Source: Psammoneis japonica (taxonomy: Eukaryota). From it: a stretch of 64,000 nt of DNA. Within the stretch, counting starts at the first letter, position 1, and each line of letters starts with the position of its first letter. This document shows, in pieces, positions 1 to 64,000 of the stretch. The position numbers and the translations under genes are program-made. The stretch lies in the NCBI GenBank assembly GCA_008632985.1, contig QPGO01000007.1, positions 310,001 to 374,000 of the forward strand. Reading direction: 5' to 3'. The notes below the pieces were generated by a model. That model saw only the letters and a program-made list of their open reading frames with translations, was not told the origin of the DNA and searched no databases.

Positions 1-555
1 CCTTTGTTTGTTGCATGTTGTGGCTCGGTCAAGATGCAGGAGCTTTGCTCTGAACTTGCACCAATTGTGTGAGCTTTCTCGTTTGCGATTTTCTTGTTGG
101 TTGCTGGAATCTGTGAATGAGAGGGAGAGTCGTGGTTCATCTGTCCACCGACCCAGATTCTCTGTTGTGTCTGTGCTTCCGTCAGTCGGAATTCTTGTTG
201 AAATTCTTTTTGCGCCACGTCGACTTGATTCTCAAGCCGAATGCTTTGGGGATCACAGGTGGTGCTTTGGAGATCACAGGCTTTGCACAGATGTTGGACC
301 AACCATAGATTGGTTCAGCAGCATTTGGATGATTGTTGTGAATGTGGTTGACCCTGAAGTTTGTGCCAGTCTCCAGTGCAAACCTGCGGATCAACCTCTG
401 TTTGGGTGCATTCAGCAGATTCAGTCTAAACAGCTTGCAATTTGGTCATTGGCACTTTTGTGAAAGACCAAATGCTCGTTGCTGCTCGTCAGTAGATTCC
501 ATCTGCTTGTGTTCTGTCTGAGGTGTCGATCTGGAGTGGACATCCAGTCGACACG

Positions 556-1513
556 TTAGGAAGGCACTCGGAGCTTGCGCGGACACGCGAGCTTCGACTC
601 ACCTTTGTAAATGCGATCTTCTCGATTGTTCAGACAAGCAGTCATCCATTCCTCCCATTGGTCCCCCTTAACATGAAGCTTCGACAGACTTTCGAAATCC
701 TCTTCCTGTGCATCGAAGTGCATGAGAGAAGCAGATTGTCGTCCAACGCCATTTTCAAGGGCGCTCAAATTAGCGAAGCGGATGCATGTCCTTGTCGTGT
801 CGGAACAATGGAGTCCACCCCCAAAGTCGCCAATGGGTTGGAATCGATTCGCAATGATCCCGAACTCGATGAGATTCTTCATCGATGCAGTGTCTGCCCC
901 ATGAAACAAGCGTCGGTGGCCTGGGGGGACAGGTCGTGTGGCGAGCCATCGTTCAACATGCGTGAGAAGCTCTTGGACGTAGTTTGGTTCATTGTGAGTG
1001 AATTCTTTTTGGGCATCCTCAAAGGATGTGGCGATGCATTGAAGCGAGACGTCATGAAAGTTGCTCATGGGCTTCTCATTGCTTGCTTCATCGTCGTCTT
1101 CTGCTGCTGCAACACAAGCACGGCGGCGTCCTGCATTGATCACAATCCATTTCTTCGCAACATTGGCAATGACAATGCAACCATCAAAGCACTCCTTGTG
1201 ATCATCTGCCAGCCAAAAGAGATCAAGAGTTGCCCAGTTTCTCCTGAAGCCCCATGCAAGAAGACACTCAGATGGCATCAGTTCAGGTTTCAAGCTTGAC
1301 AACGAAATCCGTTTCAATGCCAACTTCGACAAGGCAATTTGGGAAAACATTTTGCTGCCACGACACAGAATCTTGCATCCGCCAAATGCTGTTTCCAATT
1401 TTCCTGGTCCATTGACAACAAAATTTGATGTGCCAGATGAAAAGGAGTTGCTGAGAGGGGAAAGGACGGGACGCGAAGGGGAAGGGACTGAAGGGACTGA
1501 TGCAACAGTCATG
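556..1513 (-). pseudogene. Decayed gene with an ADP-ribosyltransferase-fold-like domain (LFHG...DFGxG motif)
   Basis: ORF 556..1758 contains RRLFHGADTAS...FGI...GDFGGGLHCSDT, resembling the LxHGT / DFGxGFY motifs of ART-fold (DUF3990-like) proteins. It has only about 2 Tyr in 400 aa and the expected Tyr positions read His/Cys. The likely true start is near 1513 (MTVASVPS), just outside the inverted-repeat element. Confidence 0.45.
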
Positions 1514-1562
1514 TTGTTCGGGGTTGAGACCATGGTGCAGACGCACACGCACGTGTGGCGGC

Positions 1563-3477
1563 CACTCTCCATCGTGAGTCCATGCGTCGACCGCACACTC
1601 TCGGAGATGTCAGGCGGACGATGCACCAGGGTCGTATGCAGAAGATTTGTCACGCTGCTCTTGCGGATTTGGCTCAACGCTCTACAGAGCTTTCTACACA
1701 ACACATGCCTGAAAATGTGCCGATCTGACGATGATCGATTTTGCCGTCCCATCAACACCCAATGTCATGCACGGTCCAGTGCTCATTCGGATGCACCCTG
1801 TTGAGCGGAGAAAATTCGCAAATGTTTGATTGATTTGTGTCCCCGAGACTGAACGAGTGCAAAATCTTCACTTTCTCTCTCAGTGCTGACATGCATCGTT
1901 GATCATTGTCATGTGTTCAGCTCCGTTGCACCTTGCAAGTGCACATGTTTCTTTTCAATGTTTCTTTGCAATGGTGTTGTCTTTCTTGCAACTGAACTGT
2001 CATTTTGGCCTTTGTTGCAAAATGACACTTTGTTCATTGCAAGAAATGCACTCACACTTGAGCTGAGCTCTTTCTCATCATGATGCAGGTTCTCAGTCCA
2101 CACAATTCCTTGGCGTTGTTCATTGGTGTCTGTTTGAGACATGTTGGGACTGCAGCTCTGAGGTTCAGGGTGAGCGCAATGTGGGTCTCACATTTGGCAG
2201 AGCAACGAGGTTTTTGGTTTCCTTTTTAGATTTCCACATGGCTGCCTTGATTTCTTGTCGCTTGGGGAAGATCAAATGCATTGATGGCTCCAGCAGTGCC
2301 AGCCAGTTGATGAGGTGAGACTTCATTCTGCAATGTTGCTGATTGTGAGTTTCTAAACTTGCTCAATGGAGTTTGCACTTTGCTCTGGTTCAGCACAGTG
2401 AATCTGAGTTGGGCGGCTGCACGATGCTTCTGAAGCCAATCAGAACAGACATGGAGGGGCATTGGCAGCTTTCTTTGGTGAGTTCATCTACAAGGCAGTG
2501 GTGGCTTCATTTGGAGGTTGACGCTTGCAATTCTTTGTTGCTTCAAGTGTGCCAGGTGCAGCACAGTGGCACATGATTTGTTCTTTAAAGTTGGCTGCAG
2601 ACCCACCGGTAAATTGGACAGGCAACCAGATGCAATTGGCATCTCTAATCTTGCATGGTCTCACCTGCAACATTGAGCAACATAAATGCATGCAGCAGAG
2701 CATTTAGAGTGGCGTTTTCCCTTCAAAATCACAAGAAATCAAGGTGGCCGTGTTGAAATCTTGCAAAGGAGGGGATTTGTGCGTGTCACTGCAAGTGCAG
2801 CAGCCAAGTCCATGATGCACCTTGTCTGTCAAAGCTGCAGTTCAACCATGTCTTCTGCACACATTGACAGACAATGTCCCAGCATTTGGAGCTGCAAAAC
2901 ATTCTCCACAAAGAGAAAGAGTTTGATCAGTGAGCCATCACGATTTGACAGAGACAAGACATTGCATTTCATGAAATGGCAGCAGCAGCACCACTTGCAC
3001 ACTGATGAAAGCACCAACAAAGATCTCAACGAACAGTTTGATGCATTTGTTTCAATTCTGCAATGAACGAGTTGAAACGAACAGAAGGAGGTGATGAAAT
3101 GCAATGACTTGTGTGAGACAAAACAAAAATCACTCAATTTCTTGCCCATCCAGTCCAAGGCAGAGAGCGATCAAAAACTTGCTGATTTTGTTCGTTCCAG
3201 CAACATCGTGCCTTCTGCAGCAAGCTACAAGGTGGCTGGTGAATGGTGTGTGATGTTGGGTGTCGATGGGATGGCAAAATCAATCATCGTCTGATGGGTG
3301 CATTTTCTGGCATGTTTTGTGTAGAATGCCTTGCAGGGCGTTTGGCGAACCACGGAATTGTGTGGTGACACATTTTTGGCCACCATCTGTCTGGCATCTC
3401 TGAGAGTCTATGAGGTGACCCAGGCATGCGAAGCGCATGTGGTGTGCAGTCGACGCATGGACTCATGATGGAGAGTG
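1563..3477. mobile_element. Degenerate non-autonomous TIR element with about 200-bp imperfect inverted ends
   Basis: 1563 cactctccatcgtgagtccatgcgtcgaccgcacac matches the reverse complement of about 3443-3477 gtgtgcagtcgacgcatggactcatgatggagagtg. Similarity extends inward (about 1690-1760 versus 3255-3330). Confidence 0.6.
2221..2769. mobile_element. Nested MITE-like insertion with about 45-bp imperfect TIRs
   Basis: cctttttagatttccacatggctgccttgatttcttgt (2221-) versus acaagaaatcaaggtggccgtgttgaaatcttgcaaagg (-2769). Confidence 0.5.
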
Positions 3478-5241
3478 GCGCATGGCCCCATGAGGGAGTC
3501 TCTGCGCGCGTTGGTGTGACACAGTGTGTGGCAGAAAATTTTGCCACTTTTTTGCTCATGAGCAGGCGGGGTGATTGCTTCATTGCTGTGCTGCAGTGTT
3601 GACGATGGCTTCATCATGCTGGACTTTGTCCTTCAGCACAACCTCAGCACCAACCACATCAATTCCCATGGCCACAACCACTCAAACGTCCACAAATTCC
3701 TTGGGAGACGACTCCTCCATCAACGAGGCTGGACAAAACTCCAGTGCTCCTGCTGGAGATGCGCGGGCAAATCATTCCATTGTGCCCAAGCGGGTGCCAA
3801 CTTCACTGCAAATGACCTCCAAGGACAATGTTGGGTCGGGGTCTTCATCAGACTTGAGTTCCAGCAACACCTCCAGTTCATCCAGGTGCGCTGCTGAGAA
3901 GCGCAAAACAATGAAACGAGACAAAATTCCCACAGAGAATCATTTGAAAATGTGCTGGGTGGCTGATGCTGGTGCCAAATGGGAAGCCAACCTCTGGCAA
4001 GTCCACAGCCTCACAGACAAAGAAGCCTGTGTGTGTTTGTTGATTGTGGCCAAGTGTCTGCCAAAAGACAAATTTCCTCCTCCCAATGGCAATCAATTTG
4101 TCAAGCTTGCGAAGGAAGGATGGCAGCGCTCAAACAGCTTGACCGACTCATCAAGGCTTGTCCAGAATGTGGCAACCAAACCAACATTGATGGGGTTTGG
4201 ATCATGCTTTGAAAAATCCAGTGAATGGGAAGAGAGACATCTGCAATTGATGATCTGGTGTTTCCCATCTTCTTTGTTTGACACAGGTGAAAATCAAGTG
4301 ACTCGAGTCTCAAACCGGAGAGCATGTTGAATGTCTGGTCTAACTCATCAGACTGCTGGCAACTCATCAGATGGTGGAGGGCACGAAGGCTGTTCTAAGC
4401 CTTTGATGGGTTTTGTTGGATTGAGGTCGATCTTTTCTTGTCAAACTTACAGCTGGGTTGCAGTTCCTCGTCAAACTTGGTCGCCTCTCAACCCTCAATG
4501 ACCGTCCTTCCATTGCACCCTTGTTCCAAGTCAAAGAGCTTGTGCGGTGTGCAAACAACCAATTTCACCATCTGTCTGCCATCCTTGTCTCAACACCATT
4601 CTAGTTCATCATCAAAAAAAAGATTGGCGGGAGAGCGACAGAGAGAGGGAGGTGGCGATTTCTTTGGTTGGACCTGCACACATGCTGTGCGATGCCAGAA
4701 AACTGTGGAACAGAGCTAGCTAGATCGAGAGTTCCAACTGTCCACAAATGCCCCGCCCCGCCCTGATGCCCTCTACAGCAGCCCACAATACTCTCTCTAG
4801 TTGCTGCTCTCATCGAGAATCGAGATTGGCTTTCGTTGGAAGGCATGTACAGCAGAATGACAATAGTGAGTAGTTTTGTGTGCTTCAAAGACGCACAAAA
4901 AAAGTTCAGTAAAGGAATACTTAGGACACGAATAAAAAGAATGCACGGTATACTACTGCCCTAACATCAAATAAATATATCCATACAGTATACTACTTAA
5001 CCGCATTTCATTAGTCACGGTCATTCTACGCCATTCCATCCCTAAGTAAAAAGGCACGAACAAAATGACTTTGGGCGCGGAACGAAATAGTACTCTAAAT
5101 CGGTGAAGGGTGGAACGAAACACACACCGCATGCAGTCCGCAGTTTGAGTTTGCGTAAAGTTTGTTGCTGTAGTTGTTGTCAATAGTCTTTATTCGCACA
5201 GCGTAGTCATAACACAAGCACACATACAAGTCAAAGCCACG

Positions 5242-6426
5242 ATGAGCAGTGATGCCTTTTCCGAAGACGTCGACATGGCGGATAGCGATGATGAGTTGGG
5301 AGACGAAGAGGACGACGCTACCGATATGATTCTCGCTGACGCTTCTTCGACACAGGCACCGCCACCCGAACCGAGCGAGGAGGATTCCGCGATTGCTCGT
5401 CGCAAAGCTATTCAGGCCATTATGCGGGACAAGAACCTAGGCGAAGCCGAAAAGCGTGTGCGCATCCAGAACCTCATGAGTGGAGGGCGTACACAAGTGG
5501 CTCCGCCGCAGGCACCGGTTCTTCCCGAGGCACCCTCGAGCTGTGTTCACTATGAACGGAATTGCATGATTGTCGCTCCGTGTTGCAACAAAGTTTTCGG
5601 GTGTCGTGTGTGTCACGATGAGCTAAGTCCAACCGGACACCCGCCTTTGAATCGTTTTGAAGTAAAGGAAGTGGTCTGCAAACAGTGCAATACGAGGCAA
5701 CCAACATCGTGAGTCTGGAATCGCCCGCTTTCAGTACCGAATCCTCGTTAATTCTACGACACTTTTCTCTTCTCGTTTTTGCTCACAAAATGTCTTACAT
5801 TTTTGTTGTTTTTCAGCAACACTTGCATTAATTGCAAAATCCAGTTTGGTGAATATCATTGCGCCAAGTGTAATCTATGGATGGCTGAATCGAAGAAACC
5901 TTTTCATTGCGACGAGTGTGGTTTCTGTCGCGTGGGAGGAGCCGAGTCCTTTCGCCATTGCAGCGAGTGCTGCATGTGCATTAGCGTCAATGTATTCCAC
6001 TCGCACAGTTGCTTCAAGGACAAGTACAAGAACAACTGTCCCGTCTGTCGCGAGGACATGTTCTCGTCGAGGCAAAGCCCACAGGACCTCCCGTGCGGAC
6101 ACGCGATTCACGCTCACTGCTTTCGAAAGCTGGCGGGCTTTGATTACCGCTGTCCCATTTGCAAAAAGACGGTTGTCTCTCAAGACAGCATGGCTGCGGC
6201 ATGGGAGGCGCGTGCTCGTGATATCGCCGAGCAGCCCATGCCGGCGGATTTGCAACGGGTGGTCAATATCATGTGCAACGATTGCGAGACCAAGAGTCTC
6301 AATCGAAACTGGCACTTTTTGGGTGTGCAGTGCAGTTCCTGCAGCTCTTTCAATACGATTGTTGAGACTGTGGTGAGCTCTGGTAGTGGTGCGGATCAAG
6401 GAGGCAGCGGGAGTGCCGGGGCGTGA
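5242..6426 (+). CDS. CHY zinc finger / RING / zinc-ribbon E3 ubiquitin ligase (Pirh2/RCHY1-like), 2 exons: 5242-5708 and 5817-6426, about 358 aa
   Basis: CHY motif CVHYERNC..APCCNKVFGCRVCHDE, then the CTCHY region, RING CPVCRED...LPCGHAIHAHC...RCPIC, and zinc ribbon IMCNDC...HFLGVQCSSCSSFNT. The GTGAGT...TTTCAG intron 5709-5816 joins the two ORFs in frame. Confidence 0.93.
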
Positions 6427-6865
6427 AAGCTTGGGACTTGGGTGAACCCAAACTACGTACATGCGGGGAGTTTTCGTTTATCGCTACATCTCCATTGTTC
6501 TTGTGGTGGGCTGTGCCCTCATAATTGGGGAAGTCGATTCGCCTCTAGAGATAGAGCAATTATCGATTTGCTTAACCATTTTATAGAAATGAAACATATT
6601 GGAAAGCGCGTCTACGGTACCTTATCTTAGCTATGTAGCTTATATTGTTTGTTTCTTAAACGCTTGAGGGATGGGAGGGACGTAGTGAACAGGTCGCGGT
6701 CCATGCTGTCTGTTCTCCAATTGAAGAAGCCCATAAGACTTACATAGAAAAGGAACAATGTGTATGAAAGGGTCGACTTGAAACCTTAACGAAGACTTCT
6801 TAACCTGACAAGCGGCGAGATCGCACTTCCAGCAAACCAAAAAATCCAGAATGGCCCGTCTTTTC

Positions 6866-7549
6866 TCACGACTTTTGGGATTGTGCAAACGCATAGTTCA
6901 AAAGCGCCACTTTGCTTCGTTTTCCCTTGTACGGGGCAGTCGTTGTTCCGTTTACAAAAAACTTTAAAATGGGAAAGGCGTTGATTCCGGCCTTGGCGCA
7001 TACCTCCTCTTCATCGACACAATCGACTGCACCAATGGCCACGGGCAATTTCATGCCGTGCGCATCGGTGGCAAACTCAACCCACAGTGGATACATGCGT
7101 TTGCTCCAAATACAATTGTGGGAGAAAAAGTCAATAAAGACGTGTCGGTTCTCTTTCAAAAAGTCGTCATAGGTGTCTTTGGTCAACCATGTCACGTACT
7201 TGCGATGATTCATATAGTTGGGATCACGAAACAGCTTTCGGAAATCTGCTTCCAGCGAACTGTACATTTCATAGGTTGTCATTTTCCTTGTCGGATCATC
7301 ATCTGCGATTAGCAGCAGAAAGATCGTGCCGACGACACAAAGCACCAATGTTACGCAAGTGTTGCGAACTATTCGTTTCACAAATCTCGACCCTTTTTTC
7401 TTTTCGTATTTGTTGCTGTATTCGCCTGAGGTTACTGGAAGCGACGACTTGGCAATCCTTTGAGATGTAGAAACACCCACTCTCATTTTATGCTTTCCTT
7501 GATATCCTTGTTGTGCCGTTGTGCCGACCGCGTTGTGCGGCGTTGTCAT
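6866..7549 (-). CDS. Membrane-anchored thioredoxin/PDI-like protein (CxxS)
   Basis: 227-aa ORF with one hydrophobic helix (TCVTLVLCVVGTIFLLLIA) and a Trx fold: LTKDTYDDFL..VFIDFFSHNCIWSKRMYPLW...IGAVDC...INAFPILKFF. Confidence 0.85.
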   Translation of the reverse strand: MTTPHNAVGTTAQQGYQGKHKMRVGVSTSQRIAKSSLPVTSGEYSNKYEKKKGSRFVKRIVRNTCVTLVLCVVGTIFLLLIADDDPTRKMTTYEMYSSLEADFRKLFRDPNYMNHRKYVTWLTKDTYDDFLKENRHVFIDFFSHNCIWSKRMYPLWVEFATDAHGMKLPVAIGAVDCVDEEEVCAKAGINAFPILKFFVNGTTTAPYKGKRSKVALLNYAFAQSQKS

Positions 7550-7705
7550 GTTGACATCGGGCTGTCGTCGGGAGTTTTGCTCCTCACTGTATGGTACGGT
7601 ATGTACCCTGTAGGCCTAGAGACCGTTACGGTACTCATCCTACGAGAGAGAAGACTGGGCCGTATGAATCAGTAATGAACCTACGTGCCAGTAATCAAAC
7701 ATGAT

Positions 7706-8123
7706 TCCTGTCGTGCCTCTTTTGGTCATTTTCATATTTTTATGATCGATTTAAAAGATAGAAATTTATATAATTATGTACGAGTTTATTCAAAACACAC
7801 GATCAAACGGCTTGTGAGCGAATTCTGCAGCTCAGAGTGCAAACGACACGACCATGTCCGAAATGCCGTTTGTTGAACGCAATAGAGGTGGGGCGTCGAG
7901 TATCTTTTTTCATAATATCGCTAATGATACAAAAGTACAACATGTTGTGAAGAAAGACACTCGACGCCCCGCTGAGTTTTCGAGAACGAACGGCGTTTGT
8001 GCCATCGTCGTGTTGTTTGCACGCTGCGAGCGCAGAAGCGCAGGATATTTTTTCCAGAATTGCACTATAAATGATTAAAAACATAAGTTAAATCGTTCAT
8101 AAAATGACCAAAAGAGGACAGGA
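7706..8123. mobile_element. MITE-like foldback element in the divergent promoter between the Trx and HECT genes
   Basis: Outer IR tcctgtc(gtg)cctcttttggtcatttt...cgatttaa versus ttaaatcgttcataaaatgaccaaaagaggacagga; inner IR ggggcgtcgagtatcttt versus aaagacactcgacgcccc. A second copy of the core lies at 30304-30498. Confidence 0.75.
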
Positions 8124-8161
8124 CCGGCCGACAGTGCACAGGGAGAGGGAGCTCGACTGCA

Positions 8162-10297
8162 ATGAGCAACAGCAGCCGTTCCAATCCACCTCCGGCTACT
8201 CGTCGCCCCAACAGTAGCCTACCCAATGATAGAAACACCTACATGGTCACAATTCCCGAGGGTGTGTTGCCTGGAGCACGATTTGCAGTCAAGGTTCAGG
8301 GACAGAAAACGGTTACTACAATGATGGTAACGTGTCCTCCGGCGCTTCTGCGGGGACACAGGTTCGAATCACCTTGCCCCCGCCTACTCGGCAACCGGAC
8401 GAGGAGTCGCCTCCCGCGCACACTCCAGCTCCCCAGAGTAATGATTGTATGGTGTTGTATGAAGTCAAGGTTCCTCGAGGGGTCAGACCGGGTGCTCCCT
8501 TTCCTCTGGTGGCTGGAGGTGCCCGGATCATGGTGACGTGTCCAATGAATGCGGTACCTGGACAACGAATTCGCTTCAAGGTACCAAAGGAAGTACGGAC
8601 GCAGTCTTCGTTCAAATATAGGAGCGCTGTTGCCCAAACTTGGCTCTCTGATGACAAAGATGGATGGACACGTATATTACGATTGTCCGATTTAAGGTTT
8701 CAGTGGGTCCGTGTGAACAGTCAAGGACTGATCGAAACCAATCAACGATTCAACACCAAGAATTCTGCCTATGTACGCAAACTGGAGTTTTCGAGCCGTG
8801 ATCATGATCCGTTTATGCGAACTGGCAGGATAAGCCTGGTGGCCGCTAGCAAAGGAGTGGTAGACTCCAGCATCAAGAATGCACGCGGCAAAAAATTGGT
8901 TTTATACACCGACATTGCGGCTGCTCAAACCAAGCCATTCGAGGAAAAGGCCAAGTGGTTCCAAGATACTTGCAATCAGCTGCGCATGGATTGGGATGAA
9001 GGCCACATGCAAATCAACGTGCGTCGAGACTGTTTGTTGGCAGACTCCGTCAAAGCTGTGATGAGTTTTAGTCGCAAGGATTTGCGTAAGTTGTGGCGAA
9101 TTCAGTTTATCGGAGAGGAAGCTGTGGATGCCTGTGGTGTGGCAAGAGATTGGTTTCACAACGTAACTAAGAAGATTTTCGATCCCCATTTGGGCCTTTG
9201 GCAATCCAGTGCGGCCAATCAAATGTCCATGCAAGTTAATCCTGCTTCAGGTGAGTGTCCATGTATGCTTCTTTGAATGTGTCGTTCATTCGTGTGCGTT
9301 GTGCGCAAGTGCTTACGGATGAATTCTCTTGCCCGCTTTAACAGCATTTTGTTACGTGGATCACTTGGATTACTTTCGCTTCTTGGGTCGTGTCATGGGT
9401 AAGGCTCTGTTTGATGGTGATGGCCGGCTTTGTTCCAGTCACATGGTTCAACATGTGTACAAGCATCTTCTAGGCTGGCCCGTTACATTTGCAGATCTTG
9501 AAAAAGTCGATGAAGAGCACTACAACAACCTCAAACAACTTGAAACAATGGTAGCTAATGGCGAGGATTTGTCATTCTTGTGCCAAAATTTCTCCATCAC
9601 TACAGATGTCTTTGGGAAGAAAGAACAAATCGACCTAATTCCGGGTGGTAGAGACATTGAACTGGACAATGACAACTTTCCTGAATACTTGGAGGCTTGT
9701 CTCAAATACAAGTTGCTCGATGTGGTGAAACCGCAGCTGAACGAGTTGCTCCTTGGATTCTTTGATGTCATTCCGGAACCACTTTTGACAGTCTTTGACT
9801 TTCAAGAATTGGAGTTACTCATTTGCGGCATGCCCGAAATCGACATGAGGGATTGGAAAGCAAACACAGAGTATTCAGGCGCATACGAAGGCAATCCCAG
9901 TCATCCTGCATGCATTTGGTTCTGGGAGGTGGTGTCAGATTTTGATCATGAAATGAAGGCCCGGCTGCTTCAATTTGTTACCGGGACGTCGGGCGTTTGG
10001 GCAAGAGGGTTTGGTGTCTTGCCTGGCATCGATGGGAATATTCGAAAGTTTACGATCCACGGTGTCCCCCTGGGTGACTGCCTTTACCCTCGTGCGCAGT
10101 AAGTAGTTCGACTGAGTAGCTGCAACTGGAATCGCGACTTATTGCAGTGCATTGAATAACGCTGTTTCTTTGTTTGTTGTATCTGAAGCACCTGCTTCAA
10201 TAGAATTGATCTTCCGATGTACCACTCCAAGAAGGAACTCGAAGAAAAGCTGAAGGTGGTCGTGACCATGTCGGGAACTGGCTTTTCGATTGAGTAA
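8162..10297 (+). CDS. HECT-domain E3 ubiquitin ligase (NEDD4-like HECT), introns 9251-9344 and 10099-10188; one apparent frameshift near 8338
   Basis: HECT motifs INVRR..LLADS, FIGEEAVDACGVARDWF, YFRFLGRVMGKALFD, FDFQELELLICG, WFWEVV, ARLLQFVTGTSGV. Splicing restores the catalytic PRAHTCFNRIDLP. Two N-terminal VxIPxGVxPGxxF repeats are split by a 1-nt frameshift. Confidence 0.88.
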
Positions 10298-10689
10298 AGC
10301 ATCTCATACAACAAGTGCCTGTAATGAATTTCATTGCCAACTCCACTGTGCTTCACAATGCACCTATTCAACGGTACAGAGTCTATCCCAAGATCACCGC
10401 ACAACATCTTATATCCTACAGTAGCTCGGAAATAAGAAATGTCAATCGATCCAAATATCTACAACTAAACCATGCCACCTCTCGAGAAAACAAGACAAGG
10501 CCAGTCTCAAATCGCCATCCCGAAAGTCCCGGCCTCTAGCTGGAGTAGCCTGCTTCTAAAGAAGCTACTTCACTACCATTACTCTAGTAGAGCTATAGAT
10601 AGAGTAACAGAGCCAACCTATTTACCTCTGCTACAAGATAGAGAGATTGCTCTACTGTAGCTATGGCTCGCCTGCCTACGGCTCCGTTA

Positions 10690-11800
10690 ATGAAACCACG
10701 TACTATTAAACCCACTCGAGGAGTTCAAGCCCACCCAAAAACACTTGTCCTTTGAACGCGGCATTTGTTTGACACTTCTCAGGTGATCACTTCTCCCCAT
10801 TGTCAGGCCTGTCTCTGTTTGTCTGATGGACCCATCTCTGTGGGCTGCAAAGCCACCATCTGGCATGCTGTCACTGCTTCTCCCCTGGTGGATTGCAGTC
10901 GGGAATAAAACAACTGGTCTGTGTCCATCATGGAGATGATTCACAGAGATGATTGGTTGGCATGTGCACACTGTGTTGGTCCAAAGGTTTTCAAAGAAAC
11001 ACATGTCCATGGTCAAATTGAAGGTTGCTCATCAGTGCAACCCAGCCAGCCCTCACTCATGCCTGTCCTGTGAGCATCATCCAAAGGAAGACAGGGACCA
11101 CATCTTGCAGTGTCCAGCCAACAAACCCTGGTGTTGGACCTTTCTCCAAGGCTTGCAAAAACACTGTGACACAATGGACACTGTGCCTCCCCTGTGAGAC
11201 TTTCTCATTGCATCTCTGTAAACTTGGTTTCAGGGGGTCAAATCACCTGTGAGCCTGACACATGCCCCCATGCTGTGCTTGCTTTGGTGCAAACAGTGAC
11301 GCTGGATGGCAACAACTGCTTGATGGAATTTGCTTGAATTGTGGAATGCTTTTCAGGAGATTCATCTGTGGGAGTCAGGTCTGCTCCATCAATGTCAGGC
11401 AGATGATTGCTGCCCTCCAAACTGGTCAGTGCAAATTGGCTCTTGGTCACAACAACAAGACTTGCAAGTCTTTGCAGTGCAGGTCAGAAGAGGCCAAACC
11501 AACTGCCTGCTGCACACAACAAACATCAGGAGCATCTCACCAAAGATTGAGATGTCCTGGTGGAGGATGTGGAAGTGCACCTCACTCACTCTGCAACAAG
11601 AATTCAAAGCTGGGTCACTGTGGCCAAACCTGTGTGCTTCGTGGCACTCATTCCATTCACAGCTGTTGTGGTGGGGCATCATCTTCCAGTGATGCCCACC
11701 CTGGCCAGTCCACACAGCACAGGCTCCTGTCACATCATTTTGATGCAATGCACTGGGAGTGTGGGTCAACTGGTGTCAGCCCAGCTGGCAATGGAGTGGC
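10690..11800 (+). mobile_element. Decayed non-LTR retrotransposon 3' part (C-terminal zinc knuckle)
   Basis: SCLSCEHHPKEDRDHILQCP (CxxC..E..H..C), GWQQLLDG and LWNAFQEIHLWE across shifted frames; TA- and CG-depleted. Confidence 0.6.
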
Positions 11801-11849
11801 AGCACTTTAAGTTGGATCTGTTTGACCAGCCACCTGCCAATGATTTGTT

Positions 11850-14800
11850 TTGTCCCTGACAGCAAGAGGCAAATCTTGAGACAATGCACAAGGACAATGA
11901 CCACAAGGCAACATTTCAACATGGGGATGAAGAAAGCAGACAATTGCAGAAAAAGAAATTTCCAGATGTTGCTGCAGCATGTTGCATGCAAGGACAAAGT
12001 GCTTTTGCTCATGAGTTTGTTGCAGGACAAGGGCAATGGTTCATGACATCCAATTGGAGACAAGAAGTGACAATGTCCAAACTGTGCATCCAACTGATGT
12101 TCTGGCTCTCCATTCTTGGCAGGTGCATGTTATGAAAAGTTTGCCCTGCAATTGCATGAGCCAGAACAAAAGCAAAACAGGCATTGTGCATCATGCTGTG
12201 TCTCAGGAAGCAAGCATCTCAGAGGGGGCATCAAGATCCTGCCATCATTGTGCACCAAATTTTCTAAATCCAAAGTGCACTGGCCCTCTGGTGATTCACC
12301 ATGTGCAAATTCTTCAGTCCCCTCAGGTCAACAAGGTGGACATCAAGTTGGTTTTTGATCCAACACACCTCCTGGCCATGTTCAGTCACCACTGGGCAAC
12401 AAGGAAACTTTCAGTCCCCTCAAGTCAACAAGGCAGACATCAAGTTGGTTTTTGATCCAACACACCTCCTGGCCATGTTTGGTCACCACCGGGCAACAAG
12501 GAACCCCAGTGACCTGCAAGGAACCCACTTGGGAAAGGGAACTGGGTGGGGCTAACCCCAGTCACCACAGATGCTGTGGAGGATCATTCACATGACCCCA
12601 CCTTGCTTTGTGCCTCTGCACATGATCTCAGCAGCAAGATCAGCTGGATTGGTGTGCTCCAATCAAATGTGTCCAGCAAGTGATTCTCCCATCACCACTG
12701 ACTCCCTGATGGCATGACAACAAATGGAGCTCAACTTCTTCTTTGCAATGGGCTCTGGACTTTGTGCATTGTGGACAACCAGCATCTTGTCTCCACAGAC
12801 ACAAGAGGGTCTGGACAATGGCACACCCATCATCCACAACTTGTGTCACAAACTGTGCAAAGCCTCCATGCCTGGCTTCATGGTCTCAAAACTTGACACC
12901 ATGGACCAAGGTTTTGACAGTGCTCTGGTGCTTGGAAAGCCATGCCACCAGGGCCATGTTTAAAGAAGCAAAGCAACCACAGAGTGGGTGCCCAGTTGTC
13001 TTGTCATTCATGTGATCCAAGTCAACAAACAGCTGCAAATCAACCTCCTTTCCCAGGGCTTGAGGTGTGCTTTGCTTGGGATTGCCTCCCAAGTGTCCCT
13101 GCAAAATGACCCTCTTTTCAGGCACAAGGCAGCAGGTGTGCTGTGTTGCAGGTGGGCACATGACCAAACCCCTGTGACTTTGATGTGTGCAAGTGTGGCA
13201 GTGCACAAGAGACAAGAATCACATTTGCTCTCTCAACACTGAATGATTTGGAGGTTCTTGATGTCTGCTGCCTCAAAGAGCAAAAAGACAAGGACCACAA
13301 CTCTGGTGGGTCCTGAGTTTGGACCAGATGCAAGATGAAGGTGGTTGTCCAAAGAGCACTGTGTGGTCTCAAAAGTGCAGTTGTGTCTTTCAAGAATGAC
13401 CCAGCCAGATGTGTTGCTCCAACAAGAGGTCAAGCTTGAAGATGGCTTTTGGTGCTTTGCCTCCTGTGCACTGATGTGTGTCAATGATGTGCTGATGGTG
13501 CACCACTGCACCACATGACAGCATTGAAGGAGCTCAACCAGTGCTCAAGATGAAGCCCAGCTCTGCCATTTGCCCTGAAACACACCTTGGAGCTGAGGCT
13601 TGCCATGTCCAGCTCCCAATTGAGTGTGTGCCTGGGAAATGAGCTCCAGCAAGTGTGCTCAATGGGCTGTCAATGGCACTGAAACCCACTCAGATAAAAA
13701 GAGCCAGAACAAGCACTGCCATGCAGGGCAACAACGCCCATTCTTGGAGAGTGCCTGTTGCCCAGAGGTGGGTGCTTTGCCCAAGCTCAGCATGGAGGAT
13801 GCCCAACTCCACCAGTCACAGGAGGCAGGTGCACCACTGTTGTGGATTGTGGAACTTGGGCATGTGGATGTCATCACAGAAGTTTCCAAGTTGGCCTCAT
13901 TCTTGGTGGTGATGCTGCAGGAGGGTCACCTGGAGGCAGTCCCACATGTGTGTGGATGCTTGAAAGTGAGGGACAATGCCAGGCTGGGTTTGACCTGACT
14001 TTCCTGGGAACAAACATGTCCAATTTCACAGAGTGTGGCTGTGAGTCTTGCAGCTTCACACTGAAGACCAAGTGGCATTTGGTGTGTTGGCATCCTGCTG
14101 ATTTCTTGTCTTTGTCTGTGACCTTGAGCACCTGTTTGACAGTGTTGATTTTTTTGTCAATTGCACTCTGCCATTGATGGCCCCATTGGCCTTGTCAATT
14201 TTGATGGCTTCCCCATGAGTTTTGGGAATCCTTGCTCTTTGTGAGTCTGCTTGCAACAGTGCTTGTTTGCTGTGGCCAAAACCTTGGCATTTCTTGAAAA
14301 AAGAAAGATCCAACTTTAAGTGCCATGACTCCATTGCCAGCCACCAAGCCAGCACCAGCCAACCCACACTTCCAGTGCAATGTAAAGTGTGCAGAAGCTT
14401 GCAAGGGTCAGCCCAGATTGCTGCCACCTTGCAGTGATGCCCACCTGAGGCAACTGGGAATGATGAAATGACACTTTGTAGGTTGGCTCTGGCAACACAA
14501 CAGCAAAGGACACTTGCACTTAGAACTTGGTTTAAGATCAGCAAAAGAAATGAGATGGGAACACAGCTGCCAAACCACTGGCTTGCACTCATCAAAAAGA
14601 GGCCACTTTCACTCCTCCAAGCACTGTGACAAGAACAGCAGAAAGATTGCTGCGTGAAGCAGGGAGCTCAATTTGCCAGCAAGCAAGGAAGGGGTTGTTC
14701 TTGTCCAGGGCTGGAAGGTGAGAAAAAGAAGTGCTTGACAATGTGACAAGTTGGTTGTCAGAAAAAAATGTTCATCTCACATGGAAACAACACCAGAGTT

Positions 14801-17800
14801 TTCACAGAAATGCCAGTGCATGCAGCACATGGATGCCTGTCAAATGGCGTCAACGGATGACTCATGTTCATGCTCGTGTGTGCCTCAAGGGAGAGGTGAC
14901 ACTTTCGCTGCTCAGAGTGAAGAACTTGACAGGCCAACAGGGAGAGAAAAGATTGTTAAGGACAGATTGGTGTGGATGAGAGCAGGTCTGTAATTTGATT
15001 GTTTAAGCCACATTGGAGGATGTTTCAGGGCACAAGGAATTTGCACTGAAACCTGCATGGAAATGATGCTGAGTTGGCAGAAAATTGTGAAAAAATCTCA
15101 ACAGGCTTGCAAACCATGAGATGTTGATGCCACTTGCTTTCCACAGGAAAATGTTGCTTTTGTCATGCTGCAACAAGGGTGTGCAAGTGCAGCTGGCAGA
15201 AATTGCCGAAGTGGGATGGTGACACCAAGCAAAATGCCATCTGAGAAGGGTGACATCAGCAAAAGATGGTGCACAAAAACACATGCAGAGGCTGAGGGTG
15301 AGTGGCTGACATCAAAAAGTGTTGGCATTCTTTCTTGAGAGTTGGGGACAACAGATGTCATGTCATGGCAATCTCCTGTTTGCACCATCAGATGTGGGAA
15401 ATTGCTCAGGAAAACATTTTGGATTGTGGTTTTGCAGGAATCTCATGTGTCCCTTGGCATTGCAAACTTGGAACCCTGGGTTGAATTCCCATCTGTCTGC
15501 ACCTGTGCCAGATGCACATGGCACAACTGTCACTTCACAGGTGGGAGGCCCTGCAAGACAATGGGCAGCACAATGTGCAAAGCAGAGCTTTGTGAGCTGA
15601 ATGATTTGTGTTTTTGCTTGTGTGTGTGTCATCAATGTCCAAGTGATTGGCACAAATGAGTGACTGCACATGCCTTTTGTGCACAAAATTTGCACCAGTC
15701 TGCATGCTCAAGGATCAACAAATGAGGTTTCTTCACAAAAACTTCCGGCACCAAGTGAGTTGAAAGTGTCAGAGCCATCATCTAATCACCTCAAATGTTG
15801 GCCATGTCTTTTTGCAAAACATTTGAGCATGGATGTGGCTCATGAAGCAATGCCAGAGTTGACAAAGCAGTGCCATGCTTTGAGAGTTGAACTGGTTTGC
15901 AGCATCCACAAAAACTTCCAAATGTGTTCTTCAGCATCATTTAAAAAAAAAATCAGATGGGTCACATCTGCAAAAATGCTCTTGTCATTTGCCAAAAACC
16001 ATCATTGTCAAACATCAATGTTCGCCAAATTTCACACTGGCAAAAATTGACAGTTCTTGCTTTGTCAGGAGACAAATCCAAACCCATGGGTTGACTTGTT
16101 GTTGACTCTAAACAAGAAACAGCTTTGAGCCATGCAGATTCCATGTCTCAGCATTGAAATTTTGCAATTTGATGTCAGCCACTCTGTCATTGTTGTTTTT
16201 TTTGAGAACACAAGATCTAGAATTTCTGGGTTCTCCAAGATGCCTTGGCCAATTTTCACATTGCACAGCAAATTGGCCTTGACAATGATCGTCAGGGCTT
16301 TGGACATGGGGTGTGGGGAGCCCCCACTTTTTTCCATGTGTCATGCCACACAGGCTCCACATGATGCGCAGCATGCACACCCAATGGCCCAAAAGCTTGA
16401 TCAACCACACACTCTCACACCACACTCATTGTGTGCTGACCACATTTGCAAATGCACAGTGGGGCCCTGTGGTGGGGATGCCATCTTTTCCCCTGAAACT
16501 GCCCCACTGCATGCAAAGGCCTGACAATGATCTCATGTTTTGGACTCTTGTCTTGCACCCCAAAGAAGCATGAGCTTCAGACTTGCCTGTTGCCTCAAGC
16601 AGCAGGAGCCAACCATCTTTTGCAGCAGTCCTGCCCTGGATTTTGTGCGTTGCTGCAGCTCAGCCAAGTCATTGACACAAAAGCCATTGACAACATGACT
16701 GCCATCATGATGCTTTCTTTTTGGTGTGGCCTGGCTCCCCCCCCCAAAAAAAAGACTGCTGCAATCTTCACAGAGTCACAGACATGCCAAGAAGTGTGGC
16801 ACACCCCCAGGTCTGTGCCCAGCACTGGCCTTTGTTGCAAGCCAAATGCTGCACCTGCAAGCATGTGGCACATTGCACAACGCTCCTCAGTTCTTTGAAC
16901 ATTGCCAACATCTCTCTGCACTGTGGGCAGCCAGTGCTGTGGCACATTTGTGCACCCATGTTGATGTGGACACCGCTCAACTCTTGGGCTGCTGCACTCT
17001 GACAAAATGCTCCACTGGCATCTCCAGCTGCAAGCAGAGCTGACCCTCACAACTTTTTGCATGAGCTGTGCTTGCTGTCAACCTGCCCAGTGCAGATGAA
17101 CCGGGTGCCCCCCACAACCCTGCACCAAAACACAGCATGGTTTGGAGTTGTCTTGTGGTCATTTTTTGAGAGCAGCTCTTGTTTGGAGAGTGAGCTGGAC
17201 AGCACTTGGCTCTGATTTGCTGAGATCAAGGTCATCACTTTCTTTGTTGGAATCCATTTCCACCAACAGCTCCATGGCTGCTGGTGCTGTGAATGGATCA
17301 ACAGAATCTTTTGCATTGACAAAGTTTGGCCAGCAGTCGTTTTGGGTTTTTTGACCCAGTTCTTGATGGGGAGTCTGCTGCAGCCCCCCTCTTTCTTGGC
17401 ATCCAGTGCTGTGATTGTTGCAGGCAAACTTGGCATTGATGGGGGATGCCATTGGTTTTTGCATTTCAGGAAGCACTCAGTCAACAACAGCACATGTCTT
17501 TGGACAAATCTTGGTGCTGTTGTGGGGTGCTGTGCCAACAAAGCCATTGACAAAAGCCCAAACAGCTTTGTGTTTGCAGCACAAGGAAGATGCCTGTGCA
17601 AAGAGTGTGCATCATTGTTGTTGTTGGTGGTGGTGCTCATGCCAAAAAGGCTCACTTCCTTGAACAAAAGAGCAGCGACCACAAAGGGAGTCTTGGAAAT
17701 TCCTTCCGCAACTCCCTTGGCCAATGATGTGGTGCAGTTCATCATGCTTTTTTCTGTGATTTTGGCTTCAAGCCAATGGCCAGTGCTTTTGACATGATTC

Positions 17801-18500
17801 CGGCATTGTGGATTTTGCATGTCACTTGCATCTTGGCTGCTGGGCAACTCCAAAGTGAGGGGGGCACTGGAGACGTGATCAGAGCAGCTTCTCAAAAAGC
17901 AAGACAGTCAGCCCAGCTTCAGCAGCAAACATCATTGCTCATCATTGTGGCCACAAATTGTCATTTTGGGTTTCAGCTGATGCTGCCACATAATGAGAGT
18001 CATGGCAAGCCTGGCTTGTCCTTTGGTGGCAGGTTTTTTGAATTTGCAGTGCTGGCCACCCATCTTCCATTCACCAGAACTTTTGCACACTTTGGAGCAC
18101 ACAAGTTTTGTGTGTGTTTGTGCAACTTCAACCATTTCCTCCCAAAGTGGTGCACAAATGGCCACATTTTGCATTTGGCCCTGACCTTTTGTGAGCTCAA
18201 AGCATGCGGTCATTGCCCAAAGAAAATGCATTTCTCCAGAGTTCAATTTCACACTCATGTTGAAATTGCCAAATGCAAAATGAATGTGAGTGCATGCTGC
18301 AGTGCTGACGCCAAACAGCTGGCTGTGTTGGGATGCCCTGCTGACCCCAGCCACATGGAACAGCCCTGTGGCTGTGGGTGGAAGTGTCCACATCCCAAAA
18401 AGCAGAACAATCATCTGAAACCACCCAACAATGTCTGCTCCATGTTTGGAGCAACAAGAGACAACAACAATGGCACATGACAAAATGGCAGACTGATTTA
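11850..18500 (-). mobile_element. Decayed Ty1/Copia (CoDi-type) LTR retrotransposon, rearranged, with an inverted block at about 13275-14050
   Basis: RT/RNaseH remnants LGKEVDLQLFVDLDH...AWLSKHQSTVKT and ELGHVDVITEVSKLAS...GHLEAVPHVCGCLK; colinear similarity to 60640-64000. Boundaries are approximate and other fragments are interspersed (about 14600-15700 unassigned). Confidence 0.75.
12313..12503. repeat. Tandem duplication of about 97 bp
   Basis: ttcagtcccctca.gtcaacaagg..gacatcaagttggtttttgatccaacacacctcctggccatgtt occurs twice in a row; there is a single copy in the homologous element near 61083. Confidence 0.85.
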
Positions 18501-18639
18501 ACAGGAGAGTTGCCCCTGCAACACAAAAACACAATTTGCCAAATGTTTTGAGCAAAGGTTGGGAATTGTGGAATGGGAGAGTCAGAGAGGCAGGAAAAAA
18601 TCAGAATGGGACATGCAACATGGAGCAGAAGGATGGGAG

Positions 18640-19200
18640 ACAGAGGAAGAAGAAGAAGAAGAAGAAGAAGGGGGGGCTGGAAGTTCAGACAGATGGAGGG
18701 ACAGAAGTTTCAGGAGGCCAAGCCAGGAAGGATTGGCAGGTGGCAAGGTGATTGGTGGAAAAGGTGAGACCAAAGTTGAGGCTCAAGAGCTGGGTGGCCT
18801 GAGATTGAGGGGTGTGGAGGTGTGGCAGGAAGAGCCAAAACAGTCAGGAGAGAGTTGTTTCCAGGCAAAATTGGTTTGGATGAGAAGGCACATTGGAGAG
18901 AAGAGGGAAAATTGGCAGGCTGCAAAAGAGGCATTGGAGTTTGAAAAGTCAGTGGGGACATTCCAGGGGGCATGGGATGAGGCAGCGGGATGGAGGAGGA
19001 GGTGTCATGAGAAAATCCACAGAAAAAGACATGGAACATCAACAGCAATGCTTTGGTGCATGGAGGGAGCATTGGGAGGTGTGGAACCAGGAGCAAGCTG
19101 AGTGCCAACATCAGCAGGGTGCTTGAGAGGACAGTCAGGAAGAAGTCCTGGCATGGGCTTGAGGTGTGGACTTCTTGTTGACAAGAGTGGCACAAGCCAC
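18640..19200 (-). repeat. Purine/pyrimidine-skewed dispersed repeat, homologous and inverted to 22900-23480; possibly a non-LTR element 3' region
   Basis: gagagagttgtttccaggc (about 18848) versus reverse complement gagagagttgtttccaagc (about 23178-23196) with colinear flanks; (GAA)n at 18645-18670. Confidence 0.5.
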
Positions 19201-20899
19201 AAAGGGGGCCAAGGGTTTAAAGTGTGGTCCAGACAGTGTTGTGGATGTGGTTTGACAAAGGACCCTCATGCATCTTGGAGCAAAAGCGTGGTCACCAAAG
19301 GGTGTCAGAGTGAAAATGACCACATGGGGGCAAGGAAGAGGCCATTGGCTGGGGGAGAGAACTGGGAAGCAGAGCTTGTGGAGGAGGAGAGTGAATTGGG
19401 TGGAAGAGAGACAGTTGCTTGGTCATGCATCGTGTCATGCCCGCCTGCCTGGCTTGGGAGGTCCACAGAAATTGTGTGGAAAATTTAACTGGCCAAACTG
19501 AAAAGTGCAATGCTCTGTGGGGAGCAGTGCTCATGACAGCAAGAATTCTTTTTTTCTGTTTTCCGGTTTTCTCCTCTGGCGTTTGTGTTGTGTGTGTGCA
19601 TCTTTTCATCTTGAGAAGCACGGCACTTGCATGACACTGCATGACACATGCTTCTCAACACACCACCATTGTTGTGCCATTTGACTGCATTGCAACCACG
19701 TGGCCCTGCCAAAACTGTGTGTCAGGGATCAAACAGCAGCAGGACCATGTGAAATTGGGCCAACTGAGTTCTGTGCACAAGCTCCTCTGCAGCAAAATCT
19801 TCAGGTGACAAACAGAAATTATCAATTGCCAATGGAAAAGGAGAGGAGGCACCAATTTTGCAATCGAGCAACAAATTGTCCATGCTTGAAGCATGCCCAT
19901 TGTTCTTCAAACATTGAAGAAAACACCCAGCCTGATCATTGACCCTGCTCAGACAAGCATGATCTTTGACCCTGCTCAGACAAGCATGACGTGCTGTGCC
20001 ATCTTGCATGTTCACATCAAGGCAAGGGGTGGAAAACACAAATTGTTGCACCTGTGCATCAAAACGAGCATCCTTGATGGATCATTTTTCTTGCACCAGT
20101 TGTTTCTTGTTGGCAGAGACACCTTTGCGTTTTGCCTTCTTTCCCCACAATGCTGTTGTTCTCGGCGGCGGCGGCATGGGTGCTACCCAAGAAGAAGGAC
20201 TCATGACAAAGGCCAAGCCATCATGTGCCGCAACTGACAGAATGGCAAGAAGGGCACAAGGTGGCCACCATGGTGAAAAAGCCACAGTCATTGCAGCAAA
20301 GAGGAGACGCCAACCAAAGAGTGGGCGAAAGAAAGAACAATGAGCGGCGAGGGTTGCATCGTTGGGGTCGCAAAATGGGCAAATGTGATGTGCAGCCCTT
20401 GTCCTCAGTGGGCATGTGAATGAATGTCCTGCTTCATTTCCCCTCCATTGGCATTGTGGGTGTGGTGACGTGCCTCCTGCATGTGGGGTGCTGCAGGAAG
20501 GATGGACTGACTGTCAACTGGTGGCACGTTCTTGCTGGGTTGGAGTGCAGCACTGCTGGAGTACGAAGCAATGCATGCAGTGCAAAAGATTCCATGTTTC
20601 CGAATTGCAATGCCCACCCGCCCCCCCCCAAGCACCTTCTTTGACGCCATCTTTGGGAGGGGAGGTGACCTCGTCCGGCACCAACAAGGGCATTGGGAGC
20701 ACGACAGAGGCTGGCAAAAACCAATCATCACCATGGTGCAAGAGGCATGTCCGGATTCCAAAGTCGTGCATCTGCCGAAGTTCTCTCCTGATGAATTACC
20801 ATGCCAGGCACCTGGTGTTGAATCTGACGTTTCCATGCAAGATGAAAGACGGGGAGACGGTGCGCACCAAAGTGACAAGTTAAGTTCAAGATCAGAAGT

Positions 20900-21580
20900 G
20901 CCAAGAACCATGAAAACATCAAGATGTTGCTCCACCTTGGCGACAAGAAGTTGCAAGAACTCATGGACTACAATGAATTGTCAGATGTGGTTGAAGATCT
21001 CAAGCATGAGGACAATGCAGCTGATCTGTCATGGACATTTCAAGACGTGCTCAAACACCAAGGACCTTTGAAGAAAGGTGATCCCAGACGCAACACAAGT
21101 TCATGGAATGTCAAGGTGAAATGGGATGCCGGTGAAGAGACTTGGGAACCTTTCAACATTGTGATTGAGCAGACCCTGTCACGTTGGCGGCGTGCACTCG
21201 TGATCATGGATTGCTCAACGTTCCTGGATGGAAACGTTGAAGCGGTGCTTCAAGTGCTCAGACTTGCCAAGAAGCTCGCACTGTGACAAATGCTGCAAAG
21301 AAGTTGAAGAACAATCAAGTTCACTGCAAGTTTGGTGTGTTTGCATTCCACGCATTTTTTGTGAAGCCAAGATGCTCAATGAAGAGAATGGCAACACAAA
21401 ATGGCAAGATGCCATCAAGGCCGAGATTGCTCAGTTGATGGAGTGTTCTACCTTCCATGACTTGGGCTGTGCAGCCATGACACCTGAAGGATGTCAGCAC
21501 ATCCAATGTCAACTAGAATTCAACGTCAAGCAGTCCCTGAAGCACAAAGCAAGATTCGCTGCATGGGGAGATGTGACTAA
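20900..21580 (+). mobile_element. Copia (CoDi-type) pol fragment: chromo-like segment and RT start
   Basis: VLKHQGPLKKGDP...WNVKVKWDAGEETWEP; IPR..EAKMLNEENGNTKWQDAIKAEIAQLMECSTF...PEGCQHI...FNVKQSLKHKARF. Confidence 0.75.
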
Positions 21581-21741
21581 CAACACAGCAACCCACGGCA
21601 ATAAATGACAATGACATGAACAAACAACAACGCAACCAATGGAGATGATGGCGCCGGTGAAGATTGCTGTAGAAGAGGACAAACTGTTTTTGTTAGACCA
21701 GGAGAATCTTTCAAAATGTCTCACCGTCGGAGCTTGATTGA

Positions 21742-21851
21742 CAGCAAAGGGTTTCAGATTGATCGGATTGAATTGGTTGAGAGTGGCAGACAATGCATGC
21801 TGGGCCCACTGCAACAGGCTTTTTTGGGGGTGTTTTGGCGGAGAGAACGAC
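21742..21851 (+). repeat. 110-bp dispersed repeat, mutated copy of 27641-27750
   Basis: Direct alignment with 27641-27750; TA and CG sites of that copy are replaced by TG or CA here. Confidence 0.9.
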
Positions 21852-21879
21852 AACCAAGAAGCAAAAAACAAGGCAACCT

Positions 21880-22620
21880 CTCATGAAATTTGACTCCAGC
21901 TTGTTTTGTTCTCTCACTGAAATGCCGAGGCCAGAAGTCAAAGATGCCTCACATGGTGCAGCACACGTTGCTTTTAATGCAGACACACCTCTGCTTTTGT
22001 CGGTTGAAGATCCTGTTGGTGAACTTTGCACCAGAATTGCTTTTGCAGCATTAAAAGAATGGCAGAGACCCAATGACAAGAAGGGGTTCCCAATGTTCTT
22101 GAAGAACAACAGAGTTGGTCCAGAATGGGTTGAAGATTGGCTTGGAGATGAAAAGTGCACTCTGTTTGTGGATGAACTGAATCTGCTCCAGAGACACATT
22201 GGCAAGACTGAAGCAAGTTTCCTCAAGCAACACTTCCTGCTTCAAAACGGAAGGGGGTTGGTCTTCACTTCTCATGTGTGGCGCATTTCGGAAATGACCT
22301 CGCCATCCACCTGTCATCAAACACTGATCTGCCTCTTGTGTCAATTCCACTCCCAATCATGCTGTCGCTGCATGCAGCAAGGCGTGCCTTTGGCACAAAT
22401 GACTTGTTGGCACAGGGTGCCCTTTTTCTGGGATTGATTCCAGGGCTGATTGTTGAGTGGAAGATGCACCGAGGACCAATGGAGCACCAAATTGCCACTG
22501 TTTTGAGGTTCCTTGGTGCACTTCAAAGCCAGCAAGACATTTGCAGGCTGCTGAGCTCTGTTTTGACAGGTGCGGGCGTCAGAAAGCATGTGGAAGAGCT
22601 GATGACTGTCACATCGTGGC
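21880..22620 (+). pseudogene. Decayed Crinkler/RHS-type P-loop NTPase fragment
   Basis: ELCTRIAFAAL...WVEDWLGDEKCTLFVDELNLL (Walker B-like)...FLKQHFL...LVFTSHV, then LSLHAARRAF...FLGLIPGLI in a shifted frame; no Tyr. Confidence 0.45.
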
Positions 22621-22899
22621 ACACTGTTGGCGATGTGGAACTTGACAACTTCTTCGCAGTCTCAGCAAAGTGCTGTTCTGCAAAGCAATGGAGAATGCTG
22701 CAAAAAGAGGTGCAGAGAGTCCATCAACAAGTGAATTCGGAGTGCACATGGTGGACTGTGTGTGACAAGTGCCACTGTGCTTGTTGTTGCAGAAGCAGCC
22801 AAAGCACACTCAGGCAAGCGGCGATCCTTGTGAGCAAAGGAATTGCAACAAACAGACAAGCGCAGGCTGGCCCCAGCTGCAGGGCATGACTGATCACTT

Positions 22900-23480
22900 C
22901 CAGAGTGCTTCATCATTGCCAGCAGCCTGACAATCTGCCTTCATGCCATGGCCTCCATTTGGATGAAATGAACTTGTTTGGGTGTCTGTCCACTGACACC
23001 ACACATGTCTGTCAGTCGACCACTGCCTCCCCTTCCACCACATCCTCCTCCATCCCACCCCTTCCTCCCAAACCACCCTGGACAAGTCCCTCCTCCTTTC
23101 CCAACTCTCAAGCATCCTTTTCTGCCTTCACCAACTCACTTCTCGCGCCCTCTGACCTCCTTGCCAACTCCAACGCGGCTTGGAAACAACTCTCTCAAGA
23201 CCGCTTCGGCTCCTCACACCACACTTCAACCCCTCCACTCTGGGCCTCTCAAATCCTCAGTCTCAACTTCGGCTTTGCTCTGTCCACCCATCTTTCCACA
23301 TGTCAAGCTCTTCTCCTCTGCCACCCTGCTGTCACCAACACCTCCTCTCAACTGTCTGTCCGTACTCTCGGCCCACCCATTTTCTCTCCATCTGTCCGCT
23401 GCTCTGGAGCTCCAGCAGCGCACTTCGCGCAACCCTCCCGCCACACATTTCACCTCTTCCACACCATGGACACTCTAATC
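22900..23480 (+). repeat. C/T-rich dispersed repeat, homologous and inverted to 18640-19200
   Basis: See 18640-19200; the reading AAWKQLSQDRFGSSHHTSTPPLWASQILSLNF is weakly reminiscent of non-LTR C-termini. Confidence 0.45.
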
Positions 23481-24191
23481 ACTTGTGAGTTAGCTGTGCA
23501 GGGCTGGTTGGTTGTGCATGTTTGGGTTCGATGTGACCGTCCAACTGGCCATGCCCTGCAGGAAAAGCTGTTGGTGGCGCGGGAGCAGAGGCAACAAAGC
23601 AAAAAACACGGCATCAAAACGTTGTAAAATAACGCGACAACAAGCAGTGAGAAGAAACCCAACTTGACCCATGAATACAGTGCATAAATATTGTCCAATA
23701 GATTTGATCTTATCTTGAAATACCAGCTGGTAGATAAGTGAACGGCGTTCGCGTTGCTCGCCATGGTGTTGTTGTGCGTTATCGTGAGGCTGCCGCTGTT
23801 GATTGCGCGCGAAGAACGGAGATCTATTTTGCCCATAGTGACTCTGTTTTTTCAATAGTCGATGTTTCCCTATACACAATCTGTCCATAATTTGAGAAGC
23901 GCTTCGCGACAACCCTGTTCGCACCGTTAAATTAACAAAATTTTTTTTATAAAGATTTCAGAGTTCTTTTGGGGTGTTCTGTCACACTTTTGAGTTGGTA
24001 TATATGTGTATTAGAGGCATGAGTAAATTCAATGATATGTAATAGCCTCAGAGACCAACATAAATTTATGTTCCATGTAGACCGCGTAGATTCTGTACCG
24101 GCGAAAATCCACCGCCTGTCAACTCATCAGTAGTAATTCTACGTATACAGTACGGTATTCTACTTATACACCTCACACACGCACACATAGC

Positions 24192-25740
24192 CAAGGATTT
24201 ATAAGTCTGTCAGGATGTACAAGCTCCGGTACAAATCTACGCACGAGCCTGTTGCCATGCGTGGTACGAACACCGTTAAAATTTGTACTGCGTTTTACGG
24301 CAGTCTACGTAGGGCTTCTGACGGGACGAACATATCATTTATAAATATCCATGCACAAATATCATAGATACCTCGAAGACGAAACGTGATGGAGGGGAGA
24401 AAACAGACGGCACACGAAACGTGATGGAGGGGGGATAACAGACGGCACGAAATGTGATGGTGCGGGCGGTGGCGTACGGTACGTGGATGAAGACAGAGAC
24501 GAAATGGAATTTCAAATATGGTAGCTCTAAAATCTGCCGCCGATTGCCAATCAACCCAATGACTGATTGATTGTTGTAACGATGAGTGATGATGTATGCT
24601 GCTGTAGTTTGCCAAATTGTCATGTGTTTCGACAAGCGCTGATTCACGCCAATGATCCACTTTGGGGTCGCCCGCTGGCAAGGATACGCGTGACGCAAAA
24701 CACACGATGCAAGCGTCTCGTCCAAAGCATTGTCCATTACTTGAAGCCCGAGAGAAGCACTAAAATTTTATGCATTGCCCCTCATCACTGGCCAAGAATC
24801 AAAAATAAGACACCACCTAGATGGGAAAGATGGAGATGGAGAATGACATTGTTGGTTTGTTTGTCATGCCGGCACTGTAAATGCATGATGCATCAACACT
24901 GCTTTAAATGTAAACATACCTTTCTTTGGCACACAGCCTTAAGAGTTATCTGCACGAGATTCCAGCCCGCTCGCTCGCATTCCAATCGCAGAGTCTCCAC
25001 GCCACCAAGATTTACCCCAGTTTTCGGTCCCCGAACGAGGGAGTGCTACTAACCGGCACTCGGCAAGGTCATGGACGTCAATGTCCAACCCATTGCACAT
25101 TGTAATTGTCATTATTCGTGAAAGTATCAACTGTAGCTTGCTTGGTTCAGTCCAAAAGAGAGCGTAGGACACACCACAGCCCCGTTCCGACACAAGGAAG
25201 AACATGAGTTGAAAAGAAATGGTGTCGACACCGACACGAAACTATGAGATATTGTTCGTCCGTAGGCGTGATAAGTTGCTCAACAGCTTCTCTATATGAG
25301 TTATAAAGACGAACATGTCAAAGAAAATGAGTGAGATGCCGAAACAAAAGCACAATATAATTCGATTGCGACAGAGAGCGACAATGAGTCTCGAACCGTG
25401 GTGTCAATACAAAATCCTTTTTTCACCTTACAATTGGCCGCTTACCTTCGAAAAAGCAACATAAGCTGTTTCTATATGGAGGTAAAGACTAGTAGATAGC
25501 GTTGGTACTGTTGAAAGGATCGTCAATAGTCTAATAAGCGGCGCTCCGATTATCATGGTGTGTGGTGCTTGATGAATGATGCGCGATCCCTTGAAAAAAT
25601 GAGGATATACAAAATATCCATAAATTAATATACTTTAACGGCGGAGTTCGCACCGTCAAAATTACTTAGAGGCTGTTGACCACGCATGGCAACACGCGTT
25701 CTACGCAGCTTGTACATCCTGACAGACTTATAAATCCTTG
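24192..25740. mobile_element. Young non-autonomous DNA transposon, 1549 bp, perfect 34-bp TIRs and 8-bp TSD (P-element or hAT superfamily)
   Basis: TIR caaggatttataagtctgtcaggatgtacaagct at 24192 and its exact reverse complement ending at 25740; TSD cacatagc at 24184-24191 and 25741-25748; subterminal IR gttgccatgcgtggt / accacgcatggcaac; internal short tandem repeat at about 24380-24460; no transposase ORF. Confidence 0.93.
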
Positions 25741-25918
25741 CACATAGCCCTAGACGTGCGTACGCCTACACAGTCTAATAACCGCGCACTAAGTGCGCGA
25801 GAAAAATCAACAGCAACAAACCACAACACAAAAGGTAAGCTTAGTTTCCGCCTAACCACTAAAAAAAAAAAACAAATGAAGTCCTTGTACATATGATAGG
25901 TACATCTACAAATGCATC

Positions 25919-27542
25919 ATGTCGAAACGAAAGGCGAGGGAAGTATCTGTGCGCACGTCTTTGGGGGACCTCTTAGCACAATCAGAAATCCCGACACTCT
26001 CGAAAGGGAACCAATCGATGCAAAGTACACCGCACATCGAAGACACGGGGCACGAGGAAGCTGCCCCGGTCCTTAAAGAAATCACGCTCCCCGAGGGAGA
26101 GCTGTTTCTTCCTGACGGAGTAGAAACTCAACCGAGCGCCCTCCTCACGGAGCTTGGGAATGCTGATCACTTTACGTATCAGAATGAGACCAAAGTTCAA
26201 TTTCTTGTCGCAGCTTGTCTAAAAGACGCGCTCCGGAGTCTTGATCTGTATGATGAATTTGCGGTGGAAAGCGAATATTCCATTTTTTCCCTCCGTCCAG
26301 ACATTGTTGTTGTGAGCCATACCGGCAAGGGAATTGTTCTGGTCATTGAGATAAAAAAACCTGGGGACGGAGTTTTTGAATCCCATGAGGTTGGCGGCCA
26401 AGTGTTTGACTACCTGGTGGGCGTGCTCTTGTCTGGGGTTGATACCCCGTTTGCTGTTCTCTCGTGTTATGACGAGATGCGCATTGCTCATTTGGACGAC
26501 GGTGGTGCCTCGCGCGAAATTCTCGATAGGAATGCATCGCAGCTCTCCGAGGACGTTGACAACGATATTCTCGCCTCTTTTGGCATTGGAGGCCATGACG
26601 GCAAGCAGTCACCGAACCGGAGTGAACTTGAATCAGCACCATCAAGCCCTCCGTCAAAATTGAACAGAGTATTTGGTCAGAGTGAACCACCTGTTGATGT
26701 TGGGGGTAGTGATGGTGATGATGATGAGGAGGAGGAGAATAACGTTGAAGAAAAGCCAAGCAACGACGAGGATGAAGATTGGGATCGCGCAGTTGTTTAT
26801 ACGCAAACTTTTACGGGGAGAAGCGCAATAAAGGCTCTTGTTCTCGCCATTCGTTGCGGACTTGAATCTATCGCGAAGAGTGAGCCCCGGAATGTGCCGA
26901 TGCCAGGGGCAAGTGCAGGCGGCTCTTGTGCCAGAGTCAACACAGAAGGACTTGTATATGGAAACATGCCGACTAACATACGCTTCAGCTACAATAAGTT
27001 TCCCGGACCGACAACAAAGACATTGTACCTTTGGAGAGACCTTGGTCGAGGCAGCAAAGGGCGCGTATTTCTTGCTTGTAACACTGGAGGCAATGCATGC
27101 GCTGTCAAATTCTTCTTGATCAACTACGATACATATCATCGCCAAGAGGGGACAAGGCTGATAGACAAGCTTTTAGACAAGCTCAGATGAAAATTAAGGA
27201 GGTGGAGGCAAACCGCGAAAAAGACTATTGGCTTCAGGTATACGGGGATACCTTTAAAGACCAGGTTCGTGTTGTGCAATTGAACAATCATTGGTGCCTG
27301 ATGATGCCATATTTTGACCAAGTCGCAGAAGACCAAAGAGAAGCTGCCTTGATGAAGTCCGCAATCACCTGGCCCGAATTAAGGGGATGGGCTTGCACTA
27401 CGACACGAAAGACCTACGATGGCGTCATATTGGTGTGCGAGGTTGTACTCCCTATATTTTTGACCTCGGATCGTTGGTAACATGCAACTCAGCTGATGTT
27501 GACATTGATGCCTCGATGAAAATTCTTAGTGACAAGATCTAA
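25919..27542 (+). pseudogene. PD-(D/E)xK nuclease-like plus protein-kinase-like fusion (Crinkler-type REase-kinase, DUF5898-like); two frameshifts at about 27150-27190 and about 27350
   Basis: SLRPDIVVV...LVIEIKKPG...GQVFDYL; DLGRGSKGRVFLAC...CAVKFF; continues LMMPYF, then DLRWRHIG...IFDLGSL to TAA at 27540-27542 in shifted frames. Confidence 0.7.
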
Positions 27543-27640
27543 TCAAGAATTTTTATCAACGTTTGAATCAGAAGCTGTTTATGATCAAATGCTCTCGACA
27601 ATGTCATCTAAGAAGCTGGAACCAAGACGACGAAACCATT

Positions 27641-27750
27641 CAGCAAAGGTTTTCAGATTGATCGGATTGAATTACTCAAGAGTGGCGGACAATACACGCT
27701 GGGCCTACTGCAGCAGGTTTTTGGGGGGTGTTTTGGCCAGAGAGAATGAC
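27641..27750 (+). repeat. 110-bp dispersed repeat, unmutated copy of 21742-21851
   Basis: Direct alignment; this copy retains TA and CG. Confidence 0.9.
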
Positions 27751-28569
27751 TGGCATTGCTGGAGGCCTCCTGGATGGTTTTAATCCACTTTGCTTTATGG
27801 AGATTTGTGTTTTGTACCCCTATTCTGGAAATTGTACACATGATGACACTGTTGACTGTCAACGTGGAGGATCACTCGTTGTATTGATTGATCAGATTCA
27901 TACTATTTATTCACTCGCCATGGCCATGGGGGCACTCATCCTCACGTGGATTGTTTGGTGGTCCTTCCGACAAAGAGTCATCCATAATCAACGGTTCCAA
28001 TTTGATGCGCAACAACTAGAACAACCATCCGCATCATCATTAGCACCAACAGCATCACCGACATCGGCGAGAAGAAATGGAGCGGGAAATCTACGTTCTT
28101 CGACTGGAAACGAACCTCAAATACGTCGGTTGCGTGCGGTCAGAAATCAGGCCATGTATTGCACGGCCGCCTATCTGAATGGATTAATCTGGGTCTCGTT
28201 GGGGAATTCGGCCGCGGGCTGGTTCCTACAGGAGGACAACAGCTATCAACCAGTTGGTGGTGTCGTAGCACTCAAAATCTTGGGATGGTTCTTCTGCCCA
28301 TTACAAGGCTTCTGGAATTTTTTCATTTTCATCTGCCCAAGATAGAGCCGTACCGAAAGGCTTGTCCGGACAAGATTTGGTGGTGGGCTTGTCGACGAAT
28401 ACTGGCTGGTCATCCCGTCCCGTCAACATTTAGACGAACAAGAAGGACCACGGATACCGGTAGAGACGCCAGTGATCCTTCCTCCCACTTGCGATTGGTG
28501 TCCGAAGAAGCCGAATCATCAAGCCGACTTGGGACAGGTTTGAGGGACGAATCAAGAGACTCACCCTGA
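27750..28569 (+). pseudogene. 5'-truncated 7TM/GPCR-like gene fragment with a frameshift near 28340
   Basis: Hydrophobic helices and RAVRNQAMYCTAAY...FFCPLQGFWNFFIFICPR, continuing YRKACPDKIWWWACRRIL in another frame. Confidence 0.6.
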
Positions 28570-28829
28570 ATCTAATCAGATTCTCAGTATGTTCTTGGAC
28601 CTTCCAGTTTTGCACTTTTCGACGGCCATATTTTTGCCTTTCGTATTATGACACTAACTGCAAATCACTACTCTAGTAACTGATCATTCACCGCATGTAT
28701 TGTTATTCACTAGGACGCTAGGAGTGATTGATTCTGAATGCGCTCGATTGTAGCAATTCTTGATGGAGTCTGAGCTCGACGCTTATCTACTTGTTCGTCG
28801 CGCCGAGCATTGCAGACTGAAGAGGGTCA

Positions 28830-30222
28830 TCACATTTGCGAGAGTGTCTGTTGCGCTGGTTGAGCAGCTCCAGCAGCCATGCCGCTTGGTGGCCCTGGCA
28901 AAAAGTAAGCATGTTGTGGCTTGACAGGTTTCATGGGACGTCCGTTATCACCAGGGTTCCAGGAAATAATCTCCATGCCCCAATTGTAAATTTTATCGCA
29001 AAAGGCTTGCATGGACAGGATAGTGAATGGTTCTTCCAGTTGAGTGGCTAATTCATCAATGCCAAGCAAGAACAAGGAAAGCACGAAGGTTGCCGGAATC
29101 ATACCAGCATGATTCCAGGTGTAACCGTACACATCATAAAGGGCGAAGGGAATCAGCAGTAACCATGCTCCCGTAAATCGTGCCGTGTGGCGTGAATAAA
29201 ACAGTGGAATGGGTGAAGTCAAGAGTCGTTCCGAACTACCCAAATCATCCTCAAAGATAGTAACCGCCTGATGGATTTCATTCTTTCGAGCAAAGTGCAT
29301 GGGTAAATCATCAATGGCAAAACTCAAATCCTGCAGAGCCCTATTCGGCCGATGAGCTGCAGAAATGATCATTTCCGCTTGCTCTTCGGGCATTTTTTCG
29401 TACAGTTCAATACAATAGTCTCGTTCGTCTTCTTCCTCCGGTGACAAGTGTCGTTTCATGGCACGGACAAATGCCCAGGTACAGAGCGCGACATGGTTCA
29501 GATCATCCTGGCGCTGCTCTGGCGAAACGTTCGTATTGTCATAATAGGTATTCGCCATTCGAACCAAGTCACGTGTATGATTAATGTTCATACCCCAGTT
29601 TTTCCGGGCTTCATCCTAACGTCGGTAAGATGTGTTGGCACGAAAGGCTATATTTTCCATGAATGTGCAAGACAGGGAAAGTGTTAGCACGACGGCTATC
29701 AACAAGACACTTCACTGAAGAATCAATCTCATAAGGAATGCTCCCAACTTACTTAAAAGCAAGCCCAGAGCTGGACTGGACACGGTAAAGGCCGACAAGG
29801 GGAGACCGATCTTTTCGCCTGTAATTACGGCACGGCCACCGACGTACACGCATAAATTTCACGCTTAGGATTTTGGTAGACGCCAGAGCTAAAGAGAGAA
29901 CCCAAATAAATCAAGAAGCGGTCTTGCGATCGGTGTTTCTTCCAGTCCTCGTGCGTGTACACGGTCCGTCGAAATTGACGGGCTGTCTCCGGATTGATGT
30001 CCTTGTCGTCAAGCGATCCAATACAAAAATTGTCCCATCCTGTGGCACCCTTTAATAGTGTGGTACTTCTAGCGCTGGTAGTAATAACAGTGGCCGATGA
30101 TGTCCTCGTCAGTCTGCTTGCAGGAAGATTCGGTGGAGTGATGGGTGGGGCAAATCCACTCGTGATCGACAGACTTGCCAAGGACAGCACAACAGCTGCG
30201 TGAAGGTAATGCGGGCAACCAT
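28830..30222 (-). pseudogene. Plastid-targeted bestrophin-like anion channel pseudogene (intron 29648-29752)
   Basis: Signal peptide plus SG-FAP motif; RQFRRTVYTHEDWKKHRS; SPALGLLLTFRANTSYRR*DEARKNWG with TAG for Trp at 29616-29618; ERLLTSPIPLFYSRHTARF; LGIDELATQLEEPF. There is a frameshift in the signal peptide and a frameshifting deletion near 29830. Confidence 0.85.
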
Positions 30223-30303
30223 TGTCGGCCAGAGATTCTTGGGGAGTGTCCTCGCTTTGGGAGGAAGGGATGCAATCCTTGTAGCCTCAGCAATTACTTG
30301 GCT

Positions 30304-30498
30304 GATCAAAGGCTTGTGAGCGAATTCTGGCTCAGCGTGCAAACAACACGACAATGGCCGAAATGCCGTTCGTTGAATGCAATAGAAGTGGGGCGTCGAG
30401 TATCTTTTTTCATAATGTCGCTAATGATACAAAAGTACAACATGTTATGAAGAAAGACACTCGACAGATCGTGTTGTTTGCACGCTGAGCGCAGAAGA
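30304..30498. mobile_element. Internally deleted copy of the 7706-8123 foldback element, upstream of the bestrophin start
   Basis: Close match to 7801-8038; cgtgcaaacaacacga / tcgtgttgtttgcacg inverted repeat. Confidence 0.85.
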
Positions 30499-30499
30499 T

Positions 30500-33400
30500 G
30501 TTTGAGGCAAAGCTCTGGTTGCTTGCACATGTTTGAACATCTCACAAATCACATGAGAACCCAATGTCTCAGGACTTTGCTCTTGCCATGCAGGTTCTGC
30601 AACCAACAACATCAAAAAAGGCTTTGACCAGCAACTGCAGTTGGGTGTTGTTTGGTGAATGACAAAATGAGTTGTTTTCCACGAGTCTTTTCAGCATTGA
30701 ATGTTTCAACAGCAAAGCTGCCAGCTGTGGCATGGCTGCACAAGATTCTCTGGACAGCTGTGGGATCCAGAGATGTCCAAGTCAACATTCCACTGCAGCA
30801 GGGTGATGATGCCATGCACCACACCAACATCATTAAACATTGCACACATCATCTCATTTGCTCCATTGTGCAGTGACACAGAATTTGTCAAGTGTTCATC
30901 AAATTTGACAGAAATGTTGGGACGTCATGCACATTGTCCGGTGCCAATTTTGAAGGTTCTTTGTTGCCCCCTCTGCCATCTCCGCCTGTCAGCACCAAGA
31001 TGCACTGAAGGCACTCCTGCATTGTGAGCCAGCACACAGCCAAGTGAAAAGAGCAAAGATGCTCCAAAATGTTCAAAGCACATTGTCTTCCGCCAGTTGT
31101 GGTGTTGAAGGGAGCCCCAATTGCAAGCTGCACATGCTCGGGCAGTGCAAATGTGCACATTTTCAAAAGCACACAACTTTGCATGAATTAATTCATTTCA
31201 GCAAGACTTTGCAACAACCAGCTCCCTGTCTCACAGAAAGTCAGCATGCACAAAATGTGGTGCACAAAATGTGGTGCACACTGTGACATCAACCTTGTTG
31301 AACGTCAACATTGTGCGACAATGTCATTTGCAGCTGGAGGGTTGGTTTGGGCTGGACACTTGTTGTGCAAAGCCTCAAGCGGCAAAAGCTGGAGCAACAG
31401 AAGATCAGGAGATGAGCTCAGATTTGGACCTGTCATCTCCAAGACGACATCCTCCAGGAGACAGTCTCCGAGATCTAGAAGCAAATGAAACCTGTTGGCA
31501 GTTGTGACAAAACAAACAGCTGGCCAGTTTTCATTGGCTCCATCATCACCTTGCAGACATGAAAGCATGCTTGTCATGTGCTTTGTGAAACAGCTGCCCT
31601 GAATGTCAAGGGCCAAATGTGCTGAAGACTTGAGCTCCTTCATCAAGGCAGTGAGGTCATTCTCGACATTGCTTTCCCAACAAAAACCACATCATCACAT
31701 GACAAGAGACTCTGCAGCACTGCAAAAGAATCTCTTGCTTGCTTGCTTGCCCCAAATCTTCACCAAACAAATTGCGAGAATGTTGGGATGTGCAGGGAAC
31801 CTGAGCATGACAGCTGAAGTGCTGCACAATCCTCGCACCATCCTGAAAAGACACTGTGCTTGATGTCAAAAGAAAAGGCACCAGCAATGATGCTTTCCTG
31901 TGCTTCTGCATTTTGCTTTGGGGGCATTTGTTACAGTGGTGGGGCTGATGAGGAGCTGTCACCAAATCTGAAAGCACACCCAGACTTGGCCATGTTGCCA
32001 CTGCTCTTTGACCCCTGAAAGCCTCAAGTTTGGAGCATTTGCCACACTTGCCTCCCAAGCATCACACCCAGGATGTTTTTCCATTGCTTGATGCTCTTGT
32101 GCATTTTGCTGTGAAGCACCCACACAAGCCATTGGGAGCTGGGTGCTTGGTGTCATTGGGCTGTCCTCCTCACTCCTCATTTGTGCATTCAATGCTCAGA
32201 GGATGTGGCACAGCCATGCAACATGCCTTGAAAAAACACACCATGCTCATTGTTCATGACTGTGTCTCAAGTGGACTGCACCAGTGCAAAGCCCTGATGA
32301 ATTTGCAGCCTTTGTCACACTTCCTTCAAACCCAAGCACAAACCTTTGCAAGTCTTGCTGTGTTTTTCCAGCTGACCTTGCAGAGCATTGTTTTGTTGTT
32401 GATGCCAGAGGCTGCTCCATCTGGGGCATGTCCAAATGATGCACACTTGGCACTGTCATGTTGTTGTTGTTGTTGTTGTTGTTGTCATTTAGAACAGCCC
32501 ACATAACTGCATGGAATGTTTGCAACTTGGCTTTGTGCAAACTTTTGTCATTTGTTGTTGGGCACATTCAAAGAAAGCATGCCTCTGCCATGTGTGAGAA
32601 AGTCTTTGTCTGCTTCTTGCTCTTCCCCCACAAGTTTTTGTCCAAGCATTTGCAAGAAATTGGGTGCTGAACAGGTTGCAAGAAACTTCTTTTTGCATTG
32701 ACCAGAATGTTGATGACCCAATGCTCCTGGCTGGTCTGCCAGAGTGTCAGTGCTGCAACTTCTTGGTGCCCCAGTTCCCTCATGTTGGCAATCCTCTTCT
32801 TGATGCTCTGCCAGATGGAGCTGCATTTGCTCTGCATTGGTCCTTCTCTTGCACTCCCTCCCTCTCTGCTCTCTGTTTGTGTGGTGCATTCTCTCTCCTG
32901 CAGGCAGGTGGGGTGGCTCTCTGGCTGGAGCTTTGCCTCTGGGTTCTCTGAAAGAGCAAGCCCCAGGTTGAGGTCTGGTTTCTCATGGCTTGTGCCACAA
33001 CCAACCAGAGAGTTCTGCAGGAAGAGCATCAACCACAAATGTCAGAATGTCATCCCAAGGGACCCAGACATCTGTTTGAAGGGACCCAAAGAGATTGAAA
33101 AGAAAGAAGATTGTTTTGACTCCTGGTTTGGCCAACAGAAGTCACATTCTTTGAAGAGATCAGCACCATCATCAATCCCTGCATTTGTTTGCTCTTGCTC
33201 TTTAGAGCAAATCATTTGGCTCACACAATTGTCAGTTGTTGGTTTCAAGAGAAGCCTGTTGTCATGTCAGTTGCACATTTTACATTGACAACAAGGCAAT
33301 CCACAGCCACCAAAGACTGCCAAGGCAAGTGCATCAAGTGGCAAAGAAGATGTCACAGGATTCGTTTTGGCAACATTGACCTGCCCATTCAACATTCACT
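30500..33400 (-). mobile_element. Decayed non-LTR retrotransposon (RT region); same family as 51955-53800 and about 37730-39670
   Basis: Colinear with 51955-53560; minus-strand remnants of GVQQGD, LAKIF and GF..G.S..D RT motifs; TA- and CG-depleted. Confidence 0.6.
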
Positions 33401-33599
33401 CCAAAGAGTCATTGGCACTGCATTCAGTGCTTTCTTGAAGACTGCAGGCTGCCAATCCAACTGAATGCCTGCATTGTGAGTGGCAAAGCAAGGAGGTGGT
33501 GGAACTGGCTGCTGGGGCCAAGGACATGGTTGCAGAGGTGACAGAAGTCACAGGTCCTCCAACAAGAACAAGAACAACATGAAACACTTTCAGGTTGAA

Positions 33600-36250
33600 A
33601 TGAAGCTCCATCCTTTGTCACTGAACAGCAACACTTGCAATTTGACATGTGCAGAAGTCAAACAAAAGGTTGTTTGACACATGCAGAAGGAATGTGATCA
33701 AAGTGCACATTTGGGAAGGACTCTAGAAAAATGCAGCACAAAGACATCAAGGCCAAGATGCCTCCCTTGCAGCTGTCTGTGGCAACCATGCCAAAGGAAG
33801 ACAACTCAGATCACCAGACCACACCACAAGAGAAAAGAGCACAAAGACAAAGCACTGCAAATGCAGCACAAAGTGGAGACAAGCAAGAAGATCAAGAAGT
33901 TTGAAGACAACAAGACTGCCACATTTTCAAAATCTTGAACAAAAAATGTTGTTCCAAGCAGCAAATTAAGCAAAGGTTGCAATGTGATCCTGATTTTTTG
34001 ACAATGTCAGGGACAACCAAACAAAGCTGTTGAAGCCAGTCCAAGCCCTTGCACTCAACCCAACAATGAGATGCACTTGCCAAGGCCTCAAAGAACATCT
34101 CAAATGTGAGGCAGCAAGACAGCAAGCCTGCAAACAATTGTCCATCAAGATTCAAGAACCAGCAAGATGCCACTCTGAAGAGAAGCACTGGGAGACAAGC
34201 TGCCAAACAGGGGGACTGAAACAGAACATCTTTGAGACATTGATGCACCTGTTTGTGCAGAATGGCAATGACTGTTCTGCAAGAGCCAGAAGAAGAGCTT
34301 CATTGGAGACAACAATGCATCCAGACAAAGACTCCTGTCTGAAGACTTTGGAGAAGGCAATGGATGCATTGCTGAACCAGCATTCAAAAGACAATGATTC
34401 CAGTGAACAATGCATCAACAAGGGGGGGGATGACTGGAGCAGAAATGACAAGAGTGACAACAACAATGGAAACAAAAGGTCCAAAAACCAACAGGGCCAG
34501 AGGCATGCTCAGAAGAGCAATCAAAACTGCACTCCTGCACACTGCTGTTGTGTTGAAAAAAAACCACAAGTCCCCAGAGTGCAGTCACTGTCATGGTGTT
34601 GCTGCATTGAGCACCAGGAAGAAGCCAGACATTGGGGGACAGAGCTGCACACAGACATGAGGTGGAGATGAAGACAACTTGTTGGTGATTGCAACAACGC
34701 AAGTGTGTTGCCACCGCCAGATCTAATTGATCCACCCGTTCCAGCCAAAGCAAAGGTGCAGCATGGCACGGGTTGCAACTGGTTGACAAGAGACTAGAAG
34801 TGAGAATGAGCCAAGCCAATGCAAGCATCAAGATGGATGAGATCATCCCTGACAATGGTTCTGCCCTTGGAATGGCACAGCAAGCTGGAGACCAGCACAC
34901 AAGCCCAATGTGCAGATGGCAAGGATTGAGATTGACCCATGAGTGAACATGGAAGCAGATGCTCCTGACAAAGACTACACTGTGCCCAGATGGAGAGACA
35001 TGAAGGAAGCTTGGATTAGAGAATGTGACAGCAAACATGTCTCAATGATGTGAGGTGTCACAACCAAGTGGCAGACAAGCTCCAACCAGTGGACAAAAAG
35101 ACTGGCAAGCAGCAGGTTGTGGTGTTCAAAGTTGATGACATTGGATCACACACATGTGCTCCAAGCCAAAAAAATTTTAACTGCAAGAAATTGAGTTTTG
35201 AGCATGTTCATCAAAGGAGAAGAGCAATGGAAACAAGAAGAAATCAAACAGTCAATGGCAAGCAGTGCACCATCTGTTTTCACATGGACAACCCACTGTT
35301 GAGCCACAAGAACCCCAAGGTCAACGACAATTTTCTGAGCCAGCTTGGCAAGATGCACAGAAGCTGTGGCAAAGTGGTTGCAGCTCAAGTCAAGAGGCAC
35401 GACTGCCTGGGGATGACCCCAGACTTCAATGAGAAAGGCAAAGGTGAAGGTCCACATGACCAAGTGTGTTCATGAGATGATTGATCATCAGTTCCTGGAA
35501 CAGATCAAGAATGCCAGTGTTGCCATGACACCACCAGCAGCAGAGAACCCATTTGACACCAGTGATGCAAGACTGCCAACCACCAAAGCACAGAAATTCC
35601 ACACATGTGGTGGCAAAGGGACTGATTGTGTCCAAAAGAGGATGCACAGATGCACATCCCACTGTCACAGCATTGTGCACACAATTTAGAGAGCTGGCCA
35701 ACAAGGGTTGAAGAAAGCTGGTCCACTCTGTCAAGAGCATCCAAGTCAGACAAGAAATGAACATGAAGTCACTGCGTCAAGTGGGAATGACCTCTGAGCC
35801 ATCAAGTGGCATGTGAATGCACCACTTTTGGTGCACCCCATTTCCAACAGCCACACAGGAGGTTGTCATGACCATGGGCAATGGAGCAGCCAGCACAGGT
35901 GGCGTTAAAGCATCAGAAGCTCAACATCTGATGCAGCACAGAAGCTGAACTTGTGGAAGTCAACGACATGATGACCATGATGCTGGGGACCAAGTTGTTC
36001 ATGATGGAACACAAAGGGCATCCAGTCAACAAGATTGTCCTCTTTTGGTGGCAACAAATGGGTGCAAGAGTGCCAGGAAATGGTTCAGGGCACTCAACAT
36101 TTGGCATTTCTTTGTTGCCAACCAGATTGAAAAAAGTCAACTTGAGAGTGCAGTGCTGCACCCAAAAGATGGAACTTCATGGCTGAGTCATCACAGGGCC
36201 AGAAGTTCTAAAAAGCTTGAACAGGCCATCATGGGCTGTCAAAGAAAGGT
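33600..36250 (+). mobile_element. Decayed Copia retrotransposon (gag to RNase H), a second family
   Basis: VNGKQCTICFHMDNPLLSHKNPKVNDNFL...HDCLGM; SHTGG..TMGNG; QKLN..STEAELVEVND...KLF; NIWHFFV. Confidence 0.75.
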
Positions 36251-36299
36251 GAACACAACACAGGTGTGTGGTGTCCTGTTTGTGACAACAGAAGAGAAT

Positions 36300-37700
36300 T
36301 GTGATGCAAGTGGGCAAGAGACCCCTGTGGAATGAGAGGCACGCAATTCCTCAGCTTTGACAGAACACAGTTTGCTGCAACATCAGTGGTTTGTTCATCG
36401 AGGATGTTCATCAACCATGAATGAGGTCAATGAAGAAGCATGACTCAATGATGAGTCAAGAGAGAGCTGTGCAACATGCATGCAAGGCAGTGGCCAACAG
36501 ATCACTGGAGAGCCACACGACATGCATGCAAGGCATTGGCCAACAGACCACTGGAAACAGTTGATGACAAAGATGGATTTGTTGGGTGAAGTTGATGATG
36601 TGAACACACAAAGGGATCAGACCACATTTGTCAATGAGGCATGTGATGATCTGAAGTGAAGGCTTGGAGGAAACAAGAGCCAACTGGGTTGCAATCCTTG
36701 CCTTCATTGTGATTTTGGATTTGCACCAGATGATTCTGGAAACAAAGAGTGACAGGAAGAGCAGGAGGTTTGACTGCAATGAGCTCCCAAGTCCATCAAT
36801 GGATTTGTGTGTCCTGTGCAATGAGAGGCATGAGCAGATGAAGAGAATGTGCAAAGAAGCAAGAGGTGGAGCATGGAAGCATGCAAACACATCATGTCCA
36901 CCACCACACTGGTGCTTTGTTGCATGAAGATGGATTGAACATGGACCATGACATGCCCATGCATGGATGGAATGCACACAGGACCAAGGAACATTGACAG
37001 ATTGTTGGATGCCAAGCCTCAAAACAAAGCAAGAAATGTTGTTGCAACCACCTGTGCCATGAGAAGGGTGAAAAGCACATGAAAGATGAGTGCATTGCAA
37101 GTTCCAAGGGTGATCTGGGTGGACCTGACATCATGAAGTCAAAAGAGATGTCAACAGCCAGTTGTCCCACATGTGGTGTTGACAGATTTTGGGCTTGCTG
37201 ACCCACTTGTGAAGCACAGCACCAGGTTCCCTGAGAACACAGCTTGTCATTGTGGACTCCTGGCAGACAAAAATGATGTTGCTTGTGATGCAGGAAAGCC
37301 AGCATCTTGTTTCCACCATGACCTTGTTCTGGTGAAGCCCTCATTGATGTGGACACATGCTGAGATGGAATTCTTCAAATTGACTCCAGAGGTGATCAGC
37401 AAGTGAATTGCATGTGTGATGGACATTGGTTCAGCCAGTCAAATCACAATGGAGAAGATTTGACATGACAATGTGTGCAGTTTGTGGAGAAGGTCCAAAG
37501 TTCATGGATGCATGTTCAACAATGTGGTTGATTTTTCTGATGGGGGAATGGTGTGCTGAGATGTGCCTCTGTGCCTGTCCAATTTGGAAATGGTCGGCAA
37601 TGAGGAATCAGATGAGCTGGCTTTGCTTGTCATGGGAGATGGTTCTGTCCACTCAAATGATGCAAGAGCAATTGAAAACACCAGTGTGAGTGGCAAATGT
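36300..37700 (-). mobile_element. Decayed non-LTR retrotransposon RT fragment
   Basis: Minus-strand PSHGTGG (compare YGxGQG) followed about 130 nt later by a GxxDD-like remnant; weak. Confidence 0.4.
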
Positions 37701-37729
37701 GGGTTGGAACATCACCCCAAAGGAGCTCA

Positions 37730-39670
37730 GTGTCAGTTTGAAGGGACGCAAAGAGATTGAAAAGAAAGATGTTTTGACTCCTGAAATGGCCAATGGTGTT
37801 CTTGGAAGAGATCAACACCATCATCAATGCCCCATCTTTGTTTTGTTTTCACTCTTTGGAGTGAATCACATGGCTCACATGATGGTCAGTTGGCATCAAG
37901 TGACACCTGTTGTCACATCAGGTGCACAATTTGCATTGATGCCAAGGCAACCCACAGCTGCTAAAGACTGCCAAGGCAAGTGTGTCAAGTGGCACACAGG
38001 AGACCCAGTGTGACTCCCTTTTGGCAACATCAACCTGCTGGCTCAACAACAAGAGAGAAGCAGGGAATGTGAAGAGACAGAGGGAAATTGATTGGTGGAG
38101 ACCCAACAGGAGAGAGTGGTCTGTGCCTCCACCCTGCCCTCACAGGGTTTTTTCACCTGCGAGCTGCTTCCATGCAAGACACCAGAGTGAGCCATTGCAA
38201 GCTTCCTCTTCTTCTTGTTGCCAATGTTGCTGTGCTTGCTGATGCTCTAGGTTCCCTGAAGGAGCAAGCCTCAGCTCAAGGTCTGGTTTCTCATGGCTTG
38301 TGCCACAACCAACCAGAGAGCTCTGCAGGGAGCACATCAGCCACAATGCCAAATGCACAGACCCAGATGTTGTCCTGGAACAACTTCTCACAAGCAAACA
38401 AGAACCCCCCACACACACACACACACCCACACACACACAACATCTTGCTGCACCCACACTGGTGAGTTGTGGTGCACAGGTGGGCCAGCTGCCTGCGGAC
38501 ATCCTGTCAAAGGATGTCTTCTGTGCTGCCTCAGCACCAGACAGAAGAGGGTCATCACTGCCAGCATCCAGCAGAATGATGGGGTGGTGTGAGAGTCCAG
38601 AGCCAAGCAAGCTTCAGCTGGTGCTCTGAGACTTTGATGCCATGGAAAAGGGTTGCTGCATGCTCAGACCAGAACAACATGTCAAAACTTGCTCTCCTTG
38701 TGAAGCATCAATGGCAGCATTGACAATGATCACAAAGATCCAAAGCTCCATCATGCCAGTGCAAGCCCATTTGCTCCGTCAAAGAATGCACATGAGGGAG
38801 CCCCAAACAATGGAGGTGCCAACTCAGTTGAGGTGACAATTTTCTGATGTGGTGCTCTGGGCAGCAGCACCACAATGTGTTGTGCCCATGTTTGCAAATG
38901 AGGAGCCATCAGCAAAGCTAAAAGCATGCCCACCAGACTTGGCCATCACCACTGCACCCCATTTTTATCCTGAAAGCCTCAAATTGGAGCATTTGCTGCA
39001 CTTCTTTCAATGTTGAAGCTCTGCATTGCAATCTCACAACCTTTTGACTGTTCTTTCATGGGCACTCATTTGTCACTGATGTCAAAGGTGGCATGACTCC
39101 AGCTCCTGTGTGACAAGCCACAGCCCAAAATGATGTGCACCCATGTCATTGGTTTGTGGTCATTTCTTGGTGTCATTGTTGTTGTCATTGCAGTTGTTGT
39201 CAGCCAGCAGGGCCACATGGAATGCAAACACAGCTCAGCTGGGTGCAGATTTTTGTGATTTGTTTTTGGCATGTTTGAAGGAAGAAATGTGCCTCCCTGT
39301 TCTCCCAAATGGCCACGCAGTCAGATTGCAAGAAACTTCCATTTGTAGAGGCAAAAATGTTGATTGGGCCAGCCAACACTGCACCTGCCGGCAGCATGCA
39401 GTGCTGTCAAAGTGTGTGCACACACATGTGTGTTGCTCAGATGACCATCACTCCTGCTGCTGAATTGGCCAAGTTGGTGCAGACCCAAGCAAGAAGAAGA
39501 AGAAGCTCCAACACCAAAGAAGACTCTGAAATGTTTGTGCAGGAAAGAATGCCACAGAAGTTAGACATGTCACAATTTTTATGATGGCCGGAAGCAAACA
39601 AGAGTGAAGAGGCATGAATGTCAATGATTTGATGGGCAGACAGACAGACAGACAGACAGACAGAGGGAGG
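37730..39670 (-). repeat. Rearranged partial copy of the 30500-33400 / 51955-53800 element
   Basis: gagattgaaaagaaaga, aaagactgccaaggcaagtg and ggtctggtttctcatggcttgtgccacaaccaaccagagag are shared with 32970-33340; 39440-39665 matches 53575-53800. Confidence 0.7.
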
Positions 39671-40229
39671 TGCCTCAAGAGCCAAGATGCTGCCAAGGTT
39701 GCCAGCGAGATGTTTGCGACACAGCTGAAAAGCACACAGACACCTTCTTCAGCATTTTGTTGACACACAAGAAGGAGACATGGGTGAGGCACATGACAAA
39801 CTTGGAGGCATCAATGAGGGACATCAAACACACAACAAAAAGAAGAAAGAGTGATTTTTGGATTGGGGCGCCATTGGCAGCTCACAGCCAATCTGTCAAT
39901 TGGCTTGCAAATGCCTGGAAATGCCAGTTGCTTTTGTCTTTCATTTGTTCACCCTCACCTCTGCATGGCATGGCATTTTTCTGTCAAAATGATGGATTTT
40001 TGGGTTTTGTGCTTTTTGAGTGCAAGTTTGCTTCATTTCGAATCGGTGGTTGTGCAGACAACTCAACCCCCTTTGTTTCCATGCCTGACAAGGACAATCA
40101 TGCAATGCAAGCCTGGATTGTTGCTGCATTGTTAAAATCAATGTCCAGTGCTTGCAACCTTCAGTTGCAATGCCTTGGCTGCATGGTCATTTGTGGCACC
40201 AGGAGAGCCTGAGAGCCATTTTAGAGACC

Positions 40230-43200
40230 CCTCTTTTGTTTGCCTGAATTGACCAAGGAACTCGCTGAATGCCAGCAACATGTGCCCTTCATTTTCCTGC
40301 CATCAAGCTTTTTCCCAAGATGGAGTCCTTTCCTGTTGTCACTCTAGACCAAATCACATGAGCCCAGTTGTCTCTGTGGTCAAGAAAGTTGTTGACAACC
40401 AGGCTCTTTCCATCTTGTCATCCTCCCTGGAGTTTGTGCACAGTTGTTGCATTGTTGCACAAAACTGGGAACTGAGTCATCTGCATCCTCTGACTGATTC
40501 TTGGAGTTCTCTTGTCAATGAAACCCACCACAGGGACAGCAAAGTTGACAACACATGTTTTTTTCTCCTTGGAGAAACACAAAAGAGACCCCCCACCCTT
40601 GCTTTTCCACATGCCTCTCAAGACAATGAACTCAGCTTGTAAAGCACAGACTGACCTCACCCAATGACTGTCAATCCTCATCAACTCAAAATCATCCATC
40701 CTTCAGCTCAACTCCCTCAAAAAAGCCAATGGAGTTGCTGACCTCCCTTTTCTCCACACGTCCTCATCAAGGCTTGTTGTCATCAGAGGGCAGCCCTGGC
40801 AAAGATTGAGAAGTGGGTCCACATGTCTTGATTTGTTCCCAGCTTGCTTGACACAAGCAACCAGACAGGCTGCAAACACAATGTTCTTGCACAGCCCATT
40901 TTTAAAAAATCCACATGCTTGTGCCTGCTGGCATTTTCTGCCATTTTCTCACTCAGGGCTCTGCTCCTGCAGACACAATTGTGTGGGTTAGAATTGGCTG
41001 CACAAGAGATTTTGAGTGTGTTTCTCCAACACCTTCTTGAAAATGCTGTCATTGAAAGCATTCCTTGATTTGTTCCAAGCTTGCTTGACATGAGCATCTG
41101 GACAGGCTGCAAATGAATGTTCTTGGACAGCTCATTTTTTGAAAACCCGCATGCTTGCACCTGCTGGTGTTTTCTGCTTTTTTCCACTTGAGAGCGCTTG
41201 CAAGGACCACAATGGTGTGGGTTGGAGGTGGCTGTGCAAGAAATGTTGAGTGTGCTTCCTCTGACACCTTCTTGAAAATGCCATCATTGACAACATTCCT
41301 GTCAAGATTGGCTGCAAGGGCACAGGCTGCATTGCTGAGGATGTTGCTTTCCTTTGGCTTGGTGTCTTGCCAGGCCCAGATGCAATGATGCACCCAAATT
41401 GTGGCCATTTGTCAAAGTCAGCTGCAATGTCACTTGTTGACATGTGCATTGCATTGTTTGGCAAGAAAGTCTTTGTGTGGCAATTTGTCTCCATTTTTGA
41501 ACCACAAGCATTTTGTCTCCACCTTGTCATGGAGAGACAAAATTTTGTCAGGAGACAAAAGGAGATGGGCGGAGACAAATGGAGACAAATGAACAGAGAC
41601 AAATGGAGACAGACAGGAAAATCTTGTCTCCAATGGAGACAAACCACAGGATGCCATTGACATGGACGCAACTCAAGTCAGCCATGGGATTGGTTGTGGT
41701 GGTGGCAATTTTTAACACCAAGTTTAAGAAACACCTGGAGAGCATGTTAAAACCTCATTGTGATCACACAATGCAAGTCCCAAAGCAAGGGATGTTCACT
41801 CAATGCCTTCAATCATCATCTGAACTTTTCACTCAATTTTGTTGTTTCTTCTGCATCTGACACAACAGCAAATGTTTTGAAGGTTGAAAGTGAAATGTGA
41901 CATGCAGGCACTCATGACTTGGATGACATGTTTGACAAAGTTGACACAGAAAGGCACAAGCTTTTTCTTTGACAGTGTTTTCCATGTCAAAAACAACAGC
42001 AAGCATGGCAATTCTTGCTTGTCAAATTGACTCAATGTCCACATTGGACCATCCAAAATTGTCAATCAATGGCTCAAATGCCACCCTCCAATGCCAAATC
42101 AGACAATCCTTGGCAGTCATCAGGCATCAAAAATTCATGCAAATTCCTGAGAAGCCACAAGCAGTTGGACCTCAGATCGCATGAATGAGCTGGCTCCCTC
42201 CAAATTGATTCAAAGCACAGCCAAAATTGTTCACATTGTCTGGAAAGAGGAGTTTTCAAGCAGCCAAGGCTTCAAGATTGGGACCAAACTGCAGAAAATG
42301 CCAACAGTGACAGGTGAATGATGACAGCTGGCTGGAACCCTTCTGTTTGATGCTCATTTTTGTTCAGTTTGTCAATGACACAGATTGAAGGCTTTGCAAC
42401 AGCACAAGAAGCACCTGCTGTGCAGAAAGACACATTGAATGTGAGCAACAGCAAGAGTTCTTGACAAACACAATTGGCAACATTGAAGCCCAAAAGTGGG
42501 GTTGATCCAGAACTTGGTGTGCACAGGCAGCTCTCTCTGCAAGGCTCCAAGCACTGGAAATCGTTGCTGCTGCAATGATGAGAGTGGAGCTGTCAATGAG
42601 CAATTTGGCAAAGAGCACAGACTGGTGCTGTCAATGGCTGATTGTGACTGGGAGTGACATGCCACAACCTCAAGGAGATTCAATGTGCCACTGCAGATTG
42701 AACTGGAGCTCTCTGGCACGTGAAAAAAACACACATGTCAATGTCTGTTTGTCAACAGCCCAGTTCACCCATCCTTGTTGTTAAATGACACATTTGTTGA
42801 AACAGGACAAGACAACCAGGAAAGACAAACAATGCCCCAAGAGTTCCTTGCACCCACCACAACAAACCCAGTTGTCTCTGTGGTCAAAGTTGTTGACAAC
42901 CGGGCTCTCCATTGCCCCCCCTCCTCCCTGGGAGGAGTTTGTGCACAGTTGTTGCATTCTTGTTGCACTGAACTGGGAGCTGAGTCATCTGCATCCTCCA
43001 ACTGATTTTCAGAGCTCTGTTGTCAATGAAACCCATCACAGGGACAGAAAAGTTGGCAGCGCACATCTCTCTCCCCAGAGCTGCACAAAACAGACCTCCC
43101 CAAGCGCGCCTTTCCTCATGCCTCAAGACAATGGACTCAACTTGCAAAACACAGGCTGACCTCACCCTGTGACTGTTGAATGTCATCAACTCCAAATCAT

Positions 43201-43990
43201 CTGAAAAAAACACTTTCCTTCAGCTGAACTCCCTAAAAAGAGCCAGCAGTGCCACTGACCTCCTTTTCTCTTCACGTCCTTGTCAAGGCTTGTCACCAGC
43301 ATCAGAGGGCAGCCATGGCAAAGGTTGAGAAGTCAGTCCACATGCCTTGATTTGTTCCCAGCTTGCTTGGCATGAGCATCTAGACAGGCTGCAAACAAAG
43401 TGTTTTTGGACAGCTCATGTCTTTTGAAAATCCACAGGCTTGTGCCTGCCAGCACTCTGCTTTGTTTTTACCACTTGTGAGGTTGCTTGTGCACACCGCA
43501 CATGGTCCACAATGGTGTGGGTTGGAGGTGGCTGTCAAGAGATTTTGACTGTGTTCCCTCTGACACCTTCTTGAAAATGCCATTGTTGACAGCATTCTGG
43601 TCAAGATTGGGTGGCTGTGGCATGGGCTGCATTGCTGAGGATGTTGCTTTCCTTTGGCCTGGCCTGGTGTCTCACCACCAGGCCCAGAGATGCAATGGCA
43701 TGCTTGTTGATTTCCTTCACATTCTTGGCCCTTGAATTGTTCAAAAGCATGAAAAATCTTGCCCTGCACAGGACCACCCTCAAATTGGTGGTTTCCTCTG
43801 AGTTTGGCAAAACAACCAATTGAGCCATTGACGCCATTGTTCAAAGTCTTTAGAGCAGACAAACAGCAAAGCCCAAGAAATTTGTGGACATCCTTCTCTC
43901 TGAGAATGACAAATGTCACAATGTTCATCATTGGAAATTCAAATTTTTGCTCAACTCCATGTCATGTGCTCTCTCTGCTCTGGAGTTGGA
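40230..43990 (-). mobile_element. Decayed Helitron PIF1-helicase region, with the C-terminal block duplicated (about 40360-41400 and about 42865-43700)
   Basis: QFPVLCNNATTVHKLQG, NWAHVIWSRV, HVDPLLNLCQGCPLM and AACALAANLDRNVVNDGIFKK are PIF1/Helitron helicase motifs with Tyr replaced by Cys/His. Confidence 0.75.
41480..41645. repeat. Cluster of short direct and inverted ggagacaaa / tttgtctcc motifs
   Basis: The motif recurs about 10 times in both orientations; it is probably a small TIR-element remnant. Confidence 0.6.
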
Positions 43991-44131
43991 CCCAGTCAGT
44001 CAGCAGAGAGAGCCACTCCATCTCCACTGGTGGTCATCCGTTCAGACAGCATGATGGCACACATGCCATCTCTGGCTGCCGCACGGTGTTTCTGGCGCCA
44101 ATTCCATGAGATGGCACACAAAACAGAAGTG

Positions 44132-47100
44132 CAGTGCGGGGGGCTGCGCACAAATGTGCTTGAGGTGCACATGACGCAACTCCTTGAGTTTTTCGATTCA
44201 CAAGGCCAGCGACAGCGTTTTGGAAACTGCAGACCATGACGCATGCAGCCGTGAAGCTGTCTGATTGGTCAGATCTGATTTGGGAGAGTGCAAAGGGCTC
44301 AAAGATTGACCAACGTGGGAATCATGCACAACTGGCATGTTGTGACGACAAACAGGAAATGACATTAAATGAATTTTGTCTTCACAAATTCACTTCAAAA
44401 ATTGCATGAAAAAAAAACAAGTGCGCCATTTTTTCCACACCAACACACCACACACAAAATCTTGCACATCGTGCACCACCATCATGATGTCGACAAAGCA
44501 AAAGCATGGTGCTGCTCCTGCTTCTGACAGAGTGAAGGCAAGTCAAGCTGTGCTTGAATGCATGCCCATTCGACGCACTTGCAATCAGGCTTTGACACCC
44601 ACTGGGGCAAAGAAAATGGAAGCATTTCTTTCAAACACTCTAGACCCGCATGGATGGTGTCTCACATCTAACCCGAGTGTTGTGCAGCAAAGAAAGAATG
44701 GGAAGGAAGGATGGCATGTTCAAGTGCTGAGGCAAAGAAGAGAATCAGACAAAAAAGGAAACATGAATGGAGCAAAGCTTTTGAAATGCAAGCAGAAGCT
44801 GAAGATAATGCGCTCAACTGCAGATGTTCTTGAGAGAGCAAGAAGTCACAGCAATGCCTGAAAAATTGGTTGGACTGTGTTTCATTGCTTGGCACAACAT
44901 TCAAAGAGACAAACGAGAGCAAGGACAAGGAATCAGATGTTGCCACTGCTGGATCAAATAAAGAAAATGTTGAGCCGGTGAACAAGAAGTGGCGTGGGCC
45001 TTGCAATTTGAAATCACTGGATGACAGCTGCGTTGGCACCATCATCACAAATGCATGCTGGAGCCACCATTCAACATTTGAATCCAACTCAAGACTGATG
45101 AAATGAGATCAGCACTGGTCCTGGGAGGATGCGTGCACCAAGAGTGCACAAACCATCCAAAGCCATTGGCAAAAATGCACGGAAGAGCAGGCAAGAAAGG
45201 CGCTGGCTGAAATGAAAAAAGCCAACTTGTTTGCAAGAAAGTCATCAACGAATTCTCCAAAAAGATCAGACAAGACAATTGGACCAGTCTTCCACTCGGG
45301 GGTGACAACCCCAAGGTTGCAGCCAGATTCAACCCTTGGGACTGTGACCATGTGCTCATGAAAAGCCGCCACGTTTGCGATGCCTTGATGCACATGTTTC
45401 ATCATGCAGCCAATTCCAATCCTTGCACATGGTTAGAAGCATGCATGCTGCTGCGTCACGAAACTGCAATTGGGTGTGCGCATGCACCGTTGCCAACTGG
45501 TGTGTTGAACTGAATTGCACTCTGCACCTGCGGTTCTGTCCCTCCCAACATGGCCATTCATTGAGCAAAGCAAGGTCCCCATTCTCCAAAGATGAGTCTC
45601 TTCTTTTGCAATTCAAGAGTTGGGCACAAATGGATCTCAAGCACTTGAATGTCAAGAAAGCAGCCAACTGGACAAATGACACTCTGTCAAAGGACTGGAC
45701 GGTGGAGCAACTCAACACAAACAAAATCAAGTGCCCTGTTTCCAAACACATTGCAGCGTGGTGGATGCAAGAGTCTGGGTTCATGCATGACCACCATAAA
45801 AAGTCATGTTGCACCAACCGACAAAGACAAAGATGTCGTGGAAGCCGCGCCGAGCACATTGAAAAGTTTTCAATGAAGAAATTTTTGAGGCATGCTGGGC
45901 TCAGCTCCCCAAGCCCACATGTGAACAAATGGTGTGTCAAACAAAAAACCATGTCAAATCATCCAAAATCAAGGGCAAGCTCAAAAGGTGAAGCAAGAAG
46001 TGTTTGAGTTCCTCAAGAGCAAAGCACACCACTGTTGCAACAAGGACAGTGTTGACATGGTGGAAGTCCATGTCAACACCTTCTGCGACATCGGTCAATT
46101 GCCAGTGTTGGGTCCATTTGGTGGAAAGACAAGCGTTTGCAAAGGTGACGTGAGCCAGAGAATTTGGTTTGGACAGGACGAAGCAATTTGTCAATCTAGT
46201 CAACTTGATGACTGCTGCTTGTCAATCAATGGTGAACAGACAATGGTCAAAGGGGCTGGGTGAGGGAAAGATGGCAAGTGCAATGACATCACATGAATTT
46301 GGTTTTGGTGTTGCCATGACCAAAGCACAACTCACTGCTGTCAATGAGAGGCAAAAGAATGACAGCCACAAGGACGCTGCTGCAGCTGAGTGCCTTTTGG
46401 GAAGTGCCGCCAAGGAAACACATCCACTGAAAGAGTCGCCGTTTGTTGGGATCTTGAACTGTGGAAAGGGGAAGGATGGGTGCTGGTTGTACAATCACAT
46501 GGTCCTCCAAATTGAGGACATCATTGACAGCATGCACACTCTCCACCCGGATCCAGATGAGCCAACATGATGCAAGTGTGATCTGGTCTTTGAACCAGAC
46601 CACTCGTCTGGTCACAATGCCAATCGCCAGGATGGTCTCACTGCCACTTCATTGCTTCTCAACTTCACCTGGGATGGGAAGCAGCGGTTGATGAGAGGCA
46701 CTGTTTTGACAAGTGGGAATGTTGGAGATGCAGCACATGCAAGGGCACTGCCAGTTGGAGAAGTGCGCCACAAGCATTTCCGCAATGGGGACTTCCTCCG
46801 GTCAGCAAACCCAATGCCCAACCATGTGATGCTGTCATTGAAGGAGAGGGCAAGGAAAAGACATGCACAGTGCCGCAGCTCAGGAAAATGCTGAGGACAA
46901 TGACATGTGTTCTGAAGGGAACAAAGCTGATCTCATTGGATGCCTTGTCCTGGCAAAAACACCAACGACGCACAGGAAGCAGAAAGTTGTCAAGGACTGC
47001 ATTGGGAAACCAAAGGGAGCTTTGCAGATGGCATTTGAGCAAGGCTTTTTTGATGAGAGCCCAATGGCAAATGGCCACAAGGTTTCAATGTTGGGAAGGG

Positions 47101-49374
47101 TCCTGGTAAAGGGAGGCAAGGAAAAGGGGATTAAAGAGGTGAGAGATGACAGTGCCTCCTTTTGAAGATGCTCCAGGGGTGCCACGATTTCAAGACCAAG
47201 AAATCAACAGTTGTCCCTGTTGTTGACGACAAGCTTGGTTGTTTCATGTGGCTCACACCCAAGTGCCATCCTGAAATTGCTGGTGTTGGCACTGAACGTG
47301 CATGGGGACACAGCAAATTTTGGTTCCGAAATGGAAACAAACAAAGGCTCAAGGAAAACGTGCTGAAAGCATTGTCCCATGATGTGTTGACGACAGAGCG
47401 AGTTCGCAAATTTGACCGGAAAGCAAGGGATTACAAACTCACCTGTCTCTTTCTTCTTGCAAATTCCAATGGGTCTGCTGAAAGCATTAAGAAAGAACAC
47501 ATCGAGCGCATCACAAAGGTGTTCAACAACACCGGAGCACCACATTTTCCAGATCACTTGTCCGTCAATTTTTTCATTCAGGGGACCTCACTGAAAAATT
47601 GAAACATTTCAATCCGATGCACCACGTGAGTTTCACATGGCAAAACACATCATGACCAACCATCAGACGTCAGACAGAGCACACTGGACACTCCAATGGT
47701 GATGTTGCATGTTGTGTTGACGCACATGATGAATGCCACTGCAAAGATGGTGAATGGAAAAGTGCAGAAAAATGCGAGAACTCACCCCCCTGCAAAGACC
47801 GCACACTGTCGCGGCACAATTGTGAGAAAGCCAAGGGCTCCGCACTCAAGGGATTTGAGACTGATTTGTTTGCAACGTTTTATGACTGGCAATGAAGATC
47901 ATTCAGTGAGAGAGCAGCGCAGACTGAAGCTGTGTCCAGTCCAGCGGACCCTCAGTCGATGGCGGAATCGCGCGCGGATCGAAAATGCCTGCTGTGAGTG
48001 TCGGCATGCCAGCAACATCAGAGCTTGTGTGTTGCAAGGACCGGAGCTTTTCCCATTGCCCTTTGTGCAATGTGCTTCCCTGATGCGACCAGTTTAGAAA
48101 AGATTGGAATGTTGTGTTGAGCCACTGGAATTTGGTGCAACGAAGGCCCCCGCGTTCTGTTGTTAGAATGCTTGGTCCTTGCCACCCATGTTTTTATGAG
48201 GTCAGTTTTAGACAAAAAATGGATGGAGGAAATGAACACAACACAGTGATGTGGTGCACGAGCAAGGGGCAGTGGGCGCGCACAATTTGCAGGCAGTGCG
48301 CACGAATTTTGAACTGATTCTGGTGCTGTGTTCCTTTGTGATGGTGGGATTTTGTTGTCTTCTGGGCATGGCATCAGCACTCTCTGTGGACTGCGTGGAT
48401 CCACTGAAGTTGCTGCTTTTGAGAGCTTGGGCATTCCCTTTGTCGTTTCTTCAAATTGAGCAATGCATTGATCAACATCACCTGCTTTCAACCCAAAGTG
48501 AGTGCAAAGATCCGCCAGAATTGCTGCTTGATTGTCAACTGCCATTTTGAGAAGTTGTTTCTTTCTTGGGATGGTGAACTTTCTCCCATCCATGGCCTTC
48601 TTGACTTCTTCAGGCTCAACATCACCCAAACCAATGTGGCTGATGAAGTTGGAGGGCCCGAGCGTTGCTGCAGCGCTGTTGATCATTGTCATGGCTTTGG
48701 TCTGGATGTGGATTGGGGTGTGGCATCTTTTGCCCCTGGTGCTCCATGCACGGTCCGCTTGCTGAAATCGCTGCTTGGAGCGAATTGAGGTGTTTCAATT
48801 TTTCAGTGAGGTTCAACAATTAAAACAATTGACGGACAAGTGATCTGAAAAATGTTGCTGCACAGTGGCGCTCTCGATGCTGACCATGGGTTTGTTGTGA
48901 TGTGAGTCGGCTCATGATTTGTTCAAGTTGCATTCAAGCGTTTTTGGATGTTTTGTGTGGAACTGGTGCCAGAAATGTCACAGGCAATTGTTCAAGCAGA
49001 AAAATACACCAGCACATTGAATGCTGTCATTTTTGCCTTGACGTTGCACAAAAAACAGATGCGGCACCGCAAAGCATTGGCAAAAATGAGAAAATGAAAT
49101 TGGGGGTCATTCATGCGACCTCAGAATGCACGAAAAGGATGAACACATTGTGTGCATCATTTCAGATCAATTTGTCATTGATCCCAAGTGTAAAAATGAT
49201 CAGAAAATGCCAAAACTAATTTATTCTTGCCAATGAAAAATTGAAAATGCACTTTCTCGTTGTTTTCACACTTGGGGTCGACGACAGATGTCGTCAGAAT
49301 GTGGCTGGGACCAATCACGGGCTCCCCATTTGGTCGTGCAAGCTGTGCACAATCATGTCCAGCCCCCCGCACAG
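44132..49374 (+). mobile_element. Decayed IS630/Tc1/mariner-superfamily DNA transposon; transposase about 44490-47540, resuming about 48870
   Basis: IWFGQDEAI, KGLGEGKMASA..SHEFGFG, LNCGKGKDGCW, LVFEPDHSSGH, GKPKGALQMAFEQG and TPKCHPEIAGVGTERAWGHSK. Putative ends are cagtgcggggggctg (44132) and cagccccccgcacag (49374); the ends are less certain than the transposase call. Confidence 0.75.
47543..48854 (+). mobile_element. Nested TIR element (about 70-bp TIRs) with an IS630/Tc1-type HTH remnant; relative of the MITE at 50307
   Basis: cattttccagatcacttgtccgtcaatt...cctcactgaaaaattgaaaca versus the reverse complement at 48790-48854; APHSRDLR (compare YSxDLR). It splits the host transposase tail HRS|ALDADHGF. 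Confidence 0.8.
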
Positions 49375-49499
49375 CTCACCACTTTTCGCACCAACCCCAG
49401 CAGCATTCTGCGTCACACACCAGAATTTTTAATTGTTTGTGTGGTCCTCAAAACACTGTGTGTCATCACGATTGACAACCACCAATTTTTGCTCACACA

Positions 49500-50100
49500 C
49501 CACCACGATGACACATTCTGTCGAATGAGTTTGGGCCCACCCGAAACAGTTGCTGCAAATTGCCAAACACTTGTCACTTTTTGCGCGCAAAGCACGTTTG
49601 ATCGCTCCGAAGCGGAAATTTTCCATTCGTTGCTGGTTTGCACCAGATCCGCCAGAATTCCACAGAGACCCCTTCAGACGTGTCACCCGCGCCTCTCGTA
49701 AAGCAACACGAGACAATGCGTGCAACAATTTATGATGATGGCGCCACCCTTTGCCGCCCTTTCTGTCACTGCTGTCGTGCAGCACGAGCTTGCTGAAACA
49801 TGGCAGAGTGACGAAAAGGGCAGAATTGACGACAATGGGCACTGCCATTGTTGGCTGCATGCCACTGTGGTTTTTGTCGGAGGTCGGAGGTGGGGTGAGT
49901 CAGAAAACAGCAAGATGTTGTGCTGTAAATTTCTGCGTGGCTCTGGTGCAAAATGGCAACGAATGGAAATTTTCCCTGCAAAAACGAGCGAAGGCGCTTC
50001 ATGCGCGAAGAGTGACAAGTGATTGGCAATTTGTAGCACCAAGCCATTTGGGCACAGCTGTGTCAATGAGGTGCTTGTGGATCATGTGTGTTTCATTGGC
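49500..50100. mobile_element. MITE-like foldback with about 110-bp imperfect inverted arms
   Basis: caaattgccaaacacttgtcact...aaattttccattcgttgc...tttgcaccaga (49556-49647) versus the reverse complement of 49941-50033. Confidence 0.65.
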
Positions 50101-50306
50101 TTGGCAATTCTTCGTGGTTAACAAATGAACGACGGCAAAGGATTCACGTGTTGTTTTGTCGTGCTTTGGCGTCAAGAGCCAGGTTAGTCGAGTTAATCCC
50201 CATAGAAAGCCTACGTAGGCCCACTAACTCTTAGCCACAAGCGCGCGTAATAAGCAAGCTTGTAGTCTACAGACAGTATCGCACTGTACCATATTTTCGC
50301 GCGCTA

Positions 50307-50555
50307 CATTTTTCAGATCACTTGTCCGTCGATTTTTTTAATTAAGGGACCTCGATGAAAAATTGAAATATTTCAATCGTAGCCCGTTGTATCTTTTCTA
50401 CGAAGGCCGGATGGGTCGAGATCAGCTGAGACAGCACCATCATCGTGCGCATCCGCCTTTGTAGAAAAGATACCACGGGCTACGATTGAAATATTTCAAT
50501 TTTTCATCGAGGTCCCTTAATTAAAAAAATCGACGGACAAGTGAACTGAAAAATG
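50307..50555. mobile_element. Young MITE with about 105-bp near-perfect TIRs and TA target duplication (Tc1/mariner type)
   Basis: TA|catttttcagatcacttgtccgtcg...ggatg, a spacer of about 36 bp, then the reverse complement ending gaaaaatg|TA; flanks cgcTA...TAgcg. Confidence 0.9.
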
Positions 50556-51024
50556 TAGCGNAAAGAAAGCGTGCCGGCGATTGATTCGTGGCCGTCGATT
50601 GCGACAACTCGTTTCTTATGTACTGTACAGTACAGTAGGGCTATTCCAGAAGCTTTGGAATGCCACTGCAAATCTATTTTCCTTTATGTATTTCATTCAT
50701 CAGCCCCCGTGCCCGGCGATGTTTAACGAAGATCTAACAACGGAAAAACAATTAGGGCCCTAGGGATCTTGGAAAAATAGTGGTGGCGTTTTGGACTGTC
50801 CAAATGCTATCTCCGTATAAAACAACGTACGGTATCGACAACCATGAACCATGATCAGTGTCAACTACTGTACTTCACGGCATAGTAAGCAGCTTCTCTT
50901 CTCTGATCGCAACCCTTCGTTTTCCTTTACTAGCCTTCGGTTGATCGGAGCTAAAGCATCTGACATAAGCAGTGTTGATCGATGAAAGGAGGCAGCACGC
51001 AAATTGCTTGACACGAAGACGAAT

Positions 51025-51801
51025 ATGAAAGCTTCTGTTGTTGCCTTGCTTCTTAGTTTCATCTATTCGACGTGTTGGTCTTGGAACGTGGCTTCAACAC
51101 CCAGGTACAGGAATGCTTTAAAAGGAGATGCGACGACCATGGTAGAAGTCAAACGGCTTGAGGAACCAAAGCTCGATCATGAAACTGATCGCCGACTCTT
51201 TAGTACAAGGATGCTTCAGGGGGCTGCTGCAAGCGCAATTTTCTGTGCGCTGACTCCAGCAGCGGCAAAGGCCAAAGCCTCCCAGCAAGACATCGAAGAC
51301 AAGGCCAAGCTAGTCGCAGGTCTAAAGCGGCTCAACTTTTTGCTGGACAATTGGGAAAGCGAAACAACCGTATGCGGACAATCGGACAACCCCTACATTG
51401 GACTGTGCGAACGCACGCCAATAAAAGTAATGGATTACATGGGATACAAAAACATAAAGGATCCGCTCTTCAAGGCGGACAAGACGCTTATGCGACTGTC
51501 GTCCAGCGTTTCGCCTGACAACGCACCCGAATATCTTGATGCCATGGAGAAATGGGGTGAAGCGGCCGAAGAGGCCAGCGGCATGGGTACGTGTGATTCC
51601 GTTCGTTGTTCGTTTTGCGCGCTATCCTTCTTTCTGACACTCTCTGCCTTGTTGAAATACTAAGCCTATATTTCGTCATGGGGGGAAGCGAATCCAGGAG
51701 GAGGTAAGGATCGCGTGGCCTTGTTCCTGGAACGTGCCAAGAAACACGTTATCGATGCTCGTGACAGCCTTGCATCGGCTCTAGACCTCTTGGAAGTGTA
51801 G
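51025..51801 (+). CDS. Conserved algal plastid (probably thylakoid-lumen) protein, 2 exons: 51025-51586 and 51665-51801, about 232 aa
   Basis: Signal peptide, transit region, twin-Arg DRRLF, hydrophobic stretch and AKA cleavage site. The GTACGT...CTAAG intron restores MAYISSWGEANPGGGKDR. Function not identified. Confidence 0.8.
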
Positions 51802-51954
51802 CACGGTACAATTTACCTTGCTAAACGTTCGAAGCATGTTGTCTTCGGCTATTTGTGGCGTCAAAGGGAACTTCACTTACGAACTACATATACTCGGGTA
51901 GCACAAATGCGCATATTTTCAAAAGCGCACAACTCTATATAAATCGATTCATTT

Positions 51955-53800
51955 TCAGTGAGACTTTGTAACGACCAGTTCCCCATCTCGGAGAAAGCCA
52001 TACCCAAAATGTGGCATACAACATATGGCGCCCCCCGTGACATCAACCTTGTTGAACGCCAACATTGTACGACAATGCCATCTCCAGCTGGAGGCTTGGT
52101 TTGGTCCAATAGACACTTGATGTGTGAAGCCTCAAGCGGCCGGAGTTGGAGTCTCAGAAGATTGGGGGATGAGCTCGGATTCAGAATCCATCATTTCCAA
52201 GACAGTGTCCTCCAGGAGAGTGTGGTGGCCTCAAATCTGATTGGCTCTCAAACAGTCTCTGAGATCCTGAAGCAGACTAAACTTGTCAGCAGTTGCAATG
52301 AAGCAAATCACTGGCTGGTTTTCGTTGACTCCATCAACACCTTGCAGACATTGTGTTGACAGTCATCATCTTGGTTCTTGTGATGCATCCATTGTTGCTC
52401 AAGATGGCTGTGGAGAACATTTCTAAAAGTGAAAGCATGCTTGTCACGTGCTTTGTCGAGCAGCTGCCCTGAACGTCGTCAAGGGCCAAATGTGCCAAAA
52501 ACTTGAACTCCTTCATCAAGGCAGTGAGATCATTCCTGACACTGCCCCCCAACAAAAACCACCGCATCATCACATGATAAGAGATTCTCCGCAAGCATGA
52601 AAGAATCTCTTGCTTGTCTCAAAAAATCTTTGCCAAATGAACTGCAAGAATGTTGGGATGTGCAGGGGGAACCTGGGCATGACATGGCTGAAGTGCTGGC
52701 ACAATTCTCACACCATCCTGAAAGACACTGTGCTCAAAGTCAAGAGAAATGGTGCCAGCAATGATGCTTTCCTGTGCTGCTGCATTTTTAAGGGTGTTTG
52801 TTGCAGAGGTGGGGCTGATGAGGAGCTGTCACCAAAGCCAAGAGCTTGCCCGGACTCTCCTGTGTTGCCGCTGCACTTCACCCCCCTGAAAGCCTCAAGA
52901 TTGGAGCATTTGTCACACTTGCCTCAGTGTCACACCTGGCATGTTTTTCCATCACTTGATGCACTTGTGCATTTTTGCTGTGGAGCATTCACATCAGCCA
53001 TTGGGAGCTGGGTGCTTGGTGTTTTTGGGCTGTCCTCCCCTCATCTGTGCGCTCAACACTCAGAGCAAACAGTGCAGCCATGCATCACATGTTGAAAATG
53101 CACCATGCTTGTCATTCAAAATTGTGTCACAAGTGGACTGCAGTGCAAAGCCCTCAGGAATTTGGAGCATTTGTCTTTCCAGCTGACCTTTCAGAGCACT
53201 CATTTGCCACATTGATGCCAAAGGCCACTCCAGCTGGTGAGGCAAGGCGGCCGCCACAGTTGGCATGGCACACACTCACATTGTCACACTGTCATCATCA
53301 TCATTGTCATCATGCAACTTGACTGGGTGCAAACTTTTGTCATTGGTTGATGGGTGCACTCAAGCAAAGTGTGCGTCGGCACTGTGTCTGCAAAGACCTT
53401 CCCCCCCAGTGCTTTTTCATTCTTCTTCTCCCAAGTGGCTTCACAGGCACCTTTGCCAAGTTCCTTGTCCAAGCATTGGCAAGAAATTCAGGTGCTGAGC
53501 AGACTGCAAGAAGTTTTTCTTTCTGCACTGACCAAAATGTTGACAAGCCAGCAGTGTTGAAGAAGCACACACATCATGTTGCTGCTCCTGCTGTGATGCA
53601 AGTTGGTGTGAACCCAAGGCAGAAGAAGAAGATCCAACACTTTAGAAAACTCTGAAACATGTCTGCAGCAAAGAATGCCACAAGAAGATAGAGTCATGTC
53701 ACAATTTTTTGATGGCGGGAAGTGAAGAGTGTAGAGTCATGTTTTTGTGGTTTGCATTCTTGATGATTTGAAGGGCGGACGGATGGACGGATGGACATGC
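51955..53800 (-). mobile_element. Decayed non-LTR retrotransposon RT/upstream region, truncated next to the lumen-protein gene
   Basis: Minus-strand YNVGVQQG(D) near 52050, LLDKARDKH, HLAKIF; colinear with 31200-32715. Confidence 0.65.
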
Positions 53801-54167
53801 TCAACTTTCATGTCCAGTCAGGTCTAGACGTCCGACAAAAGCCCCCTGCTGATGGAAGATTGGACCAATCAGAATGCTTCATTTCAAGAACACACATTGC
53901 AATGCTTGGGGCTTTCTGAAAGAACACACATCATCATCATTTGACGATTCCTTCAACACAGACACAGCCATCTTGGTTGATCCATCTCAGACAGACACGC
54001 CGCAATCTGAGCACTGGCGCTCGGACAAAGACACCTCACAAAAAATTCAAACTCCACCCATCTTTTTTCATCTCACTCATCATCAGCACCGACCTGTGCA
54101 AGAGAGTTCTGAGAGAAGGAATTGCAGCAGAATGGAGAAGCATTGCTCCCGCAAGCTTCCCAGCACC

Positions 54168-57100
54168 ATGGGTGTTCAGTCTCAGACTCGAAAGGCAGCC
54201 ACAAAAAAAGCAAAGGAGCAAGCTTTTTCTGGAATTGCTAAGTTGTCGGGAAAAAGCACGCTTCGGTTTACAACATCACCAGCGGCAGAGGCAGAATTGC
54301 AAATTCTGACTCTGCCAAACAGTCGTGCTACTCAAGAAAAGGTTGTTGAGTGCAAAAGGTGCAAACAAGGGCCCTCCCACAAAAAGGGTCATGACATGAC
54401 CTGCCCAAAATCCATCTGCCATGGAAAGAACATGAGTGCCGAGCGAAACGCGGCCATCCATCGCTTCACAAGCCATTTGCACTGGTGCAAAAAACACGCA
54501 GAATTTTTTACGTAGAAAAAATCATAAAAATCAGGGTTTGGCCCGATTTTTTTTCTCGTGCTTCTGCCGTGCTTCTCGGTTCCACCGACGCCTCAAGGCA
54601 TCGTTTTCCCCTGAAACCATTGGCACTTTACATGATGACTTTTACACAAGCAACATGATTCTGTGACTGAACACTTCAAAATTCCATTTTCAGAAATTTG
54701 ATCAACACTCCACTTTGGTCTCACCACGGTGAAAATTTTCCAACGATGGAATTTTGCCGAACGGCAGACATCGTCGTGTTTGTCATCAAAAAGTGAGCAC
54801 GCAAAGTGTCAACCATTGTGACTGAAGTCGATTCCTTGAGGTCGTGGCCTGTTTTTCGCAAAGCATGGGAAAAGCACGAAAAACAAAACAGTCTGCGTGA
54901 ATTTTCTACGTGATTTTTGTGCAAGAAATCAGCCCAAACCCTCTTTTTCAGGACTCACAACCCCTGCACATGGCTTGTCACTGGTGACCCAAGAAAGAAC
55001 GCAAAACAGCTGCCGGGTTGTCAGGCCCCAACTAAGGAAGGCATAGAGGCACTGTTCTACAATGGCGCCAGGGCTTCAAAAAACAACAAGCCATCTGCAA
55101 TGACAGTCTCGTCCAACACCACTGCCACCAATGCTGTCACCAGCACCGTCACGTCGAATGGTGCCACAAGTTCTTCCACCAACATTGAAGAAGACCCTCT
55201 TTCTCAAGAGGTGATAAAGAGAGAGATTCGCAAGAGAGTTGACACATGTGAAAAGAAAAAAAATTCTTGTCCTGCACCAGTGCAGGCTTTGACATTCCAT
55301 CTTTTAGACTTGTGCCCGTCTCGGTTTCATGCCGACTCGAACAAGATCATGGGTGGTGACGCCAATGCCAAGAAGCTCCAATGGCATCAGAAGAACTTCC
55401 CTCCTGGTGCTGTGTCATTTACAGTGCCACGTGATGACATGACAAAAACTCCTGATGACCTCTACACTGAGATTGAAGGGGTTACAGTTCACATCATCTG
55501 CTGGGAATTGAACCACCTCTACACATTTGGAGTGCATTGTTGATGGATGCAACAGTGAGATGATGCACCAGCAGTTTGACATCAAGAAGGAGTGTCCACC
55601 AACTCCAATTTTTGATGTTAGAGGCCCTGCTGATTGGGCAACAGCAATGATGCACAAGTGCAATAAATGCGGTTGTAGATGCAAGGGCAATGATGCAAGG
55701 CTAATTAAGCAGCTGCCAAGGCCTCTCCAAACAAGTTGTCTGGTGGACCTATGATGCGCGGCTGCAAATCTGTCGTTTCATCTAACGCTTCCGACGTTGC
55801 AATGTGTTGACCATGCAATGAAAAAGCATGGCAATGGTGATGATGTTTCTACTTTTCTTCATCAACAAAGAGGTGAAACTTTTGTTGATAAAGAGGAGAT
55901 ACACTGTTCTTTGTTGAAAGAAGCAGTCGGAGACAATGTGACTCCATTGTCAGCTTTTGAGGATTGGATCGGTCACCATGGACCTGCAGGACAAAATGCA
56001 AGAGACATGTGTGATTTTGCCAGGCAATGCAACCTTGCTGAGACTGGTGTGAGTGACAACATTTGGCACACACGAGAAATTCAATCGGTGGGTTGTCGCA
56101 TCAGTGTTGCGTCCGACCACACTTTTGACCAGTTGAAGAATTATGAAGATGACAATGGAAAGGGACTCCTCACCATGGCCACAGAGACAGGAGAGATTGG
56201 CACAGCTGCAACAGTGCCAACATTGGAGACAAAAGACTGTGCCCATGCAGCGGAACAGTTTGCAAGGCATCTGAACGTCAATCCTCAAGTTCATTGCTTG
56301 GACACCTGGCCAAACAAGGAAGAATTTTGGAAACAAATTTTTGGTCAGGATGTTGCATGCAGGCTTGGTCTTTGGCACTGGACCAACCGGATCATTCGGA
56401 CATTGCGAGGTGCTCACGTTGACTGTTGCTGTGTGGTTCGTGAGTTGAAGGATTGCGTGCGGTGCAACAACAAATCCGACGAGGCGAGGGTGATTGATGC
56501 TCTTATCTTTGGAAAACTTGGTGGGAAGAAAAACACAAAGGAAGAAATTGATGATGTCATGAAGAGTGAGAAGTGGAACAATTACAAAAAATATGTTCGA
56601 AGGTGGGCTTGCCCTCTGGAAACACGGAACAGCAATCTTGAATCTTGGTTTGATCGGTGCAAGTGCTCTGCGTCTCCCAGAACGGCAGAGGCGGGCGGGC
56701 GGTGCGACCCGGATTCTGGGAAGCCACTTTTTACCAAGGATGCAAAGCTGGCGGCAGTAAATGCAAGATCATCAGCTCATGGACTTGATGAGCTGCTGCC
56801 ACGAGAAGACTTGCACAGAGTTGTCAAGCCTTCGAAATGGTCCAAGTGTAACCTCGACACTTTTGTGACAACCACCGGCACGGAATCGAAGCTTGAAAAG
56901 CACCACCACATCGTCAAGCATTTTGGAAACACCGGTTCAAGAAGCTTGCCAATGGATGCACTGTGCCTTGTGGGAACGTGTGAACACAACATGTCGATGC
57001 AAGAGCGTCTCAGAATTGATGAAATGACGGCTGACGAGCATGCCAAGATTCCGTGCGCCTTTCGAGGCATTCCTGCTTTCCTCAACCACAGCAAGCTCCA

Positions 57101-57710
57101 ACACGTCAACAAGCTGGCGGAGAAAGCAGGAGTCCCTCATCCTGTGCACGAGAATGTTGAAGAACTAAAAGAAGACAATGGTGAGCGATGCTTTTCAGCG
57201 CACCCGGAACAATTGGAAAGCGTGAGAGTGAATCTAGAAACGAGAAGAGCTGCAACCGGCGCAGCAGCCGCAAGTGACCCAGACCGATGCATGTGCAACA
57301 AGTGTGGGACAAGAAACCCACATTCAACCCGTTCTAACCCAATGCCTAGTGTGGAGAATCCACACAAAAGAAAATCCAAGTCACAGCAACCGCCGCCGTC
57401 TGAAGAGCCACGCGCGAAAAAAGTGAAACCTTCCAATTTGCAAGAGGAAGTCGTTCCGCCAAGACAGCCACCACCAGTGCCAATTGCACCATATCCCATT
57501 CCATGTTGCATTCCAATTCAAGTTAATCCCTTTTGGACTAGTGCACCAACAGTTTTGCCGATGTTGCAGATGCCGCCGAATCTGCAGTCGGATCTGAACC
57601 AAAAATTCTGCTGTTTCCAAGCACGAGATTTTCGCCGGTCAAAAACAAACTTGTTGGGGGTGGCTGCTCGAGGAAGAGTACCACATGATGAGCATTGCTC
57701 ATCAAAGTAG
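54168..57710 (+). mobile_element. KDZ (Kyakuja-Dileera-Zisupton)-like transposase pseudogene with an upstream Cys-cluster domain
   Basis: ASDHTF, VHCLDTWP, CRLGLWHWTNRI (compare RLDIWHFMRR), GKPLFT, GTESKLEKHH (compare GSTSLESFH), ELKEDNGERCF; upstream PIFDVRG...HKCNKC. Interrupted by a MITE, a frameshift near 55530 and a stop at 55752-55754. Confidence 0.65.
54469..54977. mobile_element. 509-bp MITE with 13-bp TIRs and 3-bp TSD, inserted in the KDZ-like ORF
   Basis: tca|caagccatttgca ... tgcacatggcttg|tca. Removing the element and one tca rejoins HRF-TGDP in frame. Internal inverted motifs: acgtagaaaa/ttttctacgt and gggtttgg/ccaaaccc. Confidence 0.7.
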
Positions 57711-58184
57711 CCTGTAAATGTAGATACATTATTACAATTGTGATTCTATCCCATGTTGCGTCTCGAATCGAGGACAAGATGGAAGATGGGAAATGGGGGG
57801 CGATGCCGCCTAAATAAAATCAACCTTCGTATCTTTTTATGCGCGATGGGCTGATGTCCTCTATCTTCAACGCCACGAAAACGCAACAATGCATCGCATC
57901 TTGGAATCTTGCTCTCACTTCATTCAGCAACTGCTGTGTTCTTCTCCCTTCCTTCCTTCTTTCTTGTTGTTACAGCAGCAACGGGGTCGCTTCGCTCCCC
58001 CTCTCCCCCCCCTCTTCTTCCGTCTGTACCCCCCCTATTTTCGACGTCAGTAGAGAGAGTATAATAGACGGTCTCCAATCTTGCGGTGCTGTGAATCCAG
58101 AACAGAAAATGATTGATGAAGAATGAAGACACACTTCGACGCTCGACGCTCCTTCATTCCCCGACCGCAATTGTATCGAAAGCC

Positions 58185-60515
58185 ATGCCCAATGCTGTCA
58201 CTGAAAGTATTTCAAGTTCATCATTTGTTTGGGTAAAGGTCTATGTAGGGGGAAGCCTCGAGAGCGGGATCAACGAACCCTTCAAGATCGGCCCTCCCAT
58301 ACCACGAGACACTAACGACTTGAAAGTGGCCGTCAGGAATGCCGACCCCCAACTAACTCCAAAATGCACCTCTAAATAAGATGAGTGTTTACCCGCCGGG
58401 TACTGCTGTGACGGAATCTGGCACGGCTTGTGCTGCTGGCGGGTACAGCCCAGATGAATTATTGGTCGAGATCATCAATGAATTGAAAGCACAAAATCCA
58501 CCCATATACCGAGGACAGAGGAGGCAAAGAATGCCTTCATTGTGATTGCATCCGCTGCTACCACTCCTGTTACTACTTTACCGCCACAGCTGCTGGAACC
58601 TACGGACAAAATCATGCTGGATGCTATGTCGAGTTGGGGCAAAATGAAAACCACTGATTTAATTCCCTCCAGAAAGAGAAAGGCGGGCTCCAATGAGATT
58701 CCGTCCAATGCGAGTAATGCGTCAGCAGATAAAAATAGCACCAAGGTTCAACGGATCGAAGCTGGTCCGAAACCCTGCCAAGCGTCGGAAGGAGATCAAG
58801 AGATGACGAAAGTGGAAACCCTACCACCGAGTGACGGTTCAAGCTGGTACTGCGGCTATGGAAGGGATCCTCTCTACGTCAGGGAGTGTGTTAAGAATTT
58901 GGGATCCGTCGTCATGGATCATGTACTGGAGTCTGCATCGAAGAAACATACAATCGTGTACGTCATTAGTGGTGCAGCTGGAATCGGCAAGAGCTGGTCC
59001 ATCAATTCATTTGTAACGATGCTGCTCGGGCACAATCTGAAGGTTTTCTTTCATTCAGGCTCGACATCGGAAGCCTGGTACATTACCAACGACAGCGTTC
59101 CGAGAAAGACGTCGCCACGCAATATTTTGGGCTTGCAAGGCAAGGGGTGGATCTATGTCTACGATTTTCCCGGATCAAAAGCCCCAAAAGGAAATTAATT
59201 CCAGGCGCAACTCGTACAAAACAGGGGCGTGTCACTAATATTTTCATCTCCGAAACGATTGAACTACCAGTTTGCCTACGACAAGACCAACGGTTTCAAG
59301 GCAATCTTGAACATTCAAACTGGGAGAAGAAAGAAATGATGGCCGCTAAGGATGACGATCTTGCTGCCGCCGTTGAAGCTTCCTTCGACATATGGGGCGG
59401 CAACATGATCTCACGGTATTACGACTACTCCCCGAACGCGGCACGAAAGTGGGCGTTGAAAAGACTGAAGGATCAAGTAAATGGTTTTGATGAGAATTTT
59501 GTGCAAAAGATGACGAGGACGCTGCAGAAGCAAGAGGTACAACAGCTGTTCAGTAGCGATGCTCTAAAGGACTCTCCAGGTCATATCCTTACACCCGAAC
59601 CTATCAAGACGGACATCTACGAACAATGTTGCTTTGAAGAATTTGTATGGAAGTTTTGTTCCCCCTGTGGCCGAAAAGCTGTTTTGGGATCACGTGAAGT
59701 CGATGAAGAAGACTGTCGTGAAGGAATTGTTGACCTCTGTCTTTCAAGTACCTTCAACGAAAGGTGTCTTGTTCGAAAAAGTATCTCACTTTCAGATCAC
59801 GAACGGACTTGTCAATCGTTTCCGTAGCTATTGGTACTAGGACAGGAGTAAAGAAATTGAGATCTCATTTCCAGAATGCAAGACAATTGAGAGTTTCAAG
59901 ACGAATTCGCTTTCGGAGACTCTAAAGACAGCGTTTGAGTCTCTTCAGTACAAACCCTGACACGCCATAGCATTTGAACCTGAGGACACCTCTTTTGATG
60001 CAGTGGACATGTTCGTGTTGCATAGAAAGCCGACGGGAACGGGGTATGCCATGAATGATTGGCATTTCTATTTGCTGCAGGACACGATTGCGCGAAAACA
60101 CAGCCTGCACCCAATCAAGGTTTTTTCTTACTGCGTCCTTTTGCGCAGAGCATTTACGGCGGCCTTCTCAACGACACCTGCGAACTCTGAGCTTTTGGAA
60201 AAATGTGAGTACGTTGCCGTTGTCCCTCAAGCGACGAAAAATTTTGATTTTGAAGAACCCGTCAGCACTTCGGCATTTGACGAGATTGATGGCGTAGCAG
60301 CTGTTCTGGATTACGAATGGCCTGATGGTTTTTCAGCACAGAAGCCGGACTGGGCGAGCTTCGTGAAGATTTGTGACCTGGTTATCCCACCTGCGTCATC
60401 AGGCAAGCCAAGGAGTCTGAACAAGACGGTAGTTGCAAATGCTCTGCTACTTGATCACGCTGCAAAACAGTTGTTAGAGAGGAGCCGAGTGGTGTTTGAC
60501 ATTTTGGACGCTTAA
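58185..60515 (+). pseudogene. Crinkler/RHS-like effector pseudogene: ubiquitin-like header, P-loop NTPase and REase-like tail; many frameshifts
   Basis: FVWVKVY...PFKI..IPRDTNDLKVAV header; LYVREC; YVISGAAGIGKSW Walker A; WIYVYD; WGGN; KGVLFEK; AVDMFVL...FYLLQDTIARKHS. Confidence 0.65.
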
Positions 60516-60639
60516 TCTTAAAATTATTTCTTGTAAATGCATTGTGTACATCGCCAGTCTAGATTGAGAGTGACGACGAATGCATCGGCAACCATGTCGT
60601 GAAGAAAAATATCACGATAAACCAGCTACCCTTGCCAAT

Positions 60640-63600
60640 GATTATCTTTATCACTAACAGTAAGAGGTAAACCTCGAGACGACACACAATGCCGGCGGCA
60701 ACATTTCAACCTGAGCATAAAGAAAGCAAGAAATTACAGAAATAAGGGATTTCTAGATGTTGCTGCAGCATCGTGCATGCAAGAGGACGAAGCACCTTTT
60801 GATCACGAGTCTATCGTAGGACAAGGACAATGTTTCGTGATTTCAAATAAGGCGCAAGAAGTGAAAAAGTCCAAATCTGCATCCAACTGAAATTCTGGCT
60901 CTCCATCCTTGGGGGCTGTGTTTTATGAAATGTTTGCCCTGCAGTCAAATGAGCTGGAACAAAAGGAAAACAATGGGCATTGTGACATTATACTACATCT
61001 CAGGTAGCAAGCATCTTGGAGGGAGTGCCGAGATCCGACAGTGCCAAATTTTCTAAATCCAAAGTGCGTGTGCCCACTGCCAATTCACCATGTGGTAAAT
61101 CCTTCAGTTCTCTCATGTCAACAAGGTGGACATCAAGCTGGCTTGATCCAACACACCTCCTGGCTTTGTTCAGTCACCACTGGGAAACAAGGAAACAACC
61201 ACCCCGGTGACCTGGAAGAAAGCCACTTGTGGAAGGGAATTGGGCACAGCTGACCCCAGTGGCATCTGGTCATGGATGTTGTGGAGGATCATCCCCACGA
61301 GCCTGCCTTGTTTGGTGCCTCTGCACATGATCTTGGCAGTCAGGTCAGCCAGATTGTGTTCCAATCAAATGTGTCCAGCAAGCAATTCTCTTGTCACCAC
61401 TGATTTCCTGATGGTGTGACAACAAACAGAGCTCAACTTCTTTTTTGTGGCAGACTCTGGACTTTGTGTGTTGTGGACAAGTGACATGTTATCTCCACAG
61501 ACACAAGAGGGTCTGGAGACAATGGCATGCCCATCATCTGCAATTGCGTGTCTCAAACCAAGCAAAGCCTCCATGCCTTGCTTTGTGACCTCAAACTTGA
61601 CACCACAGACAAAGGTTTTGACAGTGCTGTGGCACTTGGAAAGCAGCCATGCTGCCGGGGTTGTGTTCAAACAAGCAAAGCAACCACATTGTGGGTGCCC
61701 AGTTGTCTTGTCATTCATGTGATCTGAGTTGACAAACAGCTGCAGATCAACCTCCTTTGCCAGAGATTCAGGTGCATTGCTTGGGATTGCCTCCCAAGCA
61801 CAACTGCAAAACAGCCCCCAGCCACATGCTTTGAAGTTGGATTTGTCTGTTCCCGGGAAAGTCAGGTCAAACACCAGCCTGATGTTGCATCTTACCTTGA
61901 GGCATTCACACACATGCCAGGCTGCCTCAAAGTGACCATCCTGTAGCACTGCTGAGAACAAGACTGACTTGGAAACTTCCATGATGAAATCCACATGCTC
62001 AAGTTTCCCAATCCTTTGAGGTGCACCCACCTGCAACTGGTGAAGAAGTGGGGCATCCTCCACACTGAGCTTGGGGGTGCAGCACCTGCCTCTGGGCAAT
62101 GCTCTAAAAAAAGGGGGGGTGTTGCCCTGCATGGCAGTGTGTGTCCTGGGCTCTTTTCATCTGAGCATGCTTTGGCGCTCTTGAAGGCTGTTGAGCTTGA
62201 GCTTGTTCACCAGGTGCATGCTCTGCTGGGGAGTTGGACTTGGCAAACCTCATCTCCAAGGTGCATCCCAGGGTCTCCAGTGAAACTGGGCTTTATCTTG
62301 GAGTGCTGGCTGAGCTCTTTCAATGCTGTCATGACACAGTTGTGCACCATCAGCATGTCATTGACACACATCAGTGCATGGGCAAAGCACCAAAAGCCAT
62401 CTTTGAGCCTGACCTCTCGTTGGAGCCATGCATCTGGGTCAGTCAAGCATGGCCGTGACAGCCCACATGACACACACACAAGTGAGGCTTGGTCATTTCC
62501 TGAGTTGCACACCTGTGCTTTTGAGACCACACAGTGCTTTCTGGGTGACCATTTTTGGGTCCAAACTCAGGACCCACCGGAGTTGTGGTTGTCCTTTTGC
62601 TGCTGTTTGGAGCAGTGACACAGGTGCTCTTGATGTTTGCTGCCTTCACCTCCAAAGCACTCAGCGCTGTGAGACCAAAAGTCATTTTTGTGCTCTCTTG
62701 CATTCCAACACTTGCATGCATCAAAGTTGCAGAGTCTTTTTACAAAAATTTGAGCATGTGGATGTGGCTCATGAAGCAGCACCAGAGTTGACAAAACAGC
62801 CCCACCATGCTTTGAGAGTTAAACCAGATTTGCAACCTCCACAAAAACTCACAAATGTGTTCTTCAGCAACAATTTTGAAAAGAGGAAAGCATGTAGATC
62901 ACATCTGTGAAAATGCTCAGGTCATTTGCCAAAAACAATTGTTGTCAAACAACAACAATTTGCACACCAATTGTCACACTGGCAAAAAAATGTGGCAGCT
63001 CTTGCTTTGCAAAGAGACAAATCCAAGTGCCAAATGAGCTAACTTGTTGTTGACCCTAAATCTGTGGAACAATGTTCTTTGGAAAAGCATGGAAATGGCT
63101 TTGAGCCATGCAGATTCCATGTCTCACAGCATTGAAGTTTTGCCATTTGCTGTTGGTCACTCTGTTGTGCTTGTTTTGAGAACACCCACAAGATCAAGAG
63201 TTTCTGGATTCTTGGCCAGTCGCAATGTTGCAGTGACTGAGTTTGCCATCACACACATTAAAACTGTGCACTGGCTTGGCACTCAAGCTGAGCTCTGGTG
63301 AGTAAAAGAAAATTTGTTTTTGCAGTTTTCAAATGTGGCAGACAGGCCTGGACAATGGTTGCATGTTTTAGACCCCTGTCTCCCACCCAAAAGGGCACAA
63401 GCTTTGGCTTTGCCTGTTGCCAAAACCAGCAGGAGCCAACCAGCCCTTGCAGCAGTCCTGCCCTGGATTTTGCATGTTGCTGCAGCTCTCAGCCCACTTC
63501 TTGTTGACACAAAAGCAACCAACAACATGATGGTTGCTGTGCAAGCACTCCACAAGACTGTGCCACTCTGCATGGATTCACAGACATGTGATGTGCTGAA

Positions 63601-64000
63601 TGTTTGCAAGAGTCAGTTCATGCCTGGCTGGGTGTGTTTGACATTTCATTTCATTGACCCTTGCCACCCAGAAGAGCAGGGCAGTTCCCCCCAGTCTGTG
63701 CCCAATGCTGGCCTTTGTGAGCCAAATGCTGGTGCACACAAAAGCATGTGGCACACTGCATGACACTCTTTTGTTTTTTGAATGCTGACACCACTCAACT
63801 CTTGGGCTGCATTTCCTGAGCAGCTCTTGTTTCCTGGACAACACTTGGCTCTCCTGCTTTGCTGAGACCACAACAATCATTTTTGGGGCTCCTCTGTGTC
63901 CACCAGGGGCCATGGCTGCCAGTGCTGCATTTTTTTGCATTGGCAAATTTTGGCTGGTGGTCTTGAGAGGCAGACGCACTTTGGTTTTTGACCCAGTTGG
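60640..64000 (-). mobile_element. Decayed Copia (CoDi-type) retrotransposon: 3' region, RNase H, RT and integrase remnants; runs off the window
   Basis: LAKEVDLQLFVNSDH...SKCHSTVKTFVCGVKFEVTKQGMEALLGLRH...PSCVCGDNMSLVHNTQSPESATKKKLSSVCCHTIRKSV; NLADLTAK; DPDAW...LMCVNDMLMVHN. Same family as 11850-18500. Confidence 0.85.

Follow-up and report, generated by a model that had tools for sequence, protein, structure and literature searches.

The 64,000-nt stretch of Psammoneis japonica DNA analysed here (the window) consists of five blocks in which TA is strongly depleted and of gene islands in which TA and CG are normal (Table 1); pooled, the blocks amount to 44,954 bp and the islands to 19,045 bp. 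A 400-bp sliding scan places the TA-poor segments at 1-4.7, 10.7-23.6, 30.3-50.2, 52.0-57.7 and 61.0-64 kb; together with the pooled observed/expected (o/e) ratios, it confirms the TA-poor, TG/CA-rich blocks reported in an earlier note on this DNA, at the positions given there.

Table 1. Features of the window, with positions counted from its first nucleotide
Feature	Position	Strand	Remarks
TA-depleted block 1	1..4550		continues beyond the window start; CG only slightly depleted, o/e 0.22-0.79 per kb; TA 0.05-0.39
402-aa open frame in block 1	559..1764	-	Tyr 0.5%, Cys 4.0%, His 4.0%
Gene island, TA and CG normal	4551..10849		CHY/RING zinc-finger protein, thioredoxin-domain protein, HECT ubiquitin ligase
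TA-depleted block 2	10850..23450		TA o/e 0.02-0.10 per kb; left border between the TA at 10707 and that at 10906
Depleted copy, repeat family one	11825..14041		other copy 60621-62445, 74-80% identity, partly inverted
Tandem duplication in block 2 (family D12)	12313..12503		97-bp period
Gene island, TA and CG normal	23451..30449		DUF5898 protein and bestrophin (best named relatives in diatoms)
Short repeat exactly at the left border of block 3	30304..30465		second copy 7801-7965, 93% identity
TA-depleted block 3, the largest	30450..50050		TA o/e 0.01-0.12 per kb
Depleted copy, repeat family two	31067..32713		other copy 51823-53543, 68-80% identity
Second unmutated edge of a repeat copy	51823..52150		homologous to 31067-31400; depletion from ~52,150 on
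TA-depleted block 4	52150..57500		less depleted 0.7-kb patch at ~55.3-56.0 kb
651-aa open frame in block 4	55755..57707	+	Tyr 0.6%, Cys 4.8%, His 4.8%
Unmutated edge of a repeat copy	60621..61150		homologous to 11825-12408; TA and CG kept where the latter has TG or CA
TA-depleted block 5	61150..64000		runs off the window end

The pooled blocks contain 192 TA (o/e 0.06) and 662 CG (o/e 0.26), with TpG and CpA raised to o/e values of 1.80 and 1.74, respectively; in the pooled gene islands, TA (0.61), as had also been claimed, and CG (0.96) are normal, with TG at 1.22 and CA at 1.16, and TpA in the blocks is 10-fold below the islands. Judged by their named homologues, the island genes assign the window to a diatom. 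If TA were as dense in the blocks as in the islands, 1,933 would be present, and the losses (1,741 TA and 1,720 CG) are roughly balanced by the gains (1,526 TG and 1,741 CA); decay of CpG covers only about half of the TG/CA gain. Depletion of CG is uneven along the blocks, with o/e values of 0.02-0.15 up to 20 kb and 0.28-0.48 beyond in block 2, and of 0.00-0.18 up to 44 kb and 0.31-0.80 beyond in block 3; indeed, several 1-kb segments have a CG o/e of 0.7-0.8 although their TA o/e is at most 0.13.

The blocks are repetitive, as seen both from paralogues inside the window and from the contigs of the public sequencing run X1 (see below), whose summed depth reaches about 10 times the single-copy level; the repeat copies differ also by indels and transversions, as old repeats do. 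At the block borders the densities of TA and CG shift jointly, over about 100-400 bp, and at two places the border of the mutated domain falls inside a repeat copy, leaving approximately 530 bp and 330 bp of the copies outside the domain; the copy starting at 60621, in particular, is depleted from ~61,100 on, so that the domain begins within the repeat. The short repeat at the left border of block 3 keeps its TAs despite a summed X1 contig depth of 652 in its bin, versus about 60. Since borders lie inside repeat copies and this high-copy short repeat at 30.3 kb is spared, a dependence on duplication is not evident.

The direction of the change can be read from repeat copies lying partly in normal sequence. 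Opposite the 38 TA present in such copies, the depleted copy has TG at 18, CA at 15, TA at 2 and another dinucleotide at 3; TA has therefore become TG or CA at 33 of 38 polarisable sites, a small sample made up of paralogues from the window only, and the two products occur within one element, as the earlier note had maintained. At the 32 CG of normal-sequence copies, the depleted copy carries TG or CA in 20 cases, CG in 6 and something else in 6, which, with the low CG o/e of the blocks, amounts to CpG decay of the kind expected in methylated DNA. When two depleted copies are compared with each other, exchanges between TG and CA account for 135 of the 283 double differences, and such exchanges, found also between the units of family D12 (two aligned copies of 94 nt), require independent changes on ancestral TA or CG.

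A second data set, consisting of eight metagenomic contigs with diatom-like host genes (L001-L008), allows the process to be followed over a shorter distance. In L001, positions 251-2250 have a TA o/e of 0.03-0.21. Contigs L003 and L004 share 96.9% identity along 2,586 bp, and in 41 of their 80 mismatch columns a TA of L004 is matched by TG (22) or CA (19) in L003, the reverse being found once; the remaining mismatches comprise 20 columns that form ten TG/CA doubles, 7 that are CG-linked and 11 others. When the match regions from the eight loci are aligned with MAFFT, 35 of these sites are included, at which most outgroups carry TA in 23 cases and TG or CA in 6, with 4 ties and 2 cases of another letter. 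Between the two contigs TpA falls from 84 to 44 and the CpG count is unchanged (99 vs 98), which means that the TpA process proceeds without CpG decay; judged from these alignments, the TpA signature in the metagenomic diatom contigs is recent.

These comparisons bear on the view that the blocks are foreign or selfish DNA, TA-poor from the outset or selected against TA, with no mutator at work. Such an origin would suit the failure to see in the window any full-length family member that still contains its ancestral TA, but the same repeat copies have normal TA just outside the blocks, with conversion at 33 of the 38 homologous sites, the 135 TG/CA doubles need a TA or CG intermediate, and the L003/L004 pair with its outgroups displays the conversion directly; this very improbable explanation is already largely refuted.

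The L003/L004 pair also reveals the sequence context of the change. Classified by 5' neighbour, A>G changes affect 41 of 168 adenines that follow T, the counts being 2/420 with A, 13/468 with C and 1/329 with G as the preceding base; the excess at TA over other A contexts, on which the earlier note had staked its reading, is thus found. Error-prone repair of the Pol eta type (WA>WG), which the same note had put forward as an alternative, does not fit, AA being untouched: its o/e is 1.20 in the blocks versus 1.16 in the islands, so that it is not depleted, and A>G after A is as rare as just given. Flanking bases matter as well: the fraction of sites mutated in L003 is 18/19 for RTAY, 14/29 for YTAY (12 of them to TG), 8/15 for RTAR (7 to CA) and 1/21 for YTAR, and the strand bearing TAY forecasts the product in 19 of 22 cases. 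Inside the window the same rule predicts the strand in 14 of 20 cases (p = 0.06, in a small sample), and the ratio of block to island density of surviving TA is 0.012-0.017 for RTAY versus 0.20-0.32 for YTAR. On these counts, the motif on the changed strand is 5'-T-A-Y-3', in the sense of a strong preference. The TG/CA doubles between depleted copies display no R..Y excess among their flank classes (30, 24, 24 and 30), probably because many of them originate in CpG.

Both strands are affected, and the strand on which the change occurred does not form runs (49 runs, 45 expected; z = 0.97). This observation weighs against the possibility that double-stranded or retroelement transcripts were edited at UA and then reverse transcribed and reinserted, so that the changes would predate integration. 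A>G change with a preference for a 5' U is indeed typical of RNA adenosine deaminases, as pointed out in a preprint on Bigelowiella natans (Mettrop et al., bioRxiv 10.64898/2026.01.13.699255); against editing of RNA stand, besides the involvement of both strands, the two repeat copies within which the mutated domain starts, at a border common with CpG loss, the TG/CA differences between units of the tandem duplication in block 2, the lack of any reverse transcriptase among the Pfam-scanned ORFs, and the de novo origin of the B. natans mutations in single-copy integrated DNA described in the same preprint. Editing before integration is accordingly given very little credence. Instead, the paralogue, border and L003/L004 data uphold what had been proposed at the outset, namely A:T>G:C transitions at TpA, introduced in situ in double-stranded DNA, on either strand and within sharply bounded domains.

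That the pattern is not a product of sequencing, base calling or assembly, for instance of modified bases miscalled in long reads, is indicated by the Logan contigs of X1, which cover 30 of 30 bins of positions 26001-40000 at about 60x and reproduce block 3; long pieces differ from the window by few letters (for example, 6 in 1,756 bp). X1 is probably the source sample of the window, so that what it adds is a separate assembly and not a separate sample or a platform known to differ, and the sequencing platform of neither the assembly nor X1 is on record, which leaves an artefact some room. However, the same signature is seen in contigs of other assemblies (L001, L003), indels and transversions separate the copies, as is usual for old repeats, and symmetric miscalls would not be expected to yield a TA o/e of 0.06 with a clean TG or CA at each site; an artefact is thus most improbable. 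Two other runs, X5 and X3 (metagenomes, other organisms), match only the gene at 26.0-27.6 kb and, leaving the blocks uncovered, are uninformative on orthologous blocks. As a separate observation, where X1 contigs depart from the window, TG/CA doubles occur, as do exchanges of TA or CG with TG/CA; alleles and near-identical paralogues being inseparable in this comparison, these differences were left out of the evidence.

As to protein content, a Pfam scan of 554 ORFs in the standard code (all 157 stop-to-stop ORFs of at least 110 aa from the window and all 397 of 55-109 aa from the blocks) detected no transposon or viral family, and in the blocks only chance-level matches were obtained under curated cut-offs; the transposon classes named earlier (Copia, LINE, Helitron, Tc1/mariner and KDZ) find no Pfam support among these ORFs. 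The blocks lose Tyr codons together with TAA and TAG stops, so that many long false ORFs arise and profile-based transposon annotation is defeated; indeed, block ORFs contain 0-0.6% Tyr and near 4-5% each of Cys and His. No Pfam model exists for the family of the 651-aa ORF, which has members also in contigs L001-L008 and no relative in viral contigs; at seven columns of conserved Tyr (a weak test) the ORF has Tyr once, His twice, Cys once and other residues three times. Relatives of the 402-aa ORF number 46, and some of them show weak PARP/DUF3990-like matches that stay below threshold; for the ORF itself the ESM Atlas yielded only a low-recognition lead to DUF3990/PARP, and at the three columns where its relatives conserve Tyr it has His, His and Cys. 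Over the two ORFs, ten columns only, Tyr is kept once, His or Cys is found six times and another residue three times. No deaminase gene is present in the 64-kb window.

The explanation favoured here, to which a probability of about three in four is assigned, is that silenced diatom repeat DNA has undergone near-saturating mutation in place, at TpA and CpG within common borders, the change at TpA being a mark-directed and defensive deamination of adenine. The blocks would be silenced repeat DNA of the diatom nuclear genome, mutated where it is now located by two processes: (i) an A:T>G:C transition at TpA, producing TG or CA according to the strand changed and preferring 5'-T-A-Y-3', and (ii) decay of CpG to TpG or CpA, as expected of methylated cytosine; the former would be faster than the latter and separable from it, the borders being common to both. 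As to the chemistry of process (i), the best guess is that an enzyme, TadA/ADAT2-like or some other deaminase, converts adenine to inosine in the DNA. Guidance to the domain would come from a mark on the chromatin or from 5mC and not from homology of sequence, and since CpG loss ends at the same borders it is plausible that the domains are methylated heterochromatin; the role of the process may be the disabling of invading DNA.

With regard to candidate enzymes, the likeness to the animal enzymes APOBEC3, acting on DNA, and ADAR, acting on double-stranded RNA, lies in hypermutation by base deamination directed against invading nucleic acid; APOBEC, however, attacks C and ADAR acts on RNA, whereas here chromosomal DNA is changed in place. 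Moreover, ADAR reportedly accepts A besides U as 5' neighbour, whereas A after A is untouched here. A candidate may be found in the tRNA adenosine deaminases TadA and ADAT2-ADAT3, of the CDA fold (HxE...PCxxC), whose natural target, A34 after U33, resembles the T-A context; the TadA target is a UACG loop and early adenine base editors prefer YAC, both of which would suit the T-A-Y rule. The same domain-restricted mutation of TpA in place could also result from other chemistry, that is, from thymine oxidation (5-hydroxymethyl- or 5-formyluracil made by a TET/JBP-type enzyme and mispairing with G) or from error-prone repair synthesis. The attacked base of the T:A pair cannot be read from sequence alone, TAY on one strand being RTA on the other, and oxidised thymine is able to mispair with G; nevertheless, no observation of this analysis supports thymine oxidation, and the U-A context suits the natural substrate of tRNA adenosine deaminases, as argued for B. 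natans (bioRxiv 10.64898/2026.01.13.699255), so that other chemistry is considered unlikely.

The closest known counterpart of the process is that described by Mettrop et al. (bioRxiv 10.64898/2026.01.13.699255), who report TpA>TpG/CpA hypermutation of integrated viral DNA in mutation-accumulation lines of B. natans. Of the 231 de novo mutations recorded in its two hypermutable regions, 230 were A>G or T>C, every one of these at TpA, and the mutation rate was up about 1000-fold; the DNA affected is foreign (from a giant virus, a virophage or a transposon), and an ADAT2-like deaminase is proposed as the candidate enzyme. B. natans, as described in this preprint, shares with the diatom blocks A:T>G:C change confined to TpA, with TpG or CpA according to strand, its occurrence in discrete regions of an otherwise normal genome, a long-term footprint of TpA depletion and CpA+TpG enrichment in clustered 1-kb windows, and a proposed role in defence against invading DNA. 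The differences are several: the host is a diatom (stramenopile) here and a chlorarachniophyte (rhizarian) there; the TpA o/e is 0.06 here, near saturation, versus 0.45 in the giant-virus insert of B. natans; dispersed repeats are affected here, and no viral or transposon domain is recognisable in them; CpG is co-depleted here with common borders, whereas the main text of the preprint has 0 occurrences of CpG; and the 3' pyrimidine rule (T-A-Y) is absent from that main text. The remark in the earlier note that its author was aware of no description of such a system is therefore outdated. In the literature searched, the 2026 preprint on B. natans is the sole description of TpA hypermutation and none was found for diatoms; what is new with respect to B. 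natans is the diatom lineage, the near-saturation, the borders common with CpG decay and the 3' pyrimidine rule.

Two better-known processes account for part of the pattern or mirror it. Fungal RIP consists of C:G>T:A transitions, mainly at CpA, and enriches TpA; it is alike in that dinucleotide-specific transitions ruin repeated or invading DNA in place and leave a compositional footprint with clear borders, and opposite in that TpA is made from CpA/TpG, while the blocks, in a host that is not a fungus, lose TpA by attack on A:T rather than C:G. Furthermore, in RIP the mutated tract is the duplicated sequence, while here the repeat-copy edges at 51823 and 60621 lie outside the domain. Deamination of 5mC accounts for that half of the signal which is CpG>TpG/CpA, and agrees with the confinement of this half to repeat blocks. 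In the diatom Phaeodactylum, CG methylation is restricted to transposons, as far as reported in PMC12344493 and PMC9998398. Deamination of 5mC is unable to remove TpA, which in L003/L004 is lost at a steady CpG count.

The diatom blocks bear the marks of a natural process by which A:T is replaced with G:C at one defined motif of the chromosome. Its footprint is saturated here and recent in other diatom contigs, and the two together suggest that such a system occurs widely in a group that is ecologically dominant and has genetic tools. The search for the enzyme and its targeting is narrowed by the 3' pyrimidine rule, the independence from CpG decay, the borders common with CpG loss and the borders cutting repeat copies. 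It is tentatively proposed, as a reading less probable than not, that one DNA adenine deaminase system, directed by chromatin or 5mC and specific for 5'-T-A-Y-3', is common to diatoms and chlorarachniophytes and erases TpA from silenced invading DNA; if so, a eukaryotic pathway of genome defence would extend widely across the SAR supergroup, would mirror fungal RIP and would be the source of a natural DNA adenine editor.

The window holds five TA-poor segments (blocks 1-5 in the table), 44,954 bp in total, whose coordinates, as proposed in an earlier note from the sequence alone, were matched by a per-kilobase table and a 400-bp sliding scan. Pooled over the blocks, TA occurs 192 times, with an observed/expected ratio (o/e) of 0.06, and CG 662 times (o/e 0.26), while TG and CA reach 1.80 and 1.74; in the four gene-bearing islands between the blocks (19,045 bp) the corresponding ratios are 0.61 for TA, 0.96 for CG, 1.22 for TG and 1.16 for CA. 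Base composition is nearly equal in blocks and islands, and the dinucleotide shift in the blocks is far above chance: at island density 1,933 TA and 2,382 CG would be expected there, and the deficits of TA (-1,741) and CG (-1,720) are about balanced by the surpluses of TG (+1,526) and CA (+1,741). The borders are sharp: at one of them, for example, the dense run of TA ends at 10,707, with 10,906 and 11,219 as the only later occurrences, and the density of CG drops at the same borders. Among the 42 block kilobases, TA o/e is uniform (median 0.05, range 0.00-0.23) and CG o/e variable (median 0.13, range 0.00-0.79); the two depletions are correlated (Spearman 0.51), and some kilobases combine a TA o/e of 0.13 or less with a CG o/e of 0.7-0.8. 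A patch of block 4 (55300-56000), just upstream of and overlapping the start of a 651-aa ORF, is less depleted (TA o/e >0.25).

The direction of change can be read within the window from two repeat copies that cross block borders, their first 330-530 bp lying in normal sequence (51,823-52,150 and 60,621-61,150) and the rest in a block, the paralogues being entirely within blocks. At 38 aligned sites with TA in the normal-sequence copy, the depleted copy carries TG in 18, CA in 15, TA in 2 and something else in 3, bearing out the earlier claim that both products occur within one element; 32 aligned CG sites have become CA (11), TG (9) or other (6), or remained CG (6), and of 100 aligned AA sites 81 are kept and nine read GA or AG. 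When two depleted copies are compared with each other, TG stands opposite CA in 135 of 283 double differences, which requires that what was once TA or CG was struck independently after the copies had separated; the same differences are seen between the units of a tandem duplication with a 97-bp period in block 2. At ten columns where tyrosine is conserved in relatives, the window has Tyr at one, His or Cys at six and a different residue at three, consistent, in this small sample, with the predicted direction.

A recent instance of the same process is offered by metagenomic contigs carrying relatives of the 651-aa ORF. One of them, L001, is diatom-like as judged by its host gene, of the NOC4/CBF type and with named relatives in pennate diatoms, and has a TA o/e of 0.03-0.21, with TG and CA at 1.5-2.0, over positions 251-2250; in L003, TA o/e is 0.10-0.20 over 3251-4250. 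L003 (1682-4267) aligns without gaps to L004 (6254-8839) at 96.9% identity, and 41 of the 80 mismatch columns are TA in L004 and TG (22) or CA (19) in L003, the reverse being found once; the remainder comprises 20 columns forming ten TG/CA doubles, seven linked to CG and 11 others. When the match regions of the eight loci are aligned, the outgroup majority at 35 of the TA-to-TG/CA sites favours TA as ancestral in 23 and TG/CA in six, is tied in four and has another letter in two. The TA count falls from 84 in L004 to 44 in L003, CG being 99 and 98, respectively. The excess of A>G at TA over other A contexts that the earlier note had anticipated is indeed present: per A site, both strands considered, the change affects 41/168 after T, 2/420 after A, 13/468 after C and 1/329 after G. 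The pair gives a clean, recent TpA mutation spectrum, and together with the border-crossing copies it upholds the earlier inference of A:T to G:C transitions introduced in place at TpA.

The process is also specific for the neighbouring base. With R for purine and Y for pyrimidine, the L004 TA sites mutated in L003 are 18/19 in RTAY (9 TG, 9 CA), 14/29 in YTAY (12 TG, 2 CA), 8/15 in RTAR (7 CA, 1 TG) and 1/21 in YTAR, classes which identify 5'-T-A-Y-3' as the strand that is hit; where a single strand reads TAY, the product is the one expected from that strand in 19 of 22 L003/L004 cases (p = 0.0004) and at 14 of 20 polarisable window sites (p = 0.06). The TA surviving in the window agrees with this rule, the ratio of block to island density being 0.012-0.017 for ATAC/GTAT, ATAT and GTAC, 0.023 for ATAG/CTAT, about 0.09-0.12 for the remaining contexts in which a single strand reads TAY, and 0.20-0.32 for CTAG, CTAA/TTAG and TTAA. 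The strand that is hit alternates without clustering (49 runs, 45 expected). The conversion of TA to TG or CA takes place in situ, can strike either strand, is limited to a domain and is specific to TAY.

As to the chemistry, adenine in DNA may be enzymatically deaminated to inosine, which replication would read as G. tRNA adenosine deaminases act in a U33-A34 context, matched by the 5' T found here; the target of TadA is UACG and early TadA-derived editors prefer YAC, both of which would be compatible with C or T on the 3' side. The alternative put forward in the earlier note, error-prone repair by Pol eta (WA>WG), is rejected, as AA shows no such change. Less probably, a thymine-side chemistry acting on the opposite strand, in place of adenine deamination, could leave the same sequence changes.

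The L003/L004 spectrum and the kilobases with low TA and high CG show that TpA and CpG loss are two processes sharing one domain, the TpA process being the faster. In the diatom Phaeodactylum CG methylation is reported to be confined to transposons (PMC12344493; PMC9998398), from which we infer that the hypermutated domain may correspond to the silenced part of the genome that carries methylation. The extent of the domain does not seem to be fixed by homology alone, because borders cut through repeat copies and because a repeat of about 160 bp at the exact border of block 3 (30,304-30,465) is spared: its TAs are kept, although its summed bin depth in X1, a public sequencing run, is 652 vs about 60. 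This repeat has a second copy at 7801-7965 (93% identity) and an internal inverted match.

The Logan contigs of X1 contain 88% of the sampled words from 26,001-35,000 and span 30/30 bins of 26,001-40,000 at about 60x; in block 3, pieces of 1,756 and 1,386 bp differ from the window by six and three letters. X1 is probably the sample behind the window, so that this agreement comes from an independent assembly and not from an independent sample; the TpA footprint is also present in L001 and L003, from other assemblies, which makes an artefact unlikely. Between 26001 and 40000, X1 contigs of single-copy depth show TG/CA doubles against the window at 31143/4, 31861/2, 35584/5 and 37646/7, and further exchanges of TA or CG with TG/CA; these differences could represent an independently mutated second haplotype of a diploid, or near-identical paralogues.

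Ordinary genes recognized by Pfam (CHY/RING finger, thioredoxin, HECT, DUF5898, bestrophin) are found in islands only; the closest named relatives of the bestrophin ORF are from the diatoms Stephanopyxis turris, Entomoneis sp., Seminavis robusta and Epithemia (top identity 84%), and on this ground the window is assigned to a diatom. The DUF5898 gene (26001-27642) is 95-99% identical in nucleotides to contigs of two other runs, X5 and X3 (other-labelled organisms, biofilm and other metagenomes), which part from the window just past the gene; either the gene is conserved to an unusual degree, or the stretch is mobile or contaminant DNA that these sources share. No transposon or viral Pfam family was found in a scan of all 157 stop-to-stop ORFs of at least 110 aa in the window, extended within the blocks to all 397 ORFs of 55-109 aa, and therefore the labels proposed earlier (Copia, LINE, Helitron, mariner and KDZ) are unconfirmed; Pfam matches in the blocks are at chance level, under the curated cut-offs. 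The blocks are nevertheless repeats, as seen in self-comparison (see table) and in X1, whose summed contig depth lies between about 64 and about 435 in block 3, vs 59.7 on the single-copy island.

Features of the window; the identity range over the repeat families, from self-comparison, is 67-80%
Feature	Position	Second copy	Strand
Block 1	1-4550		
Block 2	10850-23450		
Block 3	30450-50050		
Block 4	52150-57500		
Block 5	61150-64000		
Repeat family pair	11.8-14.0 kb	60.6-62.4 kb	
Repeat family pair	15.8-16.9 kb	62.7-63.8 kb	
Repeat family pair	31.1-32.7 kb	51.8-53.5 kb	
Repeat family pair	40.4-41.4 kb	42.9-43.7 kb	
402-aa ORF (block 1)	559-1764		-
651-aa ORF	55755-57707		+

A near-perfect palindrome of 259 bp (50302-50561; arms of 106 nt, 97% complementary) terminates at the sole N of the window (50561) and has related pieces of 73-75 bp in block 3 (47542-47616 and 48781-48858); possible readings are a foldback element and a join made during assembly.

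Because converting TA to TG or CA eliminates TAA and TAG (2.0 and 1.1 per kb in blocks, 10.9 and 8.0 in islands) without ever introducing a stop codon in frame, the blocks abound in long spurious ORFs on both strands. The 651-aa ORF has a single relative by word-indexed search (P0121, 34% identity, without Pfam match), and further relatives at eight metagenomic loci; the 402-aa ORF belongs with 46 relatives, of which some give weak PARP-catalytic/DUF3990-like matches below threshold, and is probably a decayed gene of ADP-ribosyltransferase fold inside the hypermutated domain. Both nearly lack Tyr (0.5-0.6%), with Cys and His at 4-5% each, as TAY>TGY/CAY predicts.

The earlier note knew of no description of such a process; one exists in Bigelowiella natans, where 15 mutation-accumulation lines gave 302 nuclear mutations, 231 of them within an integrated giant-virus region and a virophage region; of these 231, 230 were A>G or T>C, every one of the 230 on TpA; 124 clusters in that genome are TpA-depleted and enriched in CpA+TpG, and an ADAT2-like DNA adenine deaminase is the authors' candidate (bioRxiv 10.64898/2026.01.13.699255). 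The main text of this preprint treats neither CpG nor context past the dinucleotide. A full-text literature search returned the preprint as the one description of the TpA process and found no report from diatoms. As a new case, close to saturation, from a major lineage other than that of B. natans, the window adds constraints on the mechanism: the T-A-Y motif, the independence from CpG decay, the borders shared with CpG loss and the lack of a strict dependence on homology.

Follow-up and report, generated by a model that had tools for sequence, protein, structure and literature searches.

The 110-bp segment at the centre of this analysis occurs twice in the window (the whole 64,000-nucleotide stretch analysed here), once in a TA-poor repeat domain (copy A) and once in a gene island (copy B). 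We consider it likely that copy A, whose domain is transposon-derived, had all three of its TpA dinucleotides turned into TpG or CpA after the two copies split, as one case of a process that is set by chromosomal domain, acts in place and on both strands, and changes A:T to G:C at TpA beside the decay of CpG. Taken alone, the pair is thin and unpolarised evidence of moderate interest, which holds for TA and not for CG. Other controls within the window establish that TA was lost after duplication, in place and within positional domains.

The 110-bp pair and its surroundings

A self-search of the window in 1-kb pieces returned the alignment of copies A and B exactly as it had been given in the preliminary description (86.5% identity over 111 columns, E = 9e-31), and no third copy within the 64-kb window. 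All three TA of copy B are indeed altered in copy A, to TG, TG and CA (attac/attgg, aatac/aatgc and cctac/cccac), and the two CG changes described from B to A are also present (ggcgg/ggcag and cacgc/catgc). The remark that few other positions differ is incorrect; the copies disagree in 15 of the 111 columns, through 10 transitions, 3 transversions and 2 gaps, and the cited sites make up six of these, leaving nine. Copy A also carries two CG (ggCGg and aaCGac) where copy B has CA/TG. Within the pair, TA change is one-way (3:0) and CG change is symmetric (2:2). At one further place the copies show a doublet of TG against CA (ttgag in A, tcaag in B), which implies that both were altered at a single ancestral TA or CG site and hence that copy B is not pristine either. 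Exchange between TA or CG on the one side and TG or CA on the other accounts for nine of the ten transitions. When 10 transitions and 3 transversions were placed at random, all three TA became TG or CA in 0.33% of 200,000 simulations (P = 0.0033). As an alignment of two copies is unpolarised, the pair by itself gives no direction; the TA polarity of the segment itself is read by analogy from the other tests in the window.

Contigs from several sequencing runs bear on the same region. An outgroup copy was sought among metagenome contigs by a shared 23-mer (degenerate at CG), and the scan returned a single match, L001, which we reject as a chance match since it shares just 27 nt and has ordinary composition. 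Contigs of runs X3 and X4, from other organisms or metagenomes, cover just 25912-27642 and so supply no outgroup for the segment. Those of run X2 cover the island and none cover 20500-22902, where missing cover is not evidence. Run X1 has the depth of a single contig over both copies (50.7 over A and 59.7 over B), a figure that is uninformative on further copies because the known cross-match between A and B is not displayed there either.

Copy B consists of the last 105 nt upstream and the first 5 nt of the membrane-protein ORF, downstream of the DUF5898 gene and upstream of the bestrophin gene on the opposite strand; its ATG is ACG in copy A. Homology between the copies ends abruptly on both sides at the DNA and the protein level, at copy B 5 nt into the ORF, and no longer homology was found around the pair at either level. 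On the DUF5898 side, a run X3 contig from a related organism can be followed as far as 27642, a single nucleotide off the first position of copy B, where it becomes unlike the window; this indicates that the left end of the segment is a real structural junction. The DUF5898 region itself (25912-27642) also occurs in contigs of other organisms and of biofilm metagenomes, with an identity of about 95-98%. The best matches of the bestrophin ORF reach 84% identity and include proteins of the diatoms Stephanopyxis, Entomoneis, Seminavis and Epithemia, which marks the window as DNA of a diatom. For the membrane-protein ORF, Pfam gives no family, and no protein of 109-349 aa matched as a homolog at E <= 1e-5; its first match in the Atlas (0.89) is GPCR or cAMP-receptor-like, a weak match that serves as a lead only.

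We reject the reading of the segment as an RNA gene, a SINE or a structured element. Rfam gave no match at the gathering score over the window, nor at E <= 1 over 27400-27950, no tRNA was found for the segment, and neither copy, on either strand, folds better than its shuffles (z from +0.25 to +2.4). In our reading, the pair arose when a short piece of non-coding DNA, the 5' flank of the membrane-protein ORF, was duplicated at low copy number.

Compositional domains and their edges

Over the whole window, the observed/expected ratio (O/E) is 0.23 for TA, 0.46 for CG, 1.63 for TG and 1.57 for CA. This reflects a mosaic (Table 1; composition states called in 500-bp bins) in which about 70% of the window falls into domains with sharp limits, almost devoid of TA and CG and with TG and CA doubled. 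At island density the depleted domains together should hold 1976 TA and 2420 CG, but they have 191 and 648; in the deep domains the O/E of TG and CA is about 1.9. GC content stays at 0.44-0.52 in every bin, as expected if the changes from TA and from CG to TG or CA offset each other. Around copy A, the local O/E is 0.03-0.17 for TA and about 0.28-0.56 for CG. The domain edges are about 40-135 bp wide and adjoin genes, and across them the number of TA per 500 bp drops from 18-25 to 1.

Table 1. Coordinates of the copies, genes, repeats and compositional domains discussed in the text.
Feature	Position	Strand	Description
Copy A of the 110-bp segment	21742-21851	+	TA-purged, partly CG-depleted repeat domain; 0 TA, 3 CG
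Copy B of the 110-bp segment	27641-27750	+	Intergenic 5' flank of ORF 27746-28342, gene island; 3 TA, 3 CG
DUF5898 gene	25880-27477	+	Gene island
Membrane-protein ORF	27746-28342	+	Gene island
Bestrophin gene	28833-29615	-	Gene island
Gene islands	4600-10700, 23625-30450, 50100-52100, 57700-61100		TA O/E 0.4-0.8, CG about 1
Deep domains	10760-20000, 30490-44000, 61100-64000		TA and CG O/E each about 0.03-0.1
Intermediate domains	1-4500, 20000-23490, 44000-49900, 52180-57500		TA O/E about 0.03-0.2, CG 0.3-0.9
Depleted domain with copy A	10760-23490		Deep 10760-20000; intermediate 20000-23490 (copy A here)
Gene island with copy B	23625-30450		DUF5898, membrane-protein ORF, bestrophin, many-copy transposons of normal TA content
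Second long depleted domain	30490-49900		Deep to about 44000, then intermediate
Repeat copy	11825-13106	+	Fully depleted; partner of 60621-61811
Partner copy crossed by an edge at about 61100	60621-61811	+	19 TA on the island side, 1 beyond
Repeat copy	31067-32316	+	Fully depleted; partner of 51823-53175
Partner copy crossed by an edge at about 52110-52180	51823-53175	+	16 TA on the island side, 3 beyond
P0121, 651-aa open frame	55755-57707	+	TA-poor domain; decayed member of a large, multi-copy family of ~1000-aa proteins without annotation; protein-level outgroup test

A Pfam scan of the 97 ORFs of at least 130 aa found families in island ORFs only, with no transposon or viral domain among the 97 and no viral marker in the depleted domains. 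A fragment 130 bp from copy A resembles, at the level of motifs and by eye, what we take to be the start of a copia reverse transcriptase. This resemblance, together with the repeat structure and the protein family of P0121, is why we take the depleted DNA to be transposon-derived.

The preliminary description held that location rather than sequence decides targeting. Support for this comes from two domain edges, each of which runs through one copy of a repeat, and from a many-copy repeat that lies unmutated in an island. Compared with its fully depleted partner, the repeat copy crossed at about 61100 has a transversion divergence of 0.072 on the island side and 0.042 beyond the edge, and the copy crossed at about 52110-52180 has 0.043 on either side. 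The first belongs to a long repeat family spanning 11825-16899 and 60621-63782, the second to one spanning 31067-32713 and 51823-53543. With edges inside single copies and similar transversion divergence on both sides of them, position evidently matters. The many-copy stretch, 22903-25839, is found in very many contigs (summed depth 2000-5000), and from 23625 on its TA O/E is 0.5-1.2. The data thus support a target set by chromosomal position and not by sequence or copy number, although the untouched island repeats may just be young.

This many-copy stretch includes a 1577-bp element (24188-25764) of normal TA content with inverted ends of about 74 bp (24192-24265 and 25740-25679, 78% identity). 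Run X1 contigs join 24187 to 25765 without the element, the skipped stretch starting with TA, and one contig at single-copy depth (59.7) that also lacks it links 24192 with 25760. The element has the look of a DNA transposon that moved recently.

Three smaller repeats were also seen. In a deep domain, a 94-bp unit is tandemly duplicated (12313-12503, 94% identity), and its six mismatches include two doublets of TG against CA. A 165-bp repeat (7801-8026 and 30304-30465, 92.7% identity) lies at the edges of two gene islands and has a partly overlapping inverted match as well, both copies having normal TA and CG. Finally, a unit of 73-75 bp occurs four times (47542-47616, 48781-48858 and 50302-50560), and its copies in TA-poor DNA have lost TA and CG that the island copies have. 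Two of the copies form a 259-bp palindrome ending at the only N of the window (50561); two MITE-like ends, or else an artefact of an assembly gap, may account for it.

Strands, flanks and the direction of TA loss

In the two long pairs of island and depleted copies, TA changed to TG and to CA about equally often (7:7 and 9:7). The two outcomes interleave without runs, and no strand-coordinated clusters of events were found in these pairs, which indicates that both strands of resident DNA are hit, site by site. The TA that remain are not a random subset: RTAY makes up 8 of the 191 residual TA in depleted DNA against 242 of 807 in the islands, and YTAR 99 of 191 against 137 of 807. With island composition as a stand-in for the ancestor, a strand-wise fit gave TA survival by the 3' neighbour of the A as 0.70 for A, 0.42 for G, 0.15 for C and 0.11 for T. 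Aligned events agree weakly with this, with a pyrimidine 3' of the changed A in 27 of 40 and a ratio of 15:8 at sites of mixed context. These sequence contexts suggest 5'-TAY-3' as the preferred target. CG survival, by comparison, is flat across flanks (0.45-0.62). In the intermediate domains, 0.135 of TA and 0.525 of CG are left, and CG falls to 0.075 in the deep domains. In the intermediate domains the loss of TA is thus further advanced than that of CG, and it depends on flanks in a different way; both points speak for two processes.

This separation bears on the alternative that survives best, in which TpA would carry a symmetric modification in silent chromatin (such as N6-methyladenine or a modified thymine) and be lost through error-prone processing or repair, with no dedicated adenine deaminase. 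TA and CG are both self-complementary, as one would expect of a maintenance-type modification, the strands are hit equally, and the purge coincides with CG decay, a signature of methylated DNA. However, TA loss is uncoupled from CG loss in the intermediate domains, the two respond differently to flanking bases, and the bias towards a 3' pyrimidine holds strand by strand, as if each strand were recognised separately. We know of no TpA-specific methylation in diatoms, and overall we consider this chemistry unlikely.

The contigs of run X1, from the same organism, reproduce the depleted sequence at about 99% identity and a word depth of 50-53 (59.7 in the island). They differ from the window at 27 positions in 20500-23069 (2570 bp) and at two in 25760-28500 (2741 bp), a rate about 14 times higher in depleted DNA than in the island. 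Of the 26 differences listed, 20 are exchanges of CG or TA with TG or CA, in both directions, with eight CG found only in the window and eight only in X1. Run X1 is possibly the assembly's own read data and so does not prove the sequence independently. The differing sites may be alleles, strains or near-identical paralogs. The pattern fits recent or continuing mutation in place and suggests that this process is still driving alleles or near-identical copies apart.

Such differences also weigh against editing before insertion, in which an ADAR-like enzyme would change A to I in the RNA or cDNA of a mobile element, with its preference for a 5' U, and copy A would have been carried in by an element that was already edited. 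Copy A does lie 130 bp from the fragment that resembles a copia reverse transcriptase by eye. A-to-G change beside U or T is, moreover, a known ADAR context, stated as such in the Discussion of a preprint on the alga Bigelowiella natans (10.64898/2026.01.13.699255). Yet the two strands are changed about equally and the changes interleave, domain edges cut through single repeat copies, and near-identical contigs of one locus differ mainly at CG and TA sites, as change in place would produce. Copy A is also a fragment of a promoter flank and not internal to an element. We regard prior editing as quite improbable.

As for direction, six pairs of island and depleted copies (the 110-bp pair and five others, two small pairs sharing one island copy) contain 40 sites where TA in the island corresponds to TG or CA in depleted DNA, and none of the reverse. 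For CG in the same six pairs, the counts are 29 in this direction and seven in reverse. Twelve pairs in which both copies are depleted (4554 aligned columns) have 742 mismatches, 502 of them transitions. Among their 237 adjacent double mismatches, 118 are TG against CA, while the control, AC against GT, occurs four times. Such a doublet needs an ancestral TA or CG that was hit separately in each copy, so mutation followed duplication and struck the copies independently.

A test at the protein level is offered by P0121, whose family has 712 matches in the representative library. The alignment comprised P0121 and its 76 best matches out of 150 listed. At 11 columns where Tyr is conserved, P0121 has Tyr at three, His at four, Cys at two, Phe at one and Arg at one. 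It retains 58 of 75 columns conserved for Asp, Gly, Leu, Pro, Lys or Trp (Fisher P = 0.0018 against three of 11 for Tyr), and its Tyr content is 0.6% vs 3.6% in the homologs. Change of TAY to CAY or TGY is the predicted codon change, so the replacement of conserved Tyr by His or Cys, with the family as outgroup, shows TA to be ancestral. The genes of this family probably belong to a mobile element. Pfam has no family for P0121, and the one homolog listed with a precomputed domain record, P0123, shows no domain. Five of the 151 homologs examined have less than 1.5% Tyr and raised Cys plus His, which implies that other TA-purged copies exist in public data. The claim that the copy in the repeat domain was mutated after duplication therefore stands for TA, through these tests elsewhere in the window, and fails for CG in the pair, where changes run both ways.

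The opposite direction, with TG and CA ancestral and the island copies gaining both TA (by CpA to TpA, as in fungal RIP) and CG, appears very improbable. It draws on the unpolarised state of a two-copy alignment and on the standing of RIP as the classic repeat-linked dinucleotide mutator. It would require two opposite transitions from one dinucleotide, to TA and to CG, and it conflicts with the doublets, which need a TA or CG ancestor, with the family-conserved Tyr that corresponds to the missing codons, and with the island values of TA and CG, which match the surrounding coding genes. Long-read basecallers miscall some modified bases and there are just three sites in the pair, but an artefact in which the TA- and CG-free domains are such miscalls, or a chance 3:0, can be given almost no weight, given the simulation for the pair alone, the 40:0 over six pairs, X1 reads that agree mutually at close to island depth (with the reservation on their origin given above) and differ from the window in both directions, and paralogs that, unlike a systematic miscall, differ in outcome (TG or CA) at the same site.

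Proposed mechanism and relation to known systems

In the mechanism that we favour, the copies would have split first, and the copy in the transposon-derived domain would then have lost its three TpA to TpG or CpA. The domain-wide process responsible would act on resident DNA, on both strands about equally and site by site, changing A:T to G:C at TpA, with ordinary decay of CpG to TpG or CpA running beside it. Targeting would follow the chromosomal domain, whose edges, sharp to within 100 bp, adjoin genes. The chemistry at TpA would most likely be enzymatic deamination in silent chromatin, which turns adenine into inosine; bacterial TadA naturally acts in a U-A-C context. CG would be lost through deamination of 5-methylcytosine. 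Adenine deamination, the 5-methylcytosine route and a role in genome defence are all inferred.

The closest precedent known to us comes from B. natans. In mutation-accumulation lines of this alga, two regions of integrated viral DNA gathered 231 mutations, of which 230 were A to G or T to C, all reported on TpA, and the authors propose, without demonstrating it, an ADAT2/TadA-like deaminase (Mettrop et al., bioRxiv 10.64898/2026.01.13.699255). The inserts of giant viruses and virophages, as that preprint describes them, share with our window a change of A:T to G:C that is confined to TpA and gives TpG or CpA by strand. They likewise form discrete regions unlike the host, with neighbours that mutate normally, and carry the same signature of TpA depletion with an excess of CpA plus TpG. 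The differences are considerable. Our host is a diatom (a stramenopile) whereas B. natans is a chlorarachniophyte (a rhizarian), and what is hit here, instead of viral inserts, is decayed repeats in which viral genes could not be detected. The purge is near complete here (TA O/E about 0.03-0.1) compared with a Rho of 0.45 given in the preprint's text for the virus region, and takes in most of the window, compared with about 5% of 1-kb windows given there for B. natans. CpG decay accompanies the purge in our window, while the word 'CpG' is absent from the preprint text; the same text also lacks the words 'trinucleotide' and 'flanking', and we see a TAY flank bias and edges within repeats. On the other hand, the B. 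natans text reports measured de novo events, whereas ours are inferred from differences between copies and contigs alone.

The resemblance to fungal RIP (in Neurospora and others) lies in dinucleotide-context transitions on both strands that irreversibly wreck repeats and leave compositional domains. RIP changes CpA to TpA and enriches TA and AT, whereas here TA is destroyed, TG and CA are the end state and GC is unchanged. RIP is also triggered by duplication, and here a many-copy island repeat is untouched (though it may be young) and edges cut through repeat copies. Membership in RIP is rejected, as the TA O/E and the TG/CA O/E of the domains run opposite to it and the GC range shows no rise in AT. 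ADAR hyper-editing and APOBEC3 also leave deaminase-type transitions at repeats, and the 5' U preference of ADAR matches TpA. These enzymes act on RNA or single-stranded cDNA and mark one strand of new insertions, whereas here both strands of resident DNA are changed, up to a positional edge.

In diatoms, CG methylation of transposons depends on DNMT5a, as described in PMC9998398. Decay of CpG in methylated transposons would match the CG half of the changes seen here and their restriction to transposon-rich DNA, but leaves the loss of TA unexplained, which is faster in intermediate domains and has its own flank dependence. We take the loss of CG here to be ordinary decay of putatively methylated CpG.

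With appreciable doubt, we suggest that diatoms possess an editing defence directed by chromatin domain, fungal RIP in mirror image, which would deaminate adenine at 5'-TAY-3' in silenced DNA, on either strand, for as long as any TA remains. Chlorarachniophytes would have this defence too, so that it may be of ancient origin or common throughout the SAR supergroup, and the edges would mark where the chromatin of active genes blocks the editor.

The first report of A:T to G:C hypermutation at TpA in resident DNA dates from 2026 and concerns a single alga, with two viral inserts only; in this diatom the signature is complete over tens of kilobases. New with respect to that case are the diatom host, the near-complete purge, the CpG decay, the flank bias and the edges inside repeats. 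A full-text literature search returned the B. natans preprint and no report of TpA purging in diatoms. If the pattern is genome-wide, this diatom would be a second, phylogenetically distant host for TpA hypermutation, and the process would shape genome architecture, with gene islands in a sea free of TA and CG. The repeat copies split by edges and the polymorphic sites would then provide natural controls with which the enzyme and the signal that guides it could be sought.

The purge also affects how such DNA is annotated. TAA and TAG are purged from the depleted domains, leaving TGA as the sole stop, and long overlapping open frames that match no family occur on both strands and in several frames (for example at 17050-19216 and 20085-23627). 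In TA-purged domains, gene finders would call long false ORFs, and similarity searches would miss the transposons.
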